Below are positions 1 to 64,000 of a DNA stretch of 64,000 bases, one piece after another (position 1 is the first letter of the stretch; every line of letters begins with the position of its first letter). The notes under the pieces are model-generated. The model did not search any database. It saw nothing but the letters and a program-made list of their open reading frames with translations, and had not been told where the DNA came from. Made by a program: the position numbers and the translations under genes. Source of the stretch: a virus (Duplodnaviria > Heunggongvirae > Uroviricota > Caudoviricetes); the IMG/VR virus record IMGVR_UViG_3300028833_000069. The stretch is one strand, 5' to 3'.

Positions 1-2
1 AA

Positions 3-1445
3 ATGTTAGAGCTTATTGAACTTGTTGAAAAAGTAGCTAGGAAAGATCCTTATTTAGCAGCACAATGTATTGTGTGGTCTAGATGGGAAGGTGAAGGCAT
101 GAGAACTACTAGCCATGTAGCAGCAGCCGCATTGGCAAGCTATATTTCTGGTAAAGAATGGGCTAAAAGGTTCTATGATGCCTATGATAAAAAGAATAAG
201 AGAGGTGGATGTATTTGTAGACCTGATGATATGTCTGAGATTAAAATAGCATATTTCTCAATGAATGCTCCTCATAAAGTCAGCATGGCAATGAAGAAAG
301 GCTTTAAAAGCTATATTGAATCATTGCCACCATATCAGATGTTTAAATACAAGAAGCCTGTTATTGATATTTCTAACTTAGTGCATCCTAATCCAAATGT
401 AACACAAGATATTGTTGTTGACAATAAGAGAGTTAAGTCATTAACTGCTCTTATGACAGGAATGCATGTTTCTGCTAATACTTGGGAAGCTAGGCAAAGT
501 GCAGCTGGTCAAGAGATAGCAGAGCAAGTTAGAAAAGGTGAGCTCACAGCACAAGAAGCAGAACTTGCTCTTGATAAAGCTAAAAGTGAGAATTGGAATG
601 ATTTACTGCTTAAAGATAATCTTGGTATTCTTGCTGCATTAAGGAACATAAGAAATATTCTTAAAACTGCTAACATCAATTCTATCAAAAAGCTTTGCTC
701 TATGTTAGAAGATGTTAAGAGAATTAAAGAAGGTAATATTATGCCTATGCAAATAGATACTGCTTATGATATTGTAAGTAGTGAATTTGCTACTACTGAA
801 ACAGGTAAACTTATAATGAGATCTTTGTTAAAAGGATATGAATTATCTGTTGCTAACTTAGGTCCCGCATTACCAGGTAGAAATCTTGTAATTCTAGATT
901 GTAGTGGTTCTATGGCATGGAGTAACATCTATAATACTAGAACTGGAACTGCTTCTAGAAGTAGAACTTGTTTAGATGCAGCATCTCTTGTTGCAGCTAC
1001 AATTTTGAAAGCTACTGGTGGAGACCTTATTATGTTTGGTAGTGGTGCAAAAATAGGTTCTTATAATCCTATGCAAAATGTTTTTGACATTGCACATAGT
1101 TTAAGAGTCTGCAATATGGGTGGTACTAATCTTGCTACTGCATTTGATTTAGTTGCTAAAAATTGGAGTAATATTCAATATGATAGAATTTTCATTCTGT
1201 CTGATAATGAATGTAATGGAGGTAACAACCTTATTGCATATAAGAATTTACTCTCAAAATGTGGTGCTAGTCAATTACCATATATTTACTCTGTAGATAT
1301 GGCAGCATATGGTACTACTCCTATTAAACATGATGGTAGAGTTAACTACTATTATGGTTTTGGATATGCAATGTTTGATGATGTAGCTAAAATGGAATTT
1401 AATCCTGAAGCTCACATTGAGAAAGTAAAACAGATTGTTATTTAA
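3..1445 (+). CDS. Ro60/Rsr-like TROVE + vWA domain protein (probably 5'-truncated by the window edge)
   Basis: TROVE-like motifs GMRTTSH, RPDDMSEI, KKGFKSYIESLPPYQMFKY and AALRNIRN; C-terminal vWA MIDAS motifs DCSGS, GGT and SDNE. Confidence 0.85.
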   Translation: MLELIELVEKVARKDPYLAAQCIVWSRWEGEGMRTTSHVAAAALASYISGKEWAKRFYDAYDKKNKRGGCICRPDDMSEIKIAYFSMNAPHKVSMAMKKGFKSYIESLPPYQMFKYKKPVIDISNLVHPNPNVTQDIVVDNKRVKSLTALMTGMHVSANTWEARQSAAGQEIAEQVRKGELTAQEAELALDKAKSENWNDLLLKDNLGILAALRNIRNILKTANINSIKKLCSMLEDVKRIKEGNIMPMQIDTAYDIVSSEFATTETGKLIMRSLLKGYELSVANLGPALPGRNLVILDCSGSMAWSNIYNTRTGTASRSRTCLDAASLVAATILKATGGDLIMFGSGAKIGSYNPMQNVFDIAHSLRVCNMGGTNLATAFDLVAKNWSNIQYDRIFILSDNECNGGNNLIAYKNLLSKCGASQLPYIYSVDMAAYGTTPIKHDGRVNYYYGFGYAMFDDVAKMEFNPEAHIEKVKQIVI

Positions 1446-1759
1446 TGACTGTTGAAGAAGCTATCCTAGACAAAATTTTAAAGCTAAGAAGTACATTAGT
1501 TCAAAGGGCTGTTGTCACAAATCCTAATCTTTTACAAATGGCTATACTAGATATTGGTGATTTAACTCTAGAAGTTAAGTTAGCTGAATCTAGGAAGAAG
1601 ACGCCTATGTGGGATATAGTATTAAAAAGGAATGGGCAATATATATTTATTACCCAAACTCCAGACAAGAGATACTTTGACTACTGTACTACTTTAGCCC
1701 AAACTTGGATCAATAAGAATTCTGAAATAGGTATTCAAGAATTTCTTAGATTAGTATAA
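1445..1759 (+). CDS. hypothetical protein
   Basis: 104-aa ORF coupled to the upstream stop (TAATG). Confidence 0.7.
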   Translation: MTVEEAILDKILKLRSTLVQRAVVTNPNLLQMAILDIGDLTLEVKLAESRKKTPMWDIVLKRNGQYIFITQTPDKRYFDYCTTLAQTWINKNSEIGIQEFLRLV

Positions 1760-1815
1760 TAGATGTAAGGAATTATCCTAGCTTTTTAATTTTCTAACTG
1801 AAAAATTGAAATAAA

Positions 1816-2493
1816 ATGATTTATAAGCTTTCTAGTGGTACTGCTTCTAGTTCTAGTACCAATTTTGATAATGTTGTTGTTAGAGGTGAAAGTATTTCTT
1901 CTTTACACAAAAAAATTATAAATAGTACTTTTATTAGATGTAATTTTGATAAGGTAAAAGTTGGTGCTGCTTTAAGTGGCGATTTCTTTAATTGTACTTT
2001 TAAAGGGTATCAAATACCTTATGTAAATCTTACTATTACTCCTGATAAAAATACTGGTGATTTTGATTTTGCTGAGCATATAATCAGAACAACTTCTAAG
2101 GTTCCTGTTTATAAAATTGTGCATGGTACTAATGGAGGTTATTATATTATTTATGGTTATGTACCAAGTGGATATGTAATTGTTAATCCTATCAATGAAG
2201 GCATGGGAAAAATTAGAACAAATTGTTTCCATGTAGATCATATTTATAAAGTAACCTCAACACCTTCTTTTACAGAGGTAAACGATGTTACTTGTGCTTG
2301 TATGGGTTGTGGTGAAAACATTCCTTATAAGAAGAATTATGATGTAGTACCTACTAAAGGTCTTGATTTAGACTTTAGCGAGACTTGTGCTTCTGGTATT
2401 CATTGCTTCTTTACTAAAGAAGAGGCTGTTGATTTCTTACATGATAATCACAACAGTTATAAGGTATCTCAAGTTTTAGCAAAACTTCCTTAA
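1816..2493 (+). CDS. DUF5758-like protein with short pentapeptide-like N-terminal repeats
   Basis: C-terminal CASGIHCFFTKEEAVDF resembles the DUF5758 signature; N-terminal STFIRCNFD/FFNCTF repeats. Confidence 0.6.
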   Translation: MIYKLSSGTASSSSTNFDNVVVRGESISSLHKKIINSTFIRCNFDKVKVGAALSGDFFNCTFKGYQIPYVNLTITPDKNTGDFDFAEHIIRTTSKVPVYKIVHGTNGGYYIIYGYVPSGYVIVNPINEGMGKIRTNCFHVDHIYKVTSTPSFTEVNDVTCACMGCGENIPYKKNYDVVPTKGLDLDFSETCASGIHCFFTKEEAVDFLHDNHNSYKVSQVLAKLP

Positions 2494-2496
2494 TGA

Positions 2497-2675
2497 TATA
2501 GATAAGTTTTTGCCTAGTAGGTGAAACTCTCTCATATCCTTTAAGGTGGTAGTTAGGAGTAACTGAAGACCAAAATTCCTTATCTGTAGACCTCTAACTA
2601 TATTAGGGGAAGGCCTGACTTTCTTCAGGTTAAGTCTTTCTGTGGATAGTTTACTTATAAAAAAGAAATCCACAA
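2497..2675 (+). ncRNA. candidate structured RNA between the DUF5758-like gene and tRNA-Phe
   Basis: 2497-2506 pairs with 2579-2588 (10 bp, one G-U); further hairpins at 2551-2564, 2591-2609, 2614-2629 and 2642-2673; no credible + strand ORF. Confidence 0.3.
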
Positions 2676-2679
2676 GTTT

Positions 2680-2752
2680 GGTACTTTAGCTCAGGTGGTA
2701 GAGCGAAGGCCTGAAGAGCCTTGCGTCCCTGGTTCAACTCCAGGAAGTACCA
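2680..2752 (+). tRNA. trnF: tRNA-Phe (GAA), CCA not encoded
   Basis: Full cloverleaf: acceptor GGTACTT/AAGTACC, D stem GCTC/GAGC, anticodon arm AAGGC-CTGAAGA-GCCTT, T arm CCTGG-TTCAACT-CCAGG. Confidence 0.95.
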
Positions 2753-2767
2753 CAAAAATTTAAAAGT

Positions 2768-3445
2768 ATGGCAAAAATAACAGCAATTAGTGATTTACAT
2801 GGTGATTTACCTAATATAGATTCTTGTGATATACTGTTGATTTGTGGAGATACAGTACCTCTTAGTTGCCAGAGGTCTGGACAAGAAACAAGAAAATGGT
2901 TAAAACAAGAGTTCTTACCTTGGGTAGATAAGATTCAGTGTAAACATGTACTTATTATTCCTGGAAATCATGATTGGGAAATGTTCTGGAGTCCTGATAA
3001 GATACAAAAGATCTTTGAAAAAACAAAGGTTACATTCTTATGTGATTCTAGAATTGTCTTGATGGGTATAGAGTTCTATGGTACTCCTTGGGGGTCTGGA
3101 TTACCTAACTGGGCTTTTTATATGCCACATGATAAAATACTTGCTCAATTTGATAATATTCCAGAGAATTTGGATATTCTTATTTCTCACTGTCCTCCTG
3201 CAAATTATGGAGATACTGATTGTGTTTTGCAGCCAAGTTATAATTTTGCAAATCACTATGGTTGTCCTGAATTAGGAGAAGTAATAAGTAAGAAGAAACC
3301 AAAGTATGTCTTTTGTGGACATATACATAGTGGGGATCATACTCCATTTAAAAAAGATGATGTCACAGTTATTAACTGTAGTTTAAAAGATGAAGATTAT
3401 AATTTAACTTATAAACCATTCACTTTTGAATATGGAAGTAACTAA
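2768..3445 (+). CDS. calcineurin-like metallophosphoesterase
   Basis: Motifs SDLHG, CGD, PGNHD, SHCPP, CGHIH. Confidence 0.9.
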   Translation: MAKITAISDLHGDLPNIDSCDILLICGDTVPLSCQRSGQETRKWLKQEFLPWVDKIQCKHVLIIPGNHDWEMFWSPDKIQKIFEKTKVTFLCDSRIVLMGIEFYGTPWGSGLPNWAFYMPHDKILAQFDNIPENLDILISHCPPANYGDTDCVLQPSYNFANHYGCPELGEVISKKKPKYVFCGHIHSGDHTPFKKDDVTVINCSLKDEDYNLTYKPFTFEYGSN

Positions 3446-3968
3446 TCAAACAATAGTAATTACAGATCCTTGCTATTTAATGCCTGATTGCCCAATTATT
3501 ACTGATTATGCTTTTGATTATCAGAAAGATGTAGATTCATTTACTCCTGATGAACAAAAAGAGTATGAAAGATACAGTAATGATTTAGAAGCATATCATC
3601 AGAGAATAAAAGAAAGAGATGATTGGGAAATATGTGGATATGGTACAAAAATGGATAAAATAGGTTTCCAGAATTGTATTACAAGTCCAACATATATAGG
3701 AGATTGGTGTTGGTTAGTAAATGATAATATAACAGGTCAAGTTTTAGGACAGTTTTCTGCTGATTCTGGAATGGTTGGTGTATTCTTAATGGAGGAAATT
3801 ATTAACTATGATAAAACTCTTCTAAATAAACTTAAAAGATTACAGCAATGTGCCTGCATCATTGAAAATTACACTGGTACAATTACTATTGAGAAACCAA
3901 CAAAGAAAAACTCTTCAGCAAGAGTTAGAGGTGTTGGTAATATTAACTTTAAAAGTAGTGAAGTATAA
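3426..3968 (+). CDS. hypothetical protein
   Basis: 180-aa ORF overlapping both neighbours; ADSGMVGVF motif. Confidence 0.75.
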   Translation: MNMEVTNQTIVITDPCYLMPDCPIITDYAFDYQKDVDSFTPDEQKEYERYSNDLEAYHQRIKERDDWEICGYGTKMDKIGFQNCITSPTYIGDWCWLVNDNITGQVLGQFSADSGMVGVFLMEEIINYDKTLLNKLKRLQQCACIIENYTGTITIEKPTKKNSSARVRGVGNINFKSSEV

Positions 3969-4531
3969 TGCTTACTAATGACAAATTTTATTGCTTTTGT
4001 AAAGGACCTTTAGGTAATTGGCATCATTCTGATATACATTACTGTGGTAATACTTTCTTTTCTTCTGAGCAACTGTTTATGTGTTTAAAGGCTAGATTCT
4101 TTAAAGACAATGAAGCAGTTGTACATATCTTACAAGCAAAAGATAACAAAGAAGCAAAAGCTATTGGAAGAGCAGTTAAGCACTTTGATGAAGAAAAGTG
4201 GTCACAATATAAAGAAAGCTTAATGCTTACAGCTTTATATTACAAAGCAATCTATGACAGGGATTTCTTTGAAATCTTAATGTCTGAAGAAACTAAGGAT
4301 AAATTATTTGTTGAATGTAATCCTGATGATAAAATTTGGGCAATTGGTCTTGGAGAAGATGATGAGAGAGTTCTTGATGAGAAAAACTGGAAAGGTACTA
4401 ATTTATTAGGAAACTGTTTAACTCATCTTGCTAATCATCTTAGAGAAGGTAATTGTGACTTATTATTTATTATTAAGGATTACAATGCAAAGAAACAACT
4501 AATTGTAGCTAAGACAAATGATAATCAGTAA
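3968..4531 (+). CDS. NADAR (YbiA/DUF1768) family protein
   Basis: LGNWH, FFSSEQLFMCLKARFF, AKAIGRAVKHFD, VECNPDDKIWAIG, GTNLLG. Confidence 0.9.
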   Translation: MLTNDKFYCFCKGPLGNWHHSDIHYCGNTFFSSEQLFMCLKARFFKDNEAVVHILQAKDNKEAKAIGRAVKHFDEEKWSQYKESLMLTALYYKAIYDRDFFEILMSEETKDKLFVECNPDDKIWAIGLGEDDERVLDEKNWKGTNLLGNCLTHLANHLREGNCDLLFIIKDYNAKKQLIVAKTNDNQ

Positions 4532-5372
4532 AATTATTCAACATAGTGTAACAGGTGGTGAGGACACTCTCACCACCTTACCACTTACTAATTTTTGCTC
4601 TTTAGATGAAGTTCCTTTTGAGAATATAAAGAGAACTTTATTTTCTGAATTACAAGGAGCAATGTTCAATGATAAGGTAGGTACATATAGAAATTTCTTT
4701 CGTACTAGTAATTCAAATGTACTGCAAGGTTTTGAGTTTAATTACAATGGAGTAAATCTTGGAATTATACAAACTACTCTTTGGAGTGCTAAATGTATGT
4801 ATACTAAACAAGAATCTAATCTTAGAAAGAATTTTCTTTCTTTAGTAACTCCACCTGTTGCTATTAACATTATACCTGGTAATAGAGTATCTACTAGAAG
4901 ATGTAGAAATGAAAATATTCCTAGGGAAAGATATATGAGTTTTTCTGATACATATTCAGATAATGTTGTAGTTGTAGCTATACGTAATCATAGAAAGGAA
5001 ATAATTGATTTAGCAAATAAATTGATTAGCAAGATACCTGGAGTTAGTACAATTGATGATATAATCATTGATGATTTTGATCTTTATTTAAAGGTTGTAC
5101 CTACAAATGATTTAAAAAATAAAGATTACATTGGTGGAGGTAATTATATTCAAAGATTTACTGTTTATAACTCTCTTGTGATTGCAGCATTTTGTTATAT
5201 GTCTTGTATTCCTGAAGAAAGAGAAGATGTTAGTCTTTTAGACTTTCCTGTTTTAATGTTTTATGCAGGTACTTCTAATGAAGAAATACAGATATTAAAA
5301 AGTTTTCAGAAAATATTACCATTATCTCAGGTTATATATGTTGCTCAAAAAGTTCAAACACCTAATAAGTGA
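4518..5372 (+). CDS. hypothetical protein
   Basis: 284-aa ORF in an operon-like array; no recognised motif. Confidence 0.7.
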   Translation: MIISKIIQHSVTGGEDTLTTLPLTNFCSLDEVPFENIKRTLFSELQGAMFNDKVGTYRNFFRTSNSNVLQGFEFNYNGVNLGIIQTTLWSAKCMYTKQESNLRKNFLSLVTPPVAINIIPGNRVSTRRCRNENIPRERYMSFSDTYSDNVVVVAIRNHRKEIIDLANKLISKIPGVSTIDDIIIDDFDLYLKVVPTNDLKNKDYIGGGNYIQRFTVYNSLVIAAFCYMSCIPEEREDVSLLDFPVLMFYAGTSNEEIQILKSFQKILPLSQVIYVAQKVQTPNK

Positions 5373-5547
5373 AGGGGATTATCTGTGGATATTCAAGAAT
5401 TTTACAAAGGTTCAAGAAATAAATTATCCAGTTGGTATTTGTAAAGTTATTTCTCAATATTCAGAGAATTTTTGTCCTCAAAAGTTTGCAAATGATAAAC
5501 ATTTTAATTTAAGGCAAATGCCTTCAAATAAACATGAGAAGTATTAG
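5338..5547 (+). CDS. possible small hypothetical protein
   Basis: Fills the 5373-5533 gap and overlaps both neighbours; start uncertain. Confidence 0.35.
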   Translation: MLLKKFKHLISEGDYLWIFKNFTKVQEINYPVGICKVISQYSENFCPQKFANDKHFNLRQMPSNKHEKY

Positions 5548-5977
5548 AGTTGGTGTTTTTGAAACAAACAGTTCTTCTTGTCATTCAATTAGTTTTTCTA
5601 AAGATTATTTAGATAAACAAGCAGAGAAAGATATTCAAAATTATATTTCTGATAATAGTCTTGTTATTGAGTTAGGTGAATTTGGATGGGGTTATGATGA
5701 AAGTCGTAGTAGTTATGTAAAAGCAAGTTATATTCTTACAATGTGTCATGTAAATGAAGACATTATAAATATGAGAAATATACTTGAGTTAATTGGTACT
5801 GTAACTCATTGCCTTAATGTTAGTGTAAGTAATGAAAATAATTGCTATATTGATCATGAAAGTGTCATGTCAATAAAATCTCTTCTTGAGGACATTCCTG
5901 GAAAAACTCTTATGGATAAGGCTAAAAATTTTATCTTTGATTCAAGAATTAAGTTAATAATTGACGGAGCAGGATAA
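5534..5977 (+). CDS. ETNSSSxHS-motif protein, copy 1
   Basis: N-terminus MRSIRVGVFETNSSSCHSISF shared with 8191 and 8662. Confidence 0.75.
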   Translation: MRSIRVGVFETNSSSCHSISFSKDYLDKQAEKDIQNYISDNSLVIELGEFGWGYDESRSSYVKASYILTMCHVNEDIINMRNILELIGTVTHCLNVSVSNENNCYIDHESVMSIKSLLEDIPGKTLMDKAKNFIFDSRIKLIIDGAG

Positions 5978-6896
5978 TATGATAATTAAAATAGATAAAG
6001 TAACAAATCCAATAATAGGTCAGTATAAAAATGGTAATTATAATGTTACTATATTAAGTGATGGTACAAAAATTAGGGAAACAATTGATCCTAAAGATAC
6101 AAAATTTGTACCAGAATTTGCTGAAAATGTTGATGTTCAGCTAACTGACAAATGTAGTCAAGGATGTAATTTCTGTTATGCTAACTGTAGAGTAGATGGA
6201 CTTCATGGTAAACTTGATTATGAATTCCTAAAACATTTACATCCATATACAGAAATGGCTTTGAATGGAAATGATTTGGATCATCCTCAACTACAGGAAT
6301 TATTAGAATTGTTACACAAACAAAAGATTTTTGCTAACATTACAGTTAATCAAAACCAATTTATGAGTAATATTCAAAAACTTAAAGATTGGGTAGATAA
6401 AGATCTTATTAAAGGAATTGGTGTTAGCTATATTAGAAAAGATGAAAAATTCTTTGAAACTGTTAAGCAATTTCAAAATCTTGTAATACATACTGTTTTA
6501 GGTGTTACAGAGTGGGATGATTATAAAGAATTAGGTCAGCATAATCTTAAGGTATTAGTATTAGGTTTTAAGGATAAAGGAAGAGGTTCCACTTATAAAA
6601 TAATACATAATATTCATGATGGTTACTATTTTGATATAGAAAATATGTTATTAAATCAACCATATAAAGTACTATCTTTTGACAACCTTGCACTAGAACA
6701 ACTCAATATAAAAGAGCATGTTGATAAGGAAGTTTGGGATAAACATTATATGGGAGATGATGGACAATTTACATTCTTTATAAATTTGGTTAATGGTACT
6801 TATGCAAAGAATTCTTGTACAAACACTACATATCCTATTGATGGTAAAAGCATTGATGATATGTTTAATCATATAAGAAATGTTGCAGTGGATTAA
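5961..6896 (+). CDS. radical SAM enzyme
   Basis: CxxxCxxC motif CSQGCNFC; no obvious SPASM extension. Confidence 0.88.
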   Translation: MTEQDNMIIKIDKVTNPIIGQYKNGNYNVTILSDGTKIRETIDPKDTKFVPEFAENVDVQLTDKCSQGCNFCYANCRVDGLHGKLDYEFLKHLHPYTEMALNGNDLDHPQLQELLELLHKQKIFANITVNQNQFMSNIQKLKDWVDKDLIKGIGVSYIRKDEKFFETVKQFQNLVIHTVLGVTEWDDYKELGQHNLKVLVLGFKDKGRGSTYKIIHNIHDGYYFDIENMLLNQPYKVLSFDNLALEQLNIKEHVDKEVWDKHYMGDDGQFTFFINLVNGTYAKNSCTNTTYPIDGKSIDDMFNHIRNVAVD

Positions 6897-7467
6897 AAAA
6901 CAATGGATTTCTTTCAAAGAATCTTGGCATTATTATTGGACTGAATATGTACCTGATTATCATCCTATTTTTGATTGTTTTATACATGGTGAATTAAGAT
7001 GGGGTTTATGGTACTATTGGTGGTCTAAGTACTATAAAGATATTTATTATCTTCTTGCTAAAAAACAATGGGAAATAGTAAGTGGTGGCTATGATGGTCC
7101 ATTTGAAGAATGGAAAGATAGGTTTGGTAAAGAAAGGATTTACTATAAGGATTTCTATGATTTAGCAATTAAAAGAAGTCAAGATAGTAAAGAGAATAGA
7201 GATGCTGTTGCAACTAAAAGAGCTCAGACTTGGTTAAGAATGGGTAGATACTTAAATGCTCAGCAACTTTGGGAAATGAAAAAATACTTCTATAAAGTTT
7301 GTCTTCTTAATTCTAGAAATGGTATCTGTATAAATGAAAGATTTACTTTCTATATGGCAGATATGGGGTTAGATTATGATGAACATATGGCAGAAGTATT
7401 ACATTTATTACCAGAGCCTAATCTTAAATTTTACAGATGGATAAGTGGTCAAAATCATAGTGAATGA
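6880..7467 (+). CDS. Trp/Tyr-rich hypothetical protein
   Basis: 195-aa ORF overlapping both neighbours; strongly aromatic N-terminal half. Confidence 0.7.
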   Translation: MLQWIKKQWISFKESWHYYWTEYVPDYHPIFDCFIHGELRWGLWYYWWSKYYKDIYYLLAKKQWEIVSGGYDGPFEEWKDRFGKERIYYKDFYDLAIKRSQDSKENRDAVATKRAQTWLRMGRYLNAQQLWEMKKYFYKVCLLNSRNGICINERFTFYMADMGLDYDEHMAEVLHLLPEPNLKFYRWISGQNHSE

Positions 7468-8204
7468 AAAAGGTTATATTTTTAGACTGTGATGGTGTTA
7501 TCAATAATGCTAATACATATCATGAGCAATATGATGGAGATCACACTCCTTTATACTTAATAAATGATATTCTTTTAGGTAGAGTTAAGGCTATTCAAGA
7601 AAAAACTGGAGCTGATATAGTATTGTCTAGTAGTTGGAGACATTCACCAGAAGCAATTGATACTCTTAAAAAGAAAGGTCTTGAAATTATTGATAGAACA
7701 CCTTTTGTTTGGGATAAAAGAGGATATGAGGTTGATAAATGGTTACAATCACATCCAGAATATTATGAATATGTGATATTGGATGATATTGTATTTTGGT
7801 TTTTACCATGTCAATCTTTACATATTGTACATACAGATCAAATTGTAGGTATTACTGAAGAAGATGTGGAAAAAGCTATTGACATATTAAACAATTCCTC
7901 TGAAAAAAAGTTATATAATACCTGGAAAAAGGCTGGTATAGAATGCAATTTAGCTACAATCTATTTAGATAGTTGTGGATGGATGCATGGTATTCTAACT
8001 GAAAGTAAAACAAAGTTGTTTGATCTTTTCAATGTATCAGAATTACATACTTATTATCTTAATGAACAGGATGGTAAAACTATGATACATAATACTCCTT
8101 TTGACAGGCCTTATAATAAAACATTTATTGCTAACAGCTATTTTATATTTCATGATTATGATTGTAAAGTAGATAAAATTATTATACACAATGTTACAGA
8201 TTAG
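7464..8204 (+). CDS. HAD-superfamily phosphatase (HAD_SAK_2-like) with a C-terminal extension; ends in TAG
   Basis: IFLDCDGVIN (DxD), IVLSSSWR, YVILDD; stop TAG at 8202-8204. Confidence 0.8.
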   Translation: MKKVIFLDCDGVINNANTYHEQYDGDHTPLYLINDILLGRVKAIQEKTGADIVLSSSWRHSPEAIDTLKKKGLEIIDRTPFVWDKRGYEVDKWLQSHPEYYEYVILDDIVFWFLPCQSLHIVHTDQIVGITEEDVEKAIDILNNSSEKKLYNTWKKAGIECNLATIYLDSCGWMHGILTESKTKLFDLFNVSELHTYYLNEQDGKTMIHNTPFDRPYNKTFIANSYFIFHDYDCKVDKIIIHNVTD

Positions 8205-8661
8205 ACAAAGTGTTTGGGAAACCAATAGTTCTTCAACACATTCTCTCTCATTTTATAAGGTAAAAAATCTTGATATACCTCATTATAGTAGTTTTAAAAT
8301 TGATGAAGATTTTCTAAATGAAAAAGGTCTTTGGATGAGTGATGAACTTTATTCAGGTCCTCTTTCTAAATTAGTTTTTCTTATTACTGTTGTCAATGGT
8401 CTTTCTGAAAAAGAAATAGAAACTTATTTACAATATATAAAAGAAGTTGTTTATGAAGTATTTTCTACTACAATAGAGATAGATTATGATGAAGTAATAT
8501 CAGATGACAATACTGATAATGATGATATATTGAGAGGATTTATCTATAGTGCAACTAATCATGTCACTAGTAGGCTTGATGAAGAAGGTTTCAAACAAAT
8601 GGTAAGAGAAGTGTTGACTAATCCTGATATTATTCTTGAAAGTAAAGAAGAGGAATATTAA
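8191..8661 (+). CDS. ETNSSSxHS-motif protein, copy 2
   Basis: N-terminus MLQIRQSVWETNSSSTHSLSF. Confidence 0.75.
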   Translation: MLQIRQSVWETNSSSTHSLSFYKVKNLDIPHYSSFKIDEDFLNEKGLWMSDELYSGPLSKLVFLITVVNGLSEKEIETYLQYIKEVVYEVFSTTIEIDYDEVISDDNTDNDDILRGFIYSATNHVTSRLDEEGFKQMVREVLTNPDIILESKEEEY

Positions 8662-9279
8662 ATGAGAACTATAAGAAATAGTGTATGGGAAACAAATTCA
8701 AGTAGTTCTCACTCAATATCTTTAGGTGATCCTAAAAACATTATAGTTAATACAATACTTGATGAATATGAAGGAGAACCTGATGCTGAATGGTTAGAAT
8801 TACAGGAAGAGTTTGATGAAACCCACATTTTGAAACTAACCAATGTTGAGTTTTATGATGGATATGGAGAAAGTGAAAGAGACTACTTAATAGTAGTTGC
8901 TAAGAGTTTAATTAGTAAACTTCACATACTCTTTGGAATGATTATTTCAAGTATAGATACTTATGATAAACCAGTTGACAAAATGTTATTAGAACCTAGG
9001 GTACAATTGTTTTTTGCATTATGTAAAAAGTATTTACCTAGCTTTTCTAATTTACAAATAGAACTTCATCCTACTAAAGGTAATCCTTTTTATTATAACA
9101 ATAAATGGCTTACTCATTATGGATATTCTACAATTGGTAGTACTATATTAGATCATAAAACAGATGCAGAAATAGAAGAATATTTCACACAAGCTTTAGA
9201 TGAAGATGCAATAGTTATGATGGATTCTCCATATGGAGGTATTACAAACTGGACACATATAAACATAAAGATAATTTAA
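8662..9279 (+). CDS. ETNSSSxHS-motif protein, copy 3
   Basis: N-terminus MRTIRNSVWETNSSSSHSISL. Confidence 0.75.
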   Translation: MRTIRNSVWETNSSSSHSISLGDPKNIIVNTILDEYEGEPDAEWLELQEEFDETHILKLTNVEFYDGYGESERDYLIVVAKSLISKLHILFGMIISSIDTYDKPVDKMLLEPRVQLFFALCKKYLPSFSNLQIELHPTKGNPFYYNNKWLTHYGYSTIGSTILDHKTDAEIEEYFTQALDEDAIVMMDSPYGGITNWTHINIKII

Positions 9280-9280
9280 T

Positions 9281-9739
9281 ATGATGACAACAAAATGGAC
9301 TGATGCTCAAAAAGAGCATTTAAAGGATTTGATTGCAAAGAATCCTAACATGAGTGTTAGAGAGATTGCACTTAAATTTATTGAAGAAGACCCAACAAGA
9401 ACTGTTGAGGCAGTTAAAAGTAAATTCAGAGAGATGCAGAAGCAAGAAAAGGAAACTGCACAAGTAGAGCCTGTTGCTGAAACTCCTGTACCTGAAGAGA
9501 CTCCTGAAGTTCCTGTTGAGAAGATTTCTGAAGAGCCTCAAGCTGAGCAAAAAGTACAAGAACCTACTCCAGAAAATCCTGCTGTAGAGCATCTTACTGA
9601 AGCTGTTGTAGAGCCTACTCATGAAGTACAAGCTCCTGAAGAGACTAAAGAAGAAGTTAAACCTGAAACAACTGAGGTTGTACCAGAAACTCCTAAAGAA
9701 AGTCTTATTACAAGAATTATTAACTGGTTGTTTAAGTAA
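9281..9739 (+). CDS. protein with a Myb/HTH-like N-terminus, Glu/Pro-rich linker and amphipathic C-terminal helix
   Basis: KWTDAQKEHL...RTVEAVKSKF; EPVAETPVPEETPEVP low-complexity tract; ends SLITRIINWLFK. Confidence 0.6.
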   Translation: MMTTKWTDAQKEHLKDLIAKNPNMSVREIALKFIEEDPTRTVEAVKSKFREMQKQEKETAQVEPVAETPVPEETPEVPVEKISEEPQAEQKVQEPTPENPAVEHLTEAVVEPTHEVQAPEETKEEVKPETTEVVPETPKESLITRIINWLFK

Positions 9740-9754
9740 AAAATTTTAAAAATT

Positions 9755-10123
9755 ATGGCAAAATTAAGTCAATCTAATCCTGAGTATTTTAAAAGTCGGG
9801 ATGGTAAGGTAATTACCTGTATTATCAATGCTGGTATCATTGTTCGCAATGAGATGGTATACAGATTCCAAGCAAAGGGTGTAGCTGTTCAGAATTCTAA
9901 TGATTGCTACAATGAGGAACTTGGTAAGAGACTTGCTGAGAGTAGAGCTAAGAGAATGATGTTTAAACAAGCTAGAGCTTTCTTTGATGAGCAAGTAAAG
10001 AAGATGAAAGATATGCTTGGTTTGTATAACGAGCTTGCTACAGCAGCTAGTAAATATAAACAATCACAGAGACATGAGAAAAATCATATCAAGTTTATTC
10101 TTGATAACATCTCTTGTGATTAA
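9755..10123 (+). CDS. hypothetical protein
   Basis: 122-aa ORF followed by a terminator. Confidence 0.75.
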   Translation: MAKLSQSNPEYFKSRDGKVITCIINAGIIVRNEMVYRFQAKGVAVQNSNDCYNEELGKRLAESRAKRMMFKQARAFFDEQVKKMKDMLGLYNELATAASKYKQSQRHEKNHIKFILDNISCD

Positions 10124-10130
10124 CTGGATT

Positions 10131-10157
10131 GGTGGAGCTGATTACTCCACCTTTTCT
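10131..10157 (+). terminator. probable intrinsic terminator
   Basis: GGTGGAG-CTGATTA-CTCCACC 7-bp stem followed by TTTTCT. Confidence 0.6.
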
Positions 10158-10159
10158 CT

Positions 10160-10687
10160 ATGTTAAAAGAATTATTAGAAAACAATAAAACAGTAGTAAT
10201 TTCAGGAGAAATAACTCCTGAACTTGCAGTACAAACTGTTTTAAAACTAGTACAACTACATAATGATTTACCTATTGAAGAAAAAATAACTTTATTTATA
10301 TTTAGTGTAGGAGGTGACTGTGATGGTGCATTTTCTATAATAGATTGTATAGAGCAAATTAAATCAGAAGGAAGAATAGTTAGAACATATTGTACTGGTA
10401 GAATAAGTAGTATGGCTGTATATGTTACAATGTCTTGTACAAAAGGAGAAAGATTTGCTACTAATAAAACAATCTTTATGGTACATGACATCAATTGTTG
10501 TGTAGAAGGTTCATCTATTTATATTAAAAGCAAAATAGCAGATTTAGAAATAACAAATAATCATATTAACAATTTAATATCAAATTACTCTTCAAAGAAA
10601 CTATTGGAACTTATTGAAACTAATAAAGATGTTTTCTTCACAGCAGAAGAAGCTCTTAATTTAGGAATCATAGACAGTATTTTATAA
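10160..10687 (+). CDS. ClpP-like serine protease
   Basis: LFIFSVGGD, ISSMA (Ser), MVHD (His), DVFFTAEEALNLGIID. Confidence 0.85.
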   Translation: MLKELLENNKTVVISGEITPELAVQTVLKLVQLHNDLPIEEKITLFIFSVGGDCDGAFSIIDCIEQIKSEGRIVRTYCTGRISSMAVYVTMSCTKGERFATNKTIFMVHDINCCVEGSSIYIKSKIADLEITNNHINNLISNYSSKKLLELIETNKDVFFTAEEALNLGIIDSIL

Positions 10688-10717
10688 ATTACTCATAGCA
10701 TATAAACAAAAACAATT

Positions 10718-10906
10718 ATGCCTATAAGTAATGATTACTTTGAATGTGAAGTGTATGATGAGAAAAATGTATTGATTGACACTGCAAATTTCAACAGAAA
10801 AACAAAAGCTGAATATCTCAAAGAACATCCAACTCATAGGATTCTAGTAGTAGAGAAATTTAAGCATGAACAGAGAGACAGCTTTAGTGATTTGTTTGGA
10901 GTGTAA
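10718..10906 (+). CDS. small hypothetical protein
   Basis: 62-aa ORF with an A-rich upstream context. Confidence 0.55.
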   Translation: MPISNDYFECEVYDEKNVLIDTANFNRKTKAEYLKEHPTHRILVVEKFKHEQRDSFSDLFGV

Positions 10907-11159
10907 TTGCGGCATTTATTCAAAATATGTTTTTCAAAATACAAACACTGGTGAGTTGTTGATGGTTACTAAAAATCCTCATTGGGATGATATAGTAATT
11001 AGAAGGGGCACTAAAGGCTATCTTACATTTGAAGAAGTGCTTGCTGGTCAACCCTTTTACAACTCAAGATTAGACAAAGAAGAGAAATACAAACATGACA
11101 ATATTTTCTATATAGATTTTGTAATTGTTAAAGAAAAGTTAGATGAAATTAGATTATGA
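10866..11159 (+). CDS. hypothetical protein
   Basis: 97-aa ORF, ATGA overlap with the next gene. Confidence 0.65.
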   Translation: MNRETALVICLECNCGIYSKYVFQNTNTGELLMVTKNPHWDDIVIRRGTKGYLTFEEVLAGQPFYNSRLDKEEKYKHDNIFYIDFVIVKEKLDEIRL

Positions 11160-11995
11160 TAAATGATTTTAGCTCTTATATATGGAGACTAGAAAGGCCT
11201 ACTGGTAATAGAAGCGAGAAACAAAATACCATTAGAATGATTGATATGAATCAAGAGCAAATGCTCAAAGCATATCAACATTGTAAAGATATGTTGTTTA
11301 ATGATTCTAGAAAAAATCCTGGTAGGGTTCTAGTTTTAGAGCAACTCAAAAATCAGCTTGCAAAGTGTAATGCTGAGGGATTGAGAAGATGGTATCTTGA
11401 ATTAGAAGATGAGAATGGGCAGAAGCAATTCACCAATTCTACTCTTTTAGCAGATATTAGAACATATCCTTATCTTAAAGAAGTACAACTTAAAGAAGGT
11501 GAGGAACTTCTTGTATCCCATTTTGTTAGTGTTCCAGCAGACTTCAAAAATGTATCAATTGAAGATCTTAAGTTAGCTTGTTTATATCATCTTGGTAATT
11601 TTGATCATTCCCATTTGACCTTTACTTTCTTATTTAACATGGGTGTGTGGTATACATATGATGATGAGCAAAGGTTAGAAGAACAAGTAGGTAAGAATGA
11701 TAAAGCTAAACTTGAGAGAGTTAAAGAGTGGATTGGATTAGATCCAAATACACCTCTTAAATTTTCTTCTTCAGGACTTAGTGTGACTCAGTTAACTGAA
11801 ATGTTTGAATTGAAGAAGAAGAGATACCCTGCTTATTACATGATGAATACTGTGCAATTAACAACTTTAAGAACAAAAGTATTAGATTTGTTAATTGATA
11901 CTGTAGAAAAACATGCAAAAGTATGGAAACTTCTGATGAAACAAATTGAAGAAGTTGCCCAATATAAGGGTTATGATTTACAAACTGGACAATGA
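11156..11995 (+). CDS. hypothetical protein preceding the DNA polymerase
   Basis: 279-aa ORF, ATGA-coupled on both sides. Confidence 0.8.
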   Translation: MINDFSSYIWRLERPTGNRSEKQNTIRMIDMNQEQMLKAYQHCKDMLFNDSRKNPGRVLVLEQLKNQLAKCNAEGLRRWYLELEDENGQKQFTNSTLLADIRTYPYLKEVQLKEGEELLVSHFVSVPADFKNVSIEDLKLACLYHLGNFDHSHLTFTFLFNMGVWYTYDDEQRLEEQVGKNDKAKLERVKEWIGLDPNTPLKFSSSGLSVTQLTEMFELKKKRYPAYYMMNTVQLTTLRTKVLDLLIDTVEKHAKVWKLLMKQIEEVAQYKGYDLQTGQ

Positions 11996-14073
11996 TAATA
12001 AGAGAAAAGCCTGTAGCAGTATATGATATTGAGGTCTTTTCTAATTGTTTTCATTGTGTAGTCAAAGATACTGAAACTGGAGAACTATTTAAGTTTGAAA
12101 TATCTGAAAGAAAAAATCAGTTAAAAGAACTTGTTAGATTTTTCTGGAATTGTAAATATCTTATATGTGGATATAACTGTATTCACTATGATAATCCTAT
12201 CATAAATTATATACTTGACTATAGAGCAGCAATGTCTAAGTTAAGTTATGATAAGATTTGCAAAAGTTTATTTAATCTAAGTAACACCATTATTGGTACA
12301 GATGACTTTGAGTCTTGGAAAAAATGGAAATATGCAAAAAACTTTGAAACTCTTGATCTATTAACTATGCTCTTTTCACAAAAGTTAAGAGTAGGGTTAA
12401 AAGAAATGCAGGTAACAATGCAGTACAGAAATGTACAAGAGTATTCAGGTGACTTTAGGAAACCAATTCCTGTTACAGATATTGATGATATGATTCAGTA
12501 TAACATAAATGATGTGTTAAGTACTGAAGAACTTCTCTATAGATGTAAAGCTGCTATAGAACTTAGACTTGGTATTCAAGAAGAATATGGAGTTGATGTT
12601 CTTAGCAAGGATGGTATGTCAATTGGTATGGAAATTCTAAAAGTCAAGTATCTAGAAAAGACTGGAAAGTCTTGGAATGATATAAAAGATTTAAGAAGTC
12701 CATGTGATATAATTGACTTAAATAAAGTAATATTTCCAGTTATTAACTTCAATACACCTGTTTTACAACAATTATTACAAGAGATGAAATCTCTGCAAGT
12801 AAGTCCTGGAAGAAAAGGTTATGAAAAACATTTCTTATTACAGGATGTAGAGGTTGTTGTAGGTGTTGGTGGAATTCATACAAAGAACAAACCAGAAGTT
12901 ATTATTCCAGATGAAAATCAAGATTTACTGGATAGTGATGTTAATTCATTGTATCCTTCTTTAGTTATTAGTTATGGTCTTGTTCCTCCTCATTTAGGAG
13001 AAGCATTTCTTGAAATATATGGGGATGTTAGAACAGAGAGACTATATGCTAAACAAACTGGTCAAAAGATTAAGAATGAAACTTTAAAGTTAAGTTTGAA
13101 TGGATTGACTGGTAATCTTCAAAATGAGTATAGTTGGGTATATTCTCCTGAAACAGTAATGAAAATCAGGATAAATGGTCAGCTATTCCTTTTAATGCTT
13201 GCTGAGAGACTTATTGCAATCGGAGCTAAAATTATTCAGCTTAATACTGATGGTGTGCTTTATCTTATTGATAAAAGTAAGAGACCTCTTCTGGATAAAG
13301 TGCTTAAAGGTTGGGAAGAAATAACTAAACTTACACTTGAAACAGAAGAGTTTGAAGCATTTTATCAGTATGCAATAAATGATTACCTTGGAGTTACTAA
13401 AGGATATGCTCAAAAGAAGAAAGAATTTGCAGAAGGAAAAGCCTTTAATAAAAAAGGTATACAGTATACATCACTTTCTCAGATAAAAGATGACTTCTTA
13501 AAGAAGAAGGGTCTTTTTATTGATACTGTCACTCTTGGTAAAGGTATGCAACCAATGATTATTCCAAAGGCTATAAATGATTATTTAGCAGATGGTATAC
13601 CTGTAAGAGATACAATAACAGAAAGTAGAAATTTAAATGATTTCATAACTTATCAAAAAGTAGATAAGAAATTCTCAGTAGAATATAATGGAGATCTCAT
13701 TAGTAGAATCAACAGATATTATGTTTCTACAAAAGGATATTATCTATATAAATGTGTGGTAAATACAGTTTATGTCGATGAGGAATATGCTGAAGTTGAA
13801 GTAAAAGGCACTGGAAGAAGAATGGAAATACCAGTAAGAGTACTTAATGAAGAACCACATGATAATCTTCATATAATCAAGTATTTTTACAAAGGTACTC
13901 CTAAACAGAAAAGATCTGATTATTCTAGTATGTTGTCAGCTTCTGGTGTAAGAATTGTTAACAATTTTGATGATATAGCAGAATTCCCAAATGACATTAA
14001 CTATAATTACTACATAAATGAAGTTAATAAAATCTTAGCTCCATTTTCTGTTAGACAGTTATCATTGTTTTGA
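11992..14073 (+). CDS. DNA polymerase, family B (crAss type)
   Basis: Exonuclease motifs YDIEV, GYNCIHYD, YNINDV; polymerase motifs DVNSLYPS, KLSLNGLTG, NTDG. Confidence 0.93.
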   Translation: MIIREKPVAVYDIEVFSNCFHCVVKDTETGELFKFEISERKNQLKELVRFFWNCKYLICGYNCIHYDNPIINYILDYRAAMSKLSYDKICKSLFNLSNTIIGTDDFESWKKWKYAKNFETLDLLTMLFSQKLRVGLKEMQVTMQYRNVQEYSGDFRKPIPVTDIDDMIQYNINDVLSTEELLYRCKAAIELRLGIQEEYGVDVLSKDGMSIGMEILKVKYLEKTGKSWNDIKDLRSPCDIIDLNKVIFPVINFNTPVLQQLLQEMKSLQVSPGRKGYEKHFLLQDVEVVVGVGGIHTKNKPEVIIPDENQDLLDSDVNSLYPSLVISYGLVPPHLGEAFLEIYGDVRTERLYAKQTGQKIKNETLKLSLNGLTGNLQNEYSWVYSPETVMKIRINGQLFLLMLAERLIAIGAKIIQLNTDGVLYLIDKSKRPLLDKVLKGWEEITKLTLETEEFEAFYQYAINDYLGVTKGYAQKKKEFAEGKAFNKKGIQYTSLSQIKDDFLKKKGLFIDTVTLGKGMQPMIIPKAINDYLADGIPVRDTITESRNLNDFITYQKVDKKFSVEYNGDLISRINRYYVSTKGYYLYKCVVNTVYVDEEYAEVEVKGTGRRMEIPVRVLNEEPHDNLHIIKYFYKGTPKQKRSDYSSMLSASGVRIVNNFDDIAEFPNDINYNYYINEVNKILAPFSVRQLSLF

Positions 14074-14082
14074 TATACTGTA

Positions 14083-14517
14083 ATGGAAGTTAAATATACT
14101 GAAATAAAATTTAGTAGTGTAGAAGATTTACTTGCTTATCAAAGAGCAAATTCTGCACACCAAGGACAAGAAATGTTTACTGTAACATCTTCAAGTCCTG
14201 AGGTAAGACCTCAAATACCTGCAACAAGAGTTGTAGAAGCTAAGCCTAGAGTAATAGGCAACTGTGAAAATATTAGCTGGACTTTAGGAGCTCTTAGAGC
14301 TGCTTTAGTTGGTAAAAGAATCACTTGGAACCATTGGAACAATGGAATTTACCAGGATAAAACTGGTATTGTGGATGCTGTTGGTCCTTGTATAGATGGT
14401 AACAGTGGTTGGTTTGGAGATACTTCTGTTTCTATTAAATTTAGAGGTGCTGGCAAACCTATTCCTCTGTATAAGCATGAATTAAAAAGAGCTAGAATAG
14501 AGGATGCAGTGGGTTGA
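14083..14517 (+). CDS. hypothetical protein
   Basis: 144-aa ORF overlapping thyX. Confidence 0.7.
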   Translation: MEVKYTEIKFSSVEDLLAYQRANSAHQGQEMFTVTSSSPEVRPQIPATRVVEAKPRVIGNCENISWTLGALRAALVGKRITWNHWNNGIYQDKTGIVDAVGPCIDGNSGWFGDTSVSIKFRGAGKPIPLYKHELKRARIEDAVG

Positions 14518-15385
14518 TTCTTCATATCAGTTAATTAAGCCTGAATGGGGAGTAGAAGAAATGTTTAAAAACATTGAAAGAGCTGGAAGAATCTGTTATG
14601 CAAGTGAACCAAAAGAAGGTATAACTGCAAGACAATTTACTGAAAGGCTTATTAAATCTAACCATCTCAGCCCACTTGAATTTGGAATCTGTTATTTACA
14701 TTATTGGTGTAAAAAACCAGCTAATGCTGAACCAACAGATTCTATATGGGATACTTACAATATTCTTACTGCAAGATATAAAAATAATAAGTACTCTACC
14801 TTCCATGCATATGAGGGTAAAACTTTTTTACAAATTGATATAACTACTAATTACAGAGTACTTGTAGAAAATGGTTGGACTGATGATTTACAATATATGT
14901 CAGAGCCAACTAAGAATCATAGTATTTACTATACTGTAATTTTTACATGTAGTGAAGGAGTTGCAAGAGAATTTTGTAGACATAGACTTAGTGCTCATGC
15001 ACAACAGTCAACAAGATATTGTAATTTCTCAAAAGACAAATTTGGTAATGAAATAACATTTATAAATCCAGAATGGTTTAAGAAACCTGGTATGGCTGCT
15101 GCAAGAAATGCTCTTAAAGGCAAATGTGCTGAATTGGAGTATTTATATATGGACATGATTGGTAGAAATATGCTTCCACAAGAAGCAAGAGAAATTTTAC
15201 CATTATGTACCAAGACAGTTACAGCTATGTGTACTTCTTTCAATGATTGGAATCACTTCTTTGAATTAAGAGCACTTGGTTCAACTGGAGCACCACATCC
15301 AGATGCTAAAGCATTAGCAATGCCATTGATGGAAGAAATGACTGCTATGCATTCCCAAATTTGGGATCAGATAACAATGATTTGA
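14504..15385 (+). CDS. thyX: FAD-dependent thymidylate synthase
   Basis: RHRLSAHAQQSTRY signature; HLSPLEF; EAREILP; WNHFFELR. Confidence 0.92.
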   Translation: MQWVDSSYQLIKPEWGVEEMFKNIERAGRICYASEPKEGITARQFTERLIKSNHLSPLEFGICYLHYWCKKPANAEPTDSIWDTYNILTARYKNNKYSTFHAYEGKTFLQIDITTNYRVLVENGWTDDLQYMSEPTKNHSIYYTVIFTCSEGVAREFCRHRLSAHAQQSTRYCNFSKDKFGNEITFINPEWFKKPGMAAARNALKGKCAELEYLYMDMIGRNMLPQEAREILPLCTKTVTAMCTSFNDWNHFFELRALGSTGAPHPDAKALAMPLMEEMTAMHSQIWDQITMI

Positions 15386-15386
15386 A

Positions 15387-16613
15387 ATGACTAGAACTGA
15401 AAGGCAAATGCTTGGATTACAAAGATGGGCAGATGCTAATTTCAGGGGAACTCTTTGCTATGGTGTAGGTGTTGGTAAAACAAGAACAGCACTTACAGCA
15501 ATAAAGAAATTTCTAGAAAAAAATCCTGATGGAAAAGTTGTAGTTGTAGTACCAACTAAAGTACTTAAAGACCAATGGAAAAAAGCTGGAGCAGAAATGG
15601 ATTTAACTTTAAATATAAAGATAATCAATACTGCTGCTAAAAAAGCTTTTGCTTGTGACTTTCTAGTAATAGATGAGTTACACCATTGTTCTAGTGCTGA
15701 ATATAGAAAGGTATTTACAAAGTGTAATCCTAGATTTATTTTAGGACTTACAGCAACTTATGAAAGAATGGATGGACTAGAGAAGGAAGTAACTGATAGA
15801 TATTGTCCTGTTTGTGATGTAATAACTTTTAAAGAAGCAGAAGAAAATGGCTGGGTATCTCCTTGTAGAGTATATAAAGTTGTTTTAGATGTTGATTTAA
15901 AAGAGTATGAAGCTGCAAATAGACAATTTATGAGTTGCTTCTCTATGTTTGGATATGATTTTTCTTTGGCAATGAGTTTGGTCTCTGATTGGAGAAACCA
16001 AATTACATATGCACATGATAATAACCTTGAATTAAAGGAAGTTAGACAATGTACATATGGGTTCAATCATGCCCTCCAGTTCAGAAAGTCTTTTATAGCA
16101 AATCATCCACATAAGATTGAGGTTGCAAAACAGATACTTGCTGCTAGACCTCAAGCAAAAGCAATTACTTTCAATGGAAGTATTGCACAGTGCCAAGCAT
16201 ATGGTACTGGTGTTGTTGTTCATTCTAACAACACTAAAAAACAGAATGAAGAACTCATTAAGCAATTTAGTGAGTCAACAGGAGGTGCTGTGATACACAG
16301 TGCTAAAATGTTGGATGAAGGGTTCAATGTAGAAGCAGCTGATTTAGCAATTATAACTGGATTTAACTCTAGTAAACATACTGCTACTCAAAGAAAAGGT
16401 AGGGTATCTAGAGCATATGAAGGTAAGATAGCTGAAGTTTATTGGTTAGTATTGAAAAATACTGTAGAAGATAAATGGTGGCAAAATGCTAATGAAGGTG
16501 TAGAATACTATGAACTTAATGAGGAAGAATTACAGCAAGTACTGAGCAATCCTCAATCTATACAAAAAACTCTAAAAGTGCAAAGTAAAGTTAGGCATAA
16601 TTTTAGTGCATAA
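15387..16613 (+). CDS. superfamily 2 helicase
   Basis: GVGKT, IDELH, LGLTAT, LDEGFN, QRKGRVSR. Confidence 0.9.
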   Translation: MTRTERQMLGLQRWADANFRGTLCYGVGVGKTRTALTAIKKFLEKNPDGKVVVVVPTKVLKDQWKKAGAEMDLTLNIKIINTAAKKAFACDFLVIDELHHCSSAEYRKVFTKCNPRFILGLTATYERMDGLEKEVTDRYCPVCDVITFKEAEENGWVSPCRVYKVVLDVDLKEYEAANRQFMSCFSMFGYDFSLAMSLVSDWRNQITYAHDNNLELKEVRQCTYGFNHALQFRKSFIANHPHKIEVAKQILAARPQAKAITFNGSIAQCQAYGTGVVVHSNNTKKQNEELIKQFSESTGGAVIHSAKMLDEGFNVEAADLAIITGFNSSKHTATQRKGRVSRAYEGKIAEVYWLVLKNTVEDKWWQNANEGVEYYELNEEELQQVLSNPQSIQKTLKVQSKVRHNFSA

Positions 16614-16624
16614 CTCTATTAAAT

Positions 16625-17245
16625 ATGGCATATTTTGATTTAAGTGTAGATAGAGAAATTGATTTCATGCTTGCATATGGGCTTACAGCAGATGAACTAT
16701 TTGTTATAAAGCTCATATTTTATGCACAAGATGGACATGATGAGTATATAAAAAGATACTTTAATGAATGTCATCTTACACTTGACTTAGTAGATATACT
16801 ACAAAGTCTACAGGATAAAGGTATAATCCTGAAATCCTATAAAATTCCTGCAAAAAACGCTGTATTTAATCCAGTAGATGTTGAATTTGGACAATTGTTC
16901 AAAAGAAACTTTAATATGCACTCCTGGGATATGGGTATGGATATATTTAATATGTATCCTACTTTCCTAGGTTCTGATGGAAATAGATATTCTGCAAAGA
17001 ATATTGCTAAACACTTTAAGAGTATGGATGATTTTTGCTTTGCCTATGGTAAAAGTATAAAATTTAATCCAGAAGTGCATCAGAAAGTACTGGATATTTT
17101 GCAGTGGGCAATAGAGAATAATGAAATTTCTTATGGTATCTGTGAATTTGTAATCTCTATGAAATGGAGAGAACTTGAACAGATAAGAGATGCAAAAGAA
17201 GACATTGAAGAAACCTTTGATTATAATCCCTTTAAAGTTATATGA
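16625..17245 (+). CDS. hypothetical protein (possible replication initiator or helicase loader)
   Basis: ATGA-coupled to the DnaB-like helicase; function inferred from position only. Confidence 0.55.
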   Translation: MAYFDLSVDREIDFMLAYGLTADELFVIKLIFYAQDGHDEYIKRYFNECHLTLDLVDILQSLQDKGIILKSYKIPAKNAVFNPVDVEFGQLFKRNFNMHSWDMGMDIFNMYPTFLGSDGNRYSAKNIAKHFKSMDDFCFAYGKSIKFNPEVHQKVLDILQWAIENNEISYGICEFVISMKWRELEQIRDAKEDIEETFDYNPFKVI

Positions 17246-18285
17246 TAGAAGAACTATTTAATAGCATTAGAAGGGGTAAAGAAGGTTTGAACATAGGTTT
17301 GCCATCAGGTTTACCAAAACTTGATAAATATACTTATGGAATACAAAGAGGATGGCTTACTTTGTTTGGTGGTGATTCTGGTAGTGGTAAAACTACTTTG
17401 ATGCTATATACAAATGTATATACCCCATTTATGCACTATCTTAAAAATAAAGATAAAGATAATAGTTTAGATGTTAACTTCTTATTATTCTCTTTTGAGA
17501 TGAGTAAAGAAGTACTTCTTGCTAAATTACTTTCTCTTTATATTCATGAAACATATCATAAAGTAATTTCTTATTCTACAATTCTATCTCTAAATGAACC
17601 TATTTCTGATGAAGATTTACAATATGTAGAAGCTTCAAAGAATTGGTTAATAGAACTAGAGAAAAAATGTACAATAATTGAGAAACAATTAACTGCACAA
17701 CAAATTGGTGTAGCTTTCAAATCATGGAGTGAAAGATTTGGTAAGTATGAAACAGATGGTATAAATACAACATATATACCTAATAATCCTAAACAGTTTT
17801 TAGTAGCTGTTGTAGACCATGTTAAATTACTTGCTAAATCTGCTGGACATACTGATAAACAAGAGATAGATGAACTATCTCAAGTTGTAATGGAAGCTAA
17901 AAATTTAACCAAGTCCTCTTGGGCACTTGTTCAACAGTTAAATAGAAATTTCAAAAGTATTGAAAGAAGGAAAAGTCAATGGAATTTAGTTTCAATGGAA
18001 GACTTTTCTGATACCTCTAGTACAGCACAAGCAGCAGAGATTGTGGTAGCTATTTACCATCCAGCAAGGGAAAGAAATCTCAGATGCTGTGGATATGATT
18101 TCTCACAACTTGGAGATAATGCTGATAGAGCTAGAATGCTTTTACTGCTAAAGCAAAGATTTGGTATTGCTGATGTGGCAATGGGTACTGCTTTCTATGG
18201 GGAGACTGGATTATGGAAACAACTTCCATCTCCATCTGAACTGCAAGAACATCCAGAGTTATATGAACAATATAAAAATTTATAA
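17242..18285 (+). CDS. DnaB-like replicative helicase
   Basis: GGDSGSGKT, FSFEM, VVDH, QQLNR, KQRFG. Confidence 0.88.
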   Translation: MIEELFNSIRRGKEGLNIGLPSGLPKLDKYTYGIQRGWLTLFGGDSGSGKTTLMLYTNVYTPFMHYLKNKDKDNSLDVNFLLFSFEMSKEVLLAKLLSLYIHETYHKVISYSTILSLNEPISDEDLQYVEASKNWLIELEKKCTIIEKQLTAQQIGVAFKSWSERFGKYETDGINTTYIPNNPKQFLVAVVDHVKLLAKSAGHTDKQEIDELSQVVMEAKNLTKSSWALVQQLNRNFKSIERRKSQWNLVSMEDFSDTSSTAQAAEIVVAIYHPARERNLRCCGYDFSQLGDNADRARMLLLLKQRFGIADVAMGTAFYGETGLWKQLPSPSELQEHPELYEQYKNL

Positions 18286-18287
18286 TA

Positions 18288-18986
18288 ATGGCAGAGTTAA
18301 TTGCAATTGTAGGAAACTCTGGGTCAGGTAAATCAAGTTCTATAAGAACACTTGACCCAACTAGCACATTTATTATCAATGTTGCTGGTAAACCACTTCC
18401 TTTTAAAGGGTGGAAAACTAAATATCCATTCTTGAAAAAGAATGAAAATGGTCAACTTAGTGGTAATTTACACAATACATCTAATGTAGATGAGATTGAT
18501 ACTTTATTACAATATGTTGACAAACAAAGAAAAGATATTAAAGTTGTTGTATTAGAAGATTGTCAATATCTTATGGCATTTGAAGCAATGGAAAGAAGTC
18601 AGGAGAAATCTTATGACAAATTTGTACAAATTGCTTCTCATTTCTACAAAGTAATTGATAGAGCTAGAAAGATGAGAGATGATCTCAAAATCTTCATTTT
18701 AACACATGCTGAAAACATTGGTACTCCTGAGGCCCCATCTTACAAGATGAAGACTGTTGGAAAAATGCTTGATAACATGGTTACTCTTGAAGGTTTGTTT
18801 ACTTATGTATTTTATACAGCAATTGGTAAAGATGAAACAACTGGTGCTCCCAGTTATAAGCTTATCACCCAGTCTGATGGTACTACCACAGCCAAGACCC
18901 CTCTTGGATGTTTTGATGATATGCTGATAGATAATGATATGGATTATATTGTCAAGAAGATTGATGAATATAATACGGGTGAATAA
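18288..18986 (+). CDS. AAA-family ATPase (Sak4/AAA_24-like)
   Basis: GNSGSGKS Walker A; VVLED Walker B; KTPLGCF. Confidence 0.8.
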   Translation: MAELIAIVGNSGSGKSSSIRTLDPTSTFIINVAGKPLPFKGWKTKYPFLKKNENGQLSGNLHNTSNVDEIDTLLQYVDKQRKDIKVVVLEDCQYLMAFEAMERSQEKSYDKFVQIASHFYKVIDRARKMRDDLKIFILTHAENIGTPEAPSYKMKTVGKMLDNMVTLEGLFTYVFYTAIGKDETTGAPSYKLITQSDGTTTAKTPLGCFDDMLIDNDMDYIVKKIDEYNTGE

Positions 18987-19004
18987 TTAAAAGCTTTTTA
19001 ATTT

Positions 19005-19706
19005 ATGGTATTTAGTTTTAATTCTGTAGCTGGTATTAAGCCAACAAATGCCCCTGCTCCATTAGAGGGTAATAAAATTCATGCAGTAATATTTGAAGGT
19101 GTAGAATCTGTAGATGTTACTAGCACAAGTAATGGACAAACTTACAAACTGATGAGAATTAAATTCTCTAATAGTGAAGGACAGTTTGTAAAGACCTATT
19201 TTGAACCTGATGAAAAGGCTGATCAGCCAGTTATCAGTAAGACTTCTGTAGGTGATATTGTTAATCCTTCACCAAATGTTCAGATGCTTTATACTCTTAA
19301 ACAACTTCTTGCTATTGCAAATCCTGCATTTAATGAGAAGATTGATAGAGGAGAAGTAAATGACCTGAGCTCTTGGGATTCCTTAAGAGCTGCAATGGTA
19401 GCTGCTACTAAAGATTTTATTGGTCAAACTTGTCAAATCAAGTTAATCAAGAATTCTAAAGGTGAAGCTATCCTTCCTGGTACAGTTGTTAACTTTAACA
19501 AGGAAAATCAACTGTATCCTGCTTCTACTGTAATTGGTAAGAATCTTACCTGGACTAAGAAGGAGAAAGAAAGAATTGAAAGAGAGGCATCGGCACAACC
19601 TACTCCAGTAGGGATGCCTTCTGATAGTCCTTTAGCAGGTGTTGCTACTGATCCTGTAGCAGAAGAACCTGTTCCAGAGACTAATTTTAATATGAACTTT
19701 CTCTAA
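19005..19706 (+). CDS. putative single-stranded DNA-binding protein
   Basis: Located between the AAA ATPase and primase; beta-rich core with an acidic flexible tail ending NFNMNFL. Confidence 0.5.
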   Translation: MVFSFNSVAGIKPTNAPAPLEGNKIHAVIFEGVESVDVTSTSNGQTYKLMRIKFSNSEGQFVKTYFEPDEKADQPVISKTSVGDIVNPSPNVQMLYTLKQLLAIANPAFNEKIDRGEVNDLSSWDSLRAAMVAATKDFIGQTCQIKLIKNSKGEAILPGTVVNFNKENQLYPASTVIGKNLTWTKKEKERIEREASAQPTPVGMPSDSPLAGVATDPVAEEPVPETNFNMNFL

Positions 19707-19709
19707 GGT

Positions 19710-20735
19710 ATGACATTTACTATTCCAAAAACAGTAAAGAAAGTTACTAGAGAGTTTCTTTTGGAACACAACACAGAAGAAACCTATATGCAAACTTATC
19801 TTGGTGTTCCTGTTAAAAAAGGCTTATTTATAAGTCCAATTAGACATGATAAAAGACCAACTGCTTCTTTCTTTAGAAGTAGAGATGGGGCTTTACTGTT
19901 TCATGATTTTGGAATAGGTTTTAAAGCAGACTTTGTAGGAGTGGTTAGACAATTGTTTAACCTCTCTTACAATCAAGCTTTAAATAAAATAGCTTCTGAT
20001 TTTGGACTTAACAATGGACAGGAGCAATGCATACCTAAAATTAAAGTTAGTGTATGTGAGGAAACAATTACTGCACACGAAGCAGCACAAATCCAAATAG
20101 AAATGCAAGATTTTACACAAAAAGAATTAGATTGGTGGGCATCTTATGGTGTTACACCAGAAACTTTGAGAAAGTACAGAGTTTATTCTTGTAAAAATGT
20201 ATTTCTAAATGGTAATTACTTTACTAGTAGCACACCAACTAGTCCAGCATTTGGCTATTTTGGTGGTCTAAAAGAAGGTAATGAAATCTGGAAAATTTAT
20301 TTTCCTAAAAGAAAAATGTATAGATTTATTAGTAATTGGAATGGTACAATGCTACAGGGAAGTCAGCACCTTCCTAAAAGTGGTAATTTCCTAGTTATTA
20401 CTAAATCTATGAAAGATGTTATGGCTCTCCATGAATTTGGTATACCAGCTATAGCACCTGGCAGTGAAACATCTTTTGTTACTAATCAACAACTAGACCG
20501 TTTAAAAAGTAGATTTAAGGAAATTATTGTTTTCTATGATAATGATTTACCAGGCATTATGGGAATGAGAAAAATCAAGAAACAACATCCTGAATTAAAA
20601 TTTGTATGGATTCCTAGAAGTTATGGTGCAAAAGATTTCTCTGACTTATATAAAAAATTTGGAAAGGATGTCGTGAGAGATATGCTAATCCAATTTACAA
20701 AAAGATATAGCAATGGATGCAAAGACATTAAATGA
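19710..20735 (+). CDS. DNA primase
   Basis: Cys-less zinc-finger-like SPIRHDKRPTASF...FHDFG; Toprim ITKSMKD, YDNDLPG, KDFSD. Confidence 0.85.
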   Translation: MTFTIPKTVKKVTREFLLEHNTEETYMQTYLGVPVKKGLFISPIRHDKRPTASFFRSRDGALLFHDFGIGFKADFVGVVRQLFNLSYNQALNKIASDFGLNNGQEQCIPKIKVSVCEETITAHEAAQIQIEMQDFTQKELDWWASYGVTPETLRKYRVYSCKNVFLNGNYFTSSTPTSPAFGYFGGLKEGNEIWKIYFPKRKMYRFISNWNGTMLQGSQHLPKSGNFLVITKSMKDVMALHEFGIPAIAPGSETSFVTNQQLDRLKSRFKEIIVFYDNDLPGIMGMRKIKKQHPELKFVWIPRSYGAKDFSDLYKKFGKDVVRDMLIQFTKRYSNGCKDIK

Positions 20736-21054
20736 TAACTTTTTTTCAACTGGGAGACTCCTTTCTGGTAAACTGGAAGATAAGCTTGAAATATTGAGAG
20801 CAGTATGTTTCTTAACTTTTATGATAAATAAACAGTTTAAGAATAACTTTACAGCTCTTGATGTTTTAGAGAAAGTAGTATATAAGAAAAAATTGATTGA
20901 TACAAATGGATTTGATGCTTTTCTTATTACTATTGGAATCATAAGTCAAGACCTGCTTTATGGCTGTGAAGATGTTCCAAATCCAGGTTATTCAAATACA
21001 GAAGAGTGTTGTAGAAAAATACAGCAGCTGTGTTTACAGTGGGCTCCCTTTTAA
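20713..21054 (+). CDS. hypothetical protein
   Basis: 113-aa ORF overlapping the primase stop. Confidence 0.65.
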   Translation: MDAKTLNDNFFSTGRLLSGKLEDKLEILRAVCFLTFMINKQFKNNFTALDVLEKVVYKKKLIDTNGFDAFLITIGIISQDLLYGCEDVPNPGYSNTEECCRKIQQLCLQWAPF

Positions 21055-21060
21055 TGAAGT

Positions 21061-21651
21061 ATGAAACAGCTTAAAGTATCTCAAAGAAGAGGGTACTCTG
21101 CTGAACATGCATTTGAAGACCTTAATTTTAATGTTTTAGATCCTCTTATTAAAGGAGCTAATTCAACAAGGTCTTGGATAAGGGCAGGCAAACCTGTTCC
21201 TGGGAGTGATGATTTTTTGGATTGGGCAGAAGCTCAGTTAGCATTCAAAACCAGAGGTCAAGTTGGATATGGTTGTTATATTGTAATTGATAAATATATG
21301 AAAGATGTAAGGATTAGACCTTATGCTGTTTATGAAGTACATAATAATGATCATAGAAGATGGAAAACTGTACATCAGGTTAGAACCGATGATTTTGAAA
21401 TTGTCTCCAATGATGAAAAGACATTGGAAGCTGTTACTATAAATAGTATCGGCAAAGTTATAGGTGAGTATGACACAAAATCAGAAGCAATGGTAGCTGC
21501 AAAAAGGTATATTGCTGAAAACAAGAAGAATTGTTCTATTGTTAGAGTAAAGATTACTGATGAAGCACCAATAGAAGCTTATTGTGTTTATAAACCTTCT
21601 TCAAATGCTAAGATAGGAACTTTTGTTGCTTTTGGATATGTCGATGAGTGA
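21061..21651 (+). CDS. hypothetical protein
   Basis: 196-aa ORF. Confidence 0.75.
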   Translation: MKQLKVSQRRGYSAEHAFEDLNFNVLDPLIKGANSTRSWIRAGKPVPGSDDFLDWAEAQLAFKTRGQVGYGCYIVIDKYMKDVRIRPYAVYEVHNNDHRRWKTVHQVRTDDFEIVSNDEKTLEAVTINSIGKVIGEYDTKSEAMVAAKRYIAENKKNCSIVRVKITDEAPIEAYCVYKPSSNAKIGTFVAFGYVDE

Positions 21652-21922
21652 AGATAAAGATATGGTTATTAAGCCAGAACATTATAATCAAAATGGATTA
21701 CAAGCCATTGATGTAATGTTGGCTTTTAATGGCAAAGAAAGTGTTAAAGAACACTGTGCCAATACTGCATTAAAATATCTTCTAAGAAGAACCCATAAAT
21801 TTAATTCCTCAGAAGATATTCATAAGTGCATATGGTACCTATTAAAGTACCTACAAATTGAATGTGGCAATGAAGATGTTGTCACATTTGTTCAAGGCTT
21901 TTTACAAAGTCAAATTCATTAA
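21623..21922 (+). CDS. DUF3310 (SaV-like) protein; true start probably a downstream Met
   Basis: PEHYNQNGLQAID, ALKYLLR, EDIHKCIWYL. Confidence 0.85.
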   Translation: MLLLDMSMSEDKDMVIKPEHYNQNGLQAIDVMLAFNGKESVKEHCANTALKYLLRRTHKFNSSEDIHKCIWYLLKYLQIECGNEDVVTFVQGFLQSQIH

Positions 21923-21945
21923 CAAACTTTAAATTATTTAGAATT

Positions 21946-22551
21946 ATGGAAGTAAGAAATGTGATTATCGTAAGTAATGCAGCTAACAGAAGATATACCC
22001 TCCAGACTGGTGCAGAGACTCTTGGTCAATTGAAGGCTGATATGAGAGAGGCTCATATTGATTATGATGGTATGACCTTTATGGAAGGTCTGACTAAGAC
22101 TGAACTTCTCCAAGATAGCAGCTTGCTGCCTAGAGATGTTGTTAGAGGTGAGGGTACTACTAATGAGTTAGTATTCTTGTTGACTGTTGCTAACAAGAAG
22201 ATTAAATCTGGTGCTGATTATGCTTCTCTTAGAGCAACTGTTGGTGCTAGTAGAGAAATGAAGGAGTATATCCAGAAGAATTATGGTAGAAACTACACCA
22301 ATGTTGGTGCTAGTGTTCTTGAAGCAGTTGTTGCTCATTTTGCAAAGAAGGCACAACCTGCTGTTGCTGCTACTGGTGCTTGCACTAGTGCAACTGCTGT
22401 AAAGAAGTTGGCTGATGCTTTGAAGCATAATGGTTATCTGACCACTTCTCAGTATAATGATGTAGTAGCTTCTTTGTCTGCTGCTCCTGCTGATGAGAAG
22501 ATTGGTTCTTATACCAAGTCTGAAATTGATGCTATTGTAAATAGCCTCTAA
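21946..22551 (+). CDS. ubiquitin-like (beta-grasp) protein precursor with a C-terminal extension after Gly89
   Basis: Residues 1-89 follow the Ub pattern (VIIVS / RYTLQ / TLGQLKADM helix / LLQDSSLLP / LVFLLT) and end KKIKSG; directly upstream of E2, JAB and E1 genes. Confidence 0.62.
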   Translation: MEVRNVIIVSNAANRRYTLQTGAETLGQLKADMREAHIDYDGMTFMEGLTKTELLQDSSLLPRDVVRGEGTTNELVFLLTVANKKIKSGADYASLRATVGASREMKEYIQKNYGRNYTNVGASVLEAVVAHFAKKAQPAVAATGACTSATAVKKLADALKHNGYLTTSQYNDVVASLSAAPADEKIGSYTKSEIDAIVNSL

Positions 22552-22561
22552 AAATTAACAT

Positions 22562-22602
22562 GGTTAGGAGGGAGAAATCTCTCCTAACCCTTTTTATTTT
22601 TT
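22562..22602 (+). terminator. strong intrinsic terminator between the Ubl and E2 genes
   Basis: 12-bp stem GGTTAGGAGGGA/TCTCTCCTAACC with a GAAA tetraloop, then CTTTTTATTTTTT. Confidence 0.85.
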
Positions 22603-22611
22603 CTAATCTAT

Positions 22612-23967
22612 ATGACAAACTTAAAACGGTTAGAAAAGGAATTCATACTTCCTTATCTAAAAAAATCTGATGAACAAGTAAATAAAGTATATCAGGTTTT
22701 TCAAGACTATTTTGGTAAAGATAAGGTTGATTTACAAATGAATTACAAGTATGGGGCAAGTGATGAGGCTGCATTGGTAAAGAGAAACACTGATGATGAT
22801 AGAGCAGTACTTGCAAGAAAAAGTTTATTTCATAATAGAGGACCTGCTAATTTTAATTTTAATGTAAGAGATTGTTCTGTTAGTAGATTTGACAGTCTTA
22901 GCTCTTCTTTAGTAGAAAAATACTTTGAAGAGTTTTTAAAATTAGATAAAGATACAATAAATGCAAAGATAGAATTAACAATGCGTGATTTACCTTTGTA
23001 TGCAATCATTGTACATTTCCCAACAGTTGTAATTAGAAATGAGCATGATAAAACTCATGAAACAAGTCATTTCTATATTAAAATTGAATTGTTAAGTTCT
23101 GGAAAAATGTATAGTGGTTTTCTTGTTAAAAGATCCCATTTTACAAAAAATGAACTAGAAGTAGGATATATGCATTCTCACTGTCCAAGTGGTTCTTGTA
23201 ATCCTACACAAATGTGGTCTCATAGTTGTCTTGGTTCAGGTCCAATACAAAGAACAGAAGCAAGATTAAATAGTAACTGTGATTTGGATATGTGGATGTT
23301 GTTTTGTAATGAACTTGAAAGATATATCCAAGTAGAATCATTGGATGGTGGACCATACATCAGAATGTCTTCTATTCCAGAAACAACTAGTACAGGTAAT
23401 TCATTGTATAATTACCAAAATGCAAAAGATGTAAAAGCTGATACAAATAAAAGTCTTTATAGAGGAATGAGAAATGATATATATCCCAGACTGATTAAGC
23501 CTTTTATTGAACAGTATGTTGCTTCTTTTAATTTACCATTTAGAAGAGTTGACAATGTTATTAAACCAGCATTTACTTATGATGAGTTTTTAATTAACAT
23601 AAGTCAAGCTCTTATTACTTATCTTAATGGGCTTCCTATAAACCAAGTTGATGTTTCCTATATAAAAGATAATATCCTTGTTGAGGCCGCAATGGTCAAT
23701 GAGGTTATAAATCTAGTTAATCAAAACAGAAGTAATAGAAATAACTGGAGAAGTTATGAAAGATATATAGGATATGAAATTGGAGTTTTTCATGGAGAAC
23801 CCATTACTTTTCAAATAGTAGATAATGTACAAGTTCAAGAAAGAAATAATCATTTTAGGATACTTCATCCAAAATATGCATTACCAATTCTTCAACTTAT
23901 TATAGATTTATTAAATAGCGAGTATGGCAGAAACACTCAAACTAATCAAACAAGACTCTACATATAA
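22612..23967 (+). CDS. prokaryotic E2/UBC-like protein
   Basis: IIVHFP...FYIKIEL strands; MHSH...SCLG equivalent to the E2 HPN...CL flap (putative catalytic Cys206); ESLDGGPY; operon context. Confidence 0.65.
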   Translation: MTNLKRLEKEFILPYLKKSDEQVNKVYQVFQDYFGKDKVDLQMNYKYGASDEAALVKRNTDDDRAVLARKSLFHNRGPANFNFNVRDCSVSRFDSLSSSLVEKYFEEFLKLDKDTINAKIELTMRDLPLYAIIVHFPTVVIRNEHDKTHETSHFYIKIELLSSGKMYSGFLVKRSHFTKNELEVGYMHSHCPSGSCNPTQMWSHSCLGSGPIQRTEARLNSNCDLDMWMLFCNELERYIQVESLDGGPYIRMSSIPETTSTGNSLYNYQNAKDVKADTNKSLYRGMRNDIYPRLIKPFIEQYVASFNLPFRRVDNVIKPAFTYDEFLINISQALITYLNGLPINQVDVSYIKDNILVEAAMVNEVINLVNQNRSNRNNWRSYERYIGYEIGVFHGEPITFQIVDNVQVQERNNHFRILHPKYALPILQLIIDLLNSEYGRNTQTNQTRLYI

Positions 23968-26602
23968 AATTGTAATTCCTGAAAATGTAGAGGAAAAGAT
24001 AAGATTTCTTTGTGCACAAGTGCATGAAGTAGAATGGTCAGGAATATTGTTCTACAAAAAGTCTGGAACAATGGAAGATGGTAGTTTAGTAATCACATGT
24101 ACTGATATATTCCCAATGGATATTGGTACAGGCACTTATACAGAATTTGATAATTCACCAGATGCTGTAAGTTACATGTGTGATCATCCTGAATTACTTG
24201 CTCCAGATGTTTATAATGGACTCATCCATTAAGTGTGAGTGGATGTAAAACTGGGTGAACTGCTGGAAACTCCTTGATAAGGGACAATCAGCAACCAAGC
24301 CTTGAGTACACTCAAGGAAGGCTCAACGACTACCTGAGCAGTAAAGTCTGCTTAATAACAGGAAGTAGGTATAAGTAGTGTTATACTGAAAAAGTGCCCA
24401 GCTCCTCATTGTGAGGATGATGATATAGTCTAAACAACTTTATATTTATCATAACAAGGAAGATTTATTCTTTGTAAAAACTTATTATATTTTCTTTCAT
24501 AAAAGAAAGGAAGATTATCATAGCATTTAAATAATCTTACAACATCTTTTTTATTAGCAAAAGTTAATCTTGGTATTGAGTCATAACTTTTTATATGACT
24601 TTCAGAAATATTAAGATGTTTACATACACCTTTTAAAAATTCAGTTGTACCTCTAAAAGAAATATATAAGGAATAATCTGCTGTTAAATATCCGTTTTGA
24701 TTTTGCTTTAACCTATCATCAATTGATACTGAACCATCCCCATCAAAGTATCCAATGATAAAAGCATCTCTATATTGAACTGGAATATTTTCTAGTATAT
24801 TTCCCATTGTTAAACTTTTATTAAATCCAATGCCATATTTCATTATGGATTCAGCTAAAATTGGACTAGATAAAGTATACCTTATATGATGTACTTCTTT
24901 GCCAAAAGGAGAGGTTCTTCTGATTTCTTGTAATTTGTGTGTATTTCCTATTTCAGATTTTATAAATTCTAATACTGCTTTATCTTCATATTTAATTGTA
25001 ATTGTTAAGGTAATTGTAGTGTTAGTTTTTATAAGTGCTCCATCTGCTGCAATAAAGCCTAATATATAAGCTTTTGCATAAGAGTCTATATTATCAAAGT
25101 AATGTAGATTTCCTCTATGTGGATGACATTCATACTCTGGAAATTTAGCTTTTACTAAATTCATAACAGCTTGCTGATATTCTCCAAGAATATTTGCAAT
25201 TTGTGTAAGATTATAACCTTCTTTTAATAATCTTCCAATTTCTTCAGTTTTAGATTCTAATTTTAATTTTTGCATAACATATTATATTTTTAAATTATAT
25301 GCAAAATTACTACAAATTAATATTTAAAAAAAGAAGAAAGTATAAAAAGTAATTTAAGAAGTTGATAGTCCAATGAGAGGTCTAATCTCATTTGGATTTG
25401 TAATGTCACATAACAATATGGCAACATTCTTTAGTGGAACTGATACATCCACCCTTCTTGAAGAAGGAAAAGATAGAAATCATTTTGTATCCCTTATTGT
25501 AAATAATGCTGGTACATATACAGCAGCAATTACAAGAAAGGCTGTTAAGGATTTGACAATTAGTGGTACTCTTAAATATAAGAGTTTTGATGATACTGAG
25601 ATTGAACTTGGTGAACTTGAACCAGTTAAAACTCAATCCACTGTTGTGGAATATTTTATGCTTGAAGTAGAGAAGCATGATGCCCAAGTAAGTTTGAAGA
25701 AAGAACTTGAAGATGCATTTTCTTCCACATTTGAAGTCCTCAAAACAAAAGTTCCTGCTGATAATGCTAAACAAATTAGAAGTAATTTTGTAGAAAGCGT
25801 TGTTAACAGTCTTATTAGAGATGTAACTGATATTAAATTTGAGGAAACTAAGAAGAGATTGGATGATATTAGGGAATCTAAAAAGAAGAAGGTAACTTCT
25901 CCTTATGGTAATTATCCTTTTACAGGAGCTTATCCTAATTCTTATCCATCTACTCAAAGAACACCTGCTGTTGGTGGTGGTTATGCTGGTGCTACTAGCC
26001 CTAGCAACTTTGCAAGAAGTAAATCACAAATTTACATACCTGGTAAAGGTTGGTGTGACAAAGATACTGAAGAAGTAATAACCCCAACCAGTCAGTTACT
26101 TAATAAAGGTTACACTCCTAAAGTTGTACATTCAGAACCGCTTGGGCCCTCTGAACCTGGTGAACTCAATTTAGATTGGGAAGATGCTGGTTCTGCTTGG
26201 GCCCATTGCAGGCAAGAAATGACAGAGGAAGGTGTCAAGAGCTCTGAAAAAACAGAGAAAGAAATTAAAGAAAAGATACAGGAACTAACTGATAGTGCAC
26301 TGTATTATTTGTTAACTGGAGATATAGACTGTCCAAATGTAATTTGTGATTATGATAGTTGGGCAGCACAAACTGGATATATATATTCTAGACAGTTTAA
26401 AACTTTGGATGATTTTAAGAGATTTGCAGATATGCAAGTTGATTATATCTATGAAGTTGCAAATGATAAACTGGATGGTTTAACTGATGATATTTCTAAT
26501 GACTCTGAAGCATTTATGCAAACAGTTGCGGATGAGTTAAAGAAACTTCCTCAGAATGTATATATTAAGCATTATATATCTCAAATAGAAAGATTAGCTT
26601 AA
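23924..26602 (+). CDS. JAB/MPN+ metallo-isopeptidase, spliced: join(23924..24229,25406..26602), 500 aa
   Basis: Splicing restores GLIH|SHNNMATFFSGTD = HxH-x7-S-x2-D JAMM motif; upstream EWSGILFY supplies the Glu. Confidence 0.88.
24430..25275 (-). CDS. double-motif LAGLIDADG homing endonuclease with an N-terminal HTH, antisense within the intron P9 region
   Basis: YILGFIAADG and FIIGYFDGDG; LTQIANILG HTH; stop is TAG. Confidence 0.9.
   Translation of the reverse strand: MQKLKLESKTEEIGRLLKEGYNLTQIANILGEYQQAVMNLVKAKFPEYECHPHRGNLHYFDNIDSYAKAYILGFIAADGALIKTNTTITLTITIKYEDKAVLEFIKSEIGNTHKLQEIRRTSPFGKEVHHIRYTLSSPILAESIMKYGIGFNKSLTMGNILENIPVQYRDAFIIGYFDGDGSVSIDDRLKQNQNGYLTADYSLYISFRGTTEFLKGVCKHLNISESHIKSYDSIPRLTFANKKDVVRLFKCYDNLPFFYERKYNKFLQRINLPCYDKYKVV
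25300..25309 (-). promoter_or_regulatory. putative Bacteroidetes -7 promoter element for the antisense endonuclease
   Basis: Minus-strand TAATTTTGCA matches TAnnTTTG, ~25 nt upstream of the ATG; no clear -33 TTTG. Confidence 0.5.
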
Positions 26603-26603
26603 T

Positions 26604-27908
26604 ATGGAAGAAATAGATGCTACTTTACTAAGTGTAGAAGATATTATTAACCTATATCCAGAAGCTGAATTACCTGCTATTGTAGAAGCACATAATGCTG
26701 CACAGTCTGTACAAACCGTACAGGCTGTAGCAGCTGATGCTGCTGGTCCTGCTAGTTCTAGTGAAAATAATACTGCTGATCCACAGGTTGCAGGTATACT
26801 TCAAGAAATTAGAGAAGCTTTGAGTGAAAACCCATCTCATGTAGAAACTCCTTCTAGTGATACTGTTGAAACTACCCAAAATGCTGCTAGACGAACTCAT
26901 AGAAGAAGAGGAGCAGCAACTACAACTGAAACAGTTCCAGAAACAACACAAGTAGTTTCTTTACCACAAGAAATTGCAGAAGCAGCTATTGCTTCAGGTG
27001 AGGTTGCAAATGCAGTAATGGATCTTAATGCAACTATTGAAGAAACATTAGAAAATAATAATACTTCTGAAGATAATGCAGGTGGTGTTGTAGGTGGTAT
27101 TGTAAATGATGCAGCTCAAACTGTAGAACAACCTCATACACCACAAGTTACTGTTGAAGAGCAACATAACACTTTTGACAATATTTCTGGTGACAATATT
27201 GCAACAGATATTGGTAGTAGATTTAGTGGTGCTGCATGGTTTGAAGCTATGCAAAATACTAAAATTATTGTAGCAGGTTGTGGTGGTATAGGTAGTTGGT
27301 TTACTTTATTAGCTGCAAGAGCTAACCCTGAAAGTATTCAACTGTTTGATGCAGATAATGTTGAATCTGCAAATCTTAGTGGTCAATTATTTGGACTAGA
27401 ACATGTAGGAATGAACAAAGCAAATGCTTTAGCAAGTATTGTTCAAAATTATTGTAACTATAACAGAATAGAAGTATTTAATATATTCTATACTGGTAGA
27501 ACAAGACAAGTTGGTCCTATAATGGTTTGTGGTTTTGATAATATGGCTGCTAGAAAGGTATATTTCAATAAGTGGAAAGAGTATGCTCAATTCCATACTA
27601 ATGAAAGATGCCTTTATATTGATGGTCGTTTGAATGCAGAACAATTTCAAGTGTTCTGTATAACAGGTGATAGACCTGATCTTATGGCTAAATATGAAGA
27701 AGATTGGTTGTTTGATGATTCAGAAGCAGATGGAGTACTTTGTTCTTACAAACAAACTTCATATTGTGCTGCTATGATTGGTGGAATGATGAACAATCTT
27801 CTTGTAAACTTTATCTTTAATGGTGGCAATAATATCTTGTATCCTAGAGATTTGCCATTCTTAACAGTATATGAAGCTGATCAATTATTCTTGAGAACTA
27901 GAGTATGA
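26604..27908 (+). CDS. ThiF/E1-like activating enzyme with a ~195-aa low-complexity N-terminal extension
   Basis: IVAGCGGIGS, DADNVESANLSGQ, GFDNMAAR, IDGRL; candidate catalytic Cys in LCSYKQT. Confidence 0.9.
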   Translation: MEEIDATLLSVEDIINLYPEAELPAIVEAHNAAQSVQTVQAVAADAAGPASSSENNTADPQVAGILQEIREALSENPSHVETPSSDTVETTQNAARRTHRRRGAATTTETVPETTQVVSLPQEIAEAAIASGEVANAVMDLNATIEETLENNNTSEDNAGGVVGGIVNDAAQTVEQPHTPQVTVEEQHNTFDNISGDNIATDIGSRFSGAAWFEAMQNTKIIVAGCGGIGSWFTLLAARANPESIQLFDADNVESANLSGQLFGLEHVGMNKANALASIVQNYCNYNRIEVFNIFYTGRTRQVGPIMVCGFDNMAARKVYFNKWKEYAQFHTNERCLYIDGRLNAEQFQVFCITGDRPDLMAKYEEDWLFDDSEADGVLCSYKQTSYCAAMIGGMMNNLLVNFIFNGGNNILYPRDLPFLTVYEADQLFLRTRV

Positions 27909-28618
27909 CACAATTTGAAAAAAACTTAGCAGAATGCTATCAATATGTAAGAGCATTAAATGCTTCAGTATATGCTATACCTACTTTCAAGATTGCAAAT
28001 TGTAATGCTCTGTATTTTCAAGTAAAGAAACAAGGAAATGTTTATGAATTTCCATTGTTTTTATATGGTTCTTGGAAAGTATTTAAATCTAATTACAATA
28101 ATTTATCATCTGATAGATTGATAATGAGAGCTTCTTTTAATAAAGATAATCCTATAACAATATCTGCTAATACCTCTCTTCTTACTTATATGAATAATAA
28201 GTATAGAGCAGACTATAATTTAGTATGTTTAAAGTTAGGAGATAAATTCTTTTATGTAGCTCCAGGTTTAATTTTAGATGAAAATCTTAATATACTGTTT
28301 ATGTATACCATTAAAGTACCTACTGGAGATATTACTGTTTATATAAACAATTCTTTATATAAAAATAGTGATACCTTCAGTAAGATGCTTACTGGAAAAG
28401 CTTTTTCATATTTAGCAGTAAATAGTGTAAGTACAGAGGATTTTGGATTTACTATCCCTAAAATTGTGGTTAGTGATGATATAAATGAATTTCTTGTACT
28501 ACCTAATAAAGAACTTAAAAAAGATTCTATTGATGAGTTTGAAGCTAAATGTAACAAACTTATCAGAGAAAATTTTATGACAGCTTTTAATTTAAAATAT
28601 CCAAGTGCACAAGATTAA
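27905..28618 (+). CDS. hypothetical protein coupled to E1
   Basis: 237-aa ORF, ATGA overlap with the E1 stop. Confidence 0.7.
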   Translation: MTQFEKNLAECYQYVRALNASVYAIPTFKIANCNALYFQVKKQGNVYEFPLFLYGSWKVFKSNYNNLSSDRLIMRASFNKDNPITISANTSLLTYMNNKYRADYNLVCLKLGDKFFYVAPGLILDENLNILFMYTIKVPTGDITVYINNSLYKNSDTFSKMLTGKAFSYLAVNSVSTEDFGFTIPKIVVSDDINEFLVLPNKELKKDSIDEFEAKCNKLIRENFMTAFNLKYPSAQD

Positions 28619-29054
28619 ACACAGTGGTAATAAAAAAGTTAAAAATGCTGTAGCTAAAACATATTCAGGAATACAATTTAAATCCCTCCTCGAAGTAAAA
28701 ATCTTTAAAGCTTTACAAGAGGCGGGATTTAATCCTGATTATGAACAAAACAAATTTACTATTTGGAATGGATTTAAACCATCTGTTAAATTCTTTGACA
28801 GAGATAAACAAAGTGGAGTATTAAAGTTACAGGAAAAGAAAATCTTACCTATAACATATACTCCAGATATAACATTTTTTCATAAAGGAAAGATGATTAT
28901 TATTGAAGTTAAAGGATTTGAAACAGATGTGTTTTTAATTAAGAGAAAGCTTTTTAGAGGATATTTAGAAGCTAATAAGATAGATTGCTTGTATTTTCAG
29001 ATATATGATAGTTTAACATTACAACAGGCAATAGCTATTATTAAAAGTTTATGA
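28605..29054 (+). CDS. PD-(D/E)XK endonuclease (DUF1064/resolvase-like)
   Basis: FKSLLE, YTPDITF, IIEVKG. Confidence 0.8.
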   Translation: MHKIKHSGNKKVKNAVAKTYSGIQFKSLLEVKIFKALQEAGFNPDYEQNKFTIWNGFKPSVKFFDRDKQSGVLKLQEKKILPITYTPDITFFHKGKMIIIEVKGFETDVFLIKRKLFRGYLEANKIDCLYFQIYDSLTLQQAIAIIKSL

Positions 29055-30097
29055 GCAAATCTCTTTATGACATTTCATGGCAAGTAAGTGAACTAGAGTA
29101 TAGAAATGATCCTGCATTAAGTTATTCAACTATTGCAAAATTTGATAGAAGTGGTTTTGATCAACTATCTCACTTGTTTGAACAACAAGAATCAGCATCT
29201 CTTACATTTGGTAGTGCTGTTGATTCTATTATAACAGGTGGTATGCAAGAGTTCAATAATAGATTTGCAGTATGTAACTTTGCACAAGTTTCGCCAGCAA
29301 TACAAAGTATTGTTGATTTCTTATTTGGTAAATATCATGAAATGTATCAATCCTTACAAGACATTCCAGTTGATGAGATTCTTGTAGTAATTAAGAATTT
29401 TGATTATCAAAGAAATTGGAATGATAATAGTAGGATTAACTCAATTATTCAAAAAGGTTCTGAATACTATAATGCATTGAGAAGTGCATTTGGTAAAGAA
29501 GCGATCAATCAAGAAACCTTTGATGAAGTATTATCCACAGTAAGAGCTTTAAAAGAAAGTCCACAGACTAAATGGTATTTTAGAGCTAATAGCATTACTG
29601 AGGATGTTGATAGGCTTTATCAACTAAAATTTAAGGCAAATATTGATGGTGTAGATTACAGGTGCATGGCTGACTTAATTGTTGTTGATTATGAACATAA
29701 AGTAATCTATCCAGTAGATTTAAAAACTAGTAGTAAACCAGAATATGAATTCTATAAGAGTTTTATTCAATGGAGCTACAACCAACAAGCTAGACTTTAC
29801 TGGCTTATTATTAGGAAGAATCTAGATGCAGATCCTTTCTTTAAGGATTTTGTTCTTGATGATTATAGATTTATTGTTGCTAACAAGAAAACACTTACTC
29901 CACTTGTTTGGAAATATAGTGATACTCAAAAAAGAGGAACTCTTATATATGGTATGAATCATAATATAGTGCTGAGAGATCCACTTGAGGTTGGTAAAGA
30001 ACTTTATAATTATCTTGAAAATCATCCTGATGTACCACAAGGTATAAATAAAGAAGGAGATAATGATATTATTGAATGGCTTAATAAGTTACCATGA
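29051..30097 (+). CDS. PD-(D/E)XK exonuclease (RecE/ExoVIII-like)
   Basis: LSYSTI, FGSAVD, CMADL...VDLKTS, YNQQARLY. Confidence 0.78.
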   Translation: MSKSLYDISWQVSELEYRNDPALSYSTIAKFDRSGFDQLSHLFEQQESASLTFGSAVDSIITGGMQEFNNRFAVCNFAQVSPAIQSIVDFLFGKYHEMYQSLQDIPVDEILVVIKNFDYQRNWNDNSRINSIIQKGSEYYNALRSAFGKEAINQETFDEVLSTVRALKESPQTKWYFRANSITEDVDRLYQLKFKANIDGVDYRCMADLIVVDYEHKVIYPVDLKTSSKPEYEFYKSFIQWSYNQQARLYWLIIRKNLDADPFFKDFVLDDYRFIVANKKTLTPLVWKYSDTQKRGTLIYGMNHNIVLRDPLEVGKELYNYLENHPDVPQGINKEGDNDIIEWLNKLP

Positions 30098-32319
30098 GTA
30101 AACTAAAGGTTATTAAAAGGGATGGTACTCTTGTGGATTTTGATGCAAATAGAGTTAAAAATGCCATTCAAGCTGCTGTTGATTCAACTGGTCAGTTTTT
30201 TCCAAAAGCAATTATAACAAGATTTGCAAATGATTTGGAAAATAAAATTTGTAATAATTGTGATTATATTACTGTAGAGCAAATACAAGATGAAGTTGAG
30301 TATTGGCTCATGAAACATAATCAAATTGTTGCAAAATCTTATATTTTGTATAGAGCTGAACATAATGTTATAAGGGATTATACCCTTAATAAAATGAAGT
30401 TCATACAGAAATATAAGAAATCTAGTAATACTGCAAATGCAACTATTGATGACAATAGTAATGTAGGTAATAAGAATATTGGTGTATTAAATGCAGAGAT
30501 TCATAAGGAAGATAACTTACAAATATCTAGAGCAATGATAATGAGTAAGTTAAAAGAATTATATCCTACATTTGATCCAAAACAATATGTTAGGGATTTA
30601 AAACATCATATCATATATAAACATGATGAGAATTCTTTTGCTGGTGCTATTGCTCCATATTGTTGTAGTATTACAATGTATCCATTCTTAACTAGTGGTA
30701 TAAAAGGCATAGGTGGGTTGAGTGCAGCTCCAAAGAATATTGATTCTTTCTGTGGAATGTATGTAAATCTTATATTTGCTACTAGTTCTATGTTTGCAGG
30801 TGCTGTTGCTACTTCAGAATTTTTATTATATTTCACTTATTTTGCTAAGAAAGAGTGGGGTGAAGAATTCTGGAAAAATCCTGATTTGGTTGTATCAATA
30901 AATAGCAATAAAGAAAAAACAATAAGAAAACAAATTCACCAATACTGGCAGCAGGTTATATATTCAATCAATCAACCAGCTGCTGCAAGAGGTATGCAAT
31001 CTGCTTTTATAAATTTCTCTTATTTTGACAAACCTTTCTTTGAAGGTATGTTTGGAGATTTTATGTTTCCAGATGGTACAAAACCTGATTGGGAATCATT
31101 GTGTTGGATTCAAAAAGAATTTATGCAATGGTTTAATAATGAAAGACTTAGATGTGTATTAACTTTTCCTGTAGAAAGTTTTGCATTAGTCTTTAGAGAT
31201 GGTGAATTTGTTGATAAAGATTCTGCTGAATTTGTAGCACAAGAATATGCTAGAGGTCACAGTTTCTTTACTTATATTAGTGACACTGTTGATAGTTTAA
31301 GTTCATGTTGCAGATTGAAAAATATGATAACTACAAAAGAGTTCAATTTTACAAACGGTAACATGGGTGTACAGACTGGAAGTAAAAGTGTCATCACATT
31401 AAATATCAATAGAATATTACAGGATTTTTTTATTGATTTTATACCTTCTGATGGAGAGGAGACAGTTGTAGAAGAAAGGTGGAAAAATTCTAGAATTTGG
31501 TATAAAGAAAATCCAGAAGAATTTAAAAAATACTTTACTTTACATTTGTCTGAAATCCTAGAAAGAGTTTTTATGTATCAAGTGGCATATAATGAATTGC
31601 TGTGGGATATGTATAACTCTAACTTATTACCTGTTTATAAAGCAGGTTTTATTGATTTAAACAAACAGTATCTTACATTAGGTATAAACGGTTTAAATCA
31701 AGCAGCTGAATTTTTAGGAATTAAATGTAATAATAATGTAGATTATAAGAATTTCTGTAATCTTATTTTTAGTACATTTAAGAACTTTAATGCAGCTCAT
31801 AATGGTAAATATTTTGGTCATAAAGTAACACTTAATACAGAATGTGTACCTGCTGAAAGTTTGGCTATTAAGAATTATAATTGGGATAAAGAGGATGGTT
31901 ATTGGGTTCCAAAAGATACCAACCTTTATGCAAGTTATATATTTAAGCCAAATGATAATGAAATATCTGTTCTTGATAAAATGATAATGCATGGTAAAGA
32001 TTTTTCTGCTAGTTCTCTTGATGGTGGACAAGCAGCACATTTAAATCTTGATAAGCATTTATCTGTAGAACAGTATAGGAAACTTCTTACTTTTGCAGGT
32101 AAGGTTGGATGTAGTTATTTTACATTCAACATACCAAACTGTGAGTGTGAAGACTGTGGTTTTATTGCAAAACAGCCTTTTGAAAAATGTCCTAAATGTG
32201 GTAGTACTAATACTGCATTATGGGATAGAGTGATTGGTTACTTAACCAAAATTAAAAACTGGTCAGAAGGTAGACAGATTGAGCAGAAAACCAGAGTATA
32301 TTCCAAAGAAATACAATGA
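30094..32319 (+). CDS. nrdD: anaerobic (class III) ribonucleoside-triphosphate reductase with ATP cone
   Basis: VIKRDG ATP cone; SSCCRL finger loop; VPAESL; CEDC...CPKC zinc site; RVIGYL glycyl radical. Confidence 0.93.
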   Translation: MSKLKVIKRDGTLVDFDANRVKNAIQAAVDSTGQFFPKAIITRFANDLENKICNNCDYITVEQIQDEVEYWLMKHNQIVAKSYILYRAEHNVIRDYTLNKMKFIQKYKKSSNTANATIDDNSNVGNKNIGVLNAEIHKEDNLQISRAMIMSKLKELYPTFDPKQYVRDLKHHIIYKHDENSFAGAIAPYCCSITMYPFLTSGIKGIGGLSAAPKNIDSFCGMYVNLIFATSSMFAGAVATSEFLLYFTYFAKKEWGEEFWKNPDLVVSINSNKEKTIRKQIHQYWQQVIYSINQPAAARGMQSAFINFSYFDKPFFEGMFGDFMFPDGTKPDWESLCWIQKEFMQWFNNERLRCVLTFPVESFALVFRDGEFVDKDSAEFVAQEYARGHSFFTYISDTVDSLSSCCRLKNMITTKEFNFTNGNMGVQTGSKSVITLNINRILQDFFIDFIPSDGEETVVEERWKNSRIWYKENPEEFKKYFTLHLSEILERVFMYQVAYNELLWDMYNSNLLPVYKAGFIDLNKQYLTLGINGLNQAAEFLGIKCNNNVDYKNFCNLIFSTFKNFNAAHNGKYFGHKVTLNTECVPAESLAIKNYNWDKEDGYWVPKDTNLYASYIFKPNDNEISVLDKMIMHGKDFSASSLDGGQAAHLNLDKHLSVEQYRKLLTFAGKVGCSYFTFNIPNCECEDCGFIAKQPFEKCPKCGSTNTALWDRVIGYLTKIKNWSEGRQIEQKTRVYSKEIQ

Positions 32320-32954
32320 AACAAGGTATAAATTTCTCAAATCTTAAAACTACTACTAGAAATATTTTCTTTACATCAGACTTACATCTTAATCATGAAA
32401 ATATCATAGGTTGGTGTGGTAGACCCTTCAAAGATGTAGAGGAAATGAATCAAGCAATAATTGATAATTGGAACAGAGTTGTTGGTAAAAATGACATTGT
32501 TTTTGATTTGGGAGATTTTTGCTTTGGTGGTAGTGCTGAATGGAAAAAGTTTACTGAATCTTTAAATGGTATTCATGTATTGATACCAGGTAATCATGAT
32601 TGGAAAAACAAGTGTTTTAAACACAAAGATTTCTTTTATGAAGTAAGGAGTCAGTATTTTGTAACCATTGATGGGCAACAAATATGGTTATCTCATTTTC
32701 CATTCAGAGTATGGTCAGGTAAGGAGAGAGGTGTATGGAATCTACATGGACATGTACATCTTTCTACTTATAAAAATACAGGTATAGATTATGAAGCAAT
32801 GAAAGAAGCTTCTCCTACTCAATATGATGTAGGAACTGATTGGCATCAATTTACACCTGTAAGCTTCCAACAAGTTAAGGAAGCAATAGAAAGACAAATT
32901 AAAGATAATACAAATCAAGCTTTAATCTATGCTAGCATTAAAAGTATGGAATGA
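32316..32954 (+). CDS. metallophosphoesterase
   Basis: FTSDLHLNH, LGDF, PGNHD, SHFP, LHGHVH. Confidence 0.9.
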   Translation: MKQGINFSNLKTTTRNIFFTSDLHLNHENIIGWCGRPFKDVEEMNQAIIDNWNRVVGKNDIVFDLGDFCFGGSAEWKKFTESLNGIHVLIPGNHDWKNKCFKHKDFFYEVRSQYFVTIDGQQIWLSHFPFRVWSGKERGVWNLHGHVHLSTYKNTGIDYEAMKEASPTQYDVGTDWHQFTPVSFQQVKEAIERQIKDNTNQALIYASIKSME

Positions 32955-33153
32955 ACTTCCTGAAGCTAAAAGATTACAGATAGTAAGTCATATATTTCCA
33001 GCAGCTTTGCCAGAAGATATTAAATTGATGGCAAGAGAATTTCATCATGATTTTAAATACGAAGGTCCTGATGGAAATGGAAATGTTGTTAGATCTATAT
33101 TATCTAGTATATATGCATCTACAGGAGGATTAAAAGTAGTAATATATGTCTAA
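32929..33153 (+). CDS. small hypothetical protein
   Basis: 74-aa ORF overlapping both neighbours. Confidence 0.55.
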   Translation: MLALKVWNELPEAKRLQIVSHIFPAALPEDIKLMAREFHHDFKYEGPDGNGNVVRSILSSIYASTGGLKVVIYV

Positions 33154-33388
33154 ACAAAATTTTGATGGAACTGTTGTTGTTCTTGATTTTAGAAGTGAGA
33201 GTATAGATCTCATTCATTTCAAGAAAGAAGATGTTCACAATGGTGATTTTGATTCATTACTAATGGATTATGGCTATGATTTAGATATGATTAAATATAT
33301 GGTAACTAATGAGGCAAGAGTAAGCAAATACTGGTTTGCTGATGGAGGTTACTTAGGTCATTTCAAAAATTATAGGAGTTATTATTGA
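33146..33388 (+). CDS. small hypothetical protein
   Basis: 80-aa ORF, ATGA-coupled to nrdG. Confidence 0.6.
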   Translation: MSKQNFDGTVVVLDFRSESIDLIHFKKEDVHNGDFDSLLMDYGYDLDMIKYMVTNEARVSKYWFADGGYLGHFKNYRSYY

Positions 33389-33915
33389 TGAACCAAGTTA
33401 AATATACAGAAGCTGTTGTAAGTTTTTCTGAAGTTCCAGATGAAATTTCTCTTTGTATAAATATCTCTAATTGTCCATTTAAATGTCCTGGATGTCATTC
33501 TCCATATTTACAAGAGGATATTGGTATGTTATTAACAGAAGCTAAACTAAATGAGTTAATAACTACTAATCCAGGCATTACTTGTGTTTGTTTTATGGGT
33601 GGTGATAGATCACCTAAAAGGATAAATCATCTTTTACAATTTGTAAAGGAAGAGTATGATTTGAAAACTGCTTGGTATAGTGGTGCTGAAAAACTAAATT
33701 CTCATGTACATTTTTCTAATCTTAATTATTTTAAATTAGGACCTTATAGGAAAGAGTTGGGGGGTTTAGATAAGTATCCTTTAACTAATCAAAGAATGTA
33801 TCAAATTGATCCAGCACATCAAGATAATCCATTTGGAGCAGTATATATACAAAAAGACATAACAAAAAAGTTTGTACATAACAATGAAGATATTAGTAAA
33901 GACACAAAACCCTAA
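33385..33915 (+). CDS. nrdG: anaerobic RNR activating enzyme
   Basis: FSEVPDEISL, CPFKCPGCHS, FMGGD, GPY, NQRMY. Confidence 0.9.
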   Translation: MMNQVKYTEAVVSFSEVPDEISLCINISNCPFKCPGCHSPYLQEDIGMLLTEAKLNELITTNPGITCVCFMGGDRSPKRINHLLQFVKEEYDLKTAWYSGAEKLNSHVHFSNLNYFKLGPYRKELGGLDKYPLTNQRMYQIDPAHQDNPFGAVYIQKDITKKFVHNNEDISKDTKP

Positions 33916-34375
33916 ATTATTACCTAGACTCATTGATAAAGGAGATTGGGTAGACCTTTGCAGTGCAGAGGAAGTAAAACTTGAAGCCCCAACTGCTAAA
34001 GATGGTAAGGTAGTATTTAGTAAGAAACTAATTTCCCTTGGTGTGGCAATGCAGTTGCCACCTGGATTTGAAGCAGTTGTTGTCCCTAGAAGTAGCACCT
34101 TTAGTAAGTTTAAAGTTCTACTTGCTAATAGCTTTGGTGTGATAGACAACACTTATTGTGGTAGCAATGACATATGGGCATTCAATGCCATTGCATTTGA
34201 TAAGACTGTCATTCATAAAGGTGACAGAATTTGTCAATTTAAAGTTCAATTAAGTCAGAAAGCAACTTGGTTACAAAAACTTAAATGGTTGTTTGATAGC
34301 AAAGTTGAATTTGTTCCTGTTGAAGAACTGCAAAATCCAGATAGACACGGGTTTGGTAGTACAGGAACTAAATGA
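33884..34375 (+). CDS. dut: trimeric dUTPase
   Basis: DLCSA, PRSS, GVIDNTYCG, RICQ, RHGFGSTG; start taken as MKILVK. Confidence 0.92.
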   Translation: MKILVKTQNPKLLPRLIDKGDWVDLCSAEEVKLEAPTAKDGKVVFSKKLISLGVAMQLPPGFEAVVVPRSSTFSKFKVLLANSFGVIDNTYCGSNDIWAFNAIAFDKTVIHKGDRICQFKVQLSQKATWLQKLKWLFDSKVEFVPVEELQNPDRHGFGSTGTK

Positions 34376-34650
34376 AAAATGAACAAGTAAAAGAGATTAT
34401 TCAATTACCTTCTAGGTATCCTAATGTGGATAATCATCTTATTCCTGTAAGTAAAAATAGGTATAAGTTCTATACATCAGGTCAGTTCTATAGATTTGGT
34501 CCTAGCGAAGGAAATCCTTTTATTTTGGAATTTATTGACCCAGAAGGTGGTCCATTTATTGCAAAAGGATATAGAATTAGTGATAAGGAAGAAATCAAAG
34601 AAATAGTACAAGATATGACAGGAACTTATATTCTAACTGAAGATGTTTAA
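34372..34650 (+). CDS. hypothetical protein
   Basis: 92-aa ORF, ATGA overlap with dut. Confidence 0.65.
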   Translation: MKNEQVKEIIQLPSRYPNVDNHLIPVSKNRYKFYTSGQFYRFGPSEGNPFILEFIDPEGGPFIAKGYRISDKEEIKEIVQDMTGTYILTEDV

Positions 34651-34727
34651 TATTGCTGAGTAATTTATAAGTTTTTGAAGAGTAATTTGGTATTTTAATC
34701 AGTAGTACTAACATTTTTATTTAGGAT

Positions 34728-35885
34728 ATGATAATTAGAACTACTTATCTTGCAAGAATAAACAATAAAGGTAAATTACAACTTGCTATGGTTCAGCTGG
34801 ATAGAAATGAAAGTACATACAGTGTATATAGAACTACATGGCAAGTACATGGTAAAGAAAGGGAATATAATCCTTTGTTTATCAATAAAGGTAGAAACAG
34901 TAATTATATAGTCAGGGAGGCATTTCACTTATATGAACTTTGTATAAGACAATATGTCCACCTTGGCTATGTAAGACTGGAAGACCTTACAGAAAAAACA
35001 ATTGAACAGTTAAAGGAAGATGAATTAAATGATTTACTCAATAATTATGAGGAACCAACAATAAAACTTCCAAGACTTGTTAGACCTATTAGTTGGGAAG
35101 AAGTAGCAACTAGTACTATGGATAGAGAATGGTACTGGACATATAGAATTCCTGGCATTAGGTGTCTCATCTTTGTTAAAGATGGTAAAGTAGTAGTTAA
35201 GACTGATTATCATGTATATCTACATAAAACAGTGCAACATCTTCTTTCAGAAGATTTAATTGCAATGTTTCAAAAAGAACCTGAATTGGCTCTTGATTGT
35301 ATGATATATAGTCATGAACCTAAAAGTAGTAGAGACTATTTAGTAAAACTTATTAGAGCTTCTGAATGGTCTGAAGAATGTAAAGATTTACATTTATATG
35401 TGTGTGACTATATTTCTGATAATTCATTAGAGGAAAGAATAGAACATTTACAAAACCTTTTTAAAGAGATTACAAATCCTATGATACATCTTGTAGAATG
35501 GGATACTTTAGAAGGTTACTACTTAATCAGTTCAAAGACAAGAAAAGCTATTAAAGAAGGTTATCCAGGTTTATGGTTAAAGTCAAATAGAGAATATGGT
35601 GGAGGTAGAAAATCAGCATTCCTTTATGTTGAAACTGAACGCTATAGAACTAGAACTTATGTCATTAAACAATATACTGGAAATGACTTTGTTAAAATAG
35701 ATAATAGTTATAATAATTATTTCTATGCTAAAATAGCAGGACCTTGTAATTTTAATGTTGACTATTATAAAGAACATCCTAATGAATTAGTAGGTAAACA
35801 AGTATTGTTAGCTTTTCAAGAGTTAAATAATGGTATACCAACAAATCCAATAGTTTGGCATTTAAATGACAAAAGAGAGACTTGA
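34728..35885 (+). CDS. ATP-dependent DNA ligase-like protein with degenerate catalytic motifs
   Basis: Ligase motif order retained but altered: YRIPGIRC (vs KxDGxR), LDCMIY (vs DGE), YVCDY, GYPGLWLK (vs EG), YGGGRKS. Confidence 0.6.
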   Translation: MIIRTTYLARINNKGKLQLAMVQLDRNESTYSVYRTTWQVHGKEREYNPLFINKGRNSNYIVREAFHLYELCIRQYVHLGYVRLEDLTEKTIEQLKEDELNDLLNNYEEPTIKLPRLVRPISWEEVATSTMDREWYWTYRIPGIRCLIFVKDGKVVVKTDYHVYLHKTVQHLLSEDLIAMFQKEPELALDCMIYSHEPKSSRDYLVKLIRASEWSEECKDLHLYVCDYISDNSLEERIEHLQNLFKEITNPMIHLVEWDTLEGYYLISSKTRKAIKEGYPGLWLKSNREYGGGRKSAFLYVETERYRTRTYVIKQYTGNDFVKIDNSYNNYFYAKIAGPCNFNVDYYKEHPNELVGKQVLLAFQELNNGIPTNPIVWHLNDKRET

Positions 35886-36117
35886 ACAAATAATTTGGGC
35901 TAATCCTATTACATTAGAAATAGCCACTGAACTAATTATGGAGTTTTGTGAGAAACATATCCATAGAATTCCTAATAGTCAGGAATTACAGATCTTATTA
36001 AGACTAGGACAGTATATTAACTGGAACTGGTTAATGTGTCAGGTAGCTGAATTAAATGGCTATCAACTTATTACTATAACTAAGGATAATTTGGTAGTTG
36101 CCAGATACCTACAATAA
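35866..36117 (+). CDS. hypothetical protein, last gene of the + arm
   Basis: 83-aa ORF ending at the terminator. Confidence 0.65.
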   Translation: MTKERLEQIIWANPITLEIATELIMEFCEKHIHRIPNSQELQILLRLGQYINWNWLMCQVAELNGYQLITITKDNLVVARYLQ

Positions 36118-36178
36118 TAAAAAGACCCCCTGCATAAGAGACCTTATTTGGTTTCCTATGTCAGGGGGTTATTTTTTT
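36116..36178. terminator. bidirectional terminator at the convergence of the two arms
   Basis: A-tract, ACCCCCTG...CAGGGGGT outer stem extended by inner helices, T7 tract. Confidence 0.85.
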
Positions 36179-36203
36179 CCTAGATTAGAGATGGAGGTTG
36201 GGG

Positions 36204-39200
36204 TTAATCTCCCCAGCTCCAATCTTTTGCAGCACCTATTCTTTTATTCATCCAATCTTGTAAATCAATTTCTTTGTCATCATCAAATGCTACAAATAAA
36301 TCATTTTGTAGATTAACAAGAGTTGTATAGAATCCAGGTTCCCAGCTCAATCCTGTCAAACCATGAGGACCAACATCATCAAGTGCTCTAACAAGAGTTC
36401 TTTCAAATGGGTTCATGTCTGACATTTTGTTAGTTCCTCCAGAGAAGATAAGTCTAAGAATATAATACAATAGCAAACCAATAAGAATATCATGTAAACC
36501 TAATTTAAGGTTAGCAAGTCTTTGTTTGTTATTCATTATCTCGGAAAAGTTTAAGTGATAAAGGTCTCTTATAGTTGACATGATAGAAGCAAAAATACCT
36601 TCTATATAGTCTCCTTGCCATACATATTGTGGCTCAAGAGTACCACCTTCATTATCTTCTACTAAAGTAACTTGCAGTTCACCATTAGCAAGTTCTGTAA
36701 TTTTTCTGTATTGAGTCTTTCCATCAATTACTAATGGAACAAACTGACCTTGTGAGGTTGATTGACCAGCTACTCTTGGTTTACCTTTAAACCACAAACT
36801 AAATTTTGCAGTCCAGAAGGCCATGAACTGTTTCCAGATAAGACCAATAGCCATGTGGTCAATCAGAGATTTTGTTTCATGGTCATAATAACCATAAACA
36901 GAATCAGAGAATTCCTTGAGAGATGCTGCTTGTCTATTAGTATAAGCTCTTGGCAGAGGTAATAGTTTACCATCAGAAGAAGTCATTTGATAACCATTCT
37001 GGGTAAACTCATCAGCCATTGCTCTATAAAGAGCTTTCTCTTCAAGATATTTAGCATCGGTACTTGTAGAATTAAGACCAATTCTATTTAGTGTAGCAAA
37101 TCTTTTATCTTTTGTAAAATCATACTTGAGAACTCCATTTTCATCAAATGAATGAGCATCAAGTACTCCATCATGTATCATCTTTGCTATAAACAAAATC
37201 ATTCTATTATAGTAATCAGGAGCAATAGAGTTAATAAACATATAGTTACTAAATTGGTTAGTAAGTCCTGTTTTATTAAGAGTTTGTTTTTGTACTATAG
37301 AAGAAATATCTTGGTTAGCAATACCATACATAATGTTGATTTGCTCACAAAGAGAAAAGTCTGCAATATCACCATTTCCTCCAGCAGCATTTAAGTACTT
37401 CTTACCAGATTGGCCATATACAAATCCAGCAGCTTTTGCTAAATCAGCAGCATCAAATTCTTGAGAAGTACCTTTCATTGCCCAAAGTCTAGCACAGTTA
37501 CTAAATGTACCAAATGTGATTTCCTTTAAGAATGAAAGTGGTCTAAGTGACAATACTAAGTAACTGTTAAGTTTCTTAGCAACACTCATTACCTTTGCTG
37601 CGCCTTGAACTTCTTTTGGTAAGATAGTCTGGTCTTTAATTGAGATGTTTATCTGCTTATCAATAGCATCAAGTTCTTCAGAAAATGTTGCACCACCAGA
37701 AGCTCTGTAATAATGCATTACTGTTGCTACTGCTTCTACATGTAACAAGACTTCATCAAAGTATCTTTTTCTAATTGTTTGATATGCCATATCAGCAGCA
37801 AGGAAATTAAGATTGATTTCAAAGTCATGTTTACCTTCCTTCTCAATCCAACTTTGTCTTGCTCTACCTGTAATGTCATAAGCATTATACATTTGAATAG
37901 AGTCTTCTCCAAGTTGTCTATCTATTTCAGCAGATACATCTGCATGTACACCTCTTAAATCAAAATCATCCCTAAGGTTCTACCAAGCTTTATTAAAGAA
38001 ATTCATCCAGCCAATATGACCAATGTTTCTCATTCTGTTGAAATCAGAGCCTCTTCTTAAAGGTAATTCAAAGTAAGTATCCTTTGATTGGGCATCTCTA
38101 ACTTGTTCAAGATTATCAATCTCAGTTTCATTACCTTTGTAAGCCATTGTTTGATATTTGAGGTCAAGACCTTTAATTCTCCACTTGTTAATTTCCCAAA
38201 GAATCTCTTTAAGGAACTACTTATCTCTTGGGTCCATATTGGTTTCAGAGTAAGGATTTTTTAGAAGCAAGCTATCTGCTAAATCTCCTTCCCCATCTTT
38301 TACCATTAAAGATTGCCAAATTGGATATGTATCATTCCAAGCAAGTCTATCCATTTGAGATTTATTCCATCTATCTTTCAGATAATCAAGACAAATTCTG
38401 TTAACATTATTTGCTTGTTTAAAGAATTCTTCTCTTAACTTATCATAAGCAGCTCTATAGAAAAGAGCAATGTTCTCCATGTTTTGTGATGGAGAAGCAG
38501 AAGGAGTAGTTGAAATAAGTCCTTGTAATGGACCAGCAAATGAATTTTGATTAGCAACTACTGCACCACCAATCAATCTAAATATATCAGTTACATTGAT
38601 TCCCCAAGTACTCACTTTACCATTAAATTGTACATCAGCATTTCTGTAATGTAACAATGCATTAGCAAGTAAGAAATAAACTTGAGATACAGGTGTGGTA
38701 AATGTTCTAGCAGTTGTTATATTCTCATGTTTTAACTCTTGAGGATAAGCCCTTCTGAGTTTCTTCATGAGGTCTTCAATCTTTGCTATCTTTTGATTCT
38801 TCTCTAAGTTAGAAGTTGGTATAGAAGTCATAATCTTATGAACTTCTTCATCTTCTTTTACATTAGCAAGAATAGTATCAAGTTCAGATAACAATAACTG
38901 CCAATCATCAGCTACAACAATATCTTGTGCAAAGTGATTCGTAATGTTCTCACCTTTATTGTTAGCAGCTTTAATCAAGTAATCAAAGTTACTCTTTAGT
39001 TGTGCTAATACAGGAACATCAGATTGTCCTTCATAGTTGTTGATTACTTTAATAAGACCAATCTTCTTATTTCTAAAGATATTAGGATTCTTATCAGTAA
39101 TAACATTTAATGTAACTAACAATTTGATATATTCCATGTTCTCAGTTGTAGAAGGCATTGCTTCAACGCCAACTAATCTTCTTACTTGGTCATTACTATA

Positions 39201-40910
39201 AAATTTTCCAAGTATTGTTTGAGAACCATTGTTATCTTGTTCTACACCAAGCTTCTGGTCAGTAAGACAAATAAAATCAATTACACCACTTCTTGTATCT
39301 TCATAAGCAATAATGCCTAAATCAAGAAGAGTTGGAATATCAAGTAATTTGTACTTCTTATTTACATATTTTCCAAAAGTTTGCTGTAATACATTGTATG
39401 TATTGGTATTAGGATTACTCTTTGTTCCTAAGAAGTCAAATGTAGATGGGTGAGCAGAAGTACTCTGATAATCAGTAATCTGTCTTACAATATCATGAAC
39501 TTGTTTATTGAAGTGAGTTCTAGTATTGTTGATGATTTGTTCAATAATACCGTTATGTTTTGTAAAATCTTCTCTATTAGTTCTCTTTTCAACTTTACCT
39601 GTTAAAGGATTTACAAGAACATATTGTGTTCTACCATTCCACACTTGTACAGTAATTCTTCTATCAAGTTCTTCAAAAGTGTAATTTCTTTCCTTTCTTT
39701 CAAAAGGAATGATTAACTTTCTAAGAGCTTCATCAACTTCATTATTTAACTCTGATGTATTTATAGTTTGTACTGCTACAGGAGAATATATAAGTTGTCT
39801 AATGTTTTGAGAGTAGTCACCATAAGAGTAATCAAGCTTTGATGGAGTAGAACCACTGGAAATACCTAAGTTTCTTCTATTTTCTACTCTCATACTTCTA
39901 ATAGCTCCCATAGGCATACTAATTGGTAAAGTATATAAACCAATTCTGTATCCATCAAAACCACAAGCAGCAAGTATTTCTCTATACATACCTAACTGAT
40001 ATTGAGTATGTATTTTCTTTGCAGAATACCAGTCATCATAACTTCTAGTAGATACTTTGAAGTCAATAATGTCAATATCACCATTAGGTTTAACAATAAT
40101 TAAGTCACAAATACCTTTAATACCAGAGAAATCTTCATTAACTTTTACATTGTTAGTAGAAATATGATGTTCACTCAAGATAGTTGCTCCAGAGTAATCA
40201 GGATTGTTAAGAATGGAATCAACAACTGCTGTTACATTCTTTTTGATAATTCTAATTATCTCTTCAATGTTTGGTTTAGAACCTCTTTCTCTTGAAGTAA
40301 GTATAGTATCTAAACTTGCTACTGTCTGGCCATCAACTTCATGTTCTGTACTAGTTTCAATAGTTCTTTTAGCTTCAGCAAGAGCTGTTGCAAATGCTAA
40401 TGAATCATAGCCTTTCTGATTAGCAGTTGTATTCTTAAATGCAATACTTACAAGATTATGAAATAAACTACCAAATTCACTAACAGCAGACTCTTCTTCA
40501 ATTTGTAAAAGAAGGTTATCTAAAGCTGCTTGCATGTCTCCATTAGCTTTCTGAGTATCTTCAGGTTGTAACAAGTTTTTAAGAGTATTCTCTATTCTGT
40601 TCTCTTTATTGTAAATAGGAACAAGAGGCTTCATAATTACTCTGCCTGCTGCATCAACCTGTCCAAGGTCATGTTCTTGTTCAAGGTATTCAGATACACC
40701 AATAAACCTGTCTTTCTTTACAACAGTCTATGAGTTCTTTCTTTCTGACAAAGAATCTAATCTTCTAAGTCTTGTAGTAAGGTCTGATTGTACACTCAAG
40801 ATTGTAGACTTGATGTCTTCCATTCCTTCCTGTTCTAACTTATTAAGTATGTTTTGTACAAGTTCCTCTTGAGTAAGAGTTACTTTATTAAATGTATAGC
40901 ATTTACTCAT
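36204..40910 (-). CDS. 1568-aa virion cargo-like protein with a PD-(D/E)XK nuclease domain and C-terminal TM helix (TAG read-through)
   Basis: ORFs 40728, 38217 and 36204 are one frame joined by TAG at 40728, 38217 and 37980; ends TAA; GICDL...IIDFK...YQLGMY; ILIGLLLYYILRLIF. Confidence 0.85.
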
Positions 40911-41773
40911 AGACATTCTCCTTCTGTAATTATACCTTCTTTAATTAAAGATTCAATATAGTTCATAACTTTTGCAGATTGAACTACTTTATATTGATAA
41001 TCAGAATAACCTGTTTTTGCAATCTTTTTAGGTTTCAAAAGACTACTATCATTACCAATCTGAGATAAAGGACCTTGCAAGTATGAAATAAAATCAATTA
41101 CTCCTTCAAGTCCAAATGTTTTCTCAAGATGCTTTACCATGATAGCATTCAATTCATCATATTCTGGAATTACTTCATAACTAACCTTATTGTCAATAAT
41201 TGCTTCAATAAGTCTAGTAAAAGCTTCTTCTTTCCTATCTAAATCCATAAAGTGTAAATATTCAGTAGGAAGACTTCTTAGCATTTCTTGGAACTGTGGA
41301 ACTTTAGAAACAATTTCCATAGCCCTCATAAAGTCAGAATAACTGTCAGCTTTCATTACACCAAATACAAGATGTGTAAATTCATGTAATGGAGCTGTTG
41401 TTGTAGCAGCATTTGTGTTAATATAGATTTTACCTTCTGCTACACCAGCTTCTGTGCTTTCTGGAAATCCTAAAGATTTCATCTGATAGTCTTCTACTAA
41501 CTGCACATCTACTCCTAGAGTTCTCATGTTATCTGCAATGATATTAAGTGCAGAATATAAATCAACCTCTTTTAAGGGTGTTTTTCTTTGATTTAAGACA
41601 CTTTCATCTATCAACTGGACAAGTTTATTAGCTTTAGCTGGATATGCTCTCAGAGCCTCTAAAAATTGCCCTGCTGCTTCTCTAGGATTTTCAGATATAG
41701 CAGTTGGGGAGGGAAGAGTAATCTCCTCCACTCCCTTTCCTGTATTTAATATTACTTTAAATTCACATGCCAT
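40907..41773 (-). CDS. 288-aa zincin-like metalloprotease
   Basis: IYIN...APLHEFTHL (HExxH) and distal EEAF; start MACEF lies 1 nt after the upstream TAA. Confidence 0.78.
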   Translation of the reverse strand: MACEFKVILNTGKGVEEITLPSPTAISENPREAAGQFLEALRAYPAKANKLVQLIDESVLNQRKTPLKEVDLYSALNIIADNMRTLGVDVQLVEDYQMKSLGFPESTEAGVAEGKIYINTNAATTTAPLHEFTHLVFGVMKADSYSDFMRAMEIVSKVPQFQEMLRSLPTEYLHFMDLDRKEEAFTRLIEAIIDNKVSYEVIPEYDELNAIMVKHLEKTFGLEGVIDFISYLQGPLSQIGNDSSLLKPKKIAKTGYSDYQYKVVQSAKVMNYIESLIKEGIITEGECL

Positions 41774-41774
41774 A

Positions 41775-44700
41775 TTAACACTCATAATTAACTGACAAAC
41801 TTCCATTCTCTAAAGCACTAGTTACTTTAGCAGCATTTTGTAGAGCTTTGTTATCTACTTCAGCTTCTTCAAAAGTTCTAAGTCCAAGTAACCCTTTAAA
41901 ACCATCCATAATTGAATGACCAGATTCAAATCTAATTAAGGATTTTGGTCTTATTCTTCCTCTAAGTAAGAAATAAATGAACTTCTCTTTATTTTCAAGA
42001 GTAGGCTCTATTGTTCTTTCTCCTCTATCATACAAGAGATAATGATTGATTAACCTCTATGATAAGGATTCAGGAGTTGCATCAGTAATGTACTTATCAA
42101 ATATCTTTGTAAGAGACCTTTGCCCTATAGAATCTTGATTAAGAATTTGATTGTAAATAAACATTAAGTCTCCAAAAGTCATATTCAAACCTTTGTTCAT
42201 TACAGTAGATGTTCTTTGGAGAATTGTTCCTAACTTAATATCCATCAATCTATTGAATCCACCAACAAAGTTCTGATACTTCAAAGTATCATAATCTGAG
42301 TTGATTTGGTCTATATTGAAGTTAGCTACATATTTAGTTACACCAGTATTAGCATCTTCAAAGAGTCTTATTCCATCTAAAAATTCATTGTTTGTAACAG
42401 CTTGAATAGCATAGTTCAAATCAATTTCATCTTGTGTAGTAGGATTCTCTTTAATTGCTTTTCTACTAAGTTGTTTAAGAGCTGGAACTACAATATAGTT
42501 CATCAATTCAATAAAGTCTTCTATAGAAGCGTTGCTCTTGAAGTCTATCTTGTATAATTTCTTTAAAGTTTTATTTCTAAATGGTAAAGTAATCTGTAAG
42601 TTTTGGTCTTTAAGAAAATCAGCAACAACATAGTCATCAAAGAATTTAATTGCTCTTTGTGCAGTTCTACTGTTGTATGTAATCCTCTTAACTCCATTAC
42701 TCTTAAAGTTAATTAAACTACCATCAAAGAAACCATTGATACCAGAATCTAAAATAAATCTAGCTTTTGCAGAAAGAGCTTTCATTTCTTCCATAGATTG
42801 AGAATATGCTTCAAGCATGGCATAGAAGTTACTAGACTCATTGATAATGTCATATACATTGTAAGTAGATTTAACCGCATCATAAATGTCAGTTACTGCT
42901 TTTCTGTATTCAGGGTCAGCAAAATATCTTGTCATACTGATAGGTTTAGTAATATCAATCTGATACTTTTTAATAATATCATTTGCCTTACTAATCTTAT
43001 CTGAGTAATATTCTACTACTTTACCTCTTCTGTTATCATGTATCAATGTAAGAGCTTGTACTGCTGTATTAACATTTAACAATGGTAATTCATCATCTGT
43101 TACAACCTACAAGTTCTTTTTCAAATTGAACCATCCACTCTTGGATAGTCCTGGCATTTGACTTGCTCTAATTGCCAAGAGAGTTTCATGTAAATCTTTT
43201 ATTCTGTTAGATAATACACTTTGGAAACCTGTTAAAAGACCATTAGCTTTAAATAAATCAACTTTAACACCCTAGTTAACTCCAAGTATTCTTGCTAATT
43301 CAGTAATTTCATCAGCAAACTTATAAAGTCTCATTATTTGTACACAATCATCATAGTATCCATTGTTGTTACCCCAGGATAAGAATTCTTCAAATAATTG
43401 TTCATCAATTCTTTTTTCTTCACCATCAACAAATCTATTAGATTGAATCATCTCATTAAATTTGTTAAATGGTTTAGAAGTTGTAAATTGAACAATTGTC
43501 TCTGGGTCAACTCCAAGTAAAGTCAAGTATACATGTATTGAAGCAAGCTTAATACCTGCATTCATTTTTGCAAGTGCTAATTCTTTAGCATTATCCGTTG
43601 CAAGTGAAATTAAGGAACTTTGCTGTAAGGAAGCAGTGTTATTATTATAATATAACTGTCTTTCAGGATTACCTAATAAGTCTGCCCATGCTTTGGAAAG
43701 TTCTTTAATTCTTTCTTCGATAATTCTAACATCTGCTACAAAACTTGTTGGAAAAGTAATTCTTTTTTCTTTACCTTCCTCATCACTTACAAGTAATGTA
43801 AGTTTATTGTTAAACCACTTATAGCTATCAAGAATATCTTGTGCACTTGGATTATTTCTATAGAATTGGTTATAGTATTGTGTTAAAGCAAAGAATACTT
43901 TAATACCATTTGCCATTACACCTACTGTTTGTTTACCAACTGAGTTAATCTCTTGTAAAGCATGAATAGAAATTCCATCAAACAAATTCATTTGTTGTTG
44001 TTCTATAAATACCTTGTCAAGAGCATCTTTAAACAATTTCATTGCTCCATCAATAGAGGAGTAAGAAAGAGAGAAGTTTTTAGCATTAGTAGAAACAGAG
44101 TTAATGTTTCTTGCTACTAAGTTCTTAGATTCTTCAGCTGTGATGATATGTCTGTTATGCTTGTTAAGTTTAATTATCAAGTTTCTAACAAGTCTATTAT
44201 CAAGTAAGTCTTTTGTAATGTTAAAGGATTTGTTAGTATTTACATAGTTTAGTATGTCTAACAGTAACTGTAAACCAATTACATTATCATCTGTTGATAT
44301 GTATTGTTGAATTAGTTGTACAAGTTGTGCATCAGGATTGTCAGTAGTTACTTGTACTTTATTAGTACCTTCATCACTGTCATCTCCCCAAACCAATTCA
44401 ATGTTAGTTGGTAATGGTAATCTATCAGAAATCTCCATAGCTGCTTGACTAGTGTAATCTGCTAATGGAGACCAATGCTGATAAATACCTTGCTTGTTAA
44501 GTGAAACACCTAACATGTAACTTTTATCCATTTTGTTAACTTTACTTTTCAGTAAAGATTAGACTATCTCTTCACTCATATTTTGAGTGGTGTGCGCTTC
44601 CATTATCCTTTTATCTTCAGGTAATGTACTTAATGCTATAATTTCATCTAGCACCTGTGTACCATAATAAATCTTTAAATCAGACATTTCTGGAAGTACT

Positions 44701-47700
44701 TTATACATCATACTTGGACAAACATAAGGTGATATTATTTTGAATAATTTTTTTCCTTCTGTTGCACCAAAATTGATTGTACATCCTGCTTTTTCATGAA
44801 TAATTGTTGGAAATAAATTCCACTTTTCATTAAAGTATTGTATCCAAATGTTTGCTTGTTCTTCTGAACAATATGTACTAATTCTAAAATAGAATCCACA
44901 GTATTTTCCGTTGCGTTTTCTTCTAAGTATAGACCCATCATCCATACAAATTATTGCAAGACCTAATGCATCTACTCTATTTAATAGTTTTAAAGAAAGA
45001 GTTTTTTTATTATCTTTATACATAACTCTTCTTAAAACTCTATTAAAATTGTAAACAGCAACATTGAAACTATATTGAATAGTATGTTTGCAATAACCAT
45101 TTTGGCCTTCAAATCTAATAATTTGGCCAACTTTTATACCATGCTTTTTTAGTACATTCCTTTTGTACTTTACATAGTCATATTGTTTCCAACTATGATT
45201 TACTCTAATTTGTCCATTTTTTTGAACACATCCGTCTCCAATACTTAATGCTATTAGGAGATTTCTATTTTCTTTATTAACTCTATCTGTTAAAGATTTC
45301 ATAATTACATTACTATTAAAGAATGTTTATAATATAATACACAATTAGTCGTTGAACCTTCCTCTATTTGAGGCTTGGCTGCTGATTACCATATCATTTA
45401 GACTTAGGCTTCCCAGCAATTCACACACTTTAAGGACACCAATAAAAGTTTAATGTCCATATCTGACCCTTGCAACCATAATTGCCACCTAGTAACAAAC
45501 ACATCATTTACTTCACTCTCAGTAAATCCAGCAACTTTCATTGCCATAAATGATTGTAAGTCCTGAGTAGGTATTCTGGTTGAGATGATATTTAAGGATT
45601 TTAAGAAAGAATTGTATAACACTTGAGACAAGTCTCTAGAGTATTGTTGCTCACTATCATTATAGATATTAGCAAGTGCTTTCTTAACATCACCAATCAT
45701 TTGCTGTGAACTTGCATAGGTAACATCAATTGCCTCAGTATCATATGTCTTTATTTGATTATGATAAACACTATTCTTTACAAGAGTTCTTAATTCTTTT
45801 AAAGAATGGAAGTGTGTACCTAAAGGTTGTACTGAAACTATGTTATCTAAACTTGATAAAATCTAGTTGATTTCCTTTACAGCAATTGTATCTGAATGTG
45901 TGTTAAGAACTATACATTCTTCACCATAATTGTCACCAATGTAAAGAGTGGCATCCTCAGGCCACTTATACATTCTATTACCTTGTTTGTCTATCCTGTA
46001 TCCTTCTCTTACAAGAACATTAACGGGAGTAGCATTTTGAGGTTTAATTTTTGATATGCTAAACTTACCACTATCTGTTCTAACTATTACTTCTACATCA
46101 TTAAACTCACTTCTATAATAGTTGTTAACTCTTTCAAAGTAAGCTGGTGTAATATCTGCTAAAGATGTATTTCCTAATTTCAGTTGAGTTCTGTAAATTT
46201 TAGGAATTACTGCTTCAGCAGCATGTTTCTGATAGTTAGAGATAATAGTAAAGTCACTAGCTACAGGTTCAAAAGAATGTCTAATATCTAAGTTGTGGAA
46301 GAACTGTCTAAAGTTATAATGACCTTTAGCTTTACCTTCAGTAATAAGAGGAACTTCACCTAAAGTATATCCAAGTTCAAGAAGTTCTGCTTCTCTTGCT
46401 TGCCATGCCTTCATCCATTCTTTTACTTCTCTGAAAGCTTTTTCTCTATCTTGTTTAGTATTATTTCTATTCATTAACCTGTTAAACAAATCCATATTAC
46501 CTGTTACATAAAGTAAGAAGTCTTTTAACTTCTATTCTTTAGAATCAGTTAATACTTGCCAAGCAGTAAATCCTGGAGAAATTACTGCTTCATGTATTTC
46601 AGTTTCTTGAGTAGTTGCATTTTGTTGATGCTCTAAAATCAGTTTCTGTAAGATATGAGCATGATTTGGAGCCTCATTGTAATCATAAGTACTTCTACCA
46701 TAACTGTTATCAGGAATCTTATCAGTATAGTAAACTAAAGGTTTACCATCTAATTCTCCAGAGTTAATCTTATCTAATATCCACTGTCTTCTCTCTGGTT
46801 CAATATCCTCCCAAGCAGTACCTCTAAGCCACATCTCAAAGTATTGTACAGCTTCTCTTACTGTAGGTACTTTAACCTGTGCTGTAGTAGTACCTGTTGC
46901 TAAATGAGAGAATGGATTACCAAAGTGCATTCCTTGAGCATCAGGATGTCTTAATGTATCAATACCATCAATTTCCTTAGCTCTTGCCTCTGTGGTTTTA
47001 GCACTACCAGTAATTACTAAAGGTGGTACTTCAGTTTGTGAAGCAGATGTTTGTAAATGTTGTAATGTTTTAGCATATACATCTTCAATGGCTTTCTTTC
47101 CTTGTTCATTAAGCTCTCTAGTACCTATACCAGCAAAGTTTGGTGTAAGTGTTGGAACTTCTGTAACTGCCCAAGTACCACTAGTATTTCTAAACCACTG
47201 ATTTCTAACTTGGTCAAACAAGTATACTGGTTTGCCAGCATCAATAGCCATTTGAACAGCCCATCCTGTACCACCATCAACAATTCCTTTACTAATATGT
47301 CCAATAGCAAACACAGCATCAGCATTCTTTACTTGCATCCAGTTTCTAGCAAGTAAATCCATATATTTTTCTGGTTTTCTATTTAAAGTTTCATTAGCTT
47401 GTAAAACATGAGCTTTACCTTCTTGGAATTGTTCTTCTGTAATAGCTACATTACCATTAGGTGTTTTGTTTCCATGATAATAATGATTGGAAGTAACACC
47501 AAATCTAGCACCAACTTCTCCCCAATAAGTATCACTACCAACAGCTCCACCTGAGTGATTTACATATCCTTGTAAAGGTTTTTGACCATTGTCAAGAATA
47601 CCGTTATCATACCAAACCTTACTAAAGATTACATTAGAAGGGATTGATCCAGCAGCTATAAACATATCCATCATTTCTCTACCTGTATAACCATTAAGAG

Positions 47701-49939
47701 TTTTTTCACTAGGACTATTTGTATAAGCTACTTTAAATTTCTTATTTGGATTTTCTCTAGCAACTTGATAAAGCTTCTTGATACTTTCTATAATAGTTTC
47801 TGGAGATATACTTCTTAAGCTATTATTTTCTTTAATCCTAAGATCTTTTGTAGGCAATGCATATGCATTACCAGTTAGACCTTCTCCAACTCCATATTCA
47901 GCACCAAATTGGTCATGTGCTACTTTGGCAGCACCTTTCCCATGTCTTCCCTCAGGATTACTTCCAAATACAAAAATTGTTTCAGCATCTGGAGTAATTC
48001 TACCTTCATAATAAGGTTTAGAAACAGGCTCTTCAAACAAACTTAACTGTCTTGCATCATTGTATCTATATTGTAATCTCAACCCAACAGCTGCTCTTCC
48101 TTTTTCTATACCATCATCTACATAATAATTCTCTACAAAATCATTTGTAAATTTTAAAAGGTCTTTAGATTTACTAACTTTATCCCAAAGTTGTTTTAAC
48201 AGTTTTGCAGCTTGAGCATCAATGTAAAAATCATCCCCATCTTTTTCTCCACCTTCCAAAAATATCTCAGAAGCATAATCAGCCAATCCTAACTGATTAA
48301 GAACTGGGACTAATTTGTTCCAATAATCCTCATCAGTTACTTTTATAGCAGTTTCTTTATTAAACTTGATTTTATATATCTCATCTATTAAAGAAGTAAC
48401 TTCATAAGCATCCTGTGCAGATATATTTAACTTTGAATCAAGAACAGGTCTTGTTTCTTCAGTAACATATTTAGCTTCTGATGGTCCAATTGTTGCTCTA
48501 TCATATCCCCAGTTTGCTCTAACACCACCTACAGGCCACACATCAATATAAGTATCTTCTGTATTAAGTATTTCTGCTAATTGTTGTAAATTCTCAACTG
48601 CCAAATTATCAGTAGTTAAGAAGAACTTCTTTAAGTCAGGGTTGAAGTAAACATTATCAGTAAAGATTTTTCTAACCCATGCAAAGAATTCTTTAATGTA
48701 ATCTAAGAATTTCTTTCTTGGTTGAGTTTCAAATTCTTGTCTAAATGTTCTAGCAAGAGCTTGAGTTACTAATTCTTCATCCTGATTTGTTTTATAAGTC
48801 CAATTAACTTCCTGTTCAAGAGTATTAAACTGCAACTGTGCTTCTCTATAAAGTTTAGCAAACAAGTCAGGATTATTATATTTTAAAGTATATACAAGAG
48901 GATGTAAGAACTCTTCTGCTGCTACATCTGTAGTTACTCTTAACTTACTAAAGTAAATTGTATCTCCCTTAATAAAGGAATTTGGAGTAAGAAAAGCATT
49001 TGGAGCTATTTGATTAAATTCATGTATATACTCAGCTTCTTCAAGGAACTAATACTTAATATTTAGAAACTTCTCATGCAAAAAAGCAACCAATGCATTT
49101 ATTCTTTGAAAATCATGGTCTTCTTTAAACTCAATATCATCTTTTATTGAGTCTTGTAGAACTGCAAAATAGTTACTTTTAATAACTCTAAATCCTTCAG
49201 GAGCATCATATAAACCAAAGTTTGTATACCACTGATTATTAAAGTTCTTTACTATTCTTCTAGCTTCAAAGAGATTATTGTTTGACCATGCAACAATGTT
49301 TCCTTGTAAGATATTGTATAGGTTCTGATATTTCAGAGCAGGAGAGATGTTATATGCAATATGTCTATCAAACATACTATCTTGCTCTGTAGCTTTCATT
49401 ACTTGGTTTGCACTGAATACAGTTCTTGTACCAAGTACTTCACTATATGTAGAATCTCCTAAATCAGGATTGATTACTTCATAATCTGTATTAAGTGGTA
49501 CCCTTGCATTTAAATATACTGGAATAGCATACTGATTATGAGCAAGTGCATCTTCAACATTGGTATAGTAAATAGCACCAGGTCTCCATAAACTATTTGT
49601 AGAAACATTATCAGTACCATAGTAATAGAGTTTAGGTTCTCCTTTCTCATCTACTGCTACTGATTTATCAAGTACCTCTGGGTCAGTCCAATCACCAAAC
49701 CACTCTCTAAATAAATTAGAGTAAATAAGTGCTTTAGCTTGAAGTGCTTGTTCTACAGAATTAGTTATTTTGTGAAGGTCTTGGTACAGTATAGACTCCT
49801 CCCCTCTCGGAGAGAAGTCCATACTATGACCATTATTTGTTACAATGCAAGCAGTAGCTACATTAACTGGTAAAATACCTTCTAGTGCTTTGATAGCTGC
49901 CTGTGTAGCTCTTCTTGTTTTGATATTACAAATATTCAT
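41775..49939 (-). CDS. RNA polymerase beta'-like subunit fused to polyvalent-type domains; join(49939..45452,44528..41775), 2413 aa, 6 in-frame TAG
   Basis: In-frame TAG at 49049, 46532, 45863, 43272, 43107 and 42057; RIPTQ...GSDMDI|DK catalytic DxDxD after splicing; ATDNAKE; ends TAA. Confidence 0.88.
44529..45451 (-). mobile_element. group I intron inside the RNAP catalytic motif
   Basis: P1 GGACATT/GGTGTCC; 9-bp P10 ACTTTTATT/GATAAAAGT; P3 GTGTGT/GCGCAC; P7 GACTA/TAGTC; P8 CACTCA/TGAGTG; P9 with GAAA loop; terminal G. Confidence 0.93.
44559..45302 (-). CDS. intron-encoded LAGLIDADG endonuclease (LAGLIDADG_2-like)
   Basis: LLIALSIGDG and LAIICMDDG; last ~14 codons overlap the P3', P8 and P7' core strands. 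Confidence 0.88.
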   Translation of the reverse strand: MKSLTDRVNKENRNLLIALSIGDGCVQKNGQIRVNHSWKQYDYVKYKRNVLKKHGIKVGQIIRFEGQNGYCKHTIQYSFNVAVYNFNRVLRRVMYKDNKKTLSLKLLNRVDALGLAIICMDDGSILRRKRNGKYCGFYFRISTYCSEEQANIWIQYFNEKWNLFPTIIHEKAGCTINFGATEGKKLFKIISPYVCPSMMYKVLPEMSDLKIYYGTQVLDEIIALSTLPEDKRIMEAHTTQNMSEEIV

Positions 49940-49940
49940 A

Positions 49941-52900
49941 TTAACACTCTTTTCTTGTTATTTCATTTCCTAAATCACTTAGGTCACTAAGTACAGATGA
50001 AGGATGTGAACTATCACTGTTCATAATATCTTCTAACAGGAATTGAAGTTCTACACTTTCAGATTCCCAAATAGAATGATGTACTCCATCTACTTCCCAA
50101 GTAATGTCTTGTGGTTTTAAATCTGAAGGAGTACCAAGTGATTGATATACTTCTGCAACATCTGTTCTTTTCTTGAAGTCTCTTAATGTTAAAGGACTAT
50201 CAATATATATTCTGTGATAAGCTGGATCTCCAACAACTCTATATTCATAAAGTTCTAGAGGTTGTACTCTATCTAGACTAATTTTAGGACCTTTTAACAG
50301 ATTACCATCATCAAGACTTCTTAAAGCTCTTTGCAAACCGAATGGGTTTATCTTCATAGAACCTTCATCTTCTGCATTCCAATCATACATATCTTCAGCA
50401 AGTCCTTCTAATGAATAATTGACAATTAAGTATGCTTGTACAAGTCTTTCTGTTAAATCTACATTAGGAGTTTCTCTATTGTTCCAGTCTTCTAACCAAT
50501 CTAATTCATATCCTAGATTTTCTACCCACTGAGTTGCTCTATTGATTAAATCAGTGTATAAATAAGATTCATCACCTAATCTATAAAGTTGCATTACATT
50601 AGAAGAAGGATTAACAATACCTCCAACACCAGAATATTTTCTCTTTAATGCTAATCTATTCAAATCAGAAAGAATGTTAGCTGCTAAAAGTTTAAAGAAG
50701 TTGTTATTAGAGAATGGTAAAATAATATCAGTTCCTTGTGCAACTTCTTTCATCTTATTGATAATACTTTCAGCAATACTAATACTCTTTGAAGTTCTCA
50801 AGTCTTTCTCAATTTGTCTAGAAATTTGTTCTGCAAACTTTGTATTCTTTAACTCTTTAAAGTCTTCAAAAACATCAGTTATTCTTTCAAGATTACTTCT
50901 AATAATAGCAGCAATCTGATCATATGTAATCTGAGCTTGTGAAATTGCATTACCATTAGATGCAAGTGCTGACATTGTTTGTGTTGTCTCAGACATTTCA
51001 GACATATCAGATTCATGATTAGCATCTAATTGAATACCAAAGTTTGAAGTATCAACTTCAGACCAATCAAGGTCTACATCATTTGTAAACCACTTATCAG
51101 TATTGTTTACATTTGTAGCACCTCTCTTTACACCAGACTTGTTTGCAAGTATAGCAATAAAGTAATTTCTTAAAGGTTGATGAACATTATCTTGAGTAAT
51201 AAGAGTATCATCTTCACTGAGGTCATTAGAACCTGTGTTGATTACATATTCTGTTAAAATATCAAGACTTTGTTCAGAGTTCTGTAAAATACCGTTAACA
51301 AGTTCTTTAGAGTTATAACCTCCAAGCACTTTCCACAGTCTATACAGATTATCTATTCTAACTTCTTTAGTTCTTACATCAGGAGTACCATTTTCATCTA
51401 CAAGTCTGTTACCATTTCTATCAACTCTACTAGTTGTTACTTCATAGAGGAATTCTCCTACTTTCTTAATATCAAGTAATCTATAGAAATGTGGGCCTTC
51501 TTGATAAAAGACTGCTTTACCTTTTGACATTGCTTCAACAGTATTAACAATTCTTTTACTTTCAGTACTAAAGATGTTTCTGGTAATATCAATATCATCT
51601 CCCCAAGTTAAACCTAAGAATTTCTTCATTAGTAAATCAAAGGAAATTTTTGTTGGGCTACCTGATGTAACTGCTACTGCATTTCTAATTTTTTCATTAG
51701 TAAGTGGAAACTCAGCCCACTTGTAAAGAGTAGCATAATTATCTCCTGTGTGCATACCAAGTGTCTTCTTAGTACCTTGTATACCTCTACCAGGAATTGA
51801 GTTATTTTCTAATCTTGATTGAATAGGACAAATGAAGCAGCTACCATCAAATATATCTTGACCAGACATTGCTCCATTAGGATTATATACTGGTTCAGAT
51901 AAGTCATCTATTACAGCTAACTTTATTGATGGAGATACTCCGTTGATTAACTTTTGTTGGAAGTTCTCAACAGTACCAGGGAATATAACCATTCTCTTTG
52001 TAGTTGCTCTAAACTTCTCATCAGCTTCTGCTACATCATCCTTATATTTACTCTTTACAACATCTATGAAAGGTTCTTTAGAAGTTAAGTCTAAGTAAGC
52101 TTGCTGAATGATGTTAGTTATTAAAAGATATTTAGCAATAAGACTAGAATCAATACTACTTGGAAAAGTAGAGAATTTATCCTTATTGTCTTTTATATAT
52201 CTTTTAGCATCTTCTGCGAAAGCTTCAAGTTTCTTGAGTCTTTCTCCCATTTTTGCTCTGAATGTATCAAAGCTTGAGATAGAAGCTAATTCAGCAGTAA
52301 TTAACTTATTTGCTTCAACACCTCTCTTTTTAGCATAACTATAATGCAACTCTTGTGTAAGTGTTACACCATTTTTAGGCATTGCTTGTAAAGAAGTAAT
52401 AGATGGGAACTTTAATTTTAACAGTTTATCAAGAGCATTCCAAGCATGTTGTAATTCTCTTGCATGTTCTTCTGTTAAATGTTGTTCTTGTAACATCTCA
52501 ACTACATTGTCAGGGTTAAGCATTATTACTTCTCCTTGGAAATAATCATTCCAGTCTTGAAGTACATTATCTACAAGATTAACATACATGTTCTTTCTGT
52601 AGAAATATGCTAATTCGAGGAGTTGAGGTGGGGTTAAATCCTGTAAAGGAGTAAACACTTGGTTACTTGTTTGAAGTTCCCAAGGATTGACAAGTACATC
52701 AGATTGTAAGTTAATAACCTTATCAATTACTGAAGACTTATCTGAAAACTCAGTTGGCTGTATTGCCATAACTCCTGTATTAGGATTATCATTATTACCA
52801 TAGAATAAAGATAAGAAATCACCAATAAAGGAAGACATAAAGCTTTCTTGAGTTGACATATGAGAAGCTGTCTTACTATCTTCTCTTGACCCTACATCAA

Positions 52901-54935
52901 GTTTAACAGCAGTAGAGCCTCTATAATTGTAATTAACAGAGTTCTTATGCTGACTTTTTGTGTCAAATGGATTTGCTAACCTTTGTGAGAAGAGATTGGG
53001 GTTAGCAGCTAGGAAATTAGTTAATCTTGCTTTCCAAGCACTGTGTAATTTCCTATATTTTTGTAAATAGAACAAATCATTAAATGCAGCAGAACTAATT
53101 CTGAAAACAGGAATAGAAGAACCTTCATAATTGTTAAAAGTAGTATAAGGTACATTATCTTCTTGTGCAGATAAAATTGAAGCCATCTTTTGGAAAGCGT
53201 CAATCTTTGCAATACCTGTCTTTCTATCTTCAACTACATCAAAGACTGCTTTATTTATTTGTTGTATCTGGCTGACTAAACCTTCTGCTTTAACATCTAA
53301 GTTATTATATGCTTGAGAAATAGTGTTAAACAGAAAGGCCATGTCTTTTATAAATTTCTCTGGTTGACCATACAATGCCACAATAACAGGGGTTAGTTCT
53401 TGTTGGAATACAGCTCTAAACATTTCTTTAAAGTCTTCATTTTCAAGAGCTGCTAACAATAAAGTCTTAGTTGTTCCTTGTGGATAAGCTAAATCATAAT
53501 ACTTTACTTTAATAGAGCTGTTTTCTCCTGTTTTAAGGATAATTCCATCTTTACTAAAGATTGAAGTATCACCACTTTCAGGAGCTGCTATTTTAGCTTG
53601 TGACATTGCACCTGCAAGTTGCTCAGATACCTTACCAGAAGATTTAGAACTTTGAGAATAGTTAACCTATGTTGCCATTGCATTCTCATCATACTGTAAA
53701 TATGTAGGAGCAGTGGTATTCTTTAAAGCATGTGTAAGTAAAGCCTCAATATCAATAATCTGTGATTTATTAACATTTAATGGCTTTCTTAATTCTGCTA
53801 AATATAAAGAAGCAACAGGATAATTCTCTGTATCTCCTTGATATAAAAATTTAATGAGTGGCATAAAGTCTCTCATATTCTCCTTAATTATATTAGGAGT
53901 ATCTTGAGCAGTAAGCAGAGTTCTAATTGCTTTGTTAGGATTTTGGTGCATTCCTTCAAAGTCAGGATGAGTAAGTGCATACTCATACTCTGCTTGTCTA
54001 AGTAATCCTGACAATCTAAACAAATCTGCTGTACTCATAAATTTACCTGGAGTATCAGCATATTCATTAGTCCCAGTTTTGTGTACTTTAGGTATTACAC
54101 TAATTATAAACTTAGCAAGTTTAGCTAAGTAATTTTCAGCATTAGTTTCCTCTAAATCATCACCTTGCCAATACAAAGTAGATTCAGAAGCTTCTATTCT
54201 AGAATAATCAGCATTTGTTACACTACCTTCAGCAGCACTGTCTATTTCTACAATTCCTTCAAACTCTTTACCAACTAAAGCATCAAAGTTATTCAGAATA
54301 AATAAAGCAGAAAAAGTATCAAAGTCTTTAATGTTTGTCAGGATATTTGCTGATGGTTTAAATACTGATATAAAGTTTTGAACTTGAGGACTATTCATAA
54401 ACTCCTGGTAAGCTTCAAAGTTAACAGTACCAGTTGTATTGAACATATTAGTTGTTGGCAGTCCTAAGTTTTGTGCAATGGTATTCATCAAGAAGTTCTT
54501 CAAGTTAGCTATACCATTGTTAAATTGAATACCATTTTTGATATAAACAGCCTTGGCACCTTTACTTCTATCCAGCAATGTATATTTAAACATCAGCTGT
54601 TGTAGTTTTTTCAGAGTATAGTTATAAGCATCAGAAGCATTTTGGAATAATTCCAGCATATTTCTAATATCATACTGCTGAATAACCAATTGAGGAGTGA
54701 GGTTTGGATTGATATTCCTATAATTAAAATTATAAGTTTCTAATCCCAACTCAGCAATCACTTCTCTAAAAACTTTGTCTCTATTTCTATCTGCAATAGA
54801 ATTATAAAGATTTTGTAATTCTTTTTCTACCTATTGAAAGGATTTTGTGTGTTCATTTAATCCAATAATAGTAGACCTAACCTCTTCAGTCAGGTCTACT
54901 ATTGTCGAATCAACTTTTCTACATTGATGTTTCAT
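49941..54935 (-). CDS. 1664-aa RNA polymerase beta-like subunit (TAG read-through)
   Basis: One frame from ATG 54935 through TAG at 54831 and 53667 to TAA 49941; DIFDGSCF, KKTLG, FGIQLDA, KRKYSG..V.P; adjacent to the DxDxD subunit. Confidence 0.72.
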
Positions 54936-54938
54936 ATA

Positions 54939-57900
54939 TTAACTACAATATATTTCCAAGTTATTGTCTGCATCAAAAATAGCTCTAAGATTTGGGTCTT
55001 GCTCACCTTCAAAGGTAAGAGCTAAGAAACCTTCATCTGTAATAGTAATGAATCTATTGATGTCAGTTACATCTGGAGCTATATCTTGCAAATGTTCAAC
55101 TAGTTTATCTAAGTTCTCAATCTTATTCATCAAGTAACCTTGATTAACCATATCTGTAAGACTAGTATCCAAGTTAAGTATTTCTTGAGCCATACTTTCA
55201 ATAGCTTCTCTATGACCAGATACTTCAGGTTGTTCAACAATCACTGGAGCAATTACTACTTGTTCTGTAGTACTTAAACCTTGAATTGGTTTACCAGTAG
55301 GGTCAAGTATTACAGCAGGAAGAGGATTACCTTCAGTTTCTTCCAAACCTTCTAACTTATCACCTTCTGTATCAGATACAATTACTTGTGGTTCTGGAGC
55401 AGGAGGTGTAGGTAATTCTTTAGTAGGCTCTTCAATTGTTGGTTGCTCTGAGTATTCATTTGTTACTATCTCAGATGGGAATTCCATTACTTGCTATCTT
55501 GCTTCAAGTGCAGAAAGGTTTAAACTAAAGTTAGGTGTTTCTACATAATAACCTCTTAATCCAAGATAGTTAAAGAACTCTGGATTAGATAAGTTAATAG
55601 GATAAGTACCTTTAACTTCATCTAGAGCTGCACCTTCAGGATAAATGTTAACTCTTACAGTATCATTGTCTAAATCAATTGGAGCAGGGAATACAGCAGA
55701 AGTGTTTTTAAATTCTCTAATATCAACATATTTAGTATTTGCAGAATCATAGAAAGTAAGTGTATCACCTTGTGTCTTAACAAAACTTCTTATGAACCAC
55801 AAACCAATGTTAGATGTTCCTTTTAAGAATTGCTCAACTGTATCTCTATTCATGTTAGCTCCCTTAGAAGCAACAAAACCTTCAAGTCTAGCAAGAGTAG
55901 TAGCAACTTTATCTGGATTACTTTGAGCATAATTTCTTATATGTGCAAGCAGCTAATCAAAATAGTTGTAAGCTTCATTATTGTCAAAAGCATTGACAGC
56001 ATCTAACAGTCTTAAAACTGTTTGTGTTTGGTCATATTCTGACATGAAGACACCTTTTCTCATCTTAATACTCTTATCAAGTATTCTTCTGATAGCATCT
56101 TCTAATCTAAACTTACCTCTATCTAAGATAATACAAGTTTGGTTAGCTGGATTATTATCATTGGTAAAACCAATAACTGCATAATAGTAACCTTTTACAA
56201 TAAGATTACCCTCATCATCAAGAAGATTACTATTTTCTCCAGCATGATACTGTTTGTAAAATTCTGCAAACTTGTACTTGTTATCTGCATTTTTTGCATC
56301 TGTTATAAGACCAATCTCTTTAATTACTATACCAGAATCAATCATTCTTTGTAAAGAAGAGAACTCTTGAGCATCAGAAGCTTTCACTACTCTAAGAGGA
56401 GTACCTTGTTCAAATTGTTCAGTTGTCCAGATTATAGGTGTATCACTATCATTAACAGCTGCTTCCATTTCTTCAAGGACTGATGTGTCAATAGCATTTT
56501 CAGGATTTCTCTCATTGAAAGCTTCAATTGTAGAAATCTTTGGATAAGTACCAATAGTAATAAATCTGTTCAATTTACCATCTACTGAATATACTCTTCT
56601 ACCAAAGCTAAGCAATGGGTCTCCATCTGCTACCATTTTACTTTCATCAAACCCAAACTTGTATGCTGGAGCATCAATTTGAATGTTACTCTTATAACCC
56701 CAAGAATATTGTTGGTCTTCAACCTTAATGTTCTCCAGTATCCAGTTAACTGGGTCTGCAACAGTATTCAATTGTGGGAACACTGCTCTGAAGAAATCAA
56801 GGATTTTACCACTATCTAATCTGATGGCATTTTTATAGTCTTCAGAGTTAGAATTTGGGTACAAAGTTAATACTCTTTTGAAGGCAATAAAACCCTGAAC
56901 TATATTTTCTGGAATAACAGCTTCATTGTTAAATAGGCCATCTAAATCAACAGGGAAATACTGTCTTTCAGCTTGCTCTGACTCAGTAGCAGGAGTAAAC
57001 TCTCTACTTACTGGATTATAGTTTAAACCTAAATGATTATAGAAACTGTATCCATAATAGAATTGGTTTCCTTCAGCAGGATAAGAAGTTTCTTCTGCAA
57101 TGTTAGTTACAGAACTTCTATCCTCACCTTTATCTTCTGTAAATACTTCATCAATCTCTTCTTCTGATGTATTAGAAGTAGTTGTAGAAGTACTTGGAGA
57201 AGCAATAGAAGGCACATAATCACCAAGCAACTCATTGAGTTCATTCATTTTATCTTCTTTCAAAGTAGTAACACTAGAAGCAGCAGGGTCTCTATAATAG
57301 CTTGTATTAGCAGTTCTGTTAGGAACAATATGTAAGCTATCTCTAGTATCCTTACTCATTTTAATAATACCACCTGTCAAAGATCTAGTAATAAAAGTAT
57401 AGAACTTAACAAGATTATCTCCAGTAGAAGATGAGAGATTCAAATCATCAATAATGAAGTATTCTTCCTCAGCTCCTTGTACTGCATTTATTCCTAATTT
57501 CTCAGGACTATAAAGTACATAATCATCTGGAGATATACCAGCTTGATTAACAAGTGCTTGAAGTTCTGCTGGCATGTTACCAGAAGAATCAAGTGTTGTT
57601 AATATACCTAATTTCTTATCTCTATTTCTTGCTGCTTGAGCAAGTTTTCTAATATCAGCAGGAGTAATACTCTCAACAATCTTATCTCCATGTAAGTCTG
57701 TCTCATCTTCCCAATACTTAACAGTAAGAGGATTATTAGCAAGAGCTTTTTCAAGAGCAGCTGTAGCAGCATTTATACCTACAAGATTACCAGTAGTTTC
57801 ATAAATATCAGCAAGGATACTTCTTAAAGTATCAATGTTATCCTTCTTATTTATGTTAGTTGGTCTAATTGACTGAAGAAGTCTTGGACTAGACCATCTA

Positions 57901-60900
57901 AATACTTGATCAATATTATGAGGTGCAATACCAATATGAGCACCATCTTGTAAAGTATCACCAAAAGTGAAAATCTTTAGACCATACTTTTCAGCAATAT
58001 AACTCAGTACTTGTAATTCAGCAGAAGTAAAGTGAGTTACCTCATCAATAAGAATTGTCTTAGGAACACTTAATATCTCATTTGTACTTCTATAGAACTC
58101 ATCATTATTTGCATCAAAGTTCCAAATATGAGAACCATCTCTAGTTTCAATTTGAGTAAGTAAAGAATCTGCACTTGTTGGGTCTTGCAAAGATTGCATT
58201 AACTTACTGTATGCTTCATCAGTTAAGAACTTTCTTAACAATTCTTCTTTATTAGCAACATTAAGCAGTCTTACTTTGTGCTCACTAATGTTAGTTGTAA
58301 CACTAGAGTGAAGTCTTTGTGCTTGATTAGTGTTAGGAGCTACAATAGAAGTTCTTTCTGTGTTAATCATTGCTAAAATGTTTCTAGCTACAACAGAAGT
58401 CTTTCCTGCACCACTAACACCATTTAAGAAGAATATGTTCTTAGTCTTTAAGATAGAATAGTCACTATCATACAGCCAATCAATAACTGCATTGTGTAAT
58501 CCTATCTTATCTGCATACATGGAATAAGCAACTTTAGTAGCATGTTCTTGAGAGAAGTAAGGAACTTTATCAAAATCACTACCAATGATTTCTCTATATT
58601 TAAATAAGAAATCTCTTGGATCAATTGCAAGGATAGTAGTCAAGTATACAAGATAGTCATACTCTGAAAGAGCTTGCATATCTTTATGTAATCCTGCACT
58701 AAATAATCCTTTTTCAAGAATCTCTTCTCTACTAATTTCTAAGTTATCAAATAACTTTGCAATGTTACTTGCTACAAAGTCAGGTGTGAGAGATATTTCT
58801 CTAAACTTGTTAGACATATACTGCTCAATGAAAGCAAGTTGTCTATCAGGAGTTGTATATTGGTCTATTTGGTCCTGTGGAGGATAAATAGAAATATCAC
58901 CAATTTTTAACTTACTTGCATCAGCTTGCAGTTTAGCTAACACAATTTTAGTATATTGTTTCTTGATATTCTTGTCTTCCTCTAACTTATTAACCGTATT
59001 AGTCTCATTAAGTGTTCTAAGGAATTCAAGTTTATCTACAATAGCATCAATATCTTGCATAAGTATAGCAGCATTTTCAGAAGAAATAGTTTCATACTTT
59101 TCTGCATTTGGTTTACCATACTTTTCAAGATATGCCCTAATTTGAGCATTGTAACCAAACAAATGACCTGTATAAGAGATTGGTGTACCATCCATACCTG
59201 CTACAAGAGCTTTCATAGTATTCAGAACTCTTTGAGCATTGTCAAGTTGTTCTGCAATATCAGGAGCTCTAAGATAGTCTTCAATAGAAGAAATACCAGA
59301 TAAGTATGTAGACTCATTCTCTAACAGATTAAAGATACTTACAGCATTTCCATCATTAAGTTGAAAATCTAAGTCTCTTAATCTATCATATAAAGGATTT
59401 GTCTTAATCTCTTTAGTAATTGTAAGGTTATATTTTTCTGTCAAGGGAGAAGTAATGATAGCACTAACTTTGTTTACAAAATCTTCTTTAAAATTAGGAA
59501 TATTATGTATTACAGCTTTTGCTTGTTCATCTTCACCATTTTCTATATCAGAAATTACTTTATCAGCAAATTCTTGAATGATTGTAGCAAGAGGTTGTTT
59601 ACTATCAAGACCTCTTACTAAGATACTATCAAAGTTATCTAAGTCTTGACTAGTTAAAGACCAATATACCATTTCTCCATCAGGAGTAGGAGCATAATAG
59701 CTTAATCTACTTTGAAGAATAGGATATTTATTCTTTATACTATTATAAACAAGTGTTTTAAGAATCTTGAAAAGTTCATTATCAATTATTTGATTTGTTT
59801 CAAAGTACTGATTAAATACAGTGTCTTCAAGATTATAATCTCTTGCTTTTATAGAATTTAAGATGTTACCAAATAAAGTTTCTTTTGCAGTATCAACACT
59901 TGTCTCATCTACAGTCATTTCTGTACCTATTACTTGTGATAGGTATTTGGAGAGGCCTTCGGTGAGAGTGGGGTTATTAACTGTATACTGGTCAACTAAA
60001 GCATCTGTATAAGGTTTAAGAGAATTAGCAATGAAAGCTGCTACCACATCTCCTGTTACATTGTTAGCAGGCACAGATGATAGCCATTCAGCAACTCTCT
60101 GATTTAAATTTTGTCTTAATACAGATTCCTCTACACCAGACACTCTTGATACTTCAGCAATTAGTGAGTTATCTCCTAAAGCAGTATTTACAAATTCTTC
60201 ACTTACTTTTACAGGGTCTGCTCTAAAGATGTCACCAAGAGTAACTCCAGGTAAACCACTTTGTGAAAGCACACTGGAAAGTTTAGTTAGGATTGTCCTA
60301 TATGCTCCATCTCTTAATAGATTTGCATAATTACCTCTACTTCCAGAAAGGATTGTAGTTAATACAGACTTTCTTAAATCAGCATAATTCTCAACATAAT
60401 CTTTAATTGCAGTTGAGAATGTTTGCTCAAGATTGTCATAAGCATTCTGTAAAATCCACATAAACTTAGTATCTACATTTTCATTGTCTCTCCATTGCTC
60501 ATATTCTGTCTTAACAGTATTTTGAGTAACAGTAGCACCTTCAGTAGGAAGACTCTTATAGTCTACACCATATTTAGCTTTAGTGTAACTATATAAGTCC
60601 ATAGTTACTAAGTTGTTTCTAATTTCTGGAATAAGATAGCCAAGTGTGTACTTTAAGTATTTCTCATAGTTCTCACCATTAAGAAACTCTTTGATAGCCT
60701 TTAATTCTTCATTGTACTTTTGTTGTACATTATTTGCCTCACCTTCAGGTGCACTATTTAATTGACTTCTTAAATCTACAAGATTTGCAACATGCTTGTT
60801 GTAATCAGAGATAACTAACTTGTGTATGTTACTATTTTCAATAAGAGGAATAATCTGAGCATCCCTAACCACTTTCTTGAGAAGCTCTTGGTCATTGTTC

Positions 60901-63068
60901 TTAATATCCTCTGTATTGATAACAGAATCAATGTATCTAAGATATTCTATCAAACCTTGTACTACATAGTCACCTCTTGTTTTAGAACCATTCTCAGCAA
61001 CAGGAGTAGCCTGTCCATCTACAACAGTAGGTAATGATACAATATCACTATCATACTTAGCCATGCTCTTTGCTACTTCAATCAACTCATTAAGTCTACC
61101 ATTAGCAATTTCATGGATAAGTGAATATTGAGTAGGAGGAGTTACTTGTTTGTTTGTTAACCAAGGCTCCACCCTAGTATTTTGAAACTCAAAGAGAGCA
61201 CCACCTAAGAAGCCACCAAGAGCTGACATTAAATATCTTTGTGCTCCTTGCTCAGAGAAGACATTAGACCAACCACCAAAGGAACCTTTGTTGTCACCTA
61301 ATCCCATCCAACTCAAGAAGTCAAACATACCTTTAGTAACATCCATTGTAGCTTCTTCAGTTACTTCTTCAATGGATTCTGCAACAGCATTTCTCCAGAA
61401 AGGTTCTGTACCATCAAATGTTCTTTCAAAAGTCTTATGAATACTATTTCTAGTCTTCTTAGCAAGTTCTGCAAACTTGCTTAACTTTCCAGTAGCATCT
61501 GGTTTAGTAGCCATTTGATCAATACTTGCTGCAATTTCATTGTAGTAAGGTCCGAGTGCTTTCTTTAAAGAGGCTTTGTTAATACTTCTCCAGTAGCCTT
61601 CATCCTGACCTAAGAACCAAGAAGACACTCTATCATCAATAGCAGTCATGGCTAAATACTGTCCAAGTGTTGCTAACAATGCAGCAGCACCAGCAGTTCT
61701 TCTATCATAACCACCTTGTAAAGCATCTTGGTAAACATCATTAGAAGAGATGAGAGCCATATAACCAAGAGATAAACCTCTAGCTAACTTACTTTGACTT
61801 TCCATCAAAGCTCTGATTTCAGGAGAAGCATTAACCATTCCTTGCCATACTTTAGCAGGTTCAATAGCAATACCTTGAGCCTCCATACCTCTAAGAGTAT
61901 TCATATACTGATTAGAGAATTTCTGAAGTGCTTGTTTTTCTGCTTTAGTATAAGACATGCTTGAGAGTTTGCTTAAAGAAGCAGCAGCTTTCATTTGGTA
62001 TAACTGACCAAATACATCAGATACCATATCTGCTACTTTCTCATAAGATAAGAAAGACTCATTAGCAGCCTCAGAATAAGAAGGATTAAACTTTGCAGCA
62101 TAGCCTTCCCATTTTGTCATTGTCTTACCAAAAGCAGAATCATTACTATTGGTTAACAAGCCATCTAACATTTTACCAAAAGTAGGTAATACTTGTGCTA
62201 AAGATAAGGCAGCTGTAACACCACCATAGTAAATGTTAAAGTACGGGATCATGTAAGGAGCTATCTCAAAGATAGCCTTCATTGTTGTTCCTGCAACACT
62301 CTTATCAAGACCATCAGAATCAAAGAAGTCAACTTTGTTCAACCAAGAATCTTCCTTAGTCAGAATATCAGAATAAGCTACTGGTTGTTTGCCATAGATT
62401 TCTCTATTACCAATAGTCTCACAATAATACTGACCTTTATCATTCAGTTTTGGTTGTCCTTTCTTATGTTGAACTTCTCTACCAATCTTATCATCAAAAT
62501 GAGTGCCATCTTCATCCCAAGTAGCATACACAAGAGTAGGTCTACCTAAGTATTTCAAACCTAAGAAACCTTGTTCTTCTGCTGTGTAGTCTAACTCTTC
62601 TCCTGTCTCATAATCAACTACTTTTGATTGTTGAGCAAGTTCTCTCCAGCTCTTAGTTTGGTCTCCCTCACCAAAGAGATGTTTAACACCTCTACTAGTT
62701 CTGAGAGGATTTTCTATCTGCTGAATAGAATAGGTAGGTTTAACTTTTTGAGCATCTATTGGAGCATAAATATCTCTAGGATTGTACTTAGCATATTTAC
62801 CAAGTTCCTTTGCAGACTTTACTGCTGCCATTTGGTCATACATTTCAGATGCATACCTATAAGTATCCTCAAAAAGTTTTTCATTAAACCCACCATCTCC
62901 CATCTTAAAGGCTTCCTGAACAAATTGTGAGTTCTTATATACATCTGGTGCTAAGAGCCCTGTATTCTCAGTATTCAAGCCATTAAATATCAGAGTGCTG
63001 ACATTTGCAGTAGGATTGATTATTGCAGATACAAATATGTCATTAGGTTTTCTAATATCCTGTGTCAT
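54939..63068 (-). CDS. 2709-aa virion cargo-like protein with hydrophobic helices and an SF1 helicase-like domain (TAG read-through)
   Basis: In-frame TAG at 55953 and 55494; ends TAA; NGVSGAGKT, ILIDE, FGDTLQ, VQGAE, YTFITRS. Confidence 0.85.
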
Positions 63069-64000
63069 TGTAAAATTAAATTAGTACTTGGCATTACAAG
63101 ATTACCATTTTGTGCTTGATCCCAAGCAACAGCTTGTCCATAAGTAGGAGTGCTGATTAAAGGCCCTTGATTAACAAGAGTATTAACATCAACAGGAGCT
63201 GTGTTAGTAAGTTTCATAAAGATAGGAACTCTATAAAGATTAGAGAACCAACCTTCCTTGAAATTCAAGTGAGCATCTTTATCTTTTAACTTACTATTAT
63301 ACTGAGCATAAACTCTAGCAATAGCAGCTTCCTCTTCTTTCTTTTCTGGACCTTTAAGCTCGTTTAAATATATGTTGGAATCATCATCTACAATCTTACT
63401 GGAGGTAATACCAGTAAACACAATGTACTGACTCATGTTGTCTCCAGCACCAGCTTGATAATTACCATTATTATCAATATAACCACCAAAGCCATTGTTA
63501 TGTAAAAGTGTTTGCTGTTCTTCACTAGTAAGTGGTACTGGAGATTTCTTTATCCTATCAACAATAGCTTCAAATTGTGCAAGTCTATCAAAATCAATTT
63601 CTCCATTTGGAGTAGTTGGAACCCAAACATTGACTACCTCATTCCCATCATATACTATGCTGTCAAGTGTGTTCTCAGTGATTTTTTGATTACCAGCATA
63701 AATTCTAGTTTTATCAATCACACCACCTAGACCACCATTTAAAGCAACTGTTGCAGGAGTTTTTGTTATTCTATTGTTATTTGCATCAGCAAGATAACCC
63801 ATTCCAGTACCATGTAATTGAAGATTATACTCAGGCATTTTATCACTTGTGATATTAAGTGTAGTCTGTCCAAGAGAACCTTGTGTAAGCTGTTGTAAGC
63901 TTGTCATGTTTCTCTTTTGCTTGAGTTCCTCTTCTTCTTTAGCACCTGCTGCTTTTGTAAGAGATGCATCAAAATCTGCTGAATGTTCATATTCATTATC
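63065..64000 (-). CDS. 3' part of a late protein extending beyond the window
   Basis: The frame stays open from 64000 (DNEYEHSADF...) into the MTSLQQ ORF; ends TGA with an ATGA overlap. Confidence 0.8.
   Translation of the reverse strand, partial: DNEYEHSADFDASLTKAAGAKEEEELKQKRNMTSLQQLTQGSLGQTTLNITSDKMPEYNLQLHGTGMGYLADANNNRITKTPATVALNGGLGGVIDKTRIYAGNQKITENTLDSIVYDGNEVVNVWVPTTPNGEIDFDRLAQFEAIVDRIKKSPVPLTSEEQQTLLHNNGFGGYIDNNGNYQAGAGDNMSQYIVFTGITSSKIVDDDSNIYLNELKGPEKKEEEAAIARVYAQYNSKLKDKDAHLNFKEGWFSNLYRVPIFMKLTNTAPVDVNTLVNQGPLISTPTYGQAVAWDQAQNGNLVMPSTNLILQ

Follow-up and report, generated by a model that had tools for sequence, protein, structure and literature searches.

Operons that encode an E1, an E2, a JAB peptidase and a ubiquitin-like protein (Ubl) are currently seen as bacterial weapons against phages. 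BilABCD, the ISG15-like anti-phage system of bacteria (types I and II), has the operon order Ubl-E2-JAB-E1 (10.1101/2023.09.26.559546). Its Ubl, BilA, carries overhangs of 2–9 aa and is pre-processed by BilC (bioRxiv 10.1101/2023.09.04.556158 and 10.1101/2023.09.26.559546). Bub (6E/DUF6527) operons use Tyr/Ser oxyesters and work without catalytic cysteines (PMC11601596). In type II CBASS there is no Ubl gene, and what the E1-E2 fusion Cap2 conjugates is the CD-NTase.

Here the same logic is found on the phage side. The window, which is the whole stretch of 64,000 nucleotides analysed, belongs to a large crAss-like gut phage. A tightly packed set of five genes lies on its plus strand at 21946–28618, amid the genes for DNA replication. 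It encodes a Ubl, an E2-like protein, a JAB peptidase, a ThiF-type E1 and a fifth protein. The earlier note had reported consecutive Ubl, E2-like, JAB and E1 genes among the replication genes and taken them as a four-gene cassette. This observation is confirmed and the four genes are present in that order, but the fifth gene (27905–28618) had been overlooked. The features are as follows.

21946–22212, +, gene 1, Ubl domain (aa 1–89): beta-grasp and flexible tail ending in KKIKSG89; Gly89 codon at 22210–22212
22213–22551, +, gene 1, C-terminal helical domain (aa 90–201): joined to the Ubl in this phage, encoded by a gene of its own in three relatives
22612–23967, +, gene 2, E2-like protein (451 aa): UBC-like core at aa ~1–45 and ~125–257; Cys206 codon at 23227–23229
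23924–24229, +, gene 3, JAB/JAMM peptidase, exon 1 (aa 1–102): includes the Glu of HEVEWSG and ends in ...GLIH; aligns with the N-terminus of crAss001 gp77
24230–25405, +, group I intron (1176 nt; Rfam RF00028): interrupts the JAMM motif between H and SH
24430–25275, −, LAGLIDADG homing endonuclease ORF (281 aa), antisense within the intron (Pfam and PHROG)
25406–26602, +, gene 3, JAB/JAMM peptidase, exon 2 (aa 103–500): SHNNMATFFSGTD and a C-terminal region of ~350 aa; aligned to crAss001 gp77 and cr128_1
26604–27908, +, gene 4, minimal ThiF-type E1 (434 aa): adenylation domain at aa ~205–434; candidate catalytic Cys380, codon at 27741–27743
27905–28618, +, gene 5 (237 aa): start overlaps the E1 stop (ATGA); homologue of crAss001 gp75

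The gene order is identical to that of BilABCD. Both sets have a Ubl glycine that needs exposure by the JAB enzyme (predicted for the phage), conserved cysteines in E1 and E2, and no separate E3. The phage set is located in a replication module, whereas Bil is located in bacterial defence islands, and an obligatory fifth gene is present only in the phage set. No sequence similarity to BilABCD is detectable beyond the ThiF fold. Unlike Bub operons, the phage set has invariant cysteines in E1 (Cys380) and in the E2-like protein (Cys206), and no Pfam match to the DUF6527/BubE serine protease is seen in the cassette. The E1, E2 and JAB chemistry resembles that of type II CBASS Cap2/Cap3, but the phage set has a Ubl gene. 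PADLOC Cap2 'E1-E2' models hit the phage E1 at 1.8e-12 in its nucleotide-binding part, over aa 213–281 only. The PRTRC cassette, with its ParB-related and ThiF-related proteins, was considered and rejected, as TIGR03736 scores 28.9 bits (cut-off 144.75) and TIGR03735 12.6 bits (cut-off 101.8). No published description of the phage cassette was found. Among Ubl conjugation operons of the Bil type, the cassette represents a new form, borne by a phage, and it is likely that the five genes constitute a phage-encoded module for ubiquitin-like protein conjugation, expressed with the replication genes.

Inheritance of the cassette

Related loci were collected by a search seeded with the E1 alignment. 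The order Ubl-E2-JAB-E1-gene 5 is kept in 75 of 75 untruncated loci with enough flanking DNA. Of the 83 loci that were scored, 82 have gene 5 immediately after the E1. The cultured phage crAss001 has the same order (gp79–gp75), the cassette genes are likewise co-inherited in cr128_1, and the layout is identical in the Flavobacterium phage FpV4. Co-conservation in related phages, on which the earlier note had made its reading depend, is thus seen. The syntenic cassette is conserved near-universally within the replication module over Bacteroides, Flavobacterium and uncultured lineages. The cassette is passed on as a block.

Among 185,579 species genomes, the E1 family is represented by 13 loci. 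Eleven of them, those with enough sequence, contain other cassette genes, and the remaining two are bare fragments. The genomic context is phage-like in both loci examined among the 13. In this set, the E1 family occurs in crAss-like replication modules only. A fixed five-gene Ubl set is thus located amid phage replication genes, and therefore crAss-like phages probably run a protein-tagging pathway which has hitherto been studied only as bacterial anti-phage defence.

This distribution also bears on the biological role. The main role of the cassette could be counter-defence, in which the JAB peptidase strips the Ubl or CD-NTase conjugates that Bil or type II CBASS of the host has made, or host immune proteins are tagged and disabled by the phage Ubl, E1 and E2. 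Every characterised bacterial E1/E2/JAB set does act in phage-host conflict (PMC11601596; 10.1101/2023.09.26.559546; 10.1101/2023.09.04.556158). However, near-universal synteny in the replication module across lineages resembles a core function, genes for anti-defence tend to be patchy and accessory, and the Ubl, E1 and E2 would be superfluous for deconjugation alone. We consider counter-defence an unlikely main role; as a statement on role, it is compatible with the chemistry of a conjugation module.

Predicted products of the five genes

The N-terminal domain of gene 1 has the beta-grasp fold of ubiquitin-like modifiers, based on structure prediction and fold matches. The great majority of the matches are Ubls of the protein-modifier or adaptor kind. 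The tail KKI(K/R)SG is invariant among relatives, including Gly89, which is located in a low-pLDDT tail; the tail of FpV4 is KQVKSGG. The rest of gene 1 is predicted to form helices at pLDDT 80–90, with a low-confidence linker at 137–146. Within it, T118, L159 and Y189 are conserved, as is a SPYSDxEID-like motif at the C-terminus. Gene 1 had been described earlier as a beta-grasp protein ending in KKIKSG89 with a C-terminal extension; this reading stands, and the extension proves to be a conserved helical domain.

In three relatives (L015, L025 and L047), gene 1 is split by a free-standing HNH-type homing endonuclease gene two codons past ...SG. The Ubl reading frame there stops two residues after ...SG, an ATG of its own is present for the helical half, and the two halves are still conserved. 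An unrecognised intron interrupting these Ubl genes was considered and rejected. No Rfam match to a group I intron is seen at the split even at E up to 5, and the endonuclease ORF occupies nearly the whole insert, so that a true gene split is the better reading. The natural split just past SG supports the predicted maturation point at Gly89. The Ubl ending in SG plus two residues mirrors the overhangs of BilA and its pre-processing by BilC. A difference from Bil is that the phage Ubl consists of a single beta-grasp with a helical domain attached. An analogy can also be drawn to the ubiquitin-extension proteins of eukaryotes (ubiquitin-ribosomal protein fusions), where the ubiquitin fold stands ahead of an unrelated domain and a peptidase cuts at the junction glycine. 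For the phage, this cleavage is predicted, and no family was identified for the C-terminal domain of gene 1.

The core of the gene 2 product looks UBC-like, and one of its cysteines is invariant. UBC, UEV and RWD folds prevail in three independent searches, at modest fold scores. With Foldseek, no PDB match to the model has an E-value below 0.4, and the AFDB clusters search gave weak rows only, including UBC-core, RING and RNF14 entries. The order of elements is that of E2 topology: an N-terminal helix, a four-strand meander, the HxH motif, a short helix, the cysteine and a helix. Y186-x-H188-S189-H190 and Cys206 are invariant in 196 of 196 relatives. The conserved cysteine is thus located downstream of an HPN-like motif, as in E2 proteins, with a spacing of 16 residues. 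The corresponding spacing in UbcH5 is 8 residues. The His motif precedes the cysteine, whereas BilB has a CEHH motif with the His after the Cys. Also different from Bil is the size of 451 aa, with a 75-aa helical insert (aa 50–124) and a conserved C-terminal domain of ~170 aa (aa ~280–451).

Sequence profiles give gene 2 no link to E2 proteins. Pfam yields no match, Prok-E2_D (PF14460) included, for the window protein and 44 family members, and no significant link to known E2s is seen in the PDB profile search or in PADLOC and NCBIfam. An hhalign comparison of the 196-sequence alignment with 11 Bacteroidota Prok-E2_D proteins has a probability of 0.05; the only stretch aligned pairs C206 with the Cys-Met-Gly motif of Prok-E2_D, presumed to be catalytic. 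Atlas features connect the protein with PF14460 at 0.88–0.89, which is a lead only. No PF14460 match is seen in G001, the record nearest to the genome of the window. The family is large, with about 3,200 clusters at 50% identity. The earlier claim of an E2-like protein with HSH...Cys206 thus holds for the invariant residues, and the E2 call stands on modest fold matches.

Conjugation does not always need an E2, as the archaeal SAMP/UbaA/HvJAMM1 system has none. The cassette could accordingly be an E2-independent Ubl/E1/JAB module, sampylation-like or TtuB-like, in which gene 2 encodes a Cys/His peptidase, a scaffold or a substrate receptor that carries no Ubl thioester. The missing profile link and the modest fold scores are consistent with this, and the invariant His190...Cys206 pair could equally serve a peptidase. 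Against it stand the prevalence of UBC/UEV/RWD folds and the E2-like element order, as well as the position of gene 2 at the E2 slot of the Bil order and the fact that it is never parted from the other cassette genes. An E2-independent module appears improbable, and an E2 role of gene 2 is probable. A complex prediction of E1 aa 200–434, Ubl aa 1–89 and E2-like aa 1–257 scored 0.00 for the E2-like partner without controls, and carries no weight either way on binding.

Gene 3 is predicted to encode a JAMM metallopeptidase, complete only once a group I intron is spliced out. The intron cuts the reading frame between His102 and Ser103, and its first codon is TAA. RF00028 scores 61 bits (cut-off 50) with the core at 24202–24449. 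The P1 pairing CAUCCAU/GUGGAUG sets the 5' splice site after U24229. The predicted junction equals the sequence of the intron-less homologues (crAss001 gp77 and cr128_1), and the product predicted from joining 24229 to 25406 contains HEVEWSG and the metal-binding motif HSHx7SxxD at aa 102–115 (H102-S-H104...S112..D115). This agrees with the JAB peptidase, JAMM motif after splicing, proposed earlier. On these two homologues, Pfam Prok-JAB reaches 20.4 and 23.3 bits, just below the cut-off of 25. The gene is broken at the same point in three further loci (L006, L027 and L079), of which L006 and L079 have an Rfam intron match. The endonuclease ORF in the intron matches LAGLIDADG_3 (1.5e-08) and LAGLIDADG_1 (2.9e-05) in Pfam and the endonuclease PHROG 4645 (2.7e-38).

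As judged from its residues, gene 4 encodes an adenylating enzyme of the E1 type, in which the ATP/Mg residues are all present and one cysteine is invariant. Pfam ThiF scores 60.7 bits (cut-off 28.1), in line with the ThiF/E1 enzyme named in the earlier note, and relatives in PDB include MccB, UBA5, ThiF, NEDD8 E1 and Cap2. Invariant in 39 relatives are R206, F207, G225, G227, G228, D249, D251, K272, D312, R317 and C380-S-x-K-Q-T, which include the glycine motif G225-x-G227-G228, the Arg finger and the Mg-binding Asp. The candidate catalytic C380 is located 68 residues past the Mg-binding Asp, and profile alignments to solved E1s end before that region. The N-terminal ~200 aa are of low complexity and missing in most relatives, the shortest of which have 228–251 aa. 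BilD has the architecture IAD-AAD-CYS, whereas the phage E1 is a single adenylation domain of ~230 aa.

Gene 5 matches crAss001 gp75 at 9e-07 (BLASTP). It has no match in Pfam, PHROG, PADLOC or NCBIfam. Atlas leads to a ConA-like lectin were rejected, since the shared features are too few to trust.

Proposed pathway of conjugation

The JAB peptidase would cut the gene 1 precursor after Gly89 and so separate the Ubl from the helical domain. Gly89 would then be adenylated by the E1, which probably forms a homodimer as ThiF and MoeB do, and Cys380 of the E1 may carry the Ubl as a thioester. The Ubl would be handed on to Cys206 of the E2-like protein and finally attached to a lysine on a protein of the phage or the host. 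The target might be chosen by the conserved C-terminal domain of the E2-like protein or by the gene 5 product. The JAB peptidase could reverse the modification. The scheme of the earlier note, with clipping after Gly89, ligation by E1 and E2 and a possible removal of host-added Ubls by the JAB peptidase, is supported in part.

That the Ubl instead acts like ThiS, MoaD or QbsE, with the JAB peptidase exposing its glycine and the ThiF enzyme producing a thiocarboxylate or a modified small molecule or nucleic acid while no protein is tagged, is very improbable. At all loci examined, the cassette and its neighbourhood lack a rhodanese, a cysteine desulfurase, a ThiG/MoaE-type partner and any other biosynthetic gene, a UBC-like protein with an invariant Cys belongs to every set, and the Ubl fold matches are overwhelmingly of the modifier or adaptor type.

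The conjugation module can be specified further. It is quite possible, and proposed here tentatively, that crAss-like phages have a complete thioester cascade of their own, which covalently tags specific proteins of the host or the phage while the genome is replicated. Targets would be selected by the C-terminal domain of the oversized E2 itself or by the gene 5 product, and the Ubl would be supplied as a cleavable fusion that also frees a second helical effector. If true, a ubiquitination-type pathway would for the first time be shown to serve a bacterial virus, not to oppose one.

The cassette is a near-universal and vertically inherited part of the replication module in a very large phage clade, and in the human gut, crAss-like phages belong to the most abundant viruses. 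If the cassette is active, what the phage must tag to replicate becomes directly testable in cultured systems: crAss001 with Bacteroides intestinalis, DAC15 with B. thetaiotaomicron, and FpV4 with Flavobacterium psychrophilum. The minimal single-domain E1 and the atypical E2 may reflect a simpler ancestral hand-off from E1 to E2. In public records, the cassette genes are labelled 'thiamine biosynthesis', 'metalloprotease' or 'hypothetical'.

Gene layout and co-inheritance

The window is AT-rich (GC about 32%), and its proteins match those of Crassvirales (crAss001, DAC15, cr128_1, and others), with 27–45% identity for genes 1 and 2. The same proteins are present on contigs of 162–169 kb, which indicates that the window belongs to a large crAss-like phage. 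The cassette is composed of five tightly packed genes, all on the plus strand.

Genes of the cassette in the window
21946–22551, plus strand: gene 1, ubiquitin-like protein (Ubl) precursor
22612–23967, plus strand: gene 2, E2-like protein
23924–26602, plus strand: gene 3, JAB peptidase, split by an intron; 44-nt overlap with gene 2
26604–27908, plus strand: gene 4, E1; starts one base past the end of gene 3
27905–28618, plus strand: gene 5; its ATG overlaps the stop codon of gene 4 (ATGA)

As the earlier note stated, the cassette lies among replication genes: upstream of it is a primase gene (19710–20735), and downstream come genes for a PD-(D/E)XK exonuclease and an anaerobic ribonucleotide reductase. 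In the window, the primase and Ubl genes are separated by three ORFs at 20713–21922 (of 113 aa, 196 aa, and, for a DUF3310 protein, 99 aa), whereas the Ubl gene directly follows the primase gene in crAss001 and cr128_1. The crAss001 cassette corresponds to gp79–gp75, where the annotation calls gp77 a metalloprotease and gp76 ThiF. RNA-seq of crAss001 revealed three transcription modules that track the direction of the genes, and replication functions belong to the middle class; gp76–79 are not mentioned in that paper (PMC8375218). From where it lies, the cassette would be expected to form a middle-class transcription unit.

The earlier note described four genes. All four are present, but the fifth gene belongs to the cassette too, based on co-inheritance. 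Five protein profiles were scanned over 83 loci (80 IMG/VR loci collected via the E1 alignment, crAss001, cr128_1, and the window). The genes are co-conserved in related phages: 75 loci contain all five on one strand in the order Ubl-E2-JAB-E1-gene 5, and the remaining eight are cut by contig ends. Since E1 similarity was used to collect the loci and many come from one gut dataset, they are not independent samples; even so, their genes 1, 2, and 5 are only 23–45% identical to those of the window. In Flavobacterium phage FpV4, the order is primase, UDG, Ubl, E2-like protein, JAB, a 228-aa E1, and a fifth ORF without a match.

The E1 family was also searched for in 185,579 prokaryotic species, each represented by one genome. 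Only 13 loci were found, all on MAG contigs; 11 of them have enough sequence and contain further cassette genes, with the order unchanged, and two are bare fragments. On a 373-kb contig of a Puia sp. MAG, the cassette lies between genes for a DnaB-type helicase, a primase, a PD-(D/E)XK nuclease, and a family A DNA polymerase. On a 640-kb contig of a Bacilli MAG, its neighbours are genes for a UDG and for phage-like amidases. Given this rarity and these phage-like contexts, the E1 family looks phage-restricted. The cassettes in these very long "bacterial" contigs could stem from a crAss-like element, either integrated or episomal, or from chimeric assembly.

The Ubl precursor and its split forms

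Gene 1 was modelled with AlphaFold2 on an alignment of 36 relatives (mean pLDDT 81). Residues 4–81 show the beta-beta-alpha-beta...beta order typical of beta-grasp proteins, which upholds the beta-grasp assignment once made by eye. Residues 83–89 (NKKIKSG) have pLDDT below 50, and five helices with pLDDT 80–90 follow. K84, I86, S88, and G89 are invariant in the family, and variability begins directly after them. Across related loci the Ubl tail is KKI[KR]SG, usually followed by Ala; FpV4 has KQVKSGG at this position. The proposed end of the fold at KKIKSG89 agrees with the start of variability, but what had been called an Ala-rich extension corresponds to the five helices. Its conserved positions and conserved terminal motif rule out a mere spacer.

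Gene 1 is split in three IMG/VR contigs.

Split gene 1 regions
L015, 4521–5477: HNH-type homing endonuclease ORF, decayed
L025, 4243–5459: free-standing HNH-type homing endonuclease
L047, 4153–5469: free-standing HNH-type homing endonuclease

Here the Ubl ORF ends with KKIKSG-KF-stop or KKIRSG-IC-stop, two codons past SG, and the endonuclease ORF starts within a few bases of the stop. The helical domain is a separate ORF with its own ATG (MNTNNMTR...) and retains the C-terminal motif. The Rfam search found no intron at these splits, and the endonuclease ORF occupies almost the whole insert, which indicates that each half functions as a polypeptide of its own. In this form, the Ubl half resembles a classical Ubl precursor that has an overhang of two residues. 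Some homologues of BilA, the Ubl of the bacterial Bil operon, likewise have overhangs of 2–9 residues (10.1101/2023.09.04.556158), and BilC exposes the glycine of BilA (10.1101/2023.09.26.559546). Gly89 is probably the mature C-terminus of the phage Ubl, and the split genes are the strongest indirect evidence for it in this analysis.

In L025, the endonuclease ORF starts with ATG GAA ATT TGA AAG (4526–4540), where TGA stands in place of the Trp that its relatives conserve in their MEIW/MENW start; either the endonuclease is decaying and this is a nonsense mutation, or that phage reads TGA as Trp. L070 (4531–5085) and L076 (4564–5118) have a free-standing HNH-type endonuclease ORF (MVEIWRPIQGYEGLYEVSNLG...) between intact Ubl and E2-like genes.

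The intron in the JAB gene

Exon 1 of gene 3 ends with GLIH immediately followed by TAA, and exon 2 starts with SHNNMATFFSGTD. The intron-less homologues, crAss001 gp77 and that of cr128_1, read continuously GLIHSHNNMATFFSGTD, which places the splice junction at 24229|25406. The Rfam group I intron model matches 24202–24449 (61 bits). CAUCCAU pairs with GUGGAUG to form P1, whose last pair, at the 5' splice site, is the usual U-G. The spliced protein of 500 residues contains both the Glu and the HxH-x7-S-x2-D elements, so the JAMM motif is restored by splicing as predicted. The Pfam Prok-JAB model gives these two intron-less homologues 20.4 and 23.3 bits, slightly below the 25-bit cut-off.

Intron-related features at the JAB site
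Window, 24430–25275, minus strand: LAGLIDADG endonuclease ORF inside the intron, opposite to gene 3
L006, 5510–5756: Rfam group I intron, 76 bits
L079, 5606–5865: Rfam group I intron, 66 bits
L027, 5880–7054: interruption at the same point

The interruption of the JAB gene at the same point in three other crAss-like contigs (L006, L027, and L079) indicates that the intron recurs at the JAMM site. It is absent from 75 loci, and the nearest relative of the window (L003, a 169-kb contig) has an intron-less JAB gene. Downstream of the cassette in L047 (10676–10919) lies a further group I intron (84.8 bits with Rfam).

The E1, the E2-like protein and the proposed pathway

Pfam ThiF spans aa 209–408 of gene 4. 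R206 (the Arg finger), G225, G227, G228, D249, D251, and K272 are invariant, as are D312 and R317 in GFDNMxAR and C380 in C-S-x-K-Q-T, in line with the ThiF/E1 assignment. The solved relatives (MccB, UBA5, PaaA, TcdA, ThiF, NEDD8 E1, UBA1/UBA6, and Cap2) all align through the nucleotide-binding half only. Cys380 is 68 residues past the Mg-binding Asp, a spacing close to the one that the cysteine on the crossover loop of ThiF and MoeB has; by its position it is a candidate counterpart. Ala, Glu, Thr, and Val abound in the first ~200 residues (26604–27203). Most relatives measure 228–330 aa and lack this extension; among those aligned, only the closest (P0181, with 85% identity over the E1 domain) has a comparably long Ala-rich one, and the N-terminal additions of a few others are shorter. 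Since most relatives do without it, the phage E1 is much simpler than BilD, the E1 of Bil.

The AlphaFold2 model of gene 2 (pLDDT 81) starts with a long helix (3–34), a strand (39–43), and a helical insert (50–124), followed by a three-strand meander (130–178). Then come the motif Y186-M-H-S-H190, a short helix, and Cys206 directly ahead of helix 211–221. More helices up to 253, a disordered linker, and a mixed alpha/beta domain (280–451) complete the protein. Read by eye, the predicted order of helix, four strands, His motif, Cys, and helices appears to be that of UBC enzymes. When the ESM Atlas is searched by shape, UQ_con and Prok-E2_D come directly behind the protein's own clusters, with TM by target of 0.45 and 0.44, and in the feature search viral Prok-E2_D clusters are at the top of the named ones (0.88–0.89). 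At a 50% identity level, the family numbers 3,238 clusters that match with E of 1e-3 or lower. In 196 sequences, C206, N143, Y186, S189, H190, G208, G210, E242, S243, G246, and P248 are 100% invariant, a pattern that fits an enzyme active site centred on the cysteine, and some positions of the C-terminal domain are at least 90% conserved. Model, searches, and invariant Cys206 favour the E2 assignment, but sequence methods, including hhalign against Prok-E2_D, did not confirm it, and an E2-independent pathway is the rival at this point. The sole stretch aligned by hhalign is C206-L-G against Cys-Met-Gly of Prok-E2_D, presumably its catalytic site. Prok-E2_D proteins themselves (about 245 aa, APFFN...G.VCMG) are seen in nine of 401 sampled Bacteroidota genomes (L097–L107).

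The Ubl, JAB, and E1 very probably constitute a processing-and-activation module. A full Ubl-conjugation cascade is the best explanation of the cassette and somewhat probable; the other rivals are a role mainly in counter-defence and one as a sulfur carrier. The observation of a putative conjugation cassette on a phage stands, and its interpretation is supported in part. The invariant cysteines of the phage E1 and E2-like protein differ from the oxyester-based bacterial Bub pathway (PMC11601596). The cassette is a phage-borne form of known Ubl conjugation systems and new as such; a full-text search on crAss phages with ThiF or ubiquitin found no description of it, with subscription journals mostly outside its coverage and an earlier mention possible. 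A 2026 virome preprint remarks in passing on a family of gut-phage proteins whose fold resembles that of UBA5 (10.64898/2026.03.05.709809).

Follow-up and report, generated by a model that had tools for sequence, protein, structure and literature searches.

In the human gut, crass-like phages are the most abundant viruses. It is an open question how they bring a megadalton protein cargo through a tail that is narrower than the proteins in folded form. For the phage crAss001, gp47, gp49 and gp50 were described as cargo, whose exit requires partial unfolding and whose order of exit was left unexplained, with packing and mutual interaction as its probable determinants (PMC10172136). The literature places the homologs of phi14:2 and crAss001 in the virion and reports entry of the polymerase into the host. 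The RNA polymerase module spans two, three, four or five genes among the genomes examined, and Drobysheva et al. used the term polyprotein for its fused block. The Schitoviridae, too, have giant virion RNA polymerases and ejection proteins (N4 gp50, DEV gp71-gp73), which contain near-zero cysteine (PMC11445570).

The window analyzed here comprises 64,000 nucleotides of the IMG/VR virus record IMGVR_UViG_3300028833_000069 and carries five consecutive genes, A to E, all on the minus strand. This block resembles gp67-gp66-gp65 of phi14:2 and gp47-gp50-gp49 of crAss001, which are likewise giant late-operon proteins downstream of tail and muzzle genes, in its DxDxD two-barrel polymerase, its putative zincin-like HExxH module, its gp49-like last member and in a rule for terminal cysteines: the protein ends facing a neighbor carry one and the free ends do not. 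It differs by having five proteins instead of three, with the polymerase split into B and C and the zincin-like module as a separate protein of 288 aa, by TAG recoding and by an intron that interrupts the catalytic motif. At the sequence level, similarity to the cultured phages is nearly undetectable.

Gene models and domains of the A to E block

For the gene models TAG was read as Gln and one group I intron was removed from C. Two observations support the recoding: the frames stay open, and a 99%-identical IMG/VR contig, which served as stand-in for the genome beyond the window, encodes a tRNA with the anticodon CUA. The residues aligned to TAG codons in one standard-code homolog were uninformative on this point.

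Protein A (54939-63068; 2709 aa, MTQDIR...EIYCS) would be the first chain member, with the penultimate residue C2708 and an N-terminus devoid of Cys. Its residues 1543-1707 form a P-loop stretch similar to AAA_19/AAA_30. The homolog in the relative L005 is a single protein of 2967 aa, the one in L006 is split into 1540 and 1555 aa. The protein preceding A, present with its C-terminal part (63065-64000, minus strand; 622 aa in the near-identical contig), is free of Cys and lies outside the chain. Protein B (49941-54935; 1664 aa, MKHQC...RKEC) carries Cys5 and the C-terminal Cys1664, can be aligned with residues 794-1912 of the polymerase that relatives encode as a single chain, and is assigned as the N-terminal half of a split virion RNA polymerase. 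Protein C starts with MNIC (Cys4) in exon 1 (45452-49939; 1496 codons, ending GSDMDI) and continues in exon 2 (41775-44528; 917 codons plus stop), which ends with NYEC and the final residue Cys2413, so that the spliced product has 2413 aa. The intron between them (44529-45451, minus strand; 923 nt, Rfam RF00028 match at 45287-45462) contains the open reading frame of a LAGLIDADG homing endonuclease (44559-45302; PHROG 11023) and is inserted within the catalytic DxDxD motif of the RNA polymerase. Splicing (...GSDMDI + DKSYML...) restores this motif as DMDID, which aligns with DYDID of the intron-less relative L006; the polymerases of crAss001, IAS, DAC15 and phi14:2 have DFD[IV]D.

Protein D (40907-41773; 288 aa, MAC...GECL) has a putative zincin-like HExxH...EE module and C3 and C287 as its sole cysteines, one at each end as the initial annotation had stated. 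In an alignment of 16 D proteins (A4, about 20% identity) just 9 columns show no variation, namely C3, N119, H130, E131, H134, E182, E183, E284 and C287, i.e., the HExxH and EE motifs and both terminal Cys among them. The AF2 model of D shows an N-terminal beta-hairpin and a disordered C-terminal tail as separate elements. Foldseek comparison of this model with the PDB placed the MATCAP metalloprotease on top (E 0.068) and anthrax lethal factor lower, none at E <= 0.001. D gave no match in Pfam and PHROGs and none by tblastn against phage records; A, B and E were likewise without match in PHROGs. Protein E (36204-40910; 1568 aa, MSKC...WSWGD), the putative final chain member, has Cys4, a C-terminus without Cys, a PD-(D/E)XK domain at 141-320 and a gp49-like C-terminal region.

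Comparison of the E family with the gp49 family by hhalign yielded moderate support (probability 84.5%, E 6.9e-6, about 214 columns). The same method gave no support for A versus the gp47 family and B+C versus the gp50 family, and phmmer found no match of the clade proteins to proteins of crAss001, IAS, DAC15 and phi14:2. The proposed equivalence of A to gp47 and of B+C to gp50 draws on position, the DxDxD motif and the match of E to gp49, and the reading of B+C as the two-barrel polymerase of the crass cargo module on motif and context. Overall, A, B+C (RNA polymerase), D (zincin-like) and E are best explained as the RNA polymerase module that a crAss-like phage would package in its virion and inject into the host.

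Cysteines at the junction-facing termini

The initial annotation had noted a C-terminal Cys facing an N-terminal Cys at every junction of the block, and recounting gave 4/4 junctions. At A|B (54921-54947) the codon of A C2708 (54945-54947) faces that of B C5 (54921-54923); at B|C (49928-49946), a lineage-specific split, B C1664 (49944-49946) faces C C4 (49928-49930); at C|D (41765-41780) C C2413 (41778-41780) faces D C3 (41765-41767); and at D|E (40899-40915) D C287 (40913-40915) faces E C4 (40899-40901), all on the minus strand. The B|C and C|D junctions have 13 nt in common, GAGTGTTAATATG. The ATG of B lies 1 codon and the ATG of C 6 codons past an in-frame stop with no other start upstream, and the next in-frame ATG is codon 93 in B and codon 40 in C. 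True starts further downstream would leave large gaps, which answers the earlier concern that the N-terminal Cys might precede the real start sites.

The Cys count and the gene lengths reported before were exact: A to E together contain 21 Cys in 8642 residues (0.243%; 3, 4, 5, 2 and 7 for A to E), and the proteins are strongly depleted of Cys away from the junction-facing ends. Nevertheless, Cys was found within 6 residues of 8/8 junction-facing termini, and at 0/2 free ends, as claimed before; the C-terminus of the gene preceding A, also described as lacking Cys, belongs to a protein with no Cys at all. The claimed excess over chance stood as well, with 8 Cys observed versus 0.11 expected in the 44 junction-facing positions (hypergeometric P = 4.5e-14). 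As a control, 43 plus-strand genes of the window (1.80% Cys) were analyzed. Here, Cys occurred at residues 2-8 in 0/43 and in the last 8 residues in 3/43, and 0/42 junctions were paired. In the near-identical contig, 0/19 further late genes have an N-terminal Cys and 1/19 a C-terminal one, and the three proteins upstream of A have 0 Cys in 2128 aa. Other tail proteins of the window phage do contain Cys, as seen in the same contig.

Distant relatives keep the pairing. Among clade relatives of 20-30% identity Cys was present on both sides in 55/55 distinct junction contexts, in 0/20 distinct E C-termini and in none of the complete A N-termini, and the rule holds over the standard, TAG=Q and TGA=W codes. 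The offsets vary, with the C-terminal Cys 0-9 residues from the end and the N-terminal one at residue 3-8. Cultured crass-like phages agree. In phi14:2 all 4 Cys in 5398 aa are terminal: the single Cys of g067 is its last residue, g066 has C3 and C2179, and g065 has C3 only. The description of the pattern as hidden by standard gene calling thus applies to recoded genomes such as the window and fails for standard-code phages, since it is plainly visible in phi14:2. In crAss001, gp47 has a Cys at -3, gp50 has C5 and C2404, and gp49 has C5 only. The crAss001 gp47 gene lies on the opposite strand and is not adjacent to gp50, yet the rule is kept; since gp47 is the first member, the claim that the linkage runs in gene order had to be given up. 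Across 80 crAss001-like loci with 47 distinct terminus patterns, all complete gp50 and gp49 open reading frames carry terminal Cys. The same rule was found in DAC15, IAS, crAss002, p-crAssphage, cr3_1 and cr118_1 and, outside the records classified as Crassvirales, in the Leptolyngbya phage Lbo-JY46 and the Cellulophaga phage phi17:2. Two exceptions were recorded: p-crAssphage gp47 has a C-terminal Cys without partner, and the IAS gp055|gp056 boundary has a one-sided Cys, at a position where the record contains ambiguous bases.

Gene fission and fusion are accompanied by gain and loss of pairs. In the L006 clade A is split, with a new pair FEACKVIA / MQSNC at the split point, around which no unsplit A ortholog has a Cys within 45 aligned residues; the first half, A1, has 1 Cys in 1540 aa. 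A split polymerase occurs in the window lineage alone, where RKEC / MNIC is the pair at B|C. Conversely, polymerase and D are fused in L041, where residues 2716-3068 are without Cys. In p-crAssphage, crAss002 and cr3_1 the fusion joins polymerase and gp49-like parts, in cr118_1 the gp47-like part and the polymerase, and a pair is found only at the junction that remains. This tracking of Cys pairs by fission and fusion argues for pairing of neighbors and against a separate use of each Cys. Because all 55 junctions are paired, the Cys of D are invariant, the pairs follow fission and fusion and the rule extends to distant phages, the terminal-Cys pattern is, as judged from sequence, under selection.

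A putative reducible chain and its alternatives

We propose, with a probability of roughly 0.6, that head-to-tail interchain disulfides would join the cargo proteins into a pseudo-polyprotein for ordered ejection. A bond, most likely a disulfide between chains, would link the C-terminal Cys of each protein with the N-terminal Cys of its successor, and five separate products would act as a single uninterrupted chain of about 8600 residues. With Cys about 10 residues or less from the ends, the joints would be nearly linear. The chain would pass the tail channel largely unfolded, in fixed order and at a fixed 1:1 ratio, and the reducing host cytoplasm would then separate its members. The pairing of neighboring ends put forward in the initial annotation is supported by the sequence tests, fission and fusion included; that the pairs are bonded, that the bond is a disulfide and not a metal bridge, when it would form and that it would serve packaging or ejection are inferences. 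It counts against a disulfide that virions are assembled in a reducing cytoplasm and that the gut is anoxic, which would leave only the capsid interior or the time after release for its formation. No thioredoxin-like CxxC was found when the plus-strand open reading frames of the window were screened with a simple pattern. A complex prediction with window pieces readable by code 11, namely a C tail of 93 aa, an E head of 60 aa and D, scored 0.21 with the mark at 0.34, giving no verdict either way. In our judgment it is an even bet that separately encoded giant proteins form a covalent, reducible "protein train" of terminal Cys-Cys links, injected by the tail in fixed order and uncoupled in the reducing cytoplasm of the host, a principle that would also extend beyond Crassvirales to a Cellulophaga Lightbulbvirus and a cyanobacterial phage.

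The same end-to-end chain could be achieved by coordination, with the facing Cys bridged by a metal ion such as Zn or Cu. No oxidant would be needed in an anoxic habitat, and an invariant Glu 2 or 3 residues ahead of the D-tail Cys (E284 in A4) is a possible second ligand. However, there is one Cys per terminus, a site of only two thiolates would bind Zn poorly, and conserved His, Asp or Glu residues are missing at the polymerase tail, the A tail and any N-terminus, which makes this reading unlikely. We rate slightly lower the idea that the Cys bind another virion or host component, or that the middle proteins close on themselves while the first and the last pair together. Middle members always have both Cys, an intramolecular bond is compatible with the sequence, and other tail proteins also contain Cys; against it, each fission adds exactly one local pair and leaves a new first piece with a lone C-terminal Cys, self-closure would require rewiring of older bonds, free ends never have Cys, and hairpin and C-terminal tail are predicted as separate elements in the D model.

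A role of the Cys other than linking proteins, i.e., acylation, redox sensing or recognition by a zincin-like protease, appears more doubtful still. Nothing specific favors it apart from the putative protease module D in the block, and it leaves unexplained both the strict asymmetry (first member only C-terminal, last member only N-terminal) and the gain and loss with fission and fusion; with a Cys at residue 3-8, and in no case at position 1 following a signal peptide, there is no lipobox. An artefact, be it chance, shared ancestry alone, a DNA or RNA junction signal or wrong starts, is highly improbable. The 13 nt common to B|C and C|D would fit a nucleotide signal, but the offsets of the Cys vary and crAss001 gp47 is non-adjacent and on the opposite strand; chance is countered by the P of about 4e-14 in the window, shared ancestry by a pattern kept at about 20% identity with almost nothing else invariant, and wrong starts by the upstream stops of B and C. 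Other known chemistries were rejected. Split inteins lack an intein/Hint match in Pfam, the Cys is at residue 3-8 and the C-terminal end has no conserved Asn. A lipobox lipoprotein would need about 20 residues for a signal peptide, for which a Cys at residue 3-8 of the primary product leaves no room, and for chemistry of the native chemical ligation type the Cys is never residue 1.

If the disulfide-linked chain is correct, one thread, one order and one stoichiometry would be a simple physical answer to the delivery problem. It would explain the two- to five-gene forms of the module in the genomes examined and the purge of Cys except at the ends, and for the module it would no longer matter whether genes are split or fused. 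An M-x-C start and a C-terminal Cys also aid annotation by marking true gene ends, e.g., the start of crAss002 gp33.

Comparison with known systems

The complete absence of Cys typical for the ejection proteins of Schitoviridae, for which no terminal pairs were reported, is seen in the three proteins upstream of A and not in A to E (0.243%); in contrast, the depletion of the crass block spares the junction-facing ends. Disulfides as such are present in the crassvirus particle, where the gp57 dimer and tail hub and ring proteins of crAss001 have structural ones (PMC10172136). These staple folded proteins of capsid vertex and tail, and the cargo termini, not resolved in the structure, are uninvolved. 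The literature searched contained no paper describing terminal-Cys pairing of cargo.

In p-crAssphage gp44, crAss002 gp33, cr3_1 gp24 and the 4946-aa protein of cr118_1 the same modules follow in the same order on one polypeptide. There, continuity is provided by peptide bonds, in place of the Cys-Cys links proposed for the separate products of the window phage, and no Cys pair is found at the estimated fusion points. As the module is fused in these relatives, its physical continuity recurs. Di-chain AB toxins such as diphtheria toxin and the clostridial neurotoxins hold a chain break together by a disulfide that is reduced after translocation. By analogy, the proposed cargo chain would share with them one Cys pair per break, unfolded passage through a narrow channel and release by reduction in the cytosol. 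Unlike the toxins, which are made as one chain and then nicked, its members come from separate genes, would be joined up to five in series and would travel through a phage tail as conduit.

Terminal cysteines of the five giant late proteins

Translation table 15 (TAG=Q) revealed the giant open reading frames in one tight block on the minus strand (63068 to 36204). Table 15 translation combined with splicing reproduced the lengths and termini listed in the initial annotation: A (54939-63068, 2709 aa, MTQDIR...EIYCS), B (49941-54935, 1664 aa, MKHQC...RKEC), C (exons 45452-49939 and 41775-44528, 2413 aa spliced, MNIC...NYEC), D (40907-41773, 288 aa, MAC...GECL, with exactly two cysteines) and E (36204-40910, 1568 aa, MSKC...WSWGD). 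By the TAG positions, read-through bears on the C-terminus of A, the N-terminus of B and the C-terminus of C; it is supported by an 88-nt amber suppressor tRNA with anticodon CUA on an IMG/VR contig 99% identical to the window (L210, G002 30637-30723). The genome is recoded, and in this window the pattern is indeed hidden under standard gene calling. Alongside the suppressor lie about 20 further tRNAs in an array, tRNA-Cys among them. Starts downstream of the N-terminal cysteines had also been considered. The start codons of B and C lie 1 and 6 codons past an in-frame stop, with the next ATG 93 and 40 codons away, respectively, leaving little latitude in the placement of the gene ends.

The earlier hand count of 21 cysteines in the 8642 residues of A to E (0.243%) was exact. 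Eight of the 21 were found no more than 6 residues from the eight junction-facing termini (expected 0.11; P = 4.5e-14), none at the two free ends. As controls, the 43 plus-strand genes of the window (1.80% Cys) showed no cysteine at residues 2-8 (0/43) and no paired junction (0/42). Among 19 other late genes of the 99%-identical contig an N-terminal cysteine was absent and a C-terminal one present once. The three proteins directly upstream of A (1006, 500 and 622 aa; L214, G002 139000-158999, reverse strand) contain no cysteine at all; they probably act as channel-forming ejection proteins (gp45/gp46-like) and stand outside the cysteine chain.

Identity of the proteins and introns

Together, B and C match one protein of 3250-3400 aa in relatives. 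Based on the DxDxD motif of this counterpart, B plus C are assigned by sequence as the virion RNA polymerase (R), split in the window lineage. A group I intron (44529-45451, minus strand; Rfam RF00028 match 45287-45462) with a LAGLIDADG homing endonuclease ORF inside interrupts C. Splicing ...GSDMDI to DKSYML... yields the 2413-aa protein and restores the catalytic motif, which reads DMDID and is aligned to DYDID in a relative that lacks the intron. The intron sits exactly within the catalytic DxDxD. In relatives the same site is occupied or empty, and some of them (L168, L173) carry additional introns downstream. A second group I intron was detected in the early/middle region (24202-24449, plus strand; RF00028, 61 bits).

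A zincin-like signature, HExxH with EE after it, is present in D, whose counterpart in relatives is the C-terminal part of an approximately 800-aa protein, an approximately 350-aa protein or a polymerase-fused domain. In the D structure predicted by AlphaFold (pLDDT 67.8, core confident), an N-terminal beta-hairpin begins directly after Cys3, and Cys287 falls in a low-confidence tail past the last helix; a fold search with this model gave no significant match. Profile comparison linked E to the gp49 family known from cultured crass-like phages (84.5%, E 6.9e-6). Its PD-(D/E)XK nuclease domain (residues 141-320, window 39951-40488, minus strand; Pfam PF12705, E 1.7e-6), with G266, D269 and K298 near-invariant across relatives, suggests an injected nuclease. 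A occupies the position of gp47/gp67; homology to these was not detectable by phmmer or hhalign. A helicase-like P-loop stretch (AAA_19/AAA_30; residues 1543-1707, window 57948-58442, minus strand) scored just at the Pfam cut-off.

Conservation, gene fission and gene fusion

Conservation and pairing of the terminal cysteines across adjacent genes of relatives, on which the initial annotation had made its proposal depend, were borne out by a code-aware survey. Two GenBank phage records (22-32% identity; one with the standard code, one with TAG=Q) obey the rule, and two IMG/VR scans added 96 further loci in three genetic codes. After removal of duplicates, 55 of 55 distinct junction contexts (A|A, A|R, R|R, R|D, R|E, D|E) had a cysteine on both sides, among the final 8 residues of the upstream protein and at residues 2-9 of the downstream one. 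The E C-terminus (0/20 distinct) and complete A N-termini (0) had none; chain proteins of the clade contain 0.20% Cys overall. An alignment of 16 D-family proteins (approximately 20% identity) retained only nine invariant columns, C3, N119, H130, E131, H134, E182, E183, E284 and C287; by this alignment the terminal cysteines of D are under the same constraint as the putative catalytic residues. Conserved patterns extend into the flanks, with alternating hydrophobic residues ahead of the polymerase tail cysteine, M-x-C and a hairpin at the D head, [IL]-x-E-x-C at the D tail and M-x-C-x-Y at the E head.

The strongest argument for pairing between neighbours is the record of gene fission and fusion. 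A is a single protein in the window and in the relative L005 (one Cys in 2967 aa) and two proteins in the L006 clade, where FEACKVIA and MQSNC stand at the new ends; unsplit orthologs have no cysteine within 45 aligned residues. The polymerase split, confined to the window lineage, places RKEC opposite MNIC. In L041, polymerase and zincin module are fused, cysteine is absent between residues 2716 and 3068, and tail Cys 3068 still stands opposite Cys8 of E. Junctions B|C and C|D (49928-49950 and 41765-41787, minus strand) have 13 nt in common (GAGTGTTAATATG), and C residues 303-368 are similar to the zincin region in D-like proteins. One possible origin of the additional polymerase split is that a copy of a D-like gene and its junction inserted into the polymerase gene.

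Terminal cysteines in other phages and the proposed linkage

In phi14:2, g067 (1797 aa, sole Cys the last residue) is followed by the crystallised polymerase g066 (C3 and C2179 only) and g065 (C3 only), so that all 4 cysteines in 5398 residues are terminal. In crAss001 the order is gp47 (one Cys, at -3), gp50 (C5, C2404, one internal) and gp49 (C5 only). Here gp47 lies on the strand opposite to gp50 and gp49, which rules out a nucleotide signal at gene junctions as the cause. Among 80 crAss001-like IMG/VR loci, whose termini fall into 47 distinct patterns, no complete gp50 or gp49 ORF has lost its terminal cysteines. DAC15 and IAS obey the rule; the IAS gp055|gp056 boundary, a stretch with ambiguous bases, has Cys on one side only. 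Polymerase and last protein are fused in p-crAssphage, cr3_1 and crAss002, leaving one junction and one pair; in cr118_1 the first protein is fused to the polymerase, with a pair at the remaining junction. The annotated start of crAss002 gp33 (L146 9270-9368) probably lies 32 codons ahead of the true one, as the second ATG gives MSC, the conserved head motif. The only cysteine of p-crAssphage gp47 (L189 3316-5889) is penultimate; the next protein lacks an N-terminal one, so this cysteine is unpartnered and outside the polymerase module. Near the p-crAssphage cargo block, gp39 and gp37 (L189 28706-29973) encode a putative and a truncated thioredoxin, with a possible bearing on how thiol redox is handled. 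Two phages whose records carry no Crassvirales classification follow the same scheme: Leptolyngbya phage Lbo-JY46 (1552 aa, sole Cys the last residue, then 2748 aa, sole Cys residue 4) and Cellulophaga phage phi17:2 (gp039, gp038, gp036, with a small gene intervening).

According to the literature (including PMC10172136), virions contain the packed cargo proteins, and the polymerase passes into the host. Crass-like cargo must partly unfold at constrictions below 50 Å, its exit order is unexplained, and disulfides are present in the crAss001 particle (PMC10172136). In N4-like phages ejected proteins are purged of cysteine (PMC11445570). Taken with these facts, the simplest reading of one cysteine kept per facing end, and nowhere else, is that interchain links would take the place of the missing peptide bond. 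We infer the bond, its timing and its role, and assign a probability of about 0.6 to a chain of disulfides between facing terminal cysteines. A metal bridge between the same residues seems unlikely. That the terminal cysteines bind other partners or close on themselves, to be weighed against the fission and fusion record, is regarded as slightly less probable still, and roles without any protein linking as the least probable. For the disulfide chain, cysteines lying no more than about 10 residues from the ends would make each joint near-linear, as channel threading demands, and, given the reducing cytoplasm, the bond would probably form once assembly is complete.

The full-text literature searched, including the crAss001 structure paper (PMC10172136), the phi14:2 polymerase preprint and the DEV paper (PMC11445570), contains no mention of terminal cysteines in these proteins. 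Particular to the window are the five-member chain, the lineage-specific split inside the polymerase and the zincin module as a stand-alone two-cysteine protein.
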